Origin: Squalus acanthias
Taxonomy: Eukaryota
Assembly: GCA_030390025.1 (NCBI GenBank)
Contig: CM059427.1
Span: 188,852,001 to 188,916,000 of the forward strand
Length of the DNA stretch: 64,000 nt
Direction: 5' to 3'
Made by a program: the position numbers and the translations under genes. Of the stretch, positions 1-64,000 are shown one piece after another (position 1 is the first letter of the stretch; each line of letters begins with the position of its first letter). Below the pieces are notes generated by a model. The model ran no database searches, had not been told where the DNA came from, and was given only the letters and a program-made list of their open reading frames with translations.

Positions 1-585
1 AGAGTAAGGAAGTCTTGCTACAATTGTACAGTGTCTTGGTGAGACCACACCTGGAGTACTGTGCACAGTTTTGGTCTCCTTATCTAAGGAAGGATATACG
101 TGCCTTGGAGGTGGTGCAACAAATGTTCACTGGACTGATTCCTGGGATGAGAGGGTTGTCCTACAAGAAGAGAGGGGTAGAATGGGCCTATACTCTGGAG
201 AAGAATGAGAGGTGATCTCATTGAAACATACAAGATTCTGAAGATTATTGACAGGGTAGATGCTCCCCTGGTTGGAGTGTCTAGAACTAGGGGGCATAGT
301 CTCAGGATAAGGGGTAGGCCATTTAAGACTGAGATGAGGAAGAATTTCTTCACTCAGAGGGTTGTGAATCTTTGGAATTCTCTGCCCCAGAACGCTGTGA
401 ATGCTGAGTCTTTGAGTGTATTCAAGGCTGAGACAGATAGATTTTTGAACTCTAGGGGAATCAAGGGATCTGGAGATCGGGCAGGAAAGTGGAGTTGAGG
501 TCAATGATCAGCCATGATCTTACTGAATGGCGGAGCAGGCTCGAGGGACATACTCCTGCTCCTATTGCTTATGTTCTTATGTTCT
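1..585 (+). mobile_element. CR1 LINE 3' end (degenerate ORF2 C-terminus and 3' tail)
   Basis: ORFs 15-215 and 205-498 encode LVRPHLEYCAQFWSP / RGDLIETYKI / FFTQRVVNLWNSLP, typical of the CR1 ORF2 C-terminus. Ends in a (ttatgttc)-type microsatellite tail. Confidence 0.9.
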
Positions 586-1340
586 CCCCCAACATGTGAG
601 GAGAAGAGAAAAGAGGAGAAAATTGGTAGAGAATTAGGACAGAAAATGTGCACAGTATCTTCCTGGCCATAATATTGAGCAAGAATTAATCCATGACAAT
701 GCTTCCTCAGGAATGGCACCACAATGCATATTGGAGCAGCAAGACATTACCATGGAATGAGATTGTGACCATGATGTGCCACAAGCCAAATATAAGGAAA
801 TATGATACAAATATGATCCCAGCACAATAACGATAAGCCAAATGGTCTCCTTCTGTTCTGTATTATTCTATGACAATAAGGCCAGTTAACTCAAGAAGCT
901 CACTTCTACCAGACATCATCATCCATTTACTTTATCATGGAATCTATCCCAAATATTTAAGGGGTGATTTTCCTGGTTTTAGCACCAAAATAACACCTGA
1001 AAATTGGGCCCTGTGCACAGGAACAATGGATGCAAATCCTGCGCTATTGTTTTACACCTGAATAGCACAGCGTCTGAATTTCCTGCATGGGTTTTCTGAT
1101 AGTTGGCCCTGAAGTTAGTTGCCCAATATAAATTGATGGAACTGAGTGTCAGAGTCCTGTGCACTCAGATCCCCCAGTCTATTGCTGGGTGCAATTCAGA
1201 GGCAAATTTACTCCAAAACAAGAAACCTGGAGCTGTAGCTTCCAGAACAATAAAGTTAAAATTATCAGAGTGAATAGCGAGCAAGTTATTTCTGCTCCCT
1301 TCTTAATCTGATCTTGAGTCGACTCGACAGCCTTTTCTAT

Positions 1341-1402
1341 CATTCCCCGGCCAATCATTCTCCGGCCAATCATTCCCCGACCAATCAATCCCTGGCCAAT
1401 CA
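1341..1402. repeat. Four 15-bp tandem units each containing CCAAT
   Basis: CCAATCA at 1351, 1366, 1381 and 1396, exact 15-bp period. Confidence 0.75.
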
Positions 1403-1519
1403 CAACCACTTCCAGTATTTCAATCCAGAAGTGAGATTGGTCAATTATTGGTCATATTCAAATGAGTGGTTGGAACAGAGTGACATCATGTGTCACATTT
1501 TCCATCATTACCCACCATA

Positions 1520-2998
1520 TGTAAGATTCTCAAAATTCACAGATCCCCCAAAACTCGAAGACAAACCCTAAGGAAAAAGACTTTGGACTCTTTTCTAACT
1601 ATTTCATGGTGGTGAAATGCATTGGGCTTAACCGAAGGACATTTTAGAGCAAAAACCAAGATTTGGTATTTTAAAAGACATGTCTGGACTTGTAAGGGAG
1701 AAAAGGCTGTAAAGGAAGGTGGGCTCAACCTCTGTGAAGACAGTTTGGATATTGGAGTTAATGCAAACTGTCTGGGGAACCACATCACCTCGCTTGGAGT
1801 TAATCGGCCCTTAGCAGACATTAACATCCTAACAATAAACCCGAGGAAGAGCAGTCTCCACCCAAACTACAGGACCCATCAAAACATGCACAAAACAGAT
1901 CACTAAGTCCCACTCTATAGAAATCCCAGGCCCAGTCAAGAAACGCACAACCTGAGAACAATCAGCTACAATCAAGCAGCAGATCGACAGGATGGAGCCA
2001 TCCCGAAACCACTTCACACATTTACAAACAGGTTACTGTTAATGAGCCCACTAAAATCTAACAATGACCAGGATTTGATTTGGCACGCAGATAAGGAAGC
2101 TTCAATTAATATAATTGAAGGCCCGTTCTCAACCGAAACACACATTCAAGGACGCATTCACCGCAACACAGTTCTCCACACAACCGTTCAACGATCCGTG
2201 TCCAACCAGGAGGTCGACAGCTCAAAACCAGACCGTTCAACAAAGGAGGCCAACAGCTCCAGAAGTAGGCCGACACATGTGGAAGAAACCAGAGCAACTG
2301 CCTCAGTGACCATCGGACACTTCACGGCAACAAGGGCCTCACGAAACAACCAACCGAACATTACCACCAATATTGGGCCACCACGACCAAAGAAAACCAA
2401 CTCGGAGAAAAACCGAAGATCCGCAAAGTTTCCACTCTACAATCTATTCCTGACTTACCCCTGGGTAAGATTTTACTCAAAAGACTCTAAACCCTATCTC
2501 TAACCAAAGAAAAGTGGGTACTCACCTGATAGATCCAATACGCACCCTACCGCATCAGCGGACTCGCGAAGACTGACCAGCTACGCAGTTGAAGTCCTCT
2601 ACCACGTATGGGGTACGGCAGACACCAACCAACATACAGAGCTTACCCCAAAACCGCGAACCAGCCCAACTGTCAAGGATTTTGTTTGGTGAGTATCATC
2701 CCTGGTCCTCTAGAGTCCTACTTAGCTAGTAAAGTGGGATTGGGAGGGGTGAGGTATTCTTCTAATGTGATTTCCCTCGTATGTACTGAAGTGTTCCCCA
2801 TTTTATTAGAGTGTTAAGATTATTGTGTTATATTTACTCTCTTGAATAAAGATCAAAATTCGTGCACCAAACCAGTTGTCTACTGCACTTTTGTCACAAC
2901 CCCCAAATAAGTCCAAGGTCTAGAACCAAGGGAGTGGGAGCGATTCGAACCGCTCAGAAGTCAGAGGTGAAGCTGACACACACCCATCACCCCCTACA
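1520..2998 (+). repeat. 5' LTR (family A)
   Basis: Starts TGTAAGATTCTC, ends CCCCTACA, homologous to 8036-9405, AATAAA near 2845. Confidence 0.9.
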
Positions 2999-3001
2999 TA
3001 A

Positions 3002-3019
3002 TGGCGACCGCGGCACGAG
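3002..3019 (+). promoter_or_regulatory. Primer-binding site, tRNA-Arg type
   Basis: TGGCGACCGCGGCA begins 3 nt after the LTR and is complementary to the recalled 3' end (...UGCCGCGGUCGCCA) of vertebrate tRNA-Arg(UCG). Confidence 0.75.
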
Positions 3020-4388
3020 CTTGGCAAAAGGGATGTGATGCAGTGGACACTGTTTTTGAAGAAAGAACCAAGATGGAAGAGAGGATTTCCTCTTATGTGT
3101 TCAAGAAAGTAAATATAACAAAGAAATGGGTGCTCAGTCTGTTGCGCGCTGAGCGTCCAATAGACACTGCAGCCAAGTGGACTGAGAGCAAGGACCACAA
3201 GAAATCTGTGGAGAAAGCCATCTGGTTGGTATGCTCCCAGCGACAGATCCAGCTTTTAGACAAATGTGTTGAGGCACTTAAAGCAGAGCTGCGGGAATCA
3301 GCTCAACTGTCTCACGCAAGGGCTCTAGCAGGGGAAACATTATTGGCAGAACTAACCATCCGAAATCAGGAAAACACGTAGCTAGTGGAAACACATAGAA
3401 ACAGACAGGAATATTTTCAGTGTCAGGTCACCGAAGCTAAAACCGTGAACTGGTGTTACGGGAAGAGAACGCCCGTCTTGCCAAGCAAGTAAGAGAGCAG
3501 GAGGAGAGGTTGAGAGACGTCCAGGCAGCTTACAAGATAGCAAGCACTAGGGGGTATGAGGCGGGAGATCACGGCCACTGCCAGAAACAAATCGAGAGTT
3601 TGAACCTTGCTCTGTCCAGGGCGAAAGGCATGGTATGCTTACTAAGCCCGGGTGCGGCCCGGGTGGACCTGGAAGTGCAAGGGGAAACTGTTCGGACGCC
3701 ACCTGTGGCGCCGGGGAACGACCCGGTTTGGCAGCAGGAGGGACGGACGATTTGTGAGGCCGGCAGGGAGTGCACACCACCACCACCTATGACGCCTGGT
3801 TTTAACTCAGTTTGGCAGCAGGGAGGAGTGGGCGAACCAATGCAGGAAAGGTCAGAGCCGGAGCCGATGTGCCCGGTCCGGCAGCAAAAGTTTGGCCCAC
3901 CTGGGGGTGGTGGGGGTCAAGGACCCCTTGAAAGCCAATTCGTGGCTCCCCATGGCACCCAACAGCTGAGGGCTATGATAAGCCACCTGAGTAAGCTCAC
4001 CCAAAAGGGGACCCCTCGGTCCACTTCATGGAAGTGGAACAGCCAGCGGGCATCAATGACTGCGATGACTCCAAGATGGCAAAAATGCTCCTTTTCTCCC
4101 TAGATAGCCAACTCTACCAGTCCCTCTCCGCGGAGAGTAAAAAGGGGCAGGGTGGATACGCTGCTATCTGGGAGGAAGTTTTGGAGGCCATGGGTATGAA
4201 TGATGGTAGTCCCTTCTTCCGGGTGGAGAGGACAACACAGCTAGCAGGGCAGACCCCACAGGCTTTCGCAGACCGACTGTGGCCTGTGTACAAGAGTGCC
4301 TGTAATGGGGCTCTCGACCGGGCTCACCTGAATCAGGACGAGCTGACCCACTGGCTCCGAAGCCTAGTGGCAAACAGCTTGCCACGGA

Positions 4389-6065
4389 TGTAGAATTCGC
4401 AATGTATCGCGATTTTATAAATAAGGAGAAAACACAGAGTTTCGTTCAAACAGCTTTTATTTCAGCAGAATGCTGTCAGGTTTTTCAAAGTGGACACAAG
4501 CAGCCTGTAAAATGGCCGCCGCACCTCATGGCGGAACATTCTAGACTTTTCGACAGGCAGACAAGATGGCGTTCCAATAAACATTTGTGCAAGATCGATT
4601 AAGATTCAGCACATTGAAGATAATACACGAGACATTATGGGTTTGCAGTATACACATAAATACTGAAATCGGTCTCCCAGGTACGAATGAAAGCTATTGT
4701 ACCAAGTAATCAAGGGCCCATCCAAAGACATTAATATGTAAAATCCCAACGACTCTACAATGAGAGAGCCGTTAGCGGGTAGTTATACAAGACACTTGGA
4801 AGCCCCAAAACCCCTCCAGGGAGAACACCGACCGATTAAACAATGGGAGAAATATTAACAGGTACTCAGACATTTACGAGTAGCCCCGAAACCCATTAAA
4901 AACGGAGATCACCGATACAAGACATTTGAGCGCCAAACCCAAACAAAAGAAAAGGCATTAAGGTTGGGCGGGAAACGGAAGATTTTGCACTATAATTACA
5001 AGCTCCAACCGTCCATCTTTCTCTTATCCGATTGACTCGTATCCTCGTGGCTGCTCCTGTGTTTTGACTCGCCGTCTTGTTCCTGCTGGCTTGGTGTCTC
5101 TTTTAAAAAGACTGTTGAACTTTGTGATCCGTTCGGATCTACCTCGTGTCGTGTAACGAAGACCTATGTTGGTAACTGGCATCGGAACCAAAGGCCCGAG
5201 AAGAGATGAGATGAGATGAGAAGAGAAGAGGACCATACTTATCGCCACGGTCAGTAAGCCCCGACCGCGCCTGTAGGTCGAATAGCCATTTTTCCTTGCC
5301 AGGAAGACTTCTTTGAATTTTGAAGAACGGACCCCGGAAGATTCTCCGTGAAGATATTGACTGGTCTGTGAAACCCATCAGGGCAGTGCCTCATGACGGA
5401 CACCGAGAGAATATTCTCGTAAGTGTTGACTGATATGTTAAACCAACCAACACAGATCTTCATCACAGCAGACGTTCCAGCCTGCTAGCCGGAGCAGAAG
5501 CAAGTAAACAAGTGGGGCCAGGAGACCCCCTGATCGACACGTGGGTGCTGCGGTGAAAACATCCGATCAGCTATTCGGAATTTCTCCGAGTTATCACGAG
5601 TGGTGAGCATGAGTCTCGAATCCTACGAATCTAGCTAGGACAGATATTGATAGGGGAGGGTTTAAGTATTAAGGATACTTGTAATGTGTGCCCCTATTTA
5701 CGGTGTGTCGTTCGTTCCTCGTTTCCCTAGAATTAGCTACATAACTGTGTGTAAGATTGTACTGTCATTAATCTGTGCTTATGACATGTATTTCGTAATC
5801 TTAAATATCATGCAATAAAGATTTTTCCATTTCGTACCATCCAACCGAGTCTACATGAGTTTCATCTCCATTACTGCTCTCGCATCTAAGTCCAGTGTCT
5901 AGAACCGTAAGGGCGAGTGATTCGAACCACTCACAGGTGTGTCTAGTGCTCCCAGACTGGCTGGAGGCCAGAACAGGCAACAAGGCCTAAACCCGCACTG
6001 ACATACAGGCTGCACAGAGCCGCGCGAATCTCACAGGCTGAGAGACACGCACGCAAACCCTTACA
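4389..6065 (+). mobile_element. Solo LTR (family B) nested in gag
   Basis: TGTAGAATTCGC...AAACCCTTACA with 4-bp TSD CGGA (4385-4388, 6066-6069). Same family recurs at 63150. Internal (ATGAG)n tract. Confidence 0.9.
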
Positions 6066-6503
6066 CGGATCAGAGCCAAGGCTGAGCTGTGGTTTGACCC
6101 GAAAGACCCCCGGGTCTCCGAGGAGACAGTGGTCAGACAACTGACCCTGGCTTACCGGAGCAGTAGAGGGACATAAGAGCACCCACCTAAAGGAAAAGTA
6201 CATGAAATGAAACCTAGTAATAAGAAAGAGTGGCACCAGGAAGGGGGTAACCCTTCCAACACGAAGCGTAACTGCTTCGGGTGCAGGAAGAATGGGCATT
6301 GGAGAAGGGACTGTAGGAATCCGTGGAAGGATAACATAGGAAATAACTTCCCAGCTCCTGCCCCAAGAACCGAAACACCGACCACTTCCCCCACGTTAGA
6401 CTCAGTCGTAGCTGCGATCCGAGCTTTACTAAATGGCCCAGGGAAGGTAGCTACCGCCAGTGGTGCTTTAACCCCATCTGCCCCACTCAACACAGACTTA
6501 TGA

Positions 6504-7019
6504 CTATAACCAGCGCAGCCTGTCTACCTGTGTTCCCCGGAATACGATAGTAAGATGGGGGTGGAGACGGTGCAAGGGAGATATTTGGTGGACACCGGAG
6601 CTTCCAGCACGGTGGTCCATTCGGAAGACCCGACCAATTCAACCAGGTCTAACAAGGTCCCATTTAGCCTAATGGAGTTCACAGGGAATGAGCAGGCTGG
6701 GGCAATGTCCAAACCTTTGGACATAGATTTAGGATCCCTCCATACCACGTGGGAGGGTAACCATAAGGCCGACAAGTTGGCCAAGCAGGGGGCCTGGGAA
6801 GGAAAGTTCTGGGATCCCTATAAAGCAGGTCCGGTAGCCGCAATCCGGGACAAGGGAAGCACACAGTGGGTAGCTTTGCCCCCAGACTTAAAGCAGGTCC
6901 AAGCCCAGGATCCCGTCCTTAAGGCCGTCCTGGTAAAGAGAGAATGGGGAGTCCATAGAAGGTCTGTTCAGGGCAGCAGACGAGATTTTAAAACAGATTC
7001 ACTGGCAAGCAGCCAGTAA
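6504..7019 (+). pseudogene. pol: Retroviral-type aspartic protease fused to an RNase H C-terminal remnant (pol internally deleted)
   Basis: YLVDTGASSTV active site at about 6582-6614, followed directly by GNHKADKLAKQGA. No YxDD or integrase motifs seen. Confidence 0.75.
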
Positions 7020-8035
7020 CCTGGGGAGCCAGCACCAGAAAAATCGCCTGCTGTTAGAACCCCAGAGAACCCACGAGTGGGAGATTGACCAGTGTAAACT
7101 GTTTAAACCCGACAAAGGGGAGAGCCCAGTAAGGGTGGACCGCCCCAAAGTTAGAAATCCTCAGCCAGCAGCTGTGGCAGACTCACAGACCGCACCGGTG
7201 GGGGCAGTGGCTTGTGTCACTGGAGGGGGCCATCCCACCAATTATTTGGGACTCGGACGCACCCCCAGTAGCCGGAGCCCTAAGAAGGTCTCCTCGCACA
7301 CCACAGCCAAAACTACCGTGGTCACCAGCGCATCAGTTTCAATGGTTCAGCCCCGGAAGGGCCGCAACCCGTAAAAGAACGCCCAAGGTCAGGGATCATT
7401 CTAGGAATAGGGACCCCCAGCCTGCAGCCTCCAACGGTGAGGGACTCACAGGAGAGGTAGCGGTGGGCAAAGAGAATGAGAGGTATCCCCAGCCTGCGGC
7501 CTCAGGCTGCGAGGAACCCACAGGACAGGACAGGGACTCAGCAGCCACACCAAAGGGGGTAGTGTGCTGTAGCACAGGAGGGGACACTCCCCGGATCATC
7601 TGGGATTCAGGGAAACCCCCAGTTGTTTTAAAAAGGACTCTCCGGGTCCTGCGGTACAGGCCACCTTACGCCCAGGTGTACAAGCTGCTCAGAAGCTGCC
7701 CAAGACAGAGGCCAAACAGGAATTAGCCTGGCCGTCCAGAGACGGGCGGCGGATGTACATAGCTTTTCTGATGAATAATGTTTTGTGACCGTGTATTATT
7801 TTTCTATGTATGTACTATATTTTCCAAGTGGTGCAGGGGTGTTGGACTCCCTCCGTGCTTGGATATGAATGTAACTGAATTCTTACCTGTGTCTGCATCT
7901 GAACACTACACCTAAAGGGGAATGTATGTTTTGGGTCTTAGATAGGTAAACTACAGGGGAAGGTTGGCTCTCGAGGATCAAGAATTTTGCTCACCCAGGA
8001 TGATACTCAAGCAAGTAAAGTATCACAGGGGGGAC

Positions 8036-9405
8036 TGTAAGATTCTCAAAATTCGCAGATCTCACAGATCCCCCAAAACTCGGAGACATACCCTAAGGAG
8101 AAGAACTTTGGACTCTTTTCTAACTACTTCAGGGTGATGAAATGCATTGGGCCTAACCGAAGGCCATTTAGAGCAAAAAAAACAAGATTTGGTTTTTCAA
8201 AAGACATGTCTGGACTTGTAAGGGAGAAAAGGCTGCACAGGAGTTGGGTTAACCTCTGTAAAGGACAGTTTGGATATTGGAGTTAAGCAAACTGTCTGGG
8301 GAACCGCATGACCTCACTTGGAGTTAATTGGCCCCTATCAGACATTAACATCCTAACAATAGACCTGAGGAAGAGCAGTCCCCACCCAAATTACAGGACC
8401 CATCAAAACCATGCATAAAACAGATCACTTCGACCCACTCTATAGAAATCTCAGGCCCAGTCAGGAAAATCGAAACCTGCGCACAATTGACTACAATCAA
8501 GAAACAGCTCAACAGCTCATGGAACCATCCCGAAACCACTTCACACTTTTGTGAACAATTGAAGGCATGTTTTCTCAAGTTCAAGAGTGGAGCAGTTACA
8601 CAGTTACAACAATCAGGAGTGCATCGAGTTCAGCAATTACGGAGTTCAGCAGCTCTAGAAGCAGGTCAACACACAAGAAGAGACCAGAACAACAGTTCCA
8701 GTGACCATCAGACACCTCGCGGCAACAAGGGCCTTATGAAACAACGAACCGAATATTACCACCAACCAACCGGGTAATATTGGGCCACCGCGACCAAAGA
8801 AAACCAACTTGGGAGAAAACCGAAGACTCGCAAGTTTTCCACTCTGAAATCTATTCCTGACTTACCCCTGGGTAAGATTTTTACTCAAAAGACTCTGAAC
8901 CCTAACTGTAACCGAAGAAAAGTGGGTACTCACCCGATACATCCAATACGCACCCTACCGCATCAGCGGACTCGCGAAGACTGACCAGATACGCAGTTGA
9001 AGTCCTCTACCACGTCCGGGGTACAGCAGGCACCCACCAACACATCCAGCGAACCCCGAAACCGCGAACCAGCTCAACTGTCAAGGATTCATTTGGTGAG
9101 CATTATCCCTGGTCCTCTAGAGCCCAACTTAGCTAGTAAAGTGGGATTGGGAGGGGTGAGGTATTTTTCTACTGTAATTTCCCTCGTGTGTATTGAAGTG
9201 TTCCCCATTTTATTTGAATGTTAAGATTGTTGTGTTGTATTTTCTCTCTTGAATAAAGATCAAAGTTCTTGCACCAAAACCAGTTGTCTGCTGCACTTTT
9301 GTCACAACCCCCAAATAAGTCCAAAGTCTAGAACCAAGGGAGTGGGAGCGATTCAAACTGCTCCGAAGTCAGAGGTGAAGCTGACACATACAACCACTCC
9401 TTACA
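8036..9405 (+). repeat. 3' LTR (family A), preceded by polypurine tract AGGGGGGA (8027-8034)
   Basis: Starts TGTAAGATTCTC, ends CCTTACA, followed by TSD CATA. Confidence 0.9.
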
Positions 9406-9740
9406 CATAGCAACACTGGATGCAAGAAAAACCATTCTGCTGCTGGCATTTAGTCTTATTACAGTGGGCAGGAGGGGATTTAACATTTAAAAGATCTTTA
9501 CAGGAGTGTAATGGACCCAAAGATGTAAAAAAAAAATCTCCTCTTCAGCTCCTCTCTATTGCTTTGATTGTATAGTTTGATTTTTGATGTTATATTGTTT
9601 ATATGTGAACACCTATGACTGAACTCTGAGTAATGTGGAGAGCAATAGGATCTGAAAAGTAAGAGGTTATCATAACAAAAGAGCAGTGAGTGACAAGAAC
9701 TTTCTATGGAGGTTAAAAGTGAAAAACCTGAGACACTTAC

Positions 9741-10011
9741 TGTTAACCTTCAGATAATATGGAATTAAAACGCTGGGCGTGTTTTGATGAAACAAAACAC
9801 ATGTCCAGTTCCTTCTGTCTCTATCAGCTTTCTGAATAATCAGCCGTAACAAATCCTCTTCCTGGCTTTGGTCCTTAAAAGTTTTCTGTTCAACAGTTTT
9901 GCCATCAGCTACTGATCCAAACAAGTCTCATTGATTCAGTGACATCAGAGACAGAGCAGGTCAGGGTAACGGTGTCTCCCTCAGTCACTGCATCAGATGG
10001 TTCAGCTGTGA
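9741..10011 (-). CDS. Ig exon D8 (C2-type, WxC; +1 frameshift; paralogue of D4)
   Basis: 271 nt versus 270 in D4. Reads TGG ATC AGT AGC TGA versus D4 TGG ATC AAT AGT GAT. The shifted frame still encodes DGKTVEQKT..NWTCVLF. Confidence 0.85.
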
Positions 10012-13000
10012 CTGTAAACAAGAAAATCATTTAGATTTTAAACAATGTCCTGGAGTTTCCACTCGATTGCGTTGCTTTTATGGCGTATTTCGCTCGATAT
10101 TGGTGTAAACGGCGCAAACGATCGCGGAATTTTAAGTATAATTTGCGTTTAGCGCAACTCGAGTTTCCGCGATCTTTTGCGCTAGTTTTAAAAACATTGC
10201 GCTAGAAGCAGGCCCCGCCCGCAAAACTGTCCACGCCCACAAAACTGGGCCCGCCCACAAAACTGTCCACGCCCCCCGGGTGAATTAATCTCCATTTGGA
10301 GTTTCTGCTAATTGCGCCTGTTTGCAGGCCTTCGAGGAGGTTCCAAAAATTAACCTTGATCTTTTGGGCGCAAGGACACGGAAAGATTTTGCATGAACTT
10401 TTTAAAAAATTTACTAGGGAACTGACGACTGACTACCCAATCTAACTAGAAAATAGTTCTGTATATTTTTTAAAGTCGTTTTCAGTCATTTAAAATCGGT
10501 TACTCACAGGTGGCGGATCGATACTGTGATTTAAAATGCTTATTTTTTGTGATAAACCCATTTCCAGCTTTATTAAGCAAACTACACCAAGTTACCATTC
10601 TAAATATATCCAGGAACACTTTTTAAAGCAATTTTTTTTTTAATTACATTTTAAAACGCTGTCTATTTACACTGGTTCAGGGCAGATTTCGTCTTCGGTG
10701 ATATGCAAATGAGTTTGAGTGAAAACATGGAGAAAACAAACACTTTTCAAAACGGGTGGAATTTTGAGCGCAATTTGTGCCGGAATTGCCGATTGTGCCC
10801 AAAGCGGAAACTCTACCCAACTTTATCATTGAAAACACCTGGAGCATTCTGTCTCCTACCTTCAACTGTGATTAGTTTAATGGTCACATAATTCAATAAC
10901 CCCAGAGAACAAGTGTAAACTCCTGCATCTTCAAACAGCACAGGGACAATCCTCACACTGAAGTTCTTATCATTAAGATTTCCCACTGTGGGCACCAGTC
11001 GACTCCCAAAGTAGGTCCTGTTTACTTCGATAGGCTTGGATCTGAAAGTAGAAGCTATTTCTTTCTCTTGATTCTGAAAATGACGTGACCTCCAAGTCCA
11101 TTTAGTTTTAATGATCTCAGATTCAGCTTCACAAATCAGGGAGAGTTCACTGTGATCTGTGCCTGACCGATAAAGTGTGTAACTCTTATTGTGTAAATCT
11201 GAAATAGAGAGACAGGAAACAAGGTGTTAGATTTATATAGCTGCTGAGATACAGATGTTCTGAATTCCCACAGGGCCATTCAGCGCCCTCCTGGCATAAG
11301 CCAGCTGGGAGTGCAGCATTGGGACAGGGAAATCGGCTGGGACCCGGATACACTGGCTGCCGGCCCAGGCTGCCTATTGTTTAAACGCCGGGTTGTGCTA
11401 CAAAGTTCATCTGCTCCAAACATGGCCCCCGTCAAAGTGATGCTGTTTCCCCGTGGACTGTAGATAATCAATTTGTTAAACTGTCTCAGCAATCGATTGT
11501 CAATAAACGCCTCATACCCATTGTGTTGGGCACATCTGGTCCCCTCAGGTTGTTAACAGAAGGAGATAAAACAAAGAGAGACAGAAGCAAACAGGCAGGT
11601 CCATCAAAGAGTGAATAGTCACTCAGGCTTGAAACAAAAACTTGCAAGGGCAAGCTTGGGCCAGGCTCAGAAGTTCAACACGTAGGAGGGTAGTTAGGAG
11701 TTAATTTGGTCCAGTCAAATAGTTGACCCATTGGTTTGGAGCAGTGCAGCATGTTCATTATTTTGAACTGCTACACAAAGACAGGTTATACTGATTGAAC
11801 TAAGTGAATCTGATCATAATTGCTATTCTGTATGTTCACTTGCTGTGAACTAAAGCAGTTTAACAATTCATTACTGGCCTTGTCTCACCAAGGGTTTTTT
11901 CAAAATGACTAAAGCAGTATATGTGCGATAGACACAAATATCCAGTTCAGGTCACAAGGGAGTTGATTCTTACACCCCTAGACTATCTTATCATATAGTC
12001 AGATATTGGGCAGTATGAGAACATCACTAAATGTAAGACACTCAGGCCAGTTTTGTGAGTGAGCAGCACCACTGTACCCAAGAGAATGTCTCAGGAAAGA
12101 CCCGAATCTTGTAACACCTGTGTTGGGTTCATTTAATTTGTTTGTATTTCTCTATTCCAATATAGACTGGAATGGCAGTTGCTTTTTATAGATTGATGGA
12201 TTTTATTCATTTTGATTCATACAAGTGAATCGAAATTAATCCATTGAGTTCACCTGGTTGGTTACATCAGCTCTTAATGTCACCATTTTATATTTACACC
12301 CATGTTCCAGGGCAAAAACAAGGACCACATTCTGCAGTAAAAGCCCACAGTGGTGCCTGTGCTCGCTGTACTTTGTGTGTAACAGTTTTATATCAGTAAT
12401 TATTTAACACCTACTGCAAGCTAGCTCTGGACTTACTCTGATCCACATCAACATTTGTGTTTCCAGTGAGAACAATGGAGTCATTTTCCTGCACTTCCCA
12501 TGTGTACAAATTCTGATTTTCTGCTCCAACGTGTCTGACTATCAGATAGACCGTGTTATTCAGATGGATCTCATCAGTGTTGTTCCTCCTGTTCTGCTGA
12601 GATGAGTCTCTTGGTTTCCAGTGAAGACTGACTGTATCTGAAAGTCTGGAGATGGTACAACTGAGGGTGATGTCACTGCCCCTTACAGGCCTCTGTGAAT
12701 CTGTCTCAACTGTAAAAACAGATAAATGACATGTAATATAGTTTTCCTTAAATGGAAAGGGCTGAATCTGAACTCCCAAAAACGGATGGTTTCGGATCAT
12801 GTCAAAGGTTAAAAGGCAAGAAATCTGAAACAAGAACCCCACCCACCTCGCACCCGCCCACTTCCGGTTTTAACGGAGGTGGTAAGTGGTGCCAGGTGAC
12901 CAATCTGCTTGCAGGAAGCGAGTTGGTCGTTTTAATATTATAATGAGGCTGCTTGCCTTTATTTTATCAGTGATTCTATTTTTAACTCATTTCGGCCAGG

Positions 13001-16000
13001 TTCCCAGGCCTCGGGAAACCCGGCAGGTACAAGGAGGTGGGGACGGCTGAATCCATAAGGTGAGTGCCTTTACAGCTGTGCTTGTGGGCCAGGAGGGGCA
13101 GAAGTGTTTCCTCCAAGCCAGCAAGCTAAACTGAAAACCCCCGCCCCCGCAATCGGTCGGCTCCCCCCCAACCACCACCTGCCCCCTCAACCGCCATCTG
13201 CACCCCCCCATCACCATCTGTACCACCCCCACACCCCGATCACCATCTACACCCCCCTCCGATCACCATCTACACCCCCCCCCGGATTACCATCTACACC
13301 CCCCCCCGATCACCATCTACACCCCCCCAAACTCCATCTACACCTCCCCCGCCCCGATCACCATCTACACCCCCCCGATCACCATCTACACCACCCCGTT
13401 CACCACCCCCCCGATCACCATCTACACCACCCCGATCACCACCCCCCCGATCACCATCTACACCCCACCTCGATCACCCCCCCCGATCACCATCTACACG
13501 CCCCCCCGATCACCATCTACACCCCACCCCGATCACCTCCCCCCGATCACCATCTACACCCCCCCGGATCACCATCTACACCCCCCCGATCACCATCTAC
13601 ACCCCCCCCCCGATCACCATCTACACCCCCCCCGATCACCATCTACACCCCCCCGATCACCATCTACACACCCCCCCGATCACCATCTACACCCCCCCCG
13701 ATCACCATCTACACCCCCCCCGATCACCATCTACACCCCCCCCGATCACCATCTACACCCCCCCGATCACCATCTACACCCCCCCCGATCACCATCTACA
13801 CCCCCCCCGATCACCATCTACACCCCCCCGATCACCCCCCCCGATCACCATCTACACCCCCCGATCACCATCTACACCCCCCCCGATCACCATCTACACC
13901 CCCCCCCGATCACCCCCCCCCCGATCACCATCTACACCCCCCCGATCACCATCTACCCCCCCCGATCACCATCTACACCCCCCCGATCACCATCTACACC
14001 CCCCCGATCACCATCTACACCACCCCCGATCACCATCTACACCCCCCCGATCACCATCTACACCCCCCCCCGATCACCATCTACACCCCCCCGATCACCA
14101 GCTACACCCCCCCCGATCACCCCCCCGATCACCATCTACACCCCCCCGATCACCATCTACACCCCCCCGATCACCATCTACACCCCCCCCCGATCACCCC
14201 CCCGATCACCATCTACACCCCCCCGATCACCCCCCCCGATCACCATCTACACCCCCCCGATCACCCCCCCCGATCACCATCTACACCTCCCCCGATCACC
14301 ATCTACACCCCCCCGATCACCCCCCCCGATCACCATCTACACCCCCCCCGATCACCATCTACACCCCCCCCGATCACCATCTACACCCCCCCGATCACCC
14401 CCCGATCACCATCTACACCCCCCCGATCACCCCCCCCAACCACCATCTACACCCCCCCCGATCACCCCCCCCGATCACCATCTACACCCCCCCCCCGATC
14501 ACCATCTACACCCCCCCCCGATCACCCCCCCCGATCACCCCCCCGATCACCATCTACACCCCCCCCGATCACCCCCCCCGATCACCATCTACACCCCCCC
14601 CGATCACCATCTACACCCCCCTCCGATCACCATCTACACCCCCCCCGATCACCATCTACACCCCCCCCGATCACCATCTACACCCCCCCGATCACCATCT
14701 ACACCCCCCGATCACCATCTACACCCCCCCGATCACCATCTACACCCCCCCCGATCACCCCCCCGATCACCATCTACACCCCCCCGATCACCATCTACAC
14801 CCCCCCCAATCACCATCTACACCCCCCCGATCACCATCTACACCCCCCCCGATCACCATCTACACCCTCCCCGATCACCATCTACACCCCCCCCCGATCA
14901 CCCCCCCGATCACCATCTACACCCCCCCCCGATCACCCCCCCCGATCACCATTTACACCCCCGATCACCCCCCCGATCACCATCTACACCCCCCCCCGAT
15001 CATCATCTACACCCCCCCCGATCACCCCTCCACCCCCCCAACCACTACCTGCCCCCCCGAACCACCATCGGACCCCTACTCATGACTGGGCCGCCCTTCC
15101 CACTCCCCAGTCAATTGGGAACCCGCCCCCCCCTGCCCCACCGCGATCGAGATCCCTCTCCCCACGATCTCTCTCACTCCTCCACTAAAACTACATTTAC
15201 TCCACAACTGTGGCCTTGTCAAGCAGGCTTCTCACCTGCAAGGCCTCCAGCCTGTCAATCAGACTGCCTGTGAACGGGAACCCGATAGAAAAAAAATCTA
15301 AAGCCATCACAACTCGTCTCCAGGCTCAGCTCCAGGCAAAGTTTTCTGAACTATTGTATTCAGAATTTTCTTTTTACTATAAACAGACACAGTCAGACAC
15401 ATGCTAACCAGTTGTGCTTAGTGCTGAGGATGAATATTCCCGATAGTGTCCACTTGCCCCCTCGGCTCTCTCCTTTCCTCACCTATACGCTGCTCCTTGG
15501 CAACATCATAGAAAGACATGGGGGAGAAATTCGGTATCACCCCGTTAGGGGCGTAATTATCGGCCGGATGAAAAGTTTAGTGCCTGGCGCTAAATATCGC
15601 CTCCGACTGCAAACTTAGCTTCTATTGCCTATGGAGGTGATTGGAGTGCTAAATCAGGCGCTACACACCTCTCTTAAGGCGCTAACGCCGAGGAGCGAGG
15701 CGCTACCTCAGAGCGCTGGCGAAGCTCATGTGATGTCAGTCAGCAATGGAACACAGACACACTGGCGCCGGCCAGTTCTTAAAGGGGAGGGTCAATCTTG
15801 CTCTCCATCCACATCCTGCTCATTGCAGCCTTGAATCTCGGCCTGGAGCAACCTGTACATCAAATCTGCTGGAAAGAACCATGGAGAGGCCCAGGGAAAG
15901 AGCTCAGAGTCTCTTCTAAATCGATGCAAGGAAGGTCAAATCAAAATGAACCTGCAGAGTGCTGCTCAGTACCCAAAACTCCTTCACACAGCGTTGCATA

Positions 16001-19000
16001 TCTCCAGAAATCTCTCTCTCTCACTCAGAATGTGTGGTGCAAAAATGTCGCCGACAAAAAAAGGGCAGGAAGTGGCCGCCTTTAAATAGCACTCCCCCAG
16101 TCCCTTCCCGACTGCAAAATGCTCCCCTCAACCTGTCATTGCTAGCGACAGGCGGAAAGGCAGGGGGCGCCACTCAATATCCAGTCCGAGGCGCTACCGG
16201 GGCGTTGCACGCTCGACTGTCGTCACTATCTGCGGGCGCAGGAGATCGTGGCGGTAGTGTTTAGCGCCGCCGCAAAATGTCTGCTGAATTTCGCGAGCGG
16301 CGCAAACATCGCCGCGTCCGGGCGCTAGTAGCTTTGCGCCCCAATGGGCGGCGCAATGCAACCCAATTTTTCCCCCATGGAATTTTAACCCCCAAAATTG
16401 TGTGGGTTGGATTGGTGGGGAGTTAAAATGTTAAAAAAATTCAAATTCAACCCCAACCCACCTTGAACCCGCCCACTTCCAGTTTTAACAGTGACAGGAC
16501 TGGGGGAGGGGAACCAATCTGCTCTCAGGAGGCAGGTCGGTCATTGAAAGCTTTTATGGAGGCTGCGAGCCTCCATTTGAACTAGATTTCTATTTTTAAC
16601 TACTGTCGGCCGGGAATCTCTGGCCTCGGGACAACGGGCAGGTAAAAGCAGGCGAGACGGGCTGGATCCATCAGGTAGGTGCCTTTACAGCACTGCTTGT
16701 GGGCCAGAAAGAGCAGGAATGGTTCCGCCCAGCCCATCAAGCTTACCCAGTAAACCCCGACTTTGTTCGACCCCGATCTCCCCTAACAACCACCCCAATC
16801 ATTGAACCCCCGCCGATCTTTCCGCTCCCCCACCCCACCCCCTATAATCTCTCTGCTACCTCCACAATCTCTGCACTTCTGCCACCCCGCACACTCTCTG
16901 CCCCCCCACCACAACTAGATCTACTGCTTCGCGGCTGTGGCCGTGTGCCACAGGATTTCCAGCCCGACAGGCCGCAAAACCACTCAGTCAATGAGGCTGG
17001 CTGTCGGGCAGGAAACCTGGAGAAACTAATTCAAACACGCCCTAGAGTTAAAACTCCACGGCGTTCGGGGAAACCCATTCTTTAAACTCGACCATAACTC
17101 CTCCGCTCCACCCCCGCCCCCAGCTCTGAACACGTGCCTCAGTAAATATCCCAGCCATTGGGTCAGCTTCACATCTGTGTTGACGACGCTCAGCTCTACC
17201 TGTCGACCACCAATCTCAAACCCTCTCATGCCTCTGTGCTGTCAGATCACTTGTCTAACATCTAGTCTTGGATGAGAGGCAATTTCCTCAAGTAAATATT
17301 TGGAAGACTGAAGCCATCTTCTTCAGCCCTCGCCACAAATTCCATACCGTCATCACCAGCCACATCCTCTCCATGACCATTGTCTCAGAGAATCATAGAA
17401 AGTTACAGCACGGAAGGAGGCCATTTCGGCCCAATTTATTGATATCCTCCTGCAGTCTACAGCTTCCTTCTTCAGTATCAACCACACAGCTGATTTCATT
17501 ATCATCTGCAAACTTCTTAATCATACCCCTATATTCAAGTCTAGATCATTGATATATACCACAAAAAGCAAGGGACCCAGTACTGAGCCCTGCGGAACCC
17601 CACTGGAAACAGCCTTCCAGTCACAAAAACACCCATCAACCATTACCCTCTGCTTCCTGCCTCCAAGCCAGTTTTGAATCCAACTTGACACTTTGCCCTG
17701 GATCCCATGGGCTTTTAACTTTGTGACCTGTCTGCCATGTGGAACCTTATCAAAAGCCTTGCTGAAGTCCATATACACTACATCAAACGCACTACCCTCA
17801 TTTACCCTCCTTGTTACCTCCTCAAAAAATTCAATCAAGTTTGTCAGACATGACCTTCCCTTAACAAATCCGTGCTGAGTATCCTTCATTAATCCGTGTC
17901 TTTCTAAATGAAGATTTAACCTGTCCTTCAGAATTCTTTCCAACAATTTACCCACCACTGAGGTTAGGCTGACTGGTCTTTAATTACTCGGTCTGTCCTT
18001 TTCTCCCTTTTTAAACAAGGGTACCACATTAGGAGTCCTCCAGTCCACCGGCACCACACCTGAAGCCAGAGAGGATTGAAAAATGATGGTCAGGGCCTCT
18101 GCTATTTCCTCTTTTGCTTCGCTTAACAGCCTGGGATACATTTCATCCAGGGCCTGGGGATTTATCCACTTTTAAAGCTGCTAAACCCCTTAATACTTCC
18201 TCTCTCACTATGTTTATTTCATCTAATATTTCACATTCCTCCCCCCTGATAGCAATGTCTACTTCGCCTCTCTCCTTTGTGAAAACAAACTCAAGGTATT
18301 CATTAAGAACCCGACCGACATCTCCCACCTCCACACACAGATTGCCCTCATGATCTCTAATAGGCCCTACCCTTTCTTTAGTTATCCTCTTATTCTTAAT
18401 ATATTTATAAAACATCTTTGGGTTTTCCTTGATTTTACTTGCCCAGAATATTTAATGCTCTCTCATTGCTTTCCTAATATCCTTTTTAATTACACTTTCT
18501 GTACTCCTCTAAAGATTCTGGAGTGTTTAGGCCTCATACACCTCCCTTTTTTTCTTTACCTGCCCTGTATGTCCCTAGACATCCAGGGTGCTCTAGATTT
18601 GTTAGTCCCACCTTTTTTCTTTAAGGGCACATATTTGGTCTGAACCCTCCGGATCTCCTCCTTGAATGCCTCCCACTGCTCTGACACTGATTTACCTTCA
18701 AGTAGATGTTTCCAGTCTACTATGGCTAAATCCCTTCTGAGCTCAGCAAAATTTGCATTCCCCAATGTAGAATTTTTATTCATGGTCTATACTTGTCTTT
18801 TTCCATAACTAGCTTAAATCTAACAGAATTATGGTCACTAGCTCCCCCACTGATACGCCTTCTACCTGCCCAGCTTCATTCCCTAAAACTAATTCCAGAA
18901 CCGCCCCCTCCCTTGTTGGGCTTGCTACATACTGGCTAAAAAAGTTCTCCTGGATGCATTTTAGGAATTCCTCACCCTCTATACCCTACACACTAATTTT

Positions 19001-22000
19001 ATCCCAGTGAATATTGGGATAGTTGAAATCCCCTACTATTACTGCCCTATAGTTTTTGCACTTCTCAGAAATTTGTCTACATATTTGTTCTTCTATCTTT
19101 GTCTCACTGATTGGGGGTCTGTAGTGTGATTGCCCCTTTTTTGTTCTTCAATTCGACCCATATGGCCTCGTTTGATGATCCCTCCAACATATCATCCCTC
19201 CTCACAGCTGTAATAGTATCTTTAATCAATACCGTAAACTCCCCTCCCTTTTTACCTCCCTCTCTATCCCATCTGAAAATCCTGTAACCTGCCCCTCTTT
19301 CAGCCACGTCTCTGTAATAGCTTTAATATCATTGTCCCAAGTATCTACCTGTACCCTCAGCTCATCTGCCTTGTTCACTATACTCCTTGCATTGAAGTAT
19401 ATACCATTTATTACAGGCAAACCTCCTTGTTGACTACTATCTAGCCCTTGATTCCTCTGTGATTCTAATTTACTTTCTACGTTTTTGTTTTCCAATTCCA
19501 GTTTTTCTTCCCTCCCTATTGACTCTATACTTAGGTTCCCATCCCCCTGCCAAGCGAATTTAAACCCTCCCCAACAGCACTAGCAAACCCTCCCGCGAGG
19601 ATATTGGACCCATTCCCATTGAGGAGCAACCCGTCTGGCTTGTAGAGGTTCCACCCACCCCAGAAACGGTTCCAATTCCTCAGGAATCTAAAGCCCTCCC
19701 TCCTACTCCATCTCGCCAGCCACGCATTCATCTGCTCTATCTTTCTATTTCTGTACTCACCAGCACGTGGCACAGGTAGTCATCCGGAGATTACTGCCTT
19801 TGAGGTCCTGCTTTTTAACCTCTTTCCTAGCTCCCTAAACTCTGCCTGCAGGAGCTCATCCCTCTTCCTACTTATGTCATTGGTACCAATGTGGACCACG
19901 ACCTCTGGCTATTCACTCTACCCGTCAGAATGCCCTGCAGCCGTTCAGTGACATCCTTGACCCTGGAACCAGGGAGGCAACATACCATCCTGGAGTCACG
20001 TCTGCGGCCGCAGGAACACCTGTCTGCTCCCCTAACTATTGAATCCCCTATCACTATTGCTCTCCCTCTCCTCTTCACCCCAGCCTGTGCAGCTGAGCCT
20101 TCCATGGTGCTGTGGACATGGCTGTGGCTGCACTCCACAGAGGAACCATCGCCCTCACCTGTACTCAGCACCGAATACTGGTTGGTGAGCAAGATGGGCT
20201 CAGGGGACTCCTGCACTACCTGCCTGGTCCTCATCGAGTCATATAGTCATAGATTTATACAGCACAGAAAGAGGCCCATCGGTCCATCGTGTCCGTGCCG
20301 GCCATCAAGCCCTATCTATTCTAATCCCATTTTCCAGCACTTGGTCCGTAGCCTTGTATGCTATGGCGTTTCAAGTACTCATCTAAATGCTTCTTGAATG
20401 TTGTGAGTGTTCCTGCCTCTACCACTCTTTTGGGCAGTGAGTTCCAGATTCCAACCACCCTGTGGATGAAAAAGTTTTTCCTCAAATCCCCTCTAAACCT
20501 CCTGCCCCTTACCTTGAAACTATGCCCCCTGGTTATTGACCCCTCTACTAAGGGGAAAAGTTCCTTTCTATCTACCCTATCTATGCCCCTCATAATTTTG
20601 TACACCTCAATCAGGTTCCCCCTCAGCCTTCTCTGTGCTAAGGAAAACAACTCCAGTCTGTCCAGTCTCTCTTCATAGCTGAAGCGCTCCATCCCAGGTA
20701 ACATCCTGGTGAATCTCCTCTGCACCCTCTCCAATGCAATCACATCCTTCCTATAGTGTGGCGACCAGAACTGCACACAGTATTCCAGCTGTGGCCGAAC
20801 TAACGTTTTGTACAGCACCATCATAACCTCCCTGATCTTATATTCTATGCCTCGGCTAATGAAGGCAAGTATCCCATATGCCTTTTTAACCACCTTATCT
20901 ACCTGTCCTGCTGCCTTCAGGGATCTATGTACATGCACACCAAGGTCCCGCTGATCCTCTGTCCTCCTAGGATCCTACCATTCATTGTGTATTCCCTTGC
21001 CTTGTAAGTCCTCCCAAAATGCATCACCTCACACTTTGCAGGGTTAAATTCCATTTGCCACTGTTCTGCCCATCTGACCAACCTGTTTATATCGTCCTGT
21101 AGCCTGAGGCTTCCCTCCTTGCTATTTACCACTCCACCAATTTTCGTGTCATCTGCAAACTTACTGATCATACCTCCTACATTCATATCTAAATCATTAA
21201 TGTACACTACAAACAGCAAAGGACCCAGCACCGATCACTGCGGTACACCGCTGGACACAGGCTTCCAGTCACAAAAACAACCTTCGACCATCACCCTCTG
21301 CCTCATGCCACTAAGCCAATTTTGGATCCAATGTGCCAAATTTCCCTGGATCCCATGGGCTCTTACCTTCTTGACCAGTCTCCCATGTGGGACTTTGTCA
21401 AAAGCCTTACTGAAGTCCATGTAGACTACATCAACTGCACTACCCTCATCCACACACCTAGTCATGCTCTCAAAAAATGTAATCAAATTGGTTAGACATG
21501 ATCTCCCCCTGACAAAGCCATGCTGACTATCCTTGATTAATCCTTGCCTCTCCAAGTGGAGACTAATTATGTCCCTCAGAATTTTTTCCAATAATTTCCC
21601 TACCACTGATATTAGGCTCACTGGCCTGTAAATCCCTGGTTTATCCCTACTACCCTTCTTGAATAATGGTACTACGTTAGCTGTTCTCCAGTCCTCTGGC
21701 ACACCTCCCCTGTGGCCAGAGAGGCTCTAAAAATTTGTGTCAGAGCCCCTGCAATCTCCTCCCTTGCCTCACACTGCATCCTGGGATACATCTGGGCCTG
21801 GAGATTTATCCACTTTTAAGCCTGCTAAAACCGTTAGTACCTCCTCCCTCTCAATACTAATTTGTTCAAGTATATTACAATCCCCCTGTCTGATTTCTAT
21901 GCCTACATCGTCCTTCTCCATAGTGAACACAGATGCAAAATATTCATTTAAAATTCTCCTCTTCTGTCTGACGGTCACCCATTCCCTCTCTGTCTGCACA

Positions 22001-25000
22001 CTCTTAAGCTGCGGGGTGACCACCTCCCAAAACGTGCTATCCATGTTGCTCTCAGTCTCATGGATGCACAACAGTGACTGCAGCCGCCGCTCAAGCTCCG
22101 TAACCCAGTGCTCGAGCTGCTGTAGCTGGCGACACTCCCGCACATGTGGTCGTCCAGACCATGGGAGGTGTCCAGGACTTCCCACATGGCACAGGCTGTG
22201 CATTCCACGGGTGTGAGCTGCCCTGCCATACCTCTAATTAACAGACTATTTACGAACCTAGCTGGAATAAACTTAAAATAAAACTTTAAGAAAGCCAAGT
22301 AAAAACACTTACCAGATACTCACCAATCAGCTCCCTCTTTTTGAATGTTTAGTTTTTAATCCCAGCTCTAATTAAATCAATACCCAAGATTAAGAGAGAA
22401 ATACTGACCAACCAGTCACTTCCCTGCTTTCCGGTGACGTCACTCCTTGTTTTTGTTGTCAGGTCCGCTGACTCCTCTCTCGGGCCTCGCTCTGCCGCGC
22501 TCTTTATATCCTCAGGCTCCGCTCGTGCTCCCTCTCAGGTCCGCTGACTCCTATCTCGGGCCTCGCTCTGCCGCGATCTTTATATCCTCAGGCTCCGCTC
22601 TCTCTCACTCTCAGGTCCGCTGACTCCTCTCTCGGGCATCGCTCTGCCGCGATCTTTATATCCTCAGGCTCCGCTCTCTCTCCCTCTCAGGTCCGCTGAC
22701 TCCGCTCTCGGGCCTTGCTCTGCTGCGCTCTTTATATCCTCAGGCTCCGCTCTCTCTCCCTCTCAGGTTGAACCAGACTCTTTGACCCTGTGCTAAGCTT
22801 CTGAACCCACAACCTCTCCATCACAAAGATCACCTACTTCCACCTATATAAAAGAACCGGCCTCTGCACCTGCCTCACAGGAGAACATGAGAATTAGGAG
22901 CAGGAGTAGGCCATTTAGCCCTTCGAGCCTGCTCCACCATTCAATAAGATCATGGCTGATCTTCTACCTCAACTCCACCTTCCTGCACTATCCCCATATC
23001 CCTTGATTCCCTTAATATTCAAATATCTATCGAACTCTGCTTTGAATATACTCAACGACTGAGCACCCACAGCACTCTGGGGTAGAGAATTCCAAAAATT
23101 CACAGCCAACATTCCCTTTAAGCTGGGCAGCGCTCTGGACCTCCCGCGCAGCTGGCTTGCTGGCTTTTAAATGCAAAAACAGCGCGGCCCAAAAATAAAA
23201 ATTAAAGGGAACATTGTTCACCACCCTCTGAATGAAGAAATTTCTCCTCGTCTCAGTCCTAAATGGCCAACCCCTTATTCTGAGACTGTGACCCCTGGTT
23301 CTAGACTCCCCAGCCAGGGGAAACATCCTCCCTGCATCTACCCTGTCAAGCCCTGTAAGAATTCTATATGTTTCAATGAGATCACCTCTCATTCTTCGAA
23401 ACTATCGAGAATATAGGCCTAGTCTACTCAATCTCTCCTCATAGGACAATCCCACCATCACAGGAATCAGTCTGGTGAACCTTTGTTGCACTCCCTCTAT
23501 GGCAAGTATATCCTTCCTTAGATAAGGAGACCAAAACTGTACACAGTACTCCAGGTTTGGTCTCACCAAGGCCCTATATAATTGCAGTAAGACTTCTTTA
23601 CTCTTGTACTCGAATCCTTTGGTAATAAAGGCTAACATAAAATTTGCTTTCTTAATTGCTTTCTGTACCTTCATGTTAACGTTCAGTGATTCATGTACAA
23701 GGACACCCAGGTCTCTCTGAGTACTAACATTTCCCAATCTCTCACCATTTGCACCAAGGGCCGGGGAGTTATATCCGGTGTCTTGGCCAATATTTATCCC
23801 TCAATCAACATTACAAAAAAACAGATTATCTGATCATTACCATATTGCTGTTTGTGGGAGCTTGCTGTGCGCAAATTGGCTGCCGCATTTTCTACATTAC
23901 AACAGTGACTACACTTCAAAGGTACTTCATTGTCTGTCAAGCACTTTGAGATGCCCTGTGGCCCTGAAAGACGCGATAGAAATGCAAGTCTATCTTTCTT
24001 TTTATTTAAAAAATATTCTGCTTTTCTATTTTTCCAACCAATGTGGGTAACTTCACATTTCTCCACATTATATTCCATCTGCCATGATCTTGCCCAGTCA
24101 CTTAACCTGTCTTAACACTCAACTTAACACTCACTTAACACTTGCAGCCTCTTTGTATCCTCCTCACAGCTTACTGTCCCACCTAGCTTTGTACTTGAGG
24201 TCATCCAAAACTCAGTTGCCCGTGTCCTAACTCGCACCAAGTCCCGTTCACCCATCTCCCCTGTGCTCGTTGACCTACATTGGCTCCCGGTTAAGCAGCG
24301 CATCGATTTCAAAATCCTCATCCTTGCTTTCAAACCCCTCCATGGCCTCGCCCCTTCCTATCTCTGTAATCTCCTTCAGCCCCACAAACCCCCCCGAGAT
24401 ATCTGCATTCCTCTAATTCTGCCCTCTTGAGCATCACTGATTATAATCACTCAACCTTCTGTTGCCTAGGCCCTAAGCTCTGGAATTCCCTGCCTAAACA
24501 TGTCTGCCTCACTACCTCTCTCTCCTCCTTTAAGACGCTCCTTAAAACCTACCTCTTTGACCAAGGTTTGGTCACCTGCCCTAATTTATCCTTATGTGGC
24601 TCGGTGTCAAATTTTTTGTCTTAAAATACTCCTGTGCAGCGCCTTGGGACATTTTACTAAGTTAAACGCGCTATATAAATGCAAGTTGTAGTTGTTGTTG
24701 TTGTTGGTTGTATCATAAGCGAACTTTGTTACATTAGATTTGGTCCCTGAAAGGATTCGCAAAATTTCATGTGTTCGCCCCCCGAATATATTTGTTGTTG
24801 GACTTATTAATAAAGAAACCCTGGTCAGACTGAGTTTTAAAATCCGGGGCATAAAATGGCCGCAGTCGGGCCTCGTGACCGAGAGCCTGGCAGTTTGTGT
24901 ATTCCGATGTCTGCAACAGGACAGGACCTTTCCTTATGCATTACAATCAGGTCTATGCATAAGGCTTTCAAGGTGTTTGCTCAAGTAATCGGCGGGGACA

Positions 25001-28000
25001 TTGAGACGGGGCTGGGCCCATCAACGGAACTGTTCTGGACAATCATCCAACCTGTCGAACAATAGGGTGGCAGTTGAAGAACTGGCATCACACCATTACC
25101 GGCCATCTAGCATGATGGGCCGAGACCAGTACCTTTTGTTAAAATTCATCATGCCCAGATCAGACAATAGAAATGTGCTGATCGGTGGGAAGATTAGAGC
25201 GACCGGAGGGGGTATAAATGGAAAGACCCAGCCATTTTTTCTCGCTCTCTGCCTGGACCCTCGGTTCGCTCTGTCTGCCAGCAGCTAAGAAAGAAGACTA
25301 CCAGAAACTTCGGAGCCACGTGTCGATGGCAGAAACAGAGCACAGGGCCAGGTTTTTCCATCCATTTCACCGGCGAGCATTATCTTTCTTCTGGCTGTCG
25401 CAAGACAATTTTAGTTAGGCATAAGGGTGGGGATTAATGGGGATATTGCTAAAACTGTAATTTTAGGATTTTCCCTCGATGTGTCCGTTCTCTTCCCATG
25501 CTAAGTGTAAAACCGTTTCCAGATGATACTGTTTCTCTGTAGTTTTACTTCTGTAAATAAACATTGGTTTTCCTCGCACCAATCCACGAGTCTGTTCGTT
25601 TGTCTTTATCGCCGCTCGATAAGTCCTGGGCTCAGAACTAATAAAGGGGATAGCGATTCGCAACCGCATAGCGGGCGCAGGACAGTCCAGGAAAACATAA
25701 CTGGCTGACCTACAAATAAGCCCGAGACAAAAACCCCTTACAGTCCCCTCATCTAATTCATTGATATAGATTGTAAATAGCTGAGTCCGAAGCACAGATC
25801 CTTGCATTACCCCACTAGTTACAGCCTGACAACCCAACATGACCTGTTTATTCCTAGTCTCTGTTTTCTGTCTGTTAACCAATCCTCAGCCCTTGCTAAT
25901 ATATTACCCCCAATCCCATGAGCCCTAATTTTGTGTAATAACCTCTTGTGTGGCACCTTATCGAATACCTTCTGAAAATCCAAATACACCACATCCACTG
26001 GTTCCCCCTTATCTACTCCATCTGCTGCTTAAACTCTCATCAATTCTTTTGTCAGCTCCAGACTTGACTATTGCTGTTCTCTCCCTGACATCCTTCCACC
26101 TTCCTTGCACTGAAACTCAATTCATCCAAACATCATCTACCCATATCCTATCCGGCACCAAGTCCCTCTCACCCATCACTACATTGGCTACATTGACTCC
26201 TGGTCCTCCAACACCTCCAATATAAATTTCTCATTCCCCTGTATAAATCCTCATGGCCTCACCGCTCCCTATTTCTGTAACCTCCCCCAGCCCTACAACA
26301 CCTAAAGAACTCTCTGTTCCTCTGACTCTGGCCTCTTGTGCTAATTGCTAACAATTAAAATTACTAGCCCTGAGTGCATCCACTAGTTCTAATGCACAGA
26401 GGATTTTTACCCACCTGGCTGTTTTTAATGAGAGATTCATTCGGGGCTGAGTGATAGAACTGGAGGATCAGGACATGATCCCAACATTCTGTTAGGAATA
26501 TTCTATGATTCTATTCTATGAAACACAAGTTTGACATAACTTCCTGTTTTTTGTACTCTGTGCCTCTATTTATAAAGCCCAGGATCCCATATGCTTTATT
26601 AGCTGCTTTGTTAACCTGTCCTGTCACCTTTAAAGATTTGTGCACAAGTACCCGCAGGTTTATCTGTTCTTGCAGCCCTTTAAAATTGTACTATTGAGTG
26701 TGTTTCATCTCTCTTCATTCTTCCTACCAAAATGTATCACCTCACATTTTTCTGCGTAATTACTCACAGAAAATCATACTATTGAACCCTTTCTAGTCCT
26801 TGTCCCACTTACCTTTGACCCCAAATATTTCATACTGTTTCAGTATTTTCTTACTGGGCTGTGTCTGAGTCCAGGTGAACAATCCCGCAAGTTCAAAGGT
26901 GGGGTTTCTGATTCTCAGATTAAGGGTCCCCCAGTCCTCACGTATCCTCTGAGAAATTCCTGGTATATTATTGTACTCCTCGCTCCATTGTACCGCCCAC
27001 CGCTGATCTTCTCTGTGAAAAGTTCCCAATTGCTTTGCAGTTTGTTGCCCTGAATGTGGTCTCCATTCCCAGACAATGGAGCCATTTCCAGGATTGTCTG
27101 GGCCTTTCAATACAAAGCTGCCTTCCTGATGGAAAAAATAAATATAATTCTGGCTTCCTGCAAGAAAGGAGAACCGACATTTTAAAATCAGATAGCAACT
27201 TCTCAATCTGTCGACAATTTGTTTTCAGTAAGTTGTTAGTTATAATTCATTTCAGCAGCACATACACAATAAGGAGCTGTAGAGAAGAAAGTCACTTTCC
27301 TATCGATACACTTATTGTAATGGATTATTGTTTCTCAGACATTCTCCCAGCCCTCAAAGGTTCAACAAGAACAAAAACCTGTATTTATTCAGCACTTTTG
27401 ATGAAGAACACGTTCCAAGGCTCTTTACACAGAGGGGAAAAATAGGGAAAAGGATTAAAAGTCACCAAGCAGTGATGTGAAAATGAGGAGATATGACTGA
27501 ACATTTAAAAAATTTGATAGCAAAATACTGCAGATGCTGGAAATCCGTAATAACAACAGAAAACGCTGGAAAAACTCAGCAGGCGAGGCAGCATCCGTGG
27601 AGAGAGAAACAGAGTTAACGTTTCAGGTCAATGACCTTTCGTCAGAACTGGCGGTTCTGACGAAAGGTCATCGACCTGAAACGTTAACTCTGTTTCTCTC
27701 TCCACGGATGCTGCCTCGCCTGCTGAGTTTTTCCAGCGTTTTCTGTTGTTATTTAAAAAATGTGTTTGGAGAATGTTTTTAAAGGGGCACGGAGAAATGG
27801 AGAGGTGGAGATATTTAGTGGTAATTTCAGACTGTGGCTGAAGGCTGAAGACCAAAGGTAGTCGTGGGGGTTATGGGAAATGGTGGCGAGGGAGAGCTGG
27901 GGGTCCTCAACAAACATCTGGAAGTTGAACCCAGTGCCTGCGCATGATGTGACCAGGATAGATAAGGAAGAGGAAGGAAATATATATTTGGAAACAACCA

Positions 28001-31000
28001 GCTGCATTTTTCAACTTCATCTATTTTTTTTTGCTTTTCCACCGGTATCAAGTCTGTTCATACAACAAGGGCAGAGGAAAGCTCCAGAATTTAGTTGGAC
28101 TCTCTCACCCCACATAAGGTGGGAAGCAGATTCTGGACCATTTCACAGCATATCCCTGTTACCAAATACCCTGAACACCCCAGGGTCGCACACACTGCTT
28201 AGTGACCCTAGGAGTAGATGAGGAAGACATTTGCTGATCTCCCAAGGGTTGCTAAGGTAAGCGAGCTCATACTTTGCCTCATTTTACAATCTTTCCTTCC
28301 AATGCAGGCTATCAGCACTTCACTGCAAGCTTAATGGAGCATCAAGGTGGGAAATGCACAGCTCTCTGGCAACTGTTCACCCAATTTCCAAAAGCGCAGA
28401 AACATCGTAAAATCTAGCACACTGCCAACACAAGATATCTGCATACTGCGAGTTCACAGACTCACATAAGGTGGATGGTAGACTTGGATCTAGGGTGGCA
28501 TTGTCTCTGCTTTTCACAATTCCAGGATATGTCTCTTCTATATCAGCTTACAGAAGGCTGCACATTAACAGATTTGTACCTGAGGGGCCCTCCCAACCAG
28601 TGCTCACTGACTCTGAGAGCAAATTCAGCAATTCCACACTCCCAGTGTAATTTGCTTTGACAGCAAATTGAAAAAGCTGTTTCCCTTGGTTTCCCACCAC
28701 AAAATCAATCGGTCCGAATCCCCGTGAACATTTTCCCCCTTCCCATGATCTGCCCGTGGGGATCCAAAATGAGCTAATGAGGGCCAGTGACTCTGCATCC
28801 TCGAGTTTCCTGATCTTGCGCTCACAATGCACGAGCCCTCAGTTAGAATGAGAGTGATGAGGCTCCGATGTTTCCAGGATCAGCTGAGACAGGAAGAGAA
28901 GAAGAGTTTCTCTGAGCCTGAATAGTGGAGACTTTCAACTGCAATTTTTGCAGCTGGGGATTACCTTTTGCTGAGATTTATTTGGGCATTCTGCAGCCGC
29001 ATTCTGATTGATTCTTGGTCAGAAAACCAATGGAAACGGCTTGTGTACCATTTTACTATCAAATATAAATGCTTGCCGTGTCTCAGTGAGTTTACCAAGA
29101 GCGTAGTTGAGACATACAGAGCAGGAAAGGTCCAAGCTTGATCCCAGGCTGTGCCGAGTTATCTCAGGGTAGATTTTCTGAGGCTCTGCCCCACTGTAGA
29201 GCCTCACACACAGGATATAAAGGAGGGGCTACTTCTGGCAACAAGAACAATAAGTGACCAGAATTTTCTATCCAGATTATAAATATAAAGAGCAAACCCT
29301 GAGTCACTTACCACTGGGCTCCAGATAGTACGGGACTAAAACCCGGGGTCTGTTTTGATGAAACAAAGCACATATCCAGTTCCCTCTGCCTCTGTCAGCT
29401 TTCTGAATAATCAGTCTCAATGATTTCTCTTCCCCATTCTGTCCATTCCATGTTTTTTGTTCAACAGTTTTGCCATCACTATTGATCCAAACAAGTCTCA
29501 TAGATTTAGTGACATCAGAGACAGAGCAGGTCAGGGTAACGATGTCTCCCTCAGTCACTGCATCAGATGGTTCAGCTGTGACTGTGTAAACAAGAAAATC
29601 ATTTAGATTTCAAACAATGGCCCAGAAATTCACTTCTCCGGCTTGCCGCGGGGGTAAGGATCGCGCGTGCTCTTACCTACCGCGCCTGTCGTTTTGTTTT
29701 GGGCCCACGGGAACTTCGGGTCCTGGGCCTCTCCCTAGTGCCGGCGCGCAGTGCTTGTGTGTCCCAGGGGCGCAGTTAGTGCGATGCGACCCCTGGGATC
29801 ACGTGGGCCATGGAGAGCCAATGGCAGCAGACCATCTTTCATTCATAGATTTGACAGGAGACATGTCAAATCTATGAATACAAATTGCCCCGAAAAGAAC
29901 AGCTAAACTTAAAATAAATATTAAAAAAACCATCACATTTATAAAATAACTATAGTTAAATAAATTAACCACTTTAAACAAAAATTTAAATTTTTGAAAA
30001 ATTAAAATACTTTTTAAAAGTTATAAAAATAAACTTACCTTTCTTTAAAGTATCTAAAAAAGAATAACCTGTTGAAAAAAATTTAAAATTATACTTAATT
30101 AACCACTTACCTTGTTCAAAACGGGTCTTGCGCTTCCTTTTCATTAGCGTAGTATCTTCCATACTTAACCTCGCGTAGAACCCTGAAAAAAAATCTAAGT
30201 GTGCGGCGTGCGCGCAGCCTCTAGCACGCACGCGGTTCACCTAGGAACCACCCCCTTCACCATACCGGAAGTTCCGGTTTCCCACGCATGCGCAGTGCAT
30301 GCAGGAAACCGGCACTTCGGGAAGCAATACGGGTGAGTACACAGTCCGTACTCACCCGGGAAGGGCCGAATTTTTGGGCCAAAAACTTGATCATTGGAAA
30401 CAATGACAACATTCTGTCTCCTACCTTTAACTGTGATTAGTTTAATGGTCACCATGTTATATGATCCCAGAGAACTTGTGTAAACTCCTGCATCTTCAAA
30501 CAGCACAGGGACAATCCTCACACTGAAGTTCTTGCCGTTAAACTTTGTCTCTGTGGGCACCAGTCGACTCCCAAAGTAGGTCCTGTTTACATTGATGAGC
30601 TGAAATATTGAAGCAGATGCTATTTCTTCCTCCTGATTTTGAAGCTGATCTGACCTCCAGGTCCATGCAGCATGATTGTAAGAGTGAAGATAATTAATAT
30701 AATAACCATAGCAAATCAGGTCGAGTTCACTGTGATCTGTGCCTGACCGATAAAGTTTGTACCTCTTATCATATAAATCTGTAATAGAGAGACAGAGAAC
30801 AACGTGTTAGATTTTCACGGTTGTTGAGTTACAGAGAAAATAGAGAATAATTATTGGCCACAATCATATAAGCCTATTTTGTATTTTGATTATCATAATT
30901 TTATTTGATCAAGTTTTTGTCAAAGTTATAAACTGTTTAAAATATGTACAACTTGGGTTAATTCGATATTCATAAGGAAACAGAATTTTTTAAATGAAAC

Positions 31001-34000
31001 ATTTTTGATTTTTAGTATGATGAGATTTTTGTGCCCTGGGCGACACCATGACATCACAGGCCCAATAGTCTGAGGCTGGGCCAGTAACCTGGAGTCCTGC
31101 TGGTGGCGGCTGCAGGCTGCATAGAACTACATTTTGCACAGAGCAATTTTGCAATGGTTTAAATATGGGGTCAGAAATTCAGCTGTTGTCGGGTGAGTAC
31201 GTGCTGTGTACTCACCCGTAAGGCCACCTGAAGTGTCGGTTTCCTGCATGCACTGCGCATGCGCGGGAAACAGGAACTTCCATTCCCCTGAAGGGAGGGG
31301 TTCAGAAGTCGAACGCGTGTGCGGTAGAGGCTGCACGCACGCAGCGAACGTCAGGTTTTTTTTCAGGTTTCTCCGGGAGGGTAAGTATGAAGAAGCTGCG
31401 CTTTTAAAAAGGAGGCGCATGGCCTATTTTTAACATGGTAAGTGGTTAATTAATTACAATTTAAACATTTTTTCAACAGGCTTATCTTTTTTAGATACTT
31501 TAAAGAAAGGTAAGTTTATTTTTAGCACCGTTAAAAAGTATAATTAATTTTTTCAAAAATTTAAATTTTTGTTTAAAGTAGTTAATTTATGTAACTTATA
31601 GTTATTTTAAAAATGTGATGTTTTTTTAAAATTTATTTGAAGTTTAAGTGTGGTTTTGGGGCCGATCTCTATTCATAGATTTGACAGGTCTTCCTGTCAA
31701 ATCTATTAATGAAAATGCCCTGCTACGATTGGCTCTCCATGGCCCACGTGATCCCAGGGGACGCTTCGAACTAACTGCGCCCCTGGGATACACAAGCACT
31801 GCGTGCCGGCAGCTGCAGGAGGCCCAGGACCCGAAGTCCTCGTGGGCCCAAAGCACAACCGCAGGCGCGCGCGATGCTTGCACCCGCAGGAAGCCGGAAA
31901 GCCGAATTTCTGGCCCATGGTTTGCTTCAGGCAAGTGCAATCCTCATTTACCTGGAATAATTTTTCAAAGAAGATCCCATGCAGAATTTCATGAATTTTG
32001 GCAAAGTTCTGCCTCCAGTGCTCACCTCACCCATGTGATATGCGCACACGTCTGCTCCATGGGCCTGTCCCACTTTAACATAATCCTTAAAGCAAGGATG
32101 CGGTTATTTGAGTTGGTGGCAACTAGCAGGTTTTTTCAGTGAACATCTGTCTTCTTCTGTATTTAACATTTTGCACAGAGTTTACACCTGTTCATTATTA
32201 TCTTATTATCATTCTTCCTTCCTTCAAATTTTCTCAGTAAGACTCACCCAGAGTTGTTTTAATTGTTGCTGCAATACAACTTGGCAGCTGAAAAAATGGG
32301 AATGTTGGGATTCCTTTACTTATTGTCCAGGGAGCAATCCTGATGCTTTCTTCCAGAAACATGGGGGTAATTTGGCTTTGTGTGATAGTGTAAAATGATT
32401 GATAGTGAATTGGCAGCACGTTTTACATCTCACAATGTTGTTGTAATTTTGCACAAATTCAAAGGGGGTCATTTTAAACCCCTAAAATGGGTGGGTTTGG
32501 GTCGGGTGGGTTGTTAAAATGTTAAAAATCACAAACCCTACCCACCCCGCCCACTTCCGGTTTTAACGATGGTGGGACGGGGGACAGGACGACCAACCCA
32601 CTCCCAGGAGGTGAGTTGGTCATTTAAATATTATAACGAGGCTGCTTCGCTCAGATTTAATCTCCATTTAAATTTAACACTGGCCGGCCAGGATTCCCAG
32701 GCCTCATGATACCCGACACCTAGAGGGAGGCGTGGACTGCTGGATCCTGCAGGTAAGTGCCTTTCCAATTACCTGCTGGAGCCAGCTTACCTGCTCCCCA
32801 CCCCATCAACCCCTGATTGGACACACCCCCGAGCTATGATCTCCCACCGACCCAACTCTTCCGATCTCACCTCCACAACAGGGCTTAATCAAGAGGGGCA
32901 AAATAGCTTACGAAAGCAAGCTGGCGGAAAATATAAAAACTAACTCCAAAAGCTTTTATAAGTATATCAAGAGGAAAAGACTGGTGAAAACCAAAGTTGG
33001 TCCATTGCAGTCAGATACGGGGGAATATATAACGGGAAATAAGGAAATGGCAGACCAACTAAATGCATACTTTGGGTCAGTCTTTACGAAGGAAGACACA
33101 AAAAACCTCCCTGGGATATCGGGAAAAATAGGGACATTGGCAAAGGAGGAACTGACGCAAATCAATATCTCTAAGGATATGGTGTTAAGGAAGCTAAAGG
33201 GATTGAAGGCGGACAAATCCCCAGGGCCTGATAACATGCATCCTAGGGTACTGAAGGAGGTGGCCCTAGAGATAGCGGATGCACTAAGTATGATTTTTCA
33301 GAATTCATTAGACTCGGGAACAGTGCCCATGGATTGGAGGGTAGCTAACGTTACCCCACTATTCAAAAAGGGGGGTAGGGAAAAAGCAGGTAATTACAGA
33401 CCTGTAAGCCTTACATCAGTTGTGGGCAAAATGCTGGAGTCCATCATTAAGAATGAAATAGCGGAGCACTTAGCAAATGGGGACAGGATAGGACAGAGTC
33501 AACATGGATTTACAAAGGGTAAATCGTGCTTGACTAATCTATTGGAATTTTTTGAGGGAGTAACTGGTAAAATAGATGGGGGAGAGCCAGTAGATGTGGT
33601 GTACCTAGACTTCCAAAAGGCCTTCGACAAGGTCCCACATAAAAGATTAGCATGGAAAATTGAAGCTCATGGGATAAAGGGGAAAGTATTGACGTGGATA
33701 GAGAACTGGCTGTCAGATAGAAAACAGAGAGTTGGAATAAACGGCTCATTTTCTGAATGGCAGGCAGTAACAAGTGGGGTACCACAGGGATCTGTCCTGG
33801 GTCCCCAGCTGTTCACAATTTACATTAATGACCTGGATCAGGGAGTCGGATGCAGCATTTCCAAATTTGCAGACGACACTAAACTAGGAGGGGGGGTGGG
33901 CTCAGAGGAGGAGACCAGGAAGCTCCAGAGCGATTTGGACAGACTGGGTGATTGGGCGGATAAATGGCAGATGCACTATAATGTGGACAAGTACGAAGTT

Positions 34001-37000
34001 ATCCACCTTGGGTGCAGGAACAGGAGGGCAAATTATTATTTAAATGGCAATAAATTGGGAGAGGGGGAAGTACAGAGAGACCTGGGTGTTCTTGTACACC
34101 AGTCACTGAAGGCGAGCATGCAGGTGCAACAGGCGGTCAAGAAGGCAAACGGTATGCTGGCCTTCATAGCAAAAGGGTTGGAATACAGGAACAGGGATAC
34201 CTTGCTGCAGCTGTACAGGGCACTGGTGAGACCACACCTCGAGTACTGTGTACAGTTTTGGTCACCTCATCTGAGGAAAGATGTTCTTGCCATGGAGGGG
34301 GTGCAGCGGCGATTCACCAGGCTGATACCAGGAATGGCGGGATTGACCTATGAGGAGAGACTATGTAGTTTAGGGATGTACACACTGGAGTTTAGAAGAT
34401 TGAGAGGGGACCTCATAGAAGTGTATAAAATTCTGACAGGTCTAGACAGACTAGATGCAGAAGGAATGTTTCCCTTGGCGGGTGAGAACAGAACTAGAGG
34501 ACATAATTTAAGGATAAGGGCTAAACCATTTAGGACAGAAATGAGGGGGAATTTCTTCACTCAGAGGGTGGTGAACCTGTGGAACTCATTGCCACAGAGG
34601 GCAGTGTACGCCAGCTCATTAAATATATTTAAGAGGGAATTAGATATATTTCTACAGGCAAAAGGGGTTAAGGGTTACGGAGAGAAGGCGGGGACGGGAT
34701 ACTGAACTGGAGGATCAGCCATGATCTCATTAAATGGCGGAGCAGGCTCGAAGGGCCGGATGGCCTACTCCTGCTCCTATCTTCTATGTATCTATGTATC
34801 TAAATGCGGAGATCTTTCCGATCCCTCACTCCCTTCTCCGAACTGCTTGGCTGCGGTCTCCGATCTCCCCACGATCCTTCCGATCTCCCCTCCGGCCTTC
34901 GATCTAAATCCCACCACCCCCAACACCTACGATCTCCCCTCTACCCAAACCTCTGGAACTCCCTCCCTAAACCCCTTCACCTCTTGCTGTGTCTTCACAC
35001 ACACTCATTGACCAATCTTTCAATCACCTCTCTTAACTTTCTCACTAATACTGACATCCACTTCATTCTTCCTCAGTAAAGTGTATTTTTTTCTTTCTTC
35101 AAGATGCAATGTTACTGAAAGCATTCGCTGTTTTTGTTTTATACTCTGGTACCACTTATTAAAAAAATGCATCATTTCAGATTTTCTACCTTCTGATGTT
35201 GAACAGCTTCATTTACTTTGACAATTCTAGACAAGAAAAATGAGTACTTGAAATGCCATAGCATATAAGGTGACGGACCAAGTGCTGGAAAATGGGATTA
35301 GAATAGATAGGGCTTGATGGCCGGCACAGACACGATGGGCCGAAGGGCCTCTTTCTGTGCTGTATAACTCTATGACTCTATCTAAAAACAAATATTGGCT
35401 GTAGCCTTGTTCCTCTGCCCCACTTGCCTCTCGACAGCTGGTGAAGTTGTTCCCCATTCAGTTACCTGTACAGAACCAGGCCACATTAAAACCATCCCCC
35501 CTCCCTCCACTCTCAATCTATTGATCTCAGATGCTAACAATCGCAGGGCACCATAACTGCTTGTACAATTCTTCCACTACCAATGATGTTCAACCAAAGT
35601 CAGTCAGTGTTGTACCCTAGGTGTGAATGTATTGGAAGAGCACTGAGTAGATATTCAGGGCTGGACTTTAATGCTGTGCCCTTGCAGTGAGTAAAGTGAA
35701 CCATATTTAGAAAAGAATTGTCTCTGTGTTTTGGTAACTGATGAGCTGTGTGAGAATGTTGCTGTCCACCTTCAACCCTTTAGCTATTTATTGTCAGATC
35801 CATCAAGACCTGGTTGTTGATATTTGCCCACTGTATTGCAATGTTATATTTACACCAATGTCTCAAAGAAAAAAATAAGGGCCCAGTCTGTAGTAAAAGC
35901 ATATGCTGTCTCTGTGCTCCCTGTACTTTGTGTGTAACAGTGTTATTTCAGTAACTATTTAATATCTACTGTAAGGTAGTTCTGGCCTTATCCTGATCCA
36001 CATCAATAGTTTTGATGCTATTTTAATAACAGAGAGTTTTTTCTACACTTCACACAAATGCAAATTCTTATCTTCTACTCCAAAGTTCCACTCTCAGCTT
36101 TTCCCCTCTTCCTCCCCCAAAGCCCCACTCCCAGCCTCTGTCATTTCCCTCTGCCCACCATCTCTCCTCTACATTGCCATCATTTCCATCCTTCCCTCTC
36201 CCGTTCATGGCCATTGATTCCCTGCCCTTCCCTCTTCCCTCAGTCCTGCTCCCAGCTGAATGCTTATTTGAAACCTTGAGTATGCAGCAGCTGGAATCAC
36301 TTCAAATAGCAGCAGAACTCGGTTAGAAGTGGCATTGAGGGGAGAGAGCCCAGTTTTTTGTTCAATGCTGATATGTGCACCAGGGACCCACGTGCTGACA
36401 TAAGAACCTAAGAACATAAGAAATAGGAGCAGGAGTAGGACATTTGGCCCTTCGAGCCTGCTCCACCATTCAATGAGATCTTCTACCTCACCTCCACTTT
36501 CCTGAACTATCACATATCCCTTGATTACCTTAATAGCCAAAAATCTATCGATCTCTGTCTTGAATATACTCAACAACTGAGCCTCCACAGCCCTCTGGGG
36601 TAGAGAATTCCAAAGATTCACCACCCTCTGAGTGAAGAAATTTCTCCTCATCTCAGTCCTAAATGGCCGACCCCTTATTCTGAGACTGTGACTCCTGGTT
36701 CTAGACTCCCAGCCAGGGGAAACATCCTCCCTGCATCTACCCTGTCAAGCCCTATAAGAATTTTGTATGTTTCAATGAGATCACCTCTCATTCTTCTAAA
36801 CTCTAGAGAATATAGGCTTAGTCTACTCAATCTGTCCTCATACGACAATCCCCCCCATCCCAGGAATCAGTCTGGTGACCCTTCGTTGCACTCCCTCTAT
36901 GGCAAGTATATCCTTCCTTAGGTAAGGAGACCAAAACTGTACACAATACTCCAAGTGTGGTCTCACCAGGGCCCTATATAATTGCAGTAAGACGTCATTA

Positions 37001-40000
37001 CTCTTATACTCATATCCTCTTGTAATAAAGGCCAACATACCATTCGATTTCCTCATTGCTTGCTGTACCTGCATGTTAAATTTCAGTGATTCGTGTACAA
37101 GGTCTCTCTGAACACCAACATTTCGCAATCTCTCACCATTTAAAAAATACCCTGCTTTTCTATTTTTCCTACCAAAATGGATAACTTCATTTCTCCATAT
37201 TATATTCCATTTGAATGTTCTTGCCCACACAATTAGTCTGTCTATATCCCCTTGAAGCCTCTTTGCATCCTCCTCACAACTTACAGTCCCACCCAGCTTT
37301 GTATCATCAGCAAACTTGGATATAATACATTTGATCCCCTCATCCAAATCATTAATGTAGATTGTGAATAGCTGAGGCCCAAGCACTGATCGTTGCGGTA
37401 CTCCACTAGTTACAGCCTGCCAACCCAAAAATAACCCGTTTATTCCTACTCTCTGTTTTCTGTCCGTTAACCAATCCTCAATCCATGCTAGTATATTACC
37501 CTCAATTCCATGAGCCCTAATTTTGTTTAATAACCTCTTGTGTGGCATCTTATCGAATGCCTTCTGAAAATCCAAATACACCGCATCCACTGGTTCCCCA
37601 TTATATACTCTGCTAGTTACCTCAACAAACAGATTTGTCAAACAGGATTTCCTTTTCATAAATCCGCGTTGACTCTGCCCAATCTTATTCGTATTTTCTA
37701 AGTGCCCTGTTACCACGTCCTTAATAATAGATTCTTGCATTTTCCCTGCTACTGATGTCAGGCTAACTGATCTGCAGTTCCCTGTTTTCTCTCTCCTTCT
37801 TTCTTAAATAGTGGGGTTACATTTGCTACCTTGCAATCCACGAGAACCATTCTAGAATCTATGGAATTTTGGAAAATGACAACCAATGCATCCACTATCT
37901 CTACAGTCAACTCTTTCAAAACCCTAGTATGTAGGCCATCAGGTCCAGGGGATTTATTGGCTTTCAGTCCCATTAATTTCTCCAGTACTACTTTTTACTA
38001 ATACTAATATCTTTCAGTTCCTCATTCTCGCTAGACCCTTGGTTGTCCACTATTTCCGGGTAGTTTTTTGCGTCTTCTTCTGTGAAGACAGACACGTATT
38101 TATTTAATTTCCCTGCCATTTCCTTATTCCGCATTATAATTTCTCCTGTCTCAGCCTGTAAGGGACCCACATTTACTTTTGCTAATCTTTTCCTTTTTAC
38201 ATACAAATAGAAGCTTTTACAGTCTGTTTTTATGTCTCTCACTAGTTTATTCATATTCTATTCTCCCTTTCATTATCAATTTCTTGGTCCTCCTTTGCTG
38301 AATTCTAAACTCCTCCCAATCCTCAGGCTTACTATTCATTTTGGCAGCATTATAAACCTCTTCCTTTGATCTATCTTTAACTTCTCTTGTTATCCACGGT
38401 TGGACCACTTTTCCTGTGGGTTTTTTGTGCCTTAAACAAATGTGTATTTGTTGTAAATTATGTATTAATTCTTTAAATGCTAGCCATTGCTCATCCACTG
38501 TCATACCTTTTAATGTAGTTTCCCAATCTACCTTAACCAAATCGCCCCTCATACCAACGTAATTTGCTTTGTTTAGATTTAAGACCCTAGTTTCAGATTT
38601 AACTAATTCACTTTCAAACTGAATATAAAATTCTATCATATTATGGTCACTCTTCCCTAAAGGCCCCTTTATTAGAAGGTTATTAATTAACCCTTTCTTG
38701 TTGCACAATACTAGATCTAAAATAGCCTGTTCCCTTGTTGTTCTTCAACATACTGATCTAGAAAACTATCTTTCATATATTCCATTAATTCGTCCTCCAC
38801 ACTATTACTGTAAATTTGGTTTGCTCAGTCTATATGTAGATTAAAGTCCCCCTTGATCTTGATTACTGTATACCCTTGTTCCTGTGAAGGAATAGCCAGG
38901 ATTCAGAAAAATACACGATACTACGAACAGATTTCTGAAATTATTAATAAAAAGCATACTGGGTTTAAAAGACATAAGCCTTAGCAGACACAGGCTGGAA
39001 ACAGAATACAGGCTTATGAGATAAGATGGTTTGTTAACACAAAGCTGTGAACACAAGCTTTGGGGAATTAGTTAAAAATGCTAAAACAAGCCCTATTGAT
39101 AAAGCAAAGGTTTGCTTCCAGAGCATCTGAACATTGGAATCAAAACAATGGAATGACCCAAGTAAAGTGTTATAATCTAACACGTCGAACAGGTGCACAG
39201 AACATTAAAAAAACCAAGTGCCTTTGAAAGAATGACATCAAGTAAGAAAAACCTGTCGTAAAATAGTTTTATGTTAAACTTAGAAGACAGGAAACACAAT
39301 TAAATATGCAACCAATTGAGATAGCTAGAAAACAAGTAAAGACTGAGAGAAGTGTTTTCAATTTACATGTTGTAAATATAATACCTACAGAAGGCTTTGA
39401 AGAAATGACATCAAGTAAAAGAAATGCCTGCTGAACAAATAGTTTTAATGTTAAGCTTGAAATATGGAGGCCCGAGGTCTGATAAAAACCAATTGAAGAA
39501 AATTAGAAATGCATGAAGATACTAGAGAAGTGGTTTTAATTTACAAGTTGTAAAAAGTACACAAACAAGACGACTTTGAAAATATTACTTCAATGGATAC
39601 ACCAAGCAATCACATTGTTCTTGTATTGAACTTGGAATACCATGGAGTCACAACGGCTGAAAATAACCAGTTAAAGTAGTATTAGAAATTCAATAGAAAG
39701 ACTTCCTAAGAATTGCATCAAACAGAAACCATTGCTGTCATTGTGTTTATGATGGTTTTGGAAACACCTAAACAGGACACAAGTCTAAAAGCATTCAACA
39801 GAGATATCAATAAAGAATAGAACAAAGTCAGCAAAGAATGACTTGATACAATTAAGCTTACAAATACTTCAAAGGATAAGCCACCCAAGAAAAGATATAA
39901 AAATAGACCTTTTCAGACAGAAAATTCAGAAGTCGCTGGGAAGACAAGCGTTTCTCAACTTTACAGACATTCTCTGTAAGTTTTTAACTTTTGAGTCTCG

Positions 40001-43000
40001 GGGATCAAGGTACTCTTATTTGATTTTGGTGGATATTCTGGATTAAGAAATAAGTAGAAGTGTGGAAATGTAACAAAGTTAAGTTTTGAGAATAAGGATC
40101 TCTGATAAGATATTGTAAGCTATTTGTATTTTGAATGGTTAAAGTTGCGATTGCCATAATAAATGTTAACTGTATGTGGGTTCTTTAATAAATCTATATA
40201 TTTTTAGAATAGTCTCAAAGAGTATTTCTGTTTCATCTTGCGAACTCAAATTCTGTGCACTCAAAGGAGTTGCAGAATTCTGGGGGGTATTCCGGACCCT
40301 TATAATATCCGGAAGGTTACAGTCTAGTTAAACTTATTAAAAGTACTATCTGGTGGACGGAAACATCTTTACACTGTTTCTTTCCTTTAGGGACCTTTAG
40401 ACCCAATTAAGCGTCTTATGGGATCCGGCTACCGCTAACTTTAGTTGAGGGTAAACGTCTGGGGAATACGCCTGATCTGGGGTAGTCTGAAAGTGCAAGG
40501 ACTTGTAATTATCCCTTCATTACATGCACCTCTAATTTCCTGATGTATACTCTGCCCTGCATTACAACTATTGTTTGGGGGCCTATAAACAACTCCCACT
40601 AATGTTTTCTGCCCTTTTCTGTTTCTTAGCTCCACCCAAACTGATTTTACTTCTTGATTTTCACGCTATGATCCTTTGTCTCTACTGTCTTTATCCTATC
40701 CTATATTACCAACGGAACAGCTCCCTCTTTCCCCAGTACTGGTGCTAGTGCCCCATGAACCGAAACCCCTTCCTCCCACACCATTCTTTGAGCCACGCAT
40801 TTAAACCTCAAATCTGTTTGTCCCTATGCTCATTTGCGCGTGACTCAGGTAACAATACAGAGATTATTACCTTTGAGGTTTTGCTTCTTAATTTGGATCC
40901 TAGCTCCTCAAACTCCCTCAGCAGAGCCTCATTTCTAGTTCTACCTATGTCATTGGTTCCTACGTGAACCACGACAGCTGGATCTTCCCCCTCCCACTCC
41001 AAGTTCTTCTCCAGCCGTGAGGAGATGTCATACAGTCATAGAGTCATAGGCGGAAAAATTCAGTATCACCCCATTTGGGGCGCAATTATCGGCCGGGCGC
41101 AAAGATTAGTGCCTGGCGCTAATTATCGCCTCCGACTGCAAACTTGGTTTTTATTGCCCCTGGAGGTGATTGGAGAGCTAAATCAGGTGCAAAGGCCGAG
41201 GAGCGAGGCGCTACCTCAGAGCTACCTCAGAGCTGGCGAAGCTCATGTGATGTCAGTCAGCAATGGAACACAGACACAATTGTGCCGGCCAGTTCTTAAA
41301 GGGGAGGGTTGATCTTGCTCTCCATCCACATCCTGCTCATTGCAGCCTTGAATCTCAGCCTGGAGAGACCTGTACATCAAATCTGCTGTAAAGAACAATG
41401 GAGAGTCCCAGGGAAAGAGCTTCTAGATCGATACAAGGAAGGGCAAATCAAAATGAACCTGCAAAGTGCTGTTCAGTGCCCAAAACTCCTTCGCACAGCG
41501 TTGAATCTCTCCAGAAGTCTCTCTCTCTCTCTCTCTCAAAATGCATGGTGCAAAAATGTCGCCAACAAAAAAAGGCAGGAAGCGGTCGCCTTTAAATAGC
41601 GCTCCCCCAGTCTCTTCCTGACTGCAAAACGCTGCCCTCAAACTGTCGTTGCTAGCAGCAGGTGGTAAGGCAGGGGGCGCCACTCAATATCCGGTCCAGG
41701 GCAGTACCGGGGCGTTGCACACTCGACTGACGTCACGATCTGCCGGCGCAGGAGATCGTGGCAGTAGTGTTTAGCGCCGCCGCAAAATGTCTTGTTAATT
41801 TCGTGAGCGGCGCAAACATCACCGCCCATGGGCGCTAGTTGCTTTGCGCTCCATTAGCGCCCTCTTAAGGCATAACGGGAGGCACAAACCAACTGAATTT
41901 TTACCCCATAGAGTCATAATGGCACATAAGGAGGCCATTCGACCCATCGAGTCTGAGCCAGATCGCTTAGAGCAATTCAGTCAGTCCCATTCCCCCGCTC
42001 TATCCCCGTAGCCCTGCAAGTTTATTTCCCTCAAATGCCTATCCAAACTCCTCTTGAAAACATTAAGCTTCCACCACTTCCGCCAGCAGCGAATTCCAGG
42101 TCATCACCACTCGCTGTTTAAAAAAGTTTTTCCTCATAACCCCCCTGTATCTCTTGCCCAAACCTTAAATCTGTGTCCCCTAGTCCTTGTACCATCAACT
42201 AGTGGGAAAAGCCTTTCTCCGTCTAGCCTACCCAAACCCATCATAATCTTGTACAGCTCTATCAAATCACCCCTCTACCTCCTTTGCTCCAATGAAAACA
42301 AATTCAGCTTCTCCACCTGTCCTTGTAGCTAAGATCCCCCATGCCCAGAACCATTCTGGTAAATCTCCCCTGCACCCTCTCAGGGACCTTCACATCTTCC
42401 TAAAGTGTGGTGACCAGAACTGGACGCAATACTCCAGTTGTGGCCTAACTAGTGCTTTATAAAGGTTCAGCATAACTTCACTACTTTTGTACTCAATACC
42501 TCTATTTATGAAGCCCAAGATCCCATATGCTTTGTTAACCACTCTCTCAATATGTCCTGTCACCTTCAGGGACCTATGCACATTAACTCCCAGGTCCTTC
42601 TATCCCTGCACACTCTTTAAAACTGTGCTATTAAGTGTATGTTGCCTTTCCCTATTCCTCCTGCCCTGTGTCTCTAAGCATATATCACATTCTTTGTCTC
42701 TAATAGGCCCCACCCCACCTCTTACTACCCACTTACTGTTTACATGCCGGTAGAAGATTTTTGGGATCCCTTTTATGTTAACCGCTATTCTACTCTCATA
42801 TTCTCTCTTTGCCAATCTTACTTTCATCTTCACATCCCCTCTCAACTTATTGGATTTGGTCTAGTTCTCCCTTGAAGAATTCACCTGACATTCATTATAC
42901 ACCCTCTTTTTTGTTTCATCATCTTCTCTATCTCCCTCGTCATCCAAGGAGCCCTTGCTTTGGTTCCCTTACGTTTCCCTCTTGTTGGAATGTACCTAGC

Positions 43001-46000
43001 CTGTACTTTGAACATCTCCTCCTTAAAGATCACCCATTGTTCCGTTACAGCTTTTCCTGCCAGTCTTTGGTTCCATTTTACCCTGGCTAGATCCCTATTC
43101 CAGTTCAGAAGTTCCACTCTAGATTGTTCCGTTCTCCTCTCCATTGCTAATCTAAATCTTATGATACGATGATCACTCGTACCCAATTGTTCTCCCACAG
43201 ACACTTGGTCGAACTGGCCCACATCATTCCCCAGCACCAGATCCAGCAATGCCTCCTTCCTAATTGGGCCAAGAACATACTGGTCAAGAAAATTCTCCTG
43301 AACACATTTCAGAAATTCCTCCCCCTCCTTTCCCTTTACCCTAGCATTATCCCAATCAATATTTGGGTAATTAAAGTCCCCCAATATCACCACTCTATAG
43401 ATCTTGCCTATCTCTGCGATTTCCCTGCAGATTTGCTCCTCTATCTCCCTCTCATTATTTGGAGGCCAATAGAATACCCCCAATAGCGTGATCATACCCT
43501 TTCTGCTCCTCAACTCAAACCAAATGAATTCTGTCTTTGTCCTCTCAAGAACATCCTCCCTTTCCAACACTACAATGTCTTCCTTAATCAGCACTGCCAC
43601 CCCAATGCCCTTTCTCCTTCCCTATCTTTTCTGAACATTTTGTACCCTTGAATATTAAGTGCCCAGTCCTTACCGTTTTTAAGCCATGTTTCCGTTATTG
43701 CCACAACATCATATTGCTACACAGCTAATTGTGCTTGTAGCTCACCAACCTTATTCACCACACTTTGTGCATTTACATACATGCATTCTAAACCCATTTT
43801 TGAATTTTTCGTAGTCTTTCTTAGTCTGCTCCTATCTAATATGGTACTATTACCGCCTCTAGTACTATCTTCTCCAGTACTATCCAATACACTCACTCCT
43901 TTATGCATCTTATTCCTCTTTTCTACTCCTATATGCTGATGCCCATCCCTCTGCCAAGTTAGTTTAAATCCCCCCTAACTAACAAACCTCCTCACGAGAA
44001 TATTGGTTCCGGCTCTGTTGAGGTGTAACCCGACCGGCTTGTACAGGTCCCAGAAACGGTCCCAATGCCTCAGGAATCTAAAGCCATTCCTCCTGCACCA
44101 TCTCTCCAGCCACACATTCATCTGTTCTATCCTCCTATTACTGTACTCACTAGCACGTGTCACCGGGAGTAATCTGGAGATTACTACCTTTGAGGTCCTG
44201 CTTTTTAATCTCTCTCCTGGCTCCCTAAACTCTGCCTGCAGGACCTCATCCCTCTTTCTGCCTATGTCATTGGTACTGATATGGACAACGCCCTCTGGCT
44301 GTTCACCCTCCCCCCTCAGAGTGTCCTGCATCTGCTCAGTGCTATCCTTGACCCTGGCACCAGGGAGGCAACATACCATCCTGGAGACACGTCTACGGCC
44401 GCAGAAACACCTGTCTGCTCCCCTAACTATCGAATTCCCTACCACTATTACTCTTCCACTCTTTTTCTTCCCCCGCACTGTGCAGCTGAGCCACCTGTGG
44501 TGCCGTGGACTTGATTCTGGCTGCACTCTCCAGAGGAACCATCGTCGTCACCAGTACTCAGAACAGAATACTGGTTGAAGAGCGTGATACACTCCAGGGA
44601 CTCCTGCACTACCTGCCTGGTCCTCCTCTTCTGTCTGGCGGTCACCGATTCCCTCCCTGCCTGCATACTGTTAAGCTGCTTGGTGACCACCTCTAGAAAT
44701 CTGCTATCCACGTAACTCTCAGTGACTCCAGCCGCCGCACAAGCTCCGAAACCCGGAGCTCGAGTTACTGTAGCTGCCGATACTTCCCGCACATGTGGTC
44801 ATCAAGGCTACGCGAAGAGTCCAGGAATTCTGACATGGCACAGGATGTGCACTCCACGGGACTGAGCTGCCCTGCCATGCCTCTATTTAATAGACTAAGA
44901 ACGAACCCAGCAGAAATAAACTTAAAACTTAACAAAAAACACTCCCCAGCTACTCACCAATCAGCTTTTTCCCTTTATTTAATAGGCTATTAACTAACTT
45001 AGCAGAATTAAACTTATAAACTTAAATAAAAACACTCACCAGCTACTCACCAATCAGCTCCTTCCCTTGTGCCGATGTCACGTTTTTTACCCTGACGTCA
45101 CTTTTTCAAAAACTGCCTCTGTTGAGTTGCTGCCGCTCTCGCTGTGCTTCCTCCAGGTCCGCTCCTTCTGGTCTCAGGTCTTTAACCCTGGCACCGGGCA
45201 GGTAACACAACCTTCGGAACTCTTGGTCATGGCCGCAGAGAACAGTATCTATCCCCCTGACTATACTGTCCAATACCACAACTACATTCCCTTTCACCAC
45301 CCCCGACTTGAATGGCCTCCTGCACCATGGTGCCATGGTCAGCCTGCTCATCCATCCTACAGGCTTTTCCCTCATCCACACTGGCAGCAAGAACCTCATA
45401 CCTGTTGGACAAGGGCAAAGGCTGAGGCTCCTCCAGCACTGCACCTGGGGTCCCCTTACCTGCCTGAGTTGCAGTCACACCCTCCTATCCTTGACCACTG
45501 ATCAGATCTATACCACTGCCTAACCTAAGGGGTGTGATTGCCTCCTGGATCAAAGTGTCCAGGTAACTCTCCCCATCCCTGATGCCCCTCAATATTCGCA
45601 TCTCAGTCTCCAGCTCAAAAACTCTGAGCTGCATTTCCTCAAGATGCAGGCAATTACAGCAAACTTGCGGCCAGAAATTCGGCTCCCTGGCTTCCCACAG
45701 GTGCAAGAATCCCGCGCGCACCTACCTACCGCGCCTGCCGTTGACCCCTGGGACAACGGGGCATTCAGGTCCTGGGCCTCCTCCAGCTGCCGGCGCGCAG
45801 TGCCTGTGTATCCCAGGGGTGTAGTTAGTGCGATGCATCCCCTGGGTTCACGTGGGCCATGGAGAGCCAATGGCAGCAGACCATCTTTCATTCATAGATT
45901 TGACAGGAAGACCTTTCAAATCTATGAATACAAATCGGCCCCAAAACATCCCTAAAACTACAAATATTTTTTTTTAAATAACATTTTTAAAATAACTTAA

Positions 46001-49000
46001 ATTACATTAATTAACTATTTTAAACAAAGACTTAAATTTTTGAAAAAATTAATTACACTTTTTAACGGGCTTAAAACTAAACTTAACTTTCTTTAAAGTA
46101 ATTTAAAAAGATAAATCTGTGAAAAAATTTTTTAAATTTTAATAAAATCAACACTTACCTTGTTAAAAGAAGGCCTTGCGCCTCCTTTTTCAATGTGTAT
46201 CTTTTCCGTGCTTACCCTCACGGAAGAACCTGTAAAAAAACCCGAAGTGCGAGGCGGACGCGCTGGCCCTCCGGCGTGCGTGTTCGACCTCTGAACCCCT
46301 TCCTTCAGGGGAACGGAAGTGCCGGTTCCCCGCGCATGCGCAGTGCATGCAAGAAACCGCCACTTTTGTTCCGTCCACAGGTGAGTACACAGCGCGTACT
46401 CACCCGTGGCGAGCCTAATTTCTGCCCCGTGGTTGTCCTGGATCACAGTGCTCTCCACATGCTGCAGTTGCGGAACACCGTCTGCACTGCCATGCCTATA
46501 TGACCTTGATTTATTTAATTACATTTTTTAAAATTTGTAATTAGGTAACTCAGTTTACAGTGTAGTTTCCTGACTACTTACTTGATCTAGATTAAGTTAA
46601 GGGCACTGAAATTAAATATCTACCTGCAACAAAAAGCATCTAAGTAGTGTAGGAAAAAGCAACAACTCCTTCCCTCCCTTCTCCAAATTCCCACTCTTTC
46701 CAAATTTCCAACCAAAGCACTCTGTTCAAGTCCACTCTATTTAATCCCACTCTGTGCAGACCGCATGACTCTAAGCATGACGTGCTGATGGTTGACATGA
46801 ATGACCACTTTATATGTAACAGTTTTATATTAGTAAATCTTTACTATCTACTGTGAGGTAACTGCACTTACATTGGTCCACAGAAAAATCTGCTTTTCCA
46901 GTGAGAATAATGGATCCAGCTTCCTGCACTTCACACGCGTACAACTCCTTATCCTCTACTGCAACATGTTTGACTATCAGATAGACTGTGTTATTTAGTC
47001 GGATCTGATCAGTGTTGCTCCTGTTCTGCTGAGTTGACTCTCTCTTTTTCCATTGAAGACTGACTGTATCTGAGAGTTTGGAGATGGTACAGCTGAGTGT
47101 AACGTCACTGCCCACCAAAGGCTGCTGTGGACTTGACTCAACTATGAAAAACAGATCAATAAGATTTTGTGTAAGTAGTGACATGTACAATCCAACAATT
47201 AGGTTCTAACTGACCATAGGATGTGCCCATCATCAGCACTTGTATCTTGCTGTATTAAAGAGTCAGGCCAGATTACACACAAGTGCATTTTAGCAGTAGA
47301 ATAACACAGTGGGCCTGAAAATTCTAAGTCCTGCTCCACCAGCGTAATTGAGGCAGAGCAGCACTGGTGACCTTTACCCCTAATCCTGTGGGGTCAGGTT
47401 AAGGTTACATGGTTTGGATGACATTTGGGGAAGCCGACACCACAATGGACAGGTGATGGAATCTCACCAGAGGAGGGTGTGATGGAAATGTAGCGCCCAT
47501 ATTATCAGACATGGAGAAGGCTCCAGTCCCACTCTGTTCTCAATGTGCCTCGCACACTTCAGTAAGACCACCCAACACACGCACTGGGAGCCTGTGCACA
47601 AAATCCACGTCAAAAGTCATTACGTTATTTAAATGAGTGGGCTCCCAAAATGCTCCTGAGCAGGGCTCCAATCATTGAGCGTCCATGAGGAATGGCACTT
47701 CAGGAGAGGCTTGTTCTAAAAATGCCCACCCTGACTTTCAGTCCCACCTACAACATGACAAGTAAGAATCAAATCTTCAACAGGGACTTTAATTCCAATG
47801 TCAGGCCAAAACAATGGTGGCATCCATTAGCTGCTGGAGCCCAACACTCTGGTGCCCGACCCATGTGACATTCCCCGTGTACCACGCACTATGTACCATG
47901 AGTGCCACTAACAAATGTAAATGAGTTGACTTTCTATTATGGTCAACTCATTCTGGTGCAGTTTGGGCCAACACCTCAGGAGCAATGGTCCAGGCCCAGT
48001 ACAGTCACGATCATATTTTGGCCACTACGACATTTCAGGATTGGATTATAATTTGTATCAAGTACATTTGACAGTAACCTCAGCCTCATTTAGATGTTAC
48101 ACACATCAACCAACCAGAAAGTGTAGCTGTTGAGCAGCATCCTTAGTTGGCAGCAACTAAAGATTTTGATTTATTTATACTAAAGTTTTTTTAATGTTTT
48201 TGAGTAGATACAATGGCCAGAATCTTAATTTTTTTTTATTTGCTTATGGGATCTCGGCATCGCTGGCAAGGCCAGCTTTTATTGCCCATCCTTAGTTGCC
48301 CTTGAGAAGGTGGTGGTGAGCTGCCTTCTTGAACCGCTGCAGTCCGTGTGGTGAAAGTACTCCCACAGTGCTGTTAGGGAGGGAGTTCAAGGAATTTGTC
48401 CCAGTGACGATGAAGGATCGCCAATATACTTCTAAATCAGGATTGTGTGTGACTTGGAGTGGATCTTGGAGGTAGTGGTGTTTCCATGCGCCTGCTGCCC
48501 TTGTCCTTCTAGGTGGAAGAGGTTTCGGGTTTGGGAGGTGCTGCTAAAGAAGCCTTGGCGAATTGCTGCAGTGCATCTTGTACATGGTACACACTGCAGC
48601 CACGGTACGCTGGTGGTGCATGGAGTGAATGTTTAAGGTGGTGGATGGGGTGCCAATCAAATGGGCTGCTTTGTCCTGGATAGTGTCGAGCTTCTTGAGT
48701 GTTGTTGGAGCTGCATTCATCCAGGCAAGTGGAGAGTAGTCCATCACAGTCCTTACTTGTGCCTTGTAGATGGTGGAAAGGCTTTGGAGGCAGATAGGGA
48801 GTGGCGAGACCGAATTTAGCGATAGGGCCTGATCAACATTTAAAATCTCTGTTACCCGCCTGCAGCCAGGCAAAAGGAATGGTTTGAATGTAAAGGCCTG
48901 GGGCACCAGGCCACAGAGAGGAGGGAGTGAGGGACTGGTGGGGTTGTCAGAAGGCAGGAGTGGGGTATCGGAGGTCCGAGTTTGGAGATCCGAAGGCCAG

Positions 49001-52000
49001 AGGGGAGAGATCGGACGGCCAGAGTTCGGAAGTCGGAAGGCCAGAGGGTGTATCGGAGGAGGGCTGGAAAACTGCAGGGGAGAATTCGGAAGGCCGAAGA
49101 GGGAATTGGAGATCAGAGAGAGGTCGGAAGGCCGGAGGGGAGGTCAGAAGGCTGGAGGGGTGATCAGAGATCGGAGGTCTCGTGGGGGGGTGTCGGAGGC
49201 CCCAGGGTGAGTTTGGGGGGAGATCGGAAGGGTCGGGGGTGGGGTGTCCGATCGTGGGTGGGTGGCGAGGCAGAAACCCTGGATCCAGCAGTCCTCGTCA
49301 CCCTTTAGCTGGCGGTTTCCCCGAGCCCTCAGTTAAATTTAAAATGGTGGATCACTATGAGGCACCCAATCTCATTATAATATATAAAGTGCAAACTCAC
49401 CTCCTGCGAGCAGATTAGCTGCCCCCCCCACCCCCGTCCCACCTCCGTTAAAACCAGAAGTGGGCGGGTTGGAGGCAAGTTGGGGCCAGGATTCAGATTT
49501 TTAACTCTGTAACCTCCCACCCGACCCCAAGCCAAACCTTTTTTGGGGTTAAATATCCCACCAATGTATCTCTTTTTCTCTGCCATGTTCTTCTTGCTTT
49601 CCTGAAGGCGTTAACTCCTTATCATAGGATGAGTTCTAGGGACACTTGACATCCTCTGGGACCTCAACCAAGTGACACATCTAACAGGTTCACTGGACAG
49701 TAATCAGGAACAGTGATTCTGGCCAATCTTATTCCTGTCCCATCGCGCTGAGGCTTTTTACTACAAGGGATCTATTGGTTTGGTAACAGAATTCAGTACA
49801 TCTGACAGAGAGTGTGCCAGTGTACAGACCATAATACTCTCTGTGGGGTAGATTTTTGGGTTTGCTATTTCTGGTGAAATTGTCGAAAAGTTTTTACTCA
49901 TGTTGACCATTTCAGGAGAAACAATGAACAAAATCTTTCCCCTGGTTGTTTTAATGAGAGATGCTCTCTGCACTGGGTGATATAAATCTCACATGATCCT
50001 GGCAATCTCTCATCATTACACATGAAATTATTTACGGAGAATCATTTTATTGTTCCTTTTCTAGACTTTGTCCCACTCACCTTTGATCCCATATATTTCA
50101 TACCGTTTCAGGATTTTATTTCTCGGCTGTGTTTGAGTCAAGATGAACGATCCCGCACATTTAAACGTGGGTTTTCTAATTCTCAGATTAATGGTCCAAT
50201 AATTCCATTCTATCTTCTGGTACAAGTCGCTGTTTCTATAGTGATCGCTCCATTGTGCGTCCCACCAGCCCGAACTCCCTTTGTGTAAAGTAACCAGTCG
50301 CTGGATTTCTTGCCCTGAGTGTGGTTTCCATTCCCAGACAACAGGGCCATTCCCAGGATTGTCCGGTCCTTTTAATGGAATGTCATCTCCCTCATCCAAA
50401 AAATAAATATGATTTGGGTTTCCTGTTAGAAAGAGGAACAATGTAAGTATTTAAATATTTAAATTGCAACTCCTTAATCCCATGATTTTAATGATTAATA
50501 TCGGAGTTCATCTATTTACTATCTATGGGAACCTGAGCATACATTCAGAAGAGAGAGAAGAAAAGCTGGAAATAGAAGGCAGAAAATTACTAAGCGAGTT
50601 TGGATGGCAGTGGAAACAAAGGCTTGGAAATGGGCAACAAAGGATTTGGCAGTGCTTGCTGGTAAATCCTTCAATGCAAGGAGTCCAGTGAATAAGGCAG
50701 ATGAGCTGAGGGCACAGATAGACATAGATATCATAGCTATTACTGAAACATGGCTTAAAGAAGGGCAGGAATGGTAACTCAACATTCTTGGTTATACAGC
50801 TTTCAGACAAATATTAACTGGGATAGAATCAGTGTAAAAGGTATAGAGGGTGCAGAATTTTTAAAATGCATTCAGAAGATCTTTTTATCCAGCACGTAGC
50901 TAGCCCAACAAGAGAGTTCTGGACTAAGTTTTAGGGAATGAAGCTGGGCAGGTGGAAGGGGATCAGTGGGGGAGAATTTTGGTGGTAGTGATCATAATTC
51001 AGTTAGATTTAACGTAGTTATGAAAAGGGACAAAGATAGACCAGGAGTAAAAGTTCTCAATTGGAGAAAGGCCAATTTACTAAGCTGAGATGTGATTTAG
51101 CAAAAATGGAAACAGCTACTTGAAGGTAAATCAGTGTCAGAGTACTGGGAGGCATTCAAAGAGGAGATAGTCAGGATTCAGTGCAAATATGTTCCCACAA
51201 AGAAAAAGGGCGGGACTCCCAAATCTAAAGCTCCCTGGATGTCAAGGAGCATACAAGGTAGGATAAGGAAAAAAAGGAAGCTTATGTCAGATAAGCTCAA
51301 TACTGCAGAAAGCCCAGAGGAGTATAGAAAGTGCAGGGGTGAAATTAAAAAATAAATTAGGAAAGCAAAGAGAGGGCATGAAAAACTATTGGCAAGTAAA
51401 ATCAAAGGAGAAACCCAAAGATGTTTTAGAGTAAGAGAATAACTAAGGAAAGAGTAGGGCCTAATAGAGACTAAAAATGGTAACCTATGTGTGGTGACGG
51501 AAGATGTTGGTATGTTTCTTAATAAACTTTGTGTCTGTCTTCACAAAAGGGAGGGCCGATGCAGATATTTTAGTTAAGGAGGAGGAGTGTGAAATGTTAG
51601 ATGGGATAAAATAGTGAGAGAGGAAATATTAAGGGGCTTAGCATCTTTGAAAATAGATAAATCACCACGCCCGGATGAAATGTATTCCAGGCTGTTAAGA
51701 GAAGAATGTGAGGAATTAGCGGAAGTTCTGACCATCATTTCCCAAACCTCTCTGGCTACAGTCATGGTGCTGGAGGACTGCTAACATTGTACCGTTGTTT
51801 AAAAAGGGAGAAAGGGATAGTCTGAGCAATTACAGACCAATCAGCCTAACCTCGGTGGGGGGAAATTATTAGAAAAAAATTATTTAGAAAGGCCCAGATT
51901 AATCAAGGAGAGTCAGTGTGGATTTGTTGAGGGAAGGTCCTATCTGACTAACTTGCTTAAATTTTTTGAGGAGGTAACAAGGAGGTTCAATGAGGGTAGC

Positions 52001-55000
52001 GTGTCTGAGGTAGTCTACATGGATTTAGCAAGACTTTTACAAGGTCGCACATGGCGGACTGGCCAGAAAAGTAAAATCCCATGGGATCCAAGGAAAAGTG
52101 TCAAGTTGGATCCAAAATTGGCTCAGTGGCAGGAAGCAAAGGGGAATGGTCGGCAGGTGTTTTTGTGACTGGAAGGCTGTTTCCAGTGGGGTTCCACAGG
52201 GCTCAGTACCTGGTCTCTTGCTTTTTTGTGGTACATGTCAATATTTTGGACATCAATATAGGGGTCATGATTAAGAAGTTTGCAGATGATAAAAAATTGG
52301 CCATGTAGTAGATAGTGAGGAAGAAAGCTGTAGAATGCAGGAAGATATCAATGGACTGGTCAGATGGGCAAAAAAGTGGCAAACGGAATTTAAACCGGAA
52401 AAGTGTGAGGTAATGCATTTGGGGAGGGCTAACAAGGCAAGGGAATACACAATAAATGGTAGGACACTGAGAAGTGTAAAGGGACAGCGGGACCTTGGAG
52501 TGCATGTCCACAGATCCCTAAAGGTACCAGGACTGGTAGATAAGGTGGTTAAGAAGGCATATGGGGTACTTTACTTTATTAGCCAAGGCATAGAATATAA
52601 GAGCAGGGAGGTTGTGCTAGAAAAGTATAAAATACTCGTTAGGCCACAGCTAGAATACTGCATAAATTTCCAGTCACCACGTTACAGGAAAGATGTGATT
52701 GCACTACAGAGGGTGCAGAGGTGATTTATGAGGATGTTGCCAGAACTGGAGAATTTTAGCTGTGAGGAAAGATTGGATAGGCTGGGGTTATTTTCTTTGG
52801 AACAGAGAAGGCTGAGGGGAGATTTTATTAATGTGTATCAAATTATGAGCAACCTAGATAGAATGGATAGGAAGGACCTATTTCCCTTGGCAGAGAGGTC
52901 AATAACCAGGGGGCATAGATTTAAAGTAATTGGTAGAAGGATTAGAGGGGAGTTGAGGAGATCTTTTTTAACCCAGAGGGTGGTGGAGGTCTGGAACTCA
53001 CTGCCTGAAAGAGTGGTCGAGGCAGAAACCCTCATCGCATTAAAAATTACTTGGATATGCACTTTAAGGGGCAAAGGAACTAGCGCCCGGGCGCGGCGAC
53101 GCCAATGCCTCCCGCAAAATTCTGCGGGAGGTTAGCGGCGGTGGTAACAATTAGCGCCCCGCGGCGCTGCATCACCGGCGATGATGTCATTGCCGTGCGC
53201 AGCGCCCCGCTCCCGACCCAGCTGCGATCTTTGGCAGCGCCCCCTGACTTACCGCCGGACGCTATGTCTGACGGGGTCATAGACATAGACATAGACATAG
53301 AAAATAGGTACAGGAGTAGACCATTCGGTCCTTCGAGCCTGCACCGCCATTCAATGCGTTCATGGCTGAACATGCTACCTCAGTACCCCATTCCTACTTT
53401 CTCGCCATACCCCTTGATCCCCTTAGTTGTGAGTGTTATATCTAACTCCCTTTTGAATATATTTAGCGAACTGGCCTCAACAACCTTCTGTGGAAGAGAA
53501 TTCCATAGATTCACCACTCTCTGGGTGAAGAAGTTCCTCCTCAGCTCAGTCCTAAATGGCTTCCCCTTAATCCTTAGACTGTGACCCCTGGTTCTAGTTT
53601 TCCCTACCATTGGGAACATTCTGCCCGCATCTAATTTGTCTAAACCAGTCAGGATTTTAAATGTCTCTATAAGATCCCCCCTCATTCTTCTGAACTCCAG
53701 AGGATACAAGTTCAGTTGACCCAATCTTTCTTGATATGTCAGTCCGGCCATCCCAGGAATCAATCTAGTGAACCTTCGCTGCACTCCCTCAATAGCAAGA
53801 ATGTCCTTCCTTAAGTTAGGAGACCAAAACTGCGCACAATACTCCAGGTGTGGCCTCACCAAGGCCCTGTACAACTGTAGCATCACCTCCCTACTCCTGT
53901 ACTCAAATCCCCTTGCTATGAAGGCCATCATTCCGTTTGCTTTCTTGACTGCCTGCTGCACTTGCATTCCCACCTTCAGTGACTGATGTACCATGACGCC
54001 CAGGTCTCGTTGCACGTCCCCTTTCCCTAATCTGCCACCATTCAGGTAATAGTCCGCCTCTCTATTTTTACCACCAAAGTGGATAACCTCACATTTATCC
54101 ACATTGTACTTCATCTGCCATACATTTGCCCATTCACCCAACCTGTCCAAGTCACTCTGTAGCCTCCTAGCATCCTCCTCATTGTTCACACTGCCTCCCA
54201 ATTTAGTGTCATCCGCAAATTTGGAGATATTACATTTAATCCCTTCGTCCAAATCATTAATATATAATGTAAACAGCTGGGGTCCCAGCACCGAACCCTG
54301 CGGTACCCCGCTGGTCACTGCCTGCCATTCTGAAAAGTACCCATTTACTCCTACTCTTTGTTTCCTGTGTGCCAACCAGTTCTCAATCCACGTCAACACA
54401 TTACCCCCAATCCCATGTGCTTTAACTTTGCTCACCAATCTCTTGTGTGGGACCTTGTCGAAGGCCTTCTGTCAGGGGGGCCTACCTGCGGCCGGGGCGG
54501 CGCTATTTAAAGGCGAGGTGTCGGGCGGCCATTTTTGTTGCTGGCCGCCTGCCAGCAGCTAGCTCCGCTGCCGTCCCCGGCCTCCTGACCCGCCCCCCCG
54601 TGGAGTGCCGGCTGCGCTCCATGTGCCCGGCAATTCTCTTGAGTGCCGGGCTCTTTTGCTGGCACTCCCGATCTTCGGTGGCCCAGCTGGGCTCCGGGTT
54701 GCGCTGTGCAAGGCCCCTCCCCTTTAAGAAGGGGAGGAAGACCTGCAATACCGCGGCGCGACGTGCCGCAGCTCATGGCGTTGCTGCTCATGGCGCCGCA
54801 ATGTTCCCTCGCAGTGCCCCAAGAGGGAGGTGAGGCACTTCCAGTAGCGCTCCGTTTCCCTCTTGGGGCACTACCACTCAATTTCGGCCATGGGGGCTCT
54901 AGTTTTTCTGGGCCCTGGCGAAGTTAGCGGCCCAAAGGGGGCACGACTAAATTTCTCCCCCTAAGTGCCATAAACTGCAAGGCTACGGACCAAGAGCTGG

Positions 55001-56688
55001 AAAGTGGGATTCGGTCGGATCGCTCTTTTTCAGCCGGCACAGATACGATAGGTCGAATGGCCTCCTTCTTTGCCGTAAATTTCTATTATTCTCTGATTCT
55101 ATGGTTTACAGTCATATTTTTACATTTAGCTGATCATGTTGCCTTCACTTCAGGCACTATTACAGAGAAAAACAGAACAATTCCATTACATTCAGTTTAT
55201 CTATTATAGAGTTATCAGAACATTCATCATTACTACAAAAAATAATCAAAATTAAGAGAGAGGACATGGTTAATTCCAGGTTACAGTGAATAAAAGCTCC
55301 AAATCTCCTCGTGACTCCTGGTCCACAGGGGGCATTATCAGGGTGGACAGGATCTCAGGGAGAGAAATTGGGGCAGGATACGGTTATGTCGGGTTTTCAC
55401 CCCACTTGTCCTGTGACGGGGTTTCCCGAGGTTGGCGGGGATCAGATGGTTCCTGGTCTGCACCCTCTTGTCTGAAAAGACACCGTGACAGAGAAAAATT
55501 AGCTCTTGGAAACTGAGTTGCAGCCTCTTTCCACCAGGTGTTTTGCCTTATCTGTGAAAGGTGACAACTGTGGCTGTGACGGTAATGAATGCATTTATGC
55601 GAATGCATTCCGATACTTCCAGGTGGCCACTGGTGACATTGGGCCCATCATTCAGTCAATAGTTCATTGCTACCATTCACTGAACTGCATTTTCACGTAC
55701 ATTCATTCCAAGGATATCAGTTAAGTAACAGTCATTAGATACTCAAGGATAACTGTAAAATCCTCATTGTAACTATCATTTTATCTACATTTTCATAAGG
55801 AAACTTAGCTAAAGCAGTAAATCTCATGTATCTGTGATTCTAGATTAAACAGCAATTCACATCACAATTACCAAAAACACAATGGCACCGTGTACACTGT
55901 ATTCGCAGTAAAGTTTAAACACAAAGTTTGGACTCTAAACTAGAATTACACAGAATTTATAGCACAGAAACAGGCCATCAGCACAACCGGTCTATGCTGC
56001 CCACCTACTCAGACAACGAGGGGGCAGACACAGGAACCACCTGATATCCGCCCACCTCGGGAAACCCCGTCACAGGACAAATATTATCGAGTTTCCCCTT
56101 GAATGCATCGATGCTAATCACCTCAACTACTCCCTGTGGTAGCAAGTCCACATTCCAACCACTCTCTGGGCAAAAAAGTTGCTCCTGAATTCCTTAATGG
56201 ATTTATTCGTGACAATTTTATATTTATGACCCCTAGTTTTGAACTCCCCCACAAGTGGAAACATCTTCTCTAAGTCTACCCTGTCAAACCCCTTCATAAT
56301 CTTAAAGAACTCTATTAGGTCACCCTTTGCTATATGCAAGAGTAGATGGATAGATGGATGGATAGAGTTATAGATGGATCGGGAAAGGGAGTTGAAGAGC
56401 AATGAGAAATATGCTAATATTTTTCATTTTATTAAGTTGCTCCATTGTTGCAATCTGAAAAGTGAAATCACACATCCTGTTTAAAGGAGCAGGGACATGA
56501 AATTAAAGACTTGCTTGCTGAATACTAGCTGGGTGCATTCATTAAACTCGATGATAAAGTAAAACAATATGAATGTGATTGGTAGAAATAAGGCACTTAC
56601 TTTGTGTGAAAACAGACGGAAGTAGAAACACAAAGAAACTGATCATCAAACCAGCTGGCATTTTGCTGCAGAAAAATCGTAGCTTCAT
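9741..56688 (-). CDS. Multi-exon Ig-superfamily gene: leader plus (V-C2-V-C2)x2, CD4/LAG-3-related; 3' end not found; D8 frameshifted
   Basis: Nine exons with AG/GT sites and phase-1 junctions. The spliced frame is open for 795 codons up to TGA at 9907-9905. WxC in D4 and D8. Pairwise homology D1/D5, D2/D6, D3/D7, D4/D8. Confidence 0.8.
10047..10818. mobile_element. MITE-like insertion in the D7-D8 intron
   Basis: Imperfect inverted ends (..GGAGTTTCC / GGAAACTCT..), CpG-rich ends, AT-rich core. Interrupts homology with the D3-D4 intron. Confidence 0.6.
10860..11198 (-). CDS. Ig exon D7 (V-type, canonical C-W-C; paralogue of D3)
   Basis: 339 nt, atttcag acceptor and gtagga donor. Encodes ELSLICEAESEIIKTKWTW..EDAGVYTCSLG. 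Confidence 0.9.
12437..12709 (-). CDS. Ig exon D6 (C2-type; F-strand Cys replaced by Trp; paralogue of D2)
   Basis: 273 nt, ttttacag acceptor and gtaagt donor. Encodes GSDITLSCTIS..LHWKP..NLYTWEVQE. Confidence 0.9.
12759..15300 (+). mobile_element. Interspersed repeat (family 4) carrying an expanded minisatellite
   Basis: Shares CCCGCCCACTTCCGGTTTTAAC, CCAATCTGCT and AGGTRAGTGCCTT blocks with 16380, 32464 and the reverse copy at 48810-49560. Confidence 0.65.
13230..15030. repeat. Minisatellite (CCGATCACCATCTACACCCCC)n, about 21-25 bp unit with variable C-run
   Basis: Directly visible tandem array of about 1.8 kb, interspersed with shorter CCGATCACCCC units. Confidence 0.97.
15520..16376. 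mobile_element. PIF/Harbinger-like MITE, family 2
   Basis: Ends GGGGGAGAAATT...AATTTTTCCCCC, 3-bp duplication (CAT or ATG), highly similar to 41049-41907. Confidence 0.75.
16380..17090 (+). mobile_element. Interspersed repeat family 4 copy
   Basis: Homologous to 12759-13230 and 32464-32878, with a short degenerate CCGATC region. Confidence 0.6.
17230..17388 (+). mobile_element. L2-type LINE fragment, continuing at about 22763-22875 after the CR1 insertion
   Basis: NFLxxNIxKTEAIxF-like RT C-terminal motif. TCTCAG is duplicated at both CR1 ends. Confidence 0.55.
17389..22762 (-). mobile_element. Near full-length CR1 LINE (5' monomers, ORF1 zinc finger/leucine zipper/esterase, ORF2 APE-RT, internal deletion near the 3' end)
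   Basis: ORF1 MAGQLTPVECTAC..C..C, IVIGDSIVRG and DGLLLN. ORF2 YFNARSIVNK, ITETWL, DFSKAFD, GVPQGSVLGP. Split by a nested CR1. Confidence 0.88.
20233..21954 (-). mobile_element. 5'-truncated CR1 nested in ORF1 of the outer CR1
   Basis: RT ORFs 21235-21702, 20917-21231, 20321-20938 with FADDTK. The host sequence CCTGGTCCTC|CTCTTCTGTCTG rejoins across it (compare 44616-44637). Confidence 0.88.
22459..22768 (-). repeat. 4 x 76-bp tandem monomers at the CR1 5' end
   Basis: Units start at 22459, 22535, 22611, 22687 (next boundary 22763). Each contains GATATAAAGA on the CR1 sense strand. Confidence 0.9.
23107..23216. mobile_element. 110-bp hAT-like MITE
   Basis: TIRs CAACATTCCCTTTAA / TTAAAGGGAACATTG, imperfect 8-bp TSD TTCACAGC/TTCACCAC. 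Confidence 0.7.
23749..24002 (+). mobile_element. 5'-truncated DeuSINE-like (SacSINE1-like) SINE
   Basis: Contains GCTTGCTGTGCGCAAATTGGCTGCCGC, recalled from shark DeuSINEs, and an L2-like tail ..GCGATAGAAATGCAAGTC(TTTC)n. Confidence 0.6.
24194..24710 (+). mobile_element. L2 LINE 3' end
   Basis: HISPVLxxLHWLPVxQRIDFK-type coding and LWNSLP, tail GCGCTATATAAATGCAAG(TTG)n. Confidence 0.8.
24748..25742 (+). mobile_element. Solo LTR (family C)
   Basis: TGAAAGGATTCGC...AAACCCTTACA, TSD GTCCC on both sides, TATAAA near 25214, AATAAA near 25556. Host CR1 rejoins across it. Confidence 0.8.
26030..26345 (+). mobile_element. Old L2 fragment
   Basis: Similar to 24194-24430 (CACCAAGTCC..CACCCATC, CTCTGTAACCTCC..CAGCCC). 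Confidence 0.6.
26500..26757 (-). mobile_element. CR1 RT fragment
   Basis: Reverse strand encodes CEVIHFG..SLKVTGQVNK..AYGILGFI-like text. Confidence 0.65.
26813..27157 (-). CDS. Ig exon D5 (V-like, no cysteines; paralogue of D1)
   Basis: 345 nt, cttgcag acceptor and gtaagt donor. Encodes FVLKGPDNPGNGSIVWEWRP..NLRIRNPTFELAGLFTWTQ. Confidence 0.88.
27549..27753. repeat. Near-perfect 205-bp palindrome (about 100-bp arms, 5-nt spacer)
   Basis: AATAACAACAG..TCAGAAC tggcg GTTCTGA..CTGTTGTTATT. The ORF track shows the same peptide on both strands. Confidence 0.92.
29312..29581 (-). CDS. Ig exon D4 (C2-type, WxC motif)
   Basis: 270 nt, acacag acceptor and gtaagt donor. Encodes EGDIVTLTCSVS..LVWIN..GNWICALF. 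Confidence 0.9.
29619..30380. mobile_element. PIF/Harbinger-like MITE, family 1
   Basis: TIRs GGCCCAGAAATTC / GAATTTTTGGGCC, three internal palindromes, five copies in the window. Confidence 0.8.
30425..30778 (-). CDS. Ig exon D3 (V-type; F-strand Cys replaced by Ser)
   Basis: 354 nt, ttacag acceptor and gtagga donor. Encodes ELDLICYGYYINYLHSYNHAAWTW..NFSVRIVPVLFEDAGVYTSSLG. Confidence 0.9.
31167..31916. mobile_element. MITE family 1 (inverted relative to 29619)
   Basis: GGGGTCAGAAATTC..GAATTTCTGGCCC, same internal blocks. Confidence 0.8.
32464..34940 (+). mobile_element. Family 4 repeat split by a young CR1
   Basis: 5' part 32464-32878. CCGATCT-rich part resumes at about 34803-34940. Confidence 0.55.
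32880..34802 (+). mobile_element. Young 5'-truncated CR1 with uninterrupted RT ORF (32984-34705, 573 aa)
   Basis: KSPGPD, NYRPVSLTS, DFQKAFD, GVPQGS, FADDTK without stops, (CTATGTAT) tail. Confidence 0.95.
35230..35385 (+). mobile_element. CR1 extreme 3' fragment
   Basis: Reverse complement of 20240-20390, CTCTATGA tail. Confidence 0.7.
35992..36085 (-). pseudogene. Decayed 3' half of a third D2/D6-type exon
   Basis: Translates FGVEDKNLHLCEV* versus D2 VAVEDKELYACEVQ, ends GATGTGGATCAG like D6, donor changed GT to AT. Adjacent intron 35780-35990 aligns with 12230-12436. Confidence 0.7.
38883..40519 (+). mobile_element. AT-rich solo LTR-like insertion (family D)
   Basis: TGTGAAGGAATA...TATCCCTTCA, imperfect TSD TTCC/TTAC, internal direct repeat of about 180 bp (39225-39570), AATAAA near 40158 and 40187. 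Host CR1 APE rejoins. Confidence 0.6.
41030..45180 (-). mobile_element. Internally deleted CR1 nested in ORF1 of the outer CR1
   Basis: ORF1 43975-44880, APE 42881-43908, RT C-terminus 42390-42581, 3' (ACTCTATG) tail near 41030. Confidence 0.82.
41049..41907. mobile_element. MITE family 2 copy inserted in the CR1 tail
   Basis: GGCGGAAAAATTC..GAATTTTTACCCC, TSD ATA. Confidence 0.78.
45667..46428. mobile_element. MITE family 1 copy inside CR1 ORF1
   Basis: GCGGCCAGAAATTC..AATTTCTGCCCC, shared palindromes. Confidence 0.8.
46872..47141 (-). CDS. Ig exon D2 (C2-type)
   Basis: 270 nt, ttcatag acceptor and gtaagt donor. Encodes GSDVTLSCTIS..LQWKK..EDKELYACEV. Confidence 0.9.
47311..47745. mobile_element. 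Possible old Harbinger-like MITE
   Basis: GGGCCTGAAAATT..GACTTTCAGTCCC imperfect TIR only. Confidence 0.3.
48228..48790 (-). mobile_element. LINE 3' fragment (CR1/L2-group, distinct family)
   Basis: LSTIYKAQVRTVMDYSPLAW..LDTIQDKA RT C-terminal motif, A-rich tail on the minus strand. Confidence 0.7.
48810..49560 (-). mobile_element. Family 4 repeat, reverse copy with degenerate GATCGG tandem region
   Basis: GTTAAAACCAGAAGTGGGCGGG is the reverse complement of the family core. GATCGGAGG repeats at 48960-49255. Confidence 0.6.
50081..50422 (-). CDS. Ig exon D1 (V-like, lacks both canonical cysteines)
   Basis: 342 nt, ctaacag acceptor and gtgagt donor. Encodes NPNHIYFLDEGDDIPLKGP..VVWEWKP..NLRIRKPTFKCAGSFILTQ. 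Paralogue of D5. Confidence 0.85.
53068..54961. mobile_element. GC-rich Harbinger-like MITE (related to family 2), itself split by a young CR1
   Basis: GGGG...AATTTCTCCCCC with TSD TAA (53065-53067, 54962-54964). Confidence 0.7.
53279..54470 (-). mobile_element. Young 5'-truncated CR1 with open RT ORF (352 aa)
   Basis: GVPQGSVLGP and FADDTK, no stops, (CTATGT)n tail at 53279-53300. Confidence 0.93.
55940..56330 (-). mobile_element. CR1 3' fragment
   Basis: KGDLIEFFKIMKGFDRVD..TRGHKYKI..NFFAQRVV. Confidence 0.75.
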
Positions 56689-56710
56689 TTCACAGATTCC
56701 GTCTCTTTCC
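56601..56710 (-). CDS. Leader (signal peptide) exon, ATG at 56688: MKLRFFCSKMPAGLMISFFVFLLPSVFTQ
   Basis: Acceptor tttcttacag, donor A|gtaagt in phase 1, hydrophobic core. Joins in frame to D1. Confidence 0.75.
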
Positions 56711-56730
56711 CTGTAAGAAATATACATATA

Positions 56731-57493
56731 GGCCCAGAAATTAAACAGTGAGGGTTCCCGCGGGGGTAAGGAATCCCCGCGATATCGCACTCCGCGCCTA
56801 CCTTTTTGCTCCAGGCCCACACAAACTTTAGTTTGAAAGGCTCTCTCTCTTGGAACCGTGCAGTGCTTGCGTGACCCAGAGACGCAATTAGTTCGTGCGA
56901 GCTCTGGGATCACGTGATTCAGTTAGAGCCAATGGCAGCACACCATCTTTCATTCATAGTTTTGACAGGAAGTCCTGTCAAAGCTATGAATACTACACCC
57001 CCCCAAAAGAACAGCTAAACCTCAATTAAATTTAAAAAAAAGCCATCACATTAATAAAATAAGTATAGTTAAATAAATTAACCACTTTAAATGATAAAAT
57101 TAAATTTTTGAAAAAATTTAAAATCTTTTTAAAAGTTATAAAAATAAACTTACCTTTCTTTAAAGTCTCTAAAAAAGATAAACCTGATGAAAAAAATTTA
57201 AAATAACACTTAATTAACTACTTATCTTGTTAAAAGGGGGTCCTACGCCTGCTTTCTTTATGTGTAAAATCTTCACCACTTACCTGCGCGTTCAAAGCTG
57301 AAAAAATAACTAAGTGCACTGCGTGCGCACAGCCTGTAGCGCGCACGTGGTTCACTTAGGAACCGCCCCCTTTTGAATTCACGAAGTGCCGGTTTCCCGC
57401 GCATGCGCAGTGCATGCAGGAAACCGGCAATTGGAGAACTAATACGCGAGAGTACACAGTGCGTACTCTCGCGTATTAGGTCTAATTTTCGGA
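56731..57493. mobile_element. MITE family 1 copy immediately upstream of the leader exon
   Basis: GGCCCAGAAATT start, shared palindromes and AT-rich core. Confidence 0.78.
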
Positions 57494-57819
57494 GATACAG
57501 ATATATATATAGCGCCAGAAAACCACCAGAAGTAAAACTGAGGCACATTTCTTGAATATGTTTAACACTTCAGACTGTGAAGAAAAGAAATGAGGTAAAA
57601 CAGCTTTCCAAATTATTTCCCCATTCTAACTTGGAATTGGAAAATGAACAATAAACATCTTCAGTAAAATTCTCCACCACCTCCTGTGCTAATTGTAATA
57701 AAAGTTATTTCATAATATTTAAAAATTTGCAATTAATCTATTCAAAATAATCTATGATGGATCATGTATGATCTACCTCTCATCCACAATCCACAGAAAA
57801 TTTCCAACTGAAAATCATA

Positions 57820-59462
57820 GCTGGGATTTTCCTCACCAGAAGGGAGAGAAGCAAAGCTGAAATTAGAAAGCAGAAAAGTAGAAAGTGAATTTGGAAGACA
57901 GAGGAAGCAAGGGCTAGAAAATAGACAACAAGGGAGTTTGGCAATGCTAAATGGTATACACTTCAACACAAGGAGTAGAGGGAATAAGGCAGATGAGCTG
58001 AGAGCACAGATAGACACTTGGGAGTATGATATTGGGCCAAAAATTCAGCCCGGGTGAGTACACAGTGCGTACTCACCCGTAAGGCGTCCCGAAGTGCCGG
58101 TTTCCTGCATGCACTGCGCATGTGCGGGAAACCGGAACTTCCGGTCTGGTGAAGGGGGCGGTTCGTAGGTGAACTGCGTGCGCGGTAGAGGCTGCGCGCA
58201 CGCAGCAAACTTAGGTTTTTTTCAGTTTTCTCCGGGAGGGTAAGTAGTGAAGAACCTGCACATTTAAAAAGGAGGCGCAGGAGCCGTTTTCAACAAGGTA
58301 AGTGGTTAATTAAGCATAATTTTAAAAAATTTTCAACAGGTTTATCTTTTTTAGATACTTTAAAGAAAGGTAAGTTTATTTTTAGCACTGTTAAAAAGTA
58401 TTTTAATTTTTTCAAAAATTTAAATTTTTGTTTAAAGTGGTTAATTTATTTAACTATAGTTATTTTATAAATGTGATGGTTTTTAAAAAAAATTATTTTA
58501 AGTTTAGCTGTTCTTTTGGGGCCGATTTCAATTCATACATTTGACAGGTATTCCTGTCAAATCTATGAATGAAAGATGGTCTGCTGCCATTGGCTCTCCA
58601 TGGCCCACGTGATCCCAGGGGACGCATCGCATTAACTACGCCCCTGGGACACGCAAACACTGCGCGCTGGCACTTGGTGCAGGCCCAGGAGCTGAATTTC
58701 CCGTGGGCCCTAAACACAACGGCAGGCGCGGTAGGTAAGTGCGCGCGCGATCCTCACCCCCGCGGCAAGCCGGAGAGGCGAATTTCAGGGCCAACATAGC
58801 TGTTACTTAGAAATGGCTGAAAGAAGGGTAGGTATGGCAGCTCAACATTCCTGCTTACAGGGTTTTCAGATGGGATAGAGATGGGGTTAAAAAGGAGGGT
58901 GGGTTGCAGTATTGATTAAATAAACAATTACAGCTGTGAGGAGGGATGATATGTTAGAAGGATCATCAAATGAGGCCATATGGGTTGAATTGAAGAACAA
59001 AAAAGGGGCAATCACACTGCTGGAAGTGTACTGTAGACCCCCAAACAGTCAGATGGAGATAGAAGAGCAAATATGTAGGCAAATTTCTGAGAAGTGCAAA
59101 AACTATAGGGCAGTAATAGTAGGGGATTTCAACTACCCCAATATAAACTGGGATAAAATTAGTGTGGAAGGGAAAGAGGGAGTGGAATTCATAAAATGCA
59201 TTCAGGAGTAAACTAGGCCTGTATACTCTTGAATTCAGAAGAATGAGAGGGGATCTCATTGAAGCATACAAAATTATTACAGGGCTTGATAGGATGGATA
59301 CTGGGAGAATGTTTCCCTTGGCTGGGGAGTCTAGAACCAGTGGCCACAGCCTCAGGATAAAGGGTAGGCCATTCAGGAATGAGATGAGAAGAACTTTCTT
59401 GGCACAGAGGGTGGTGAATCTTTGGAATTCTCTCCCCCAGAGGGCTGTGGAGGCTCAGTCAT
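57820..59462 (+). mobile_element. CR1 fragments (ORF1/APE junction fused to a 3' RT piece)
   Basis: EAIWVELKNKKG and IVGDFNYP, then an abrupt jump to RGDLIEAYK near 59210. Confidence 0.8.
58034..58792. mobile_element. MITE family 1 copy inside a CR1
   Basis: GGGCCAAAAATTC..GAATTTCAGGGCC. Confidence 0.8.
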
Positions 59463-62400
59463 CTGCGAAACTGAGATCTTCGTGGATAGCACGTTTAACG
59501 AGGTGGTCACACCGCAGGTAAAGAGTGCACAGGCAGACAGGAAATGGGTGACCGCCAGACAGAGTAAAAGAACTAGGAAGGTAATGCAGGAGTTCCCTGG
59601 GTCCATCTCCCTCTCCAACAGATTTTCTGTTTTGGATACTGCTGGAGGAGATGGTTTCTCAGGGGAATGCAGCAAGAACCAAGTCCATGGCACTACGAGT
59701 GGCTCAGCTGCACAGGAGGGGAGGAAAAAGTGTGGGAGAGCAATAGTGACAGGGGATTCTATGGTAAGGGGAACAGATGGACATTTCTGTGGCCACAGAC
59801 GTGACTCCAGGATAGTATGTTGCCTCCCTGGTGCCAGGGGCAAGGATGTCACTGAACGGCTGCAGGACATTCTGAACAGTCAGAGGTCGTGGTTCACATT
59901 GGTACCAACGACATGGGAAGAAAGAGGAATGAGGTCCTGCAACAAGAATTTAGGGAGCTAGGAAGCAGATTAAAAAGCAGGACCTCAAATGTTGTAATCT
60001 CTGGATTACTCCCGGTGCCACGTGTTAGTGAGTGTAGGAATAGGAGGATAGAGCAGATGAATGCGTGGCTAAAGAGTTGGTGCAGGAGGGAGGGCTTTAG
60101 TTTCCTGGATCACTGGGTCTGCTTCTGGGGAAGGTGGGACCTGTACAAGTCGGACGGGTTGCACCTGAACCGGAACGGGACCAACATCCTTGCGGGGAAG
60201 TTTGTTCGTACTGTTGGGGGGGCGGGGGGTGGGGGGGAGTTTAAAATAACTTGGCAGGGGAATGGGATACAGAGTGGAGCTATAGTAGGGGGTGATGCAC
60301 AGCCAAATATAGAGGAAAAAACAAGTCAGCCTGGAAGGCAGAGCAAATATGTAATAGCACAAGGGAGTATGGCAAGGCTGGATGGCATTTATTTTAATGC
60401 AAGGAGTCTTGCGAGTAAGGTAGATGAATTGAAGGTGTTGATGAACACATGGGAGTATGATATTGTTGCTATCACAGAGACATGGTTGAGGGAGGGGCAG
60501 GACTGGCAGCTCAATATTCCGGGGTATAGAATCTTCAGGCGAGACAGAGGGGGGGTGTAAAAGAGCAGGGAGTGTCGCAATATTAATCAAGGAGTCAATT
60601 ACTGCTGTAAGGAGGGATGATATCTTAGCAGGTTCCTCTAATGAGGCCATATGGGTCGAACTTAAAAACAAGAGGGGGGCAAGCACTTTGCTGGAGTGTA
60701 CTATAGGCCCCCAAACAGTCAGGGGGAGATATAGAAACAAAAATGTAGGCAAATCTCAGAGAAGTGTAGAAATAATAGGGTAATAATAGTAGGGGATTTC
60801 AACTTCCCCAATAATAACTGTGATAGTCAGAGTGTGAAAGGCTTAGAGGGTGCGGAATTCTTAAAGTGCACCCAGGAGAGCTTTTTGAGCCAGCATGTAG
60901 AAAGTCCTACAAGAGAGGGGGTGGTACTGGACCTCATTCTAGGGATTATAACCGGGCAAGTGATAGAAGTGTATGTAGGAGAGCATTTTGGTGACATTAA
61001 CCATAATCAGGTAAGATTTAAGGTAGTCATGGAAAAGGACAAAGATGGACCGGAAATAAAGGTTCTAAATTGGGGGAAGGCCGATTTTAATATGATAAGG
61101 CAGGATCTGGCCAAAGTGGACTGGGATCAGCTACTTGTAGGAAAATCCACATCAGAGCAGTGGGAGTCTTTCACAAAGGAAATAGAGAGAGTACAATGCC
61201 AACATGTTCCCGTAAAGGTCAAGGGTGGGACCAACAAGCCCAGGGAACGCTGGATGTCAAGGGATATACAAGAATGGATTAGGAAAAAAAGGGAGGCTTT
61301 TGGCAGATACAAAGGACTAAAAACAGTGGAAGCCCTAGAGGAGTATAGAAAGTGCAGGGGGTTACTTAAAAAAGAAATTAGAAGAGCGAAGAGGGGGCAT
61401 GAAAAAACACTGGTGGGCAAAATAAAGGAAAATCCCAAGGTGTTTTATAAGTATATTAAGGGTAAAAGGATAACCAGGGAAAGATTAGCACCCATTAGGA
61501 ACCAAAGTGGCAATCTGTGTGTAGAGCAGGAAGATGTGGGTGAGGATTGAAATGAGTATTTTGCATCTGTGTTCACTATGGAGAAGGACGATGTCAGCAT
61601 AGAAATCAGGCAGGGGGATTGTGATATACTTGAACAAATTAGTATTGAGAGGGAGGAGGTACTCGCGGTTTTAGCGGGCTTAAAAGTGGATAAACCCCCA
61701 GGCCCAGACGAGATGTATCCCAGGCTGCTGTGTGAGGCAAGGGAGGAGATTGCAGGGGCTCTGACACAAATTTTCAGAACCTCTCTGGCCACAGGGGAGG
61801 TGCCAGAGTACTGAAGAACAGCTAACGTATTACTATTATTCAAGAAGGTTAGTAGGGATAAACCAGGGAATTACAGGCCAGTGAGCCTAACATCAGTGGT
61901 AGGGAAATTATTGGATAAAATTCTGAGGGACAGAATTAGTCTCCACTTTGAGAGGCAAGGATTAATCAAGGATAGTCAGCATGGTTTTGTCAGGGGGAGA
62001 TCGTGTGTAACCAATTTGATTGAATTTATCAAGGGGGTGACTAGGTGTGTGGATGAGCGTAGTGCAGTTGATGTAGTCTACATGGAGTTCACCAAGGCAT
62101 TTGACAAAGTCCCACATGGGAGACTGGTCAAGAAGGTAAGAGCCCATGGGATCCAGGGCAATTTGCCACATTGGATCCAAAATTGGCTTAGTGGCAGGAG
62201 GCAGAGGGTAATGGTCGAAGGTTGTTTTTGTGACTGGAAGCCTGTGTCCAGTGGTGTACCGCAGGCTTCAGTGCTGGGTCCTTTGCTGTTTGTAGTGTAC
62301 ATTAATGATTTGGATATGAATGTAGGAGGTATGATCAGTAAGTTCGCAGATGACATGAAAATTAGTGGAGTGGTAAATAGCGAGGAGGGAAGCCTCAGGC

Positions 62401-63149
62401 TACAGGACGATACAGACGGGTTGGTTGGATGGGCAGAACAGTGGCAAATGGAATTTAACCCTGAAAAGTTTGAGTTGATGCATTTTGGGAGCACTAACAA
62501 GGCAAGGAATACACAATGAATGGTAGGACCTGAGGAAGGACAGAGGATCAGAGGGACCTTGGTGTGCATATACATAGATCCCTGAAGGCAGCAGGACAGG
62601 TAAATAAGGTGGTTAAAAAGGCATATGGGATACTTGCCTTCATTAGCCTAGGCATAGAATATAAGAGCAGGGAGGTTACGATGGAGCTGCACAAAACGCT
62701 AGTTAGGCCACAGCTGAAATACTGTGTGCAGTTCTGGTTGCCACACTATAGGAAGGATGTGATTGCATTGGAGAGGGTGCAGAGGAGATTCACCAGGATG
62801 TTAGCTGGGATGGAGCGCTTCAGCTATGAAGAGAGACTGGACAGGCTGGAGTTAATTTCCTTAGAGCTGAGAAGGCTAAGGGGGGTCCTGATTGAGGTGT
62901 ACAAAATTATGAGGGGCATAGAATGTTAGATAGAAAGGAACTTTTCCCCTTATTAGAGGGGTCAATAACCAGGGGGCATAGTTTGAAGGTAAGGGGCAGG
63001 AGGTTTAGAGGGGATTTGAGGAAAACCTTTTTCACCCAGAGGGTTGTTGGAATCTAGAACTCACTGCCTGAAAGGGTGGTAGAGGCAGGAACCCTCACAA
63101 CATTCAAGAAGCATTTCGATGAGCACTTGAATCGCCATAGCATACAAGG
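59463..63149 (+). mobile_element. Near full-length degenerate CR1 (ORF1 SGNH esterase, APE, RT)
   Basis: GDSMVRG, HIGTND, DGLHLN, then YFNARSL, ITETWL, FADDMK, LKYCVQFW. Confidence 0.9.
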
Positions 63150-64000
63150 TGTAGAATTCGCAATTATCGCGATTTCATTTTAATAAGGAGAAAACACAAG
63201 TTTCGTTCAAAACAGCTTTTATTTCAGCGGAATGCTGTCAGGTTTAAATTGGACACAAGCAGCCTGTAAAATGGCCGCCGCACCGCGTGACAGAACATTC
63301 GAGACTTTTCGGCAGGCAGACAAGATGGCGTTCCAATAAACATTTTTGCAGGATCGATAACGATTCAGCACAGTGAAGACAATACACAGGACATTATGGG
63401 TTTACAGTATAAACATCGATACTGGAATCGGTCTCCCAGGTACAAAGGAAAGCCATCAAGGGCCCATCCAAAGGACATTAATATGTAAACTCCCAACGGC
63501 TCTACGATGAGAGAGCCGTTAGCAGGTAGTTATACAGGACACTTGGAAGCCCCAAACCCCTCCAGGGGGAACACCGACCGATTTGACAATGGGAGAAATA
63601 TTAACAGGTACTCAAACATTTAGGAGTAGCCCCGAAACCCATTAAGGACAGAGATCACCCATACAGGACATTTTTGGGCGCCAAACCTTAAACAAAAGAA
63701 TGGACATTGTAGTTGGGCGGGAAACGGAAGAACTGTGCACTATAATTGCAGGCCCAAACCGTCCATTCGCTCTCTTGCCTCGTGTTCGTGACTCTTGCTC
63801 TTTTGCTCTTGACTCTTGCCGCTTGCTGCTGTTATCATCGTGGCTGCTCCTGTGTTTTATCCGGTCGATTCGTAACCTCGTGGCTGCTCCTGGGTAAAAG
63901 ACTGTTGCAAAGACCTATGTTGGTAGCTGGCAGCGGAACCGAAGGCCCGGGATGAGATGAGATGAGATGAGATGAGATGAGAGGAGAAGAGAAGAAGACC
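63150..64000 (+). mobile_element. LTR family B copy, truncated by the window edge, inserted in a CR1 3' end
   Basis: TGTAGAATTCGCAAT start, colinear with 4389-5233 including the (ATGAG)n tract. Confidence 0.88.

What the first reader, a model, noticed from the sequence alone, without database searches (positions are those of the whole stretch)
9741..56710. Eight-domain (V-C2-V-C2)x2 Ig gene with CD4/LAG-3-type WxC domains, hidden among transposons
Seen: a leader and eight phase-1 Ig exons splice in frame, with D1~D5, D2~D6, D3~D7, D4~D8 and homologous flanking intron sequence, so a whole four-domain block was duplicated inside the gene. Known: V-C2-V-C2 architecture with an F-strand WxC is the hallmark of CD4 and LAG-3, which have four domains and a D1 split by an intron. 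Inference: this is not orthodox CD4 or LAG-3 (double length, unsplit V exons) but a related, possibly undescribed, extended immune receptor of cartilaginous fish. D3-D6 (V, WxC-C2, disulfide-less V, C2) resembles the CD4 D1-D4 order, so the module may be a permuted CD4-like unit.
Basis: partly seen in the sequence, partly recalled or inferred. Interest (0 to 1): 0.85.

Follow-up and report, generated by a model that had tools for sequence, protein, structure and literature searches.

The report
Eight-Ig shark receptor gene, CD4/LAG-3-like
This is the front part of a shark immune-receptor gene with eight antibody-like domains, one member of a large unnamed gene family whose nearest known relatives are the T-cell molecules LAG-3 and CD4; in this copy a one-letter insertion breaks the last domain.

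Summary
The leader and eight phase-1 Ig exons are real, on the minus strand, at the stated coordinates. D1~D5, D2~D6, D3~D7 and D4~D8 hold. One claim fails: D8 is 271 nt, with an extra base at 9908 that shifts the frame into a TGA.

Contigs of four public runs join D4 directly to D5 at GT..AG, so the two blocks form one transcription unit.

The gene belongs to a family listed only as "uncharacterized protein" in about 20 cartilaginous fishes, plus bichir, sturgeon, paddlefish, bowfin and eel. The family is built from a four-domain cassette a-b-c-d. Members have one cassette (50) or two (25). Tails carry either ITIMs or a transmembrane lysine. Second-cassette domains form their own clades across sharks and rays, so the doubling is ancient.

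LAG-3 and then CD4 are the closest solved structures, by family profile and by Foldseek. However, WxC occurs in only one of the two C2 types, and the CD4 and LAG-3 tail motifs are absent. It is CD4/LAG-3-like, not a member.

This scan noted the same family elsewhere in this genome. No TM or tail exon lies in the window.

The parts
56601..56688 (-). Leader exon (ATG to phase-1 donor, 29 codons plus 1 base)
   Evidence: tblastn matches the N-termini of 6 of 9 family proteins at 45-65% identity.
50081..50422 (-). D1, type a: V-set fold without the canonical disulfide
   Evidence: No Pfam hit. 75% identical to Pristiophorus a1 domains. Falls among first-cassette a domains in the tree.
46872..47141 (-). 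D2, type b: Ig domain with B- and F-strand Cys (YxC)
   Evidence: Ig_2/Ig_3/I-set. F-strand column checked.
30425..30778 (-). D3, type c: V domain. The F-strand Cys is replaced by Ser in this assembly (codon at 30476-30474).
   Evidence: Cys in 98 of 98 family c domains. Contigs of all 4 runs read the Cys codon at 30476; X2 is mixed.
29312..29581 (-). D4, type d: C2-like domain with F-strand WxC
   Evidence: Spliced to D3 and to D5 in contigs.
26813..27157 (-). D5, type a (second cassette): V-set fold without the disulfide
   Evidence: AlphaFold2 pLDDT 92.3. Foldseek top hit is the 2B4 V domain. In the a2 clade with 24 of 24 a2 domains.
12437..12709 (-). D6, type b (second cassette): F-strand Cys replaced by Trp, as in 23 of 25 b2 domains
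   Evidence: starred clade, 98.
10860..11198 (-). D7, type c (second cassette): V domain with both Cys
   Evidence: starred clade, 98.
9741..10011 (-). D8, type d (second cassette): WxC domain broken by one extra base at 9908, with TGA at 9907-9905
   Evidence: The two pieces are 94% and 83% identical to d2 of Heptranchias P0066.
35932..36087 (-). Relic of the 3' half of a b-type exon in the D2-D3 intron, with a stop and a lost donor
   Evidence: 75.9% to the D6 region over 249 nt; sequence read; weak tblastn, E 0.14.

Best explanation
The window holds the leader and all eight ectodomain exons of one gene. It belongs to a fish multigene family of type-I Ig receptors built from a four-domain cassette a-b-c-d: a is a V-like domain without a disulfide, b an Ig/C2 domain, c a V domain, and d a C2 domain with F-strand WxC. 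This gene has the doubled form (a-b-c-d)x2, an architecture older than the shark-ray split. It is transcribed and spliced as one unit. Shown: the exon structure, the family membership, the D2-D3-D4-D5 splicing in near-identical transcripts, the V-set fold of D5, and LAG-3/CD4 as the nearest solved relatives. Inferred: the protein is a long rod whose fast-evolving N-terminal D1 binds ligand. By analogy with its closest eight-domain relatives, it continues beyond window position 1 into a stalk/TM exon and a tail with ITIMs that would recruit SH2 phosphatases. It would be paired in the genome with four-domain relatives whose TM lysine couples to an adaptor. In this assembly the extra base in D8 stops the frame. 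This copy therefore gives a truncated product, a D8-skipped seven-domain isoform (skipping keeps phase 1-1), or nothing. It is CD4/LAG-3-like in shape and in its d domain, but it is not a member of the CD4/LAG-3 pair.
For: Exons, phases and the D8 defect. Colinear tblastn: every window exon best matches its positional counterpart in the eight-domain proteins P0066 and P0063 (D4 88%, D5 87%, D8 pieces 94%/83%). Family: a D1+D5 profile finds only 40 of 1.84 billion representatives at E<=0.001. 19 of the 20 I looked up are fish 'uncharacterized/hypothetical' proteins. 116 of 119 hits of a family profile are chondrichthyan. Bichir, paddlefish and sturgeon relatives appear. Architecture: 50 a-b-c-d and 25 a-b-c-d-a-b-c-d among 162 fetched proteins. 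Of the eight-domain forms, 16 of 25 have ITIM tails and 1 of 25 has a TM lysine. Of the four-domain forms, 14 of 50 have a TM lysine and 15 of 50 have ITIM tails. One unit: the joint 27156->29311 (CT..AC, i.e. GT..AG on the minus strand) is seen in 4 of 4 runs, and one 512-nt contig spans 328 nt of D5 plus 184 nt of D4. The D3->D4 joint is seen in 2 of 4 runs, and a loose end at 30778 equals the end of D2. Ancient doubling: the second-cassette clades hold a2 24/24 plus D5 (support 87), b2 24/25 plus D6 (98, starred) and c2 24/25 plus D7 (98, starred). Signature residues agree: b2 has Trp in 23/25, and a2 has Trp in 24/24 where a1 has Leu in 24/24. Cassette origin as (V-C2)x2: hhalign gives a~c 91.6% and b~d 91.5%, with all other pairs at 17% or less. 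LAG-3/CD4: the family profile against PDB puts LAG-3 first (E 8.4e-13, two stretches, WxC aligned) and CD4 at 2.6e-6. A d-only profile's best full-length single-domain match is LAG-3 D2 (E 8.6e-6). Foldseek with the AlphaFold2 model of the nearest four-domain relative, P0007, ranks LAG-3 at 1-2 and CD4 at 3, 4, 6, 8 and 9.
Against: The runs are contigs whose RNA status is a guess. The contigs differ from the window by 1-3%, and the differences are shared between runs, so they may come from a close paralogue, another individual or a sister species rather than this locus. One contig in X2 joins D4 to something else not present in the window. D8 is out of frame, and D3 has Ser where 98 of 98 relatives have Cys, so this copy may be dying. 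No TM or tail exon is in the window, so the signalling type is only inferred. The LAG-3 link is modest. In one search, pIgR (42.7 bits) and titin (40.9 bits) score higher in a single stretch than either LAG-3 stretch (26 and 23 bits). The window's own c-domain profile finds MXRA8, VNAR and sodium-channel beta-2, not CD4/LAG-3. Pfam's CD4-type C2-set (PF05790) matches 3 of 38 members, below its cut-off. Foldseek may favour LAG-3/CD4 simply because they are the solved V-C2-V-C2 rods.
Confidence: 0.75

Rival explanations
1. This copy is a pseudogene or decaying member. The D8 frameshift is real and no functional receptor is made here. The transcripts seen come from an intact paralogue or allele.
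For: The extra base at 9908 is not in a homopolymer, and a TGA follows directly. D3 has Ser where 98 of 98 relatives have Cys. Contigs of all 4 runs carry the Cys codon at 30476 and differ from the window by 1-3%. A relic b-type exon lies in the D2-D3 intron.
Against: D1 to D7 are all open with intact splice sites. The D8 pieces are no more diverged from orthologues than the other exons (83-94%). In X2 the window's own base at 30476 has about 314 of 434.5 depth units. Exon skipping is common in the family (a-b-c-d-a-b-c and a-b-c-d-a-b-d forms).
Confidence: 0.35
2. The resemblance to CD4/LAG-3 is generic Ig similarity plus a chance WxC. The family is an independent IgSF lineage of paired receptors.
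For: Per-domain E-values are only about 1e-5. Other domains resemble pIgR, titin, JAML, MXRA8 or 2B4 more. WxC is in the d domain only. CxC/CxH occurs in 0 of 25 and 1 of 50 tails, and [FY]xxL[DE] in 1 of 25 and 1 of 50. No hit is named CD4 or LAG-3 among the 119 and 12 hits.
Against: LAG-3 is first of 177,635 PDB sequences with the family profile, with WxC aligned to both LAG-3 D2 and D4. LAG-3 D2 is the best full-length single-domain match of the d profile. LAG-3 and CD4 take 7 of the first 9 Foldseek ranks. The cassette shows the same internal (V-C2)x2 signal proposed for CD4/LAG-3.
Confidence: 0.4
3. D1-D4 and D5-D8 are two neighbouring genes, or a gene plus a leaderless partial copy.
For: One X2 contig joins D4 to sequence that is not D5. 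Translated in phase by eye, it begins like the stalk/TM exon of inhibitory family members. Four-domain members are common.
Against: The D4->D5 joint is seen in 4 of 4 runs. No leader, TM or tail exon lies in the 2.1-kb D4-D5 intron. 25 relatives have the eight-domain order. D5-D8 carry second-cassette signatures.
Confidence: 0.04
4. The family is one already described under another name: skate MDIR or fish DICP.
For: From recall of its abstract only, MDIR is a skate multigene family with four Ig domain subfamilies, one to six domains, a charged TM or ITIMs. DICPs come as D1-D2 or D1a-D2a-D1b-D2b with inhibitory and activating forms.
Against: No hit among the 119 and 12 carries an MDIR or DICP name, although skates and bowfin are represented. 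DICP D1 and D2 both keep the two canonical cysteines plus extra ones, while the a domain has none. MDIR domains are said to resemble CD300/TREM/pIgR (PMC3031540), which my searches did not show for a, b or d. The MDIR paper was not held, so this is untested at the sequence level.
Confidence: 0.1

Closest known systems
LAG-3 and CD4 (the CD4/LAG-3 family)
   Same: The V-C2-V-C2 order of one cassette, and an F-strand WxC in a C2 domain (d, i.e. D4/D8). One V domain lacks the disulfide. One phase-1 exon encodes each domain, without a split D1, as in shark CD4 and LAG-3. They are the top solved relatives by profile and by fold. There is an internal (V-C2)x2 signal.
   Different: WxC is absent from the other C2 type (b). 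The ectodomain is doubled to eight domains. This is a multigene family, not single genes. Tails carry ITIMs or a TM lysine instead of Cx(C/H) or (F/Y)xxL(D/E). Sequence similarity is marginal outside the d domain.
Predicted eight-Ig 'uncharacterized proteins' of other elasmobranchs (Heptranchias perlo P0066, Heterodontus francisci P0063, Pristiophorus japonicus P0077/P0073, Mobula birostris P0004; nurse shark V9NJF3 'obscurin-like' P0069)
   Same: The same leader and the same a-b-c-d-a-b-c-d order. The same cassette-specific residues. 75-97% identity per exon to the best of them.
   Different: Those models continue into a stalk/TM exon and an ITIM tail. The window stops after D8, D8 is frameshifted and D3 lacks its Cys. 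None has been studied experimentally as far as my searches show.
Paired activating/inhibitory Ig receptor families (KIR/LILR, NITR, DICP, MDIR)
   Same: The family logic: tandem multigene clusters, ITIM tails versus a charged TM residue, modular gain and loss of Ig exons, and a fast-evolving distal domain (DICP).
   Different: The domain types are different: a disulfide-less V plus a WxC C2. No hit carries those names. Distribution is cartilaginous fish plus early-branching ray-finned fish and eel.
CD2/SLAM family N-terminal V domain (2B4/CD244)
   Same: It is the best Foldseek match of the D5 model (E 1.1e-6, TM 0.73) and is likewise a V domain without the canonical disulfide.
   Different: 12-17% identity. 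No SLAM or CD2 entry is among the PDB sequence hits shown. The margin over MPZL1, nectin and CAR is small.

Membership tests
CD4/LAG-3 family (as defined in PMC10768021) | Four Ig-like domains in V-C2-V-C2 order | tested here: met
   Met per cassette. a~c and b~d by hhalign. D5 is a V-set fold. The four-domain relative P0007 aligns over about 420 columns with LAG-3 and CD4. This gene has two such cassettes.
CD4/LAG-3 family (as defined in PMC10768021) | [quoted passage not shown] | tested here: not met
   WxC is in d domains only: D4 and D8, with Trp in 90 of 96 family d domains. b domains have YxC (b1), or Trp in place of Cys in 23 of 25 b2 domains.
CD4/LAG-3 family (as defined in PMC10768021) | Tail motif Cx(C/H) (CD4) or (F/Y)xxL(D/E) (LAG-3) | not testable with these tools
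   No tail exon is in the window. In relatives, CxC/CxH occurs in 0 of 25 eight-domain and 1 of 50 four-domain tails, and [FY]xxL[DE] in 1 of 25 and 1 of 50.
CD4/LAG-3 family (as defined in PMC10768021) | One gene each, LAG-3 and CD4 head to tail in conserved synteny | not testable with these tools
   The window holds only this gene. Unchecked scan notes report many such genes over more than 2 Mb. Database species carry many paralogues.
CD4/LAG-3 family (as defined in PMC10768021) | Sequence similarity above other IgSF families | tested here: inconclusive
   LAG-3 is first with the family profile (8.4e-13), but through two 23-26-bit stretches. The d-only profile gives LAG-3 D2 at 8.6e-6. The c-only profile gives none. 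Pfam PF05790 matches 3 of 38 members.
Unnamed a-b-c-d cassette family of cartilaginous and early ray-finned fishes | The a-type domain (no Pfam match, no disulfide, conserved WEW and AG-F motifs), found in only 40 database clusters | tested here: met
   D1 and D5 built the profile. Hits reach 1.2e-159. D1 is 75% and D5 90% identical to the best relatives.
Unnamed a-b-c-d cassette family of cartilaginous and early ray-finned fishes | Order leader-a-b-c-d(-a-b-c-d) with cassette-specific residues | tested here: met
   Colinear tblastn, column statistics and second-cassette clades.
Unnamed a-b-c-d cassette family of cartilaginous and early ray-finned fishes | Stalk/TM exon followed by an ITIM tail, or a TM lysine | not testable with these tools
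   Nothing found in window 1-9741. It presumably lies beyond position 1.
DICP | D1 and D2 each with the canonical Cys pair plus DICP-specific cysteines (preprint 10.1101/2021.06.11.448072) | tested here: not met
   The a domains lack the canonical pair. No DICP-named hit. There was no direct alignment with DICP sequences.
MDIR (skate) | Domain subfamilies resembling CD300/TREM/pIgR (PMC3031540 passages; Cannon 2006 recalled only) | not tested
   The paper was not held. No MDIR-named hit among 119 chondrichthyan-dominated hits.
CD2/SLAM family | N-terminal disulfide-less V followed by C2, with sequence similarity to family members | tested here: inconclusive
   Foldseek's top hit for D5 is 2B4. 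There is no sequence-level hit.

The most novel reading that the evidence does not exclude
The a-b-c-d family is a third, multigene branch of the CD4/LAG-3 lineage. It survives in cartilaginous fish, bichir, sturgeon, paddlefish, bowfin and eel. It would be an innate-style set of paired inhibitory/activating receptors sharing a V-C2(WxC) ancestor with the MHC class II co-receptors. The cassette may be a circular permutation, since c-d-a-b reproduces the CD4 D1-D4 disulfide pattern. The ancient eight-domain form would be the intermediate that made such a permutation possible.
Probability: 0.3. Interest if true: 0.85.

Novelty: new variant of a known kind. Interest (0 to 1): 0.6.

Why it matters
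Sharks have no described counterpart of the KIR/LILR/NITR-type paired receptors, and CD4 and LAG-3 are thought to be single genes without further relatives. This family is large, old and conserved, with inhibitory and adaptor-type members. Its ectodomain is closest to LAG-3/CD4. If the relationship holds, it gives a testable route to two questions: how the MHC class II co-receptors arose, and what cartilaginous fish use as NK-like or myeloid paired receptors. The family sits in public annotation under 'uncharacterized protein', so it can be studied at once. This particular copy adds a case of a possibly dying or exon-skipping member.

Tried and rejected
TM or tail exons in the window. A hydrophobicity scan of minus-strand frames in 1-9741 and in the D4-D5 intron gave nothing convincing. 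tblastn with 9 family proteins found no match to any stalk, TM or tail residues. Region 1-9741 holds retroelement ORFs on the plus strand.

Two genes. Rejected on the D4->D5 joints and on the eight-domain relatives.

Permuted D3-D6 unit. Not supported as the natural unit. Kept only as part of the novel case.

Single-exon PDB searches gave only weak generic Ig hits, or none. D7: JAML and VNAR. D4: CD276, PD-1, KIT, and LAG-3 at E 0.03. D1+D5: nothing meaningful. D3+D7: MXRA8 and VNAR.

Pfam gives only generic Ig families, and nothing at all for D1/D5.

Papers. Searches found no paper describing this family. I saw passages and the whole of section 3.2 of PMC10768021, passages of preprint 10.1101/2021.06.11.448072 and passages of PMC3031540. 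Cannon et al. 2006 (MDIR) and Cannon et al. 2010 were not held, so what I say of MDIR beyond PMC3031540 is recalled. I asked for no supplements. The supplementary alignments of PMC10768021 might hold further CD4/LAG-3-like shark sequences that bear on novelty.

Not done. Exons were searched one by one, and database relatives (P0007 and others) served as full-length proxies. No direct comparison was made with CD4, LAG-3, DICP or MDIR sequences, because none was available from a tool as a usable id.
Full report
What is there. On the minus strand lie a leader exon (56688-56601) and eight Ig-sized exons: D1 50422-50081, D2 47141-46872, D3 30778-30425, D4 29581-29312, D5 27157-26813, D6 12709-12437, D7 11198-10860 and D8 10011-9741. 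Each is bounded by AG and GT and is phase 1 at both ends. Seven have lengths divisible by three and are open. D8 is 271 nt. Aligned with D4, it has one extra base at window 9908, not in a homopolymer, and the frame then meets TGA at 9907-9905. Another note of this scan had already seen the insertion.

The pairing of the two blocks is real. D1/D5 are 50% identical, D3/D7 68% and D2/D6 65% at the protein level. The DNA is 75-82% identical, and the matches reach only about 17-60 nt into the introns. The introns are filled with LINE fragments (RVT_1 in 3 ORFs, an endonuclease and a GDSL-type esterase among 9 ORFs scanned) and a 1.9-kb minisatellite.

One gene or two. I laid the contigs of four public runs on 26500-31000 (two studies; RNA status is only the index's guess). 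All four contain a joint 27156->29311 with CT..AC ends, which is the GT..AG intron between D4 and D5 on the minus strand. One 512-nt contig carries 328 nt of D5 and 184 nt of D4. The D3->D4 joint (29581->30425) is in 2 of 4 runs, and loose ends at 29583 in three runs read the end of D3. A 79-letter loose end at 30778 reads the end of D2. Intron bins between 27859 and 29217 have depth 0-8, against hundreds to thousands over the exons. The blocks are therefore spliced together.

There are caveats. The contigs differ from the window by 1-3%, and the differences are shared between runs, so they may stem from a close paralogue, another individual or a sister species. One X2 contig joins D4 to other sequence that is not in the window. 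Read in phase by eye, that sequence begins like the stalk/TM exon of inhibitory family members. It is either a four-domain isoform or a paralogue.

What family. Pfam sees generic Ig domains in D2, D4 and D6, a weak V-set in D3 and D7, and nothing in D1 or D5.

A D1+D5 profile against 1.84 billion representatives finds only 40 proteins at E<=0.001. Of the 20 I looked up, 19 are 'uncharacterized' or 'hypothetical' proteins of fishes. These are sharks, rays and a chimaera, plus sturgeons, bowfin and eel. The twentieth is a metagenome protein without family domains.

A profile of ten four-domain relatives finds 119 proteins. 116 are chondrichthyan family members from about 20 species. None is named CD4, LAG-3, DICP or MDIR. 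The few names are 'obscurin-like', 'VCAM1-like' and 'CD276 homolog'. A profile of the bony-fish members adds paddlefish and bichir.

I built four HMMs from the window's own exons (a = D1/D5, b = D2/D6, c = D3/D7, d = D4). With these, the 162 fetched proteins resolve into a modular cassette. 50 are a-b-c-d and 25 are a-b-c-d-a-b-c-d, with variants lacking single domains. Tails are of two kinds. One is a TM segment with a lysine and a short tail. The other is an uncharged TM with a long tail carrying ITIM-type tyrosines. Eight-domain forms are mostly the latter (16 of 25 with ITIMs, 1 with a TM lysine, 5 other, 3 truncated models). Four-domain forms are mixed (14 TM lysine, 15 ITIM, 15 other, 6 short).

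The window's exons match their positional counterparts in the eight-domain proteins of Heptranchias and Heterodontus, and several Pristiophorus proteins, at 75-97%. The species is therefore probably a squalomorph shark not itself in the protein set. tblastn with nine relatives finds only the leader, D1-D8 and a decayed b-type half-exon at 36087-35932. It finds no TM or tail exon.

Age of the doubling. In domain trees the second-cassette domains cluster apart from first-cassette ones. All 24 a2 domains plus D5 form one group (support 87). 24 of 25 b2 plus D6, and 24 of 25 c2 plus D7, form starred groups (98). Each group mixes sharks and batoids. The d tree is unresolved. Cassette-specific residues agree. 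Trp replaces the F-strand Cys in 23 of 25 b2 domains, as in D6. a2 has Trp in 24 of 24 where a1 has Leu in 24 of 24, as in D5 and D1. D6's missing disulfide is thus a conserved trait, not decay, and the block was not duplicated within this gene. It is an inherited architecture older than the shark-ray split. First-cassette a domains have longer branches than a2, which fits a variable, ligand-facing tip.

Signs of damage in this copy. Besides D8, D3 has Ser where all 98 family c domains examined have Cys. At that codon (30476), contigs of all four runs read the Cys codon. In X2 the window's base is also present.

Relation to CD4/LAG-3. In favour:
- hhalign between the family's domain alignments gives a~c (91.6%) and b~d (91.5%), and 17% or less for the other four pairs. 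The cassette is therefore itself (V-C2)x2, the origin proposed for CD4/LAG-3 (PMC10768021).
- An AlphaFold2 model of D5 (pLDDT 92.3) is a V-set fold. Its best match is the disulfide-less V domain of 2B4.
- The ten-sequence family profile ranks LAG-3 first among 177,635 PDB sequences (E 8.4e-13). Two stretches align the end of c plus all of d to LAG-3 D1-D2 and D3-D4, with WxC on WxC. CD4 follows at 2.6e-6.
- A d-only profile has LAG-3 D2 as its best full-length single-domain match (8.6e-6).
- Foldseek with the model of the nearest four-domain relative, P0007 (pLDDT 82.7), puts LAG-3 at ranks 1-2 and CD4 at 3, 4, 6, 8 and 9 of 350,542 chains.

Against:
- In one search, pIgR and titin score higher per stretch than LAG-3 does.
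- The window's own c profile finds no CD4 or LAG-3.
- Pfam's CD4-type C2-set model matches 3 of 38 members, below threshold.
- WxC is in d only.
- The CD4 and LAG-3 tail motifs are essentially absent from relatives.
- Foldseek may simply reward the shared V-C2-V-C2 order.

I conclude that the gene is CD4/LAG-3-like in architecture and in its d domain. It fails the family's own motif definition and should not be filed as a member. A true but distant kinship has odds of about one in two.

How it most likely works. This is inferred from relatives. The protein is a type-I membrane rod of eight Ig domains. It binds ligand at the variable distal end and signals through tail ITIMs. It is paired in the cluster with four-domain, TM-lysine relatives that would use an adaptor chain. 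In this assembly the D8 insertion would truncate the product, unless D8 is skipped (phase 1-1 is preserved, and seven-domain relatives exist) or the base is an assembly error.

Novelty. I found no paper on the family in six searches. MDIR could not be checked, because the paper is not held. DICP fails on its cysteine definition. The proteins are in public annotation, unnamed. This scan has noted the same family at eight or more other places of this genome. I did not check those notes.

Noticed in passing
window 35932-36087 (-): Decayed 3' half of a third b-type (D2/D6-like) exon in the D2-D3 intron. It is 75.9% identical to the D6 region over 249 nt, has an in-frame stop, and its donor GT is lost.
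   Followed up: partly
window 13163-15076: A minisatellite of about 1.9 kb made of C-rich units of 21-22 nt (about 85 copies), just upstream of D6. It reads as a spurious 694-aa proline/histidine ORF on the plus strand and produces the strong negative GC skew there.
   Followed up: partly
window 9909-10011 vs 29479-29581: The first 103 nt of D4 and D8 are 96.1% identical (99/103), against 76.6% (128/167) for the rest. D3/D7 likewise have a 50-nt block at 100%. This points to gene conversion or very strong constraint on framework parts.
   Followed up: partly
window 30590-30712 (D3, B-C loop to C' region): Contigs in X1 and X2 match both flanks at 95% or more, but the stretch between is replaced ('skips 121, between: not known'). 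A paralogue or allele appears to differ mainly in the CDR-like part of this V domain.
   Followed up: no
window 27406-27858 (D4-D5 intron): A short repeat with contig depth of 10,000-140,000 in all four runs, far above the exons. It is probably an abundant SINE-like or otherwise highly expressed repeat.
   Followed up: no
window 3000-7700 (+): ORFs of a retroelement downstream of D8, including one with a CCHC zinc-knuckle-like stretch. There was no Pfam hit at E<=0.001 for the three ORFs tried.
   Followed up: partly
window 29310 (end of D4), run X2: An 87-letter loose end joins D4 to sequence absent from the window. Read in phase by eye, it starts like the stalk/TM exon of inhibitory family members. 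It is either a four-domain isoform or a paralogue.
   Followed up: partly
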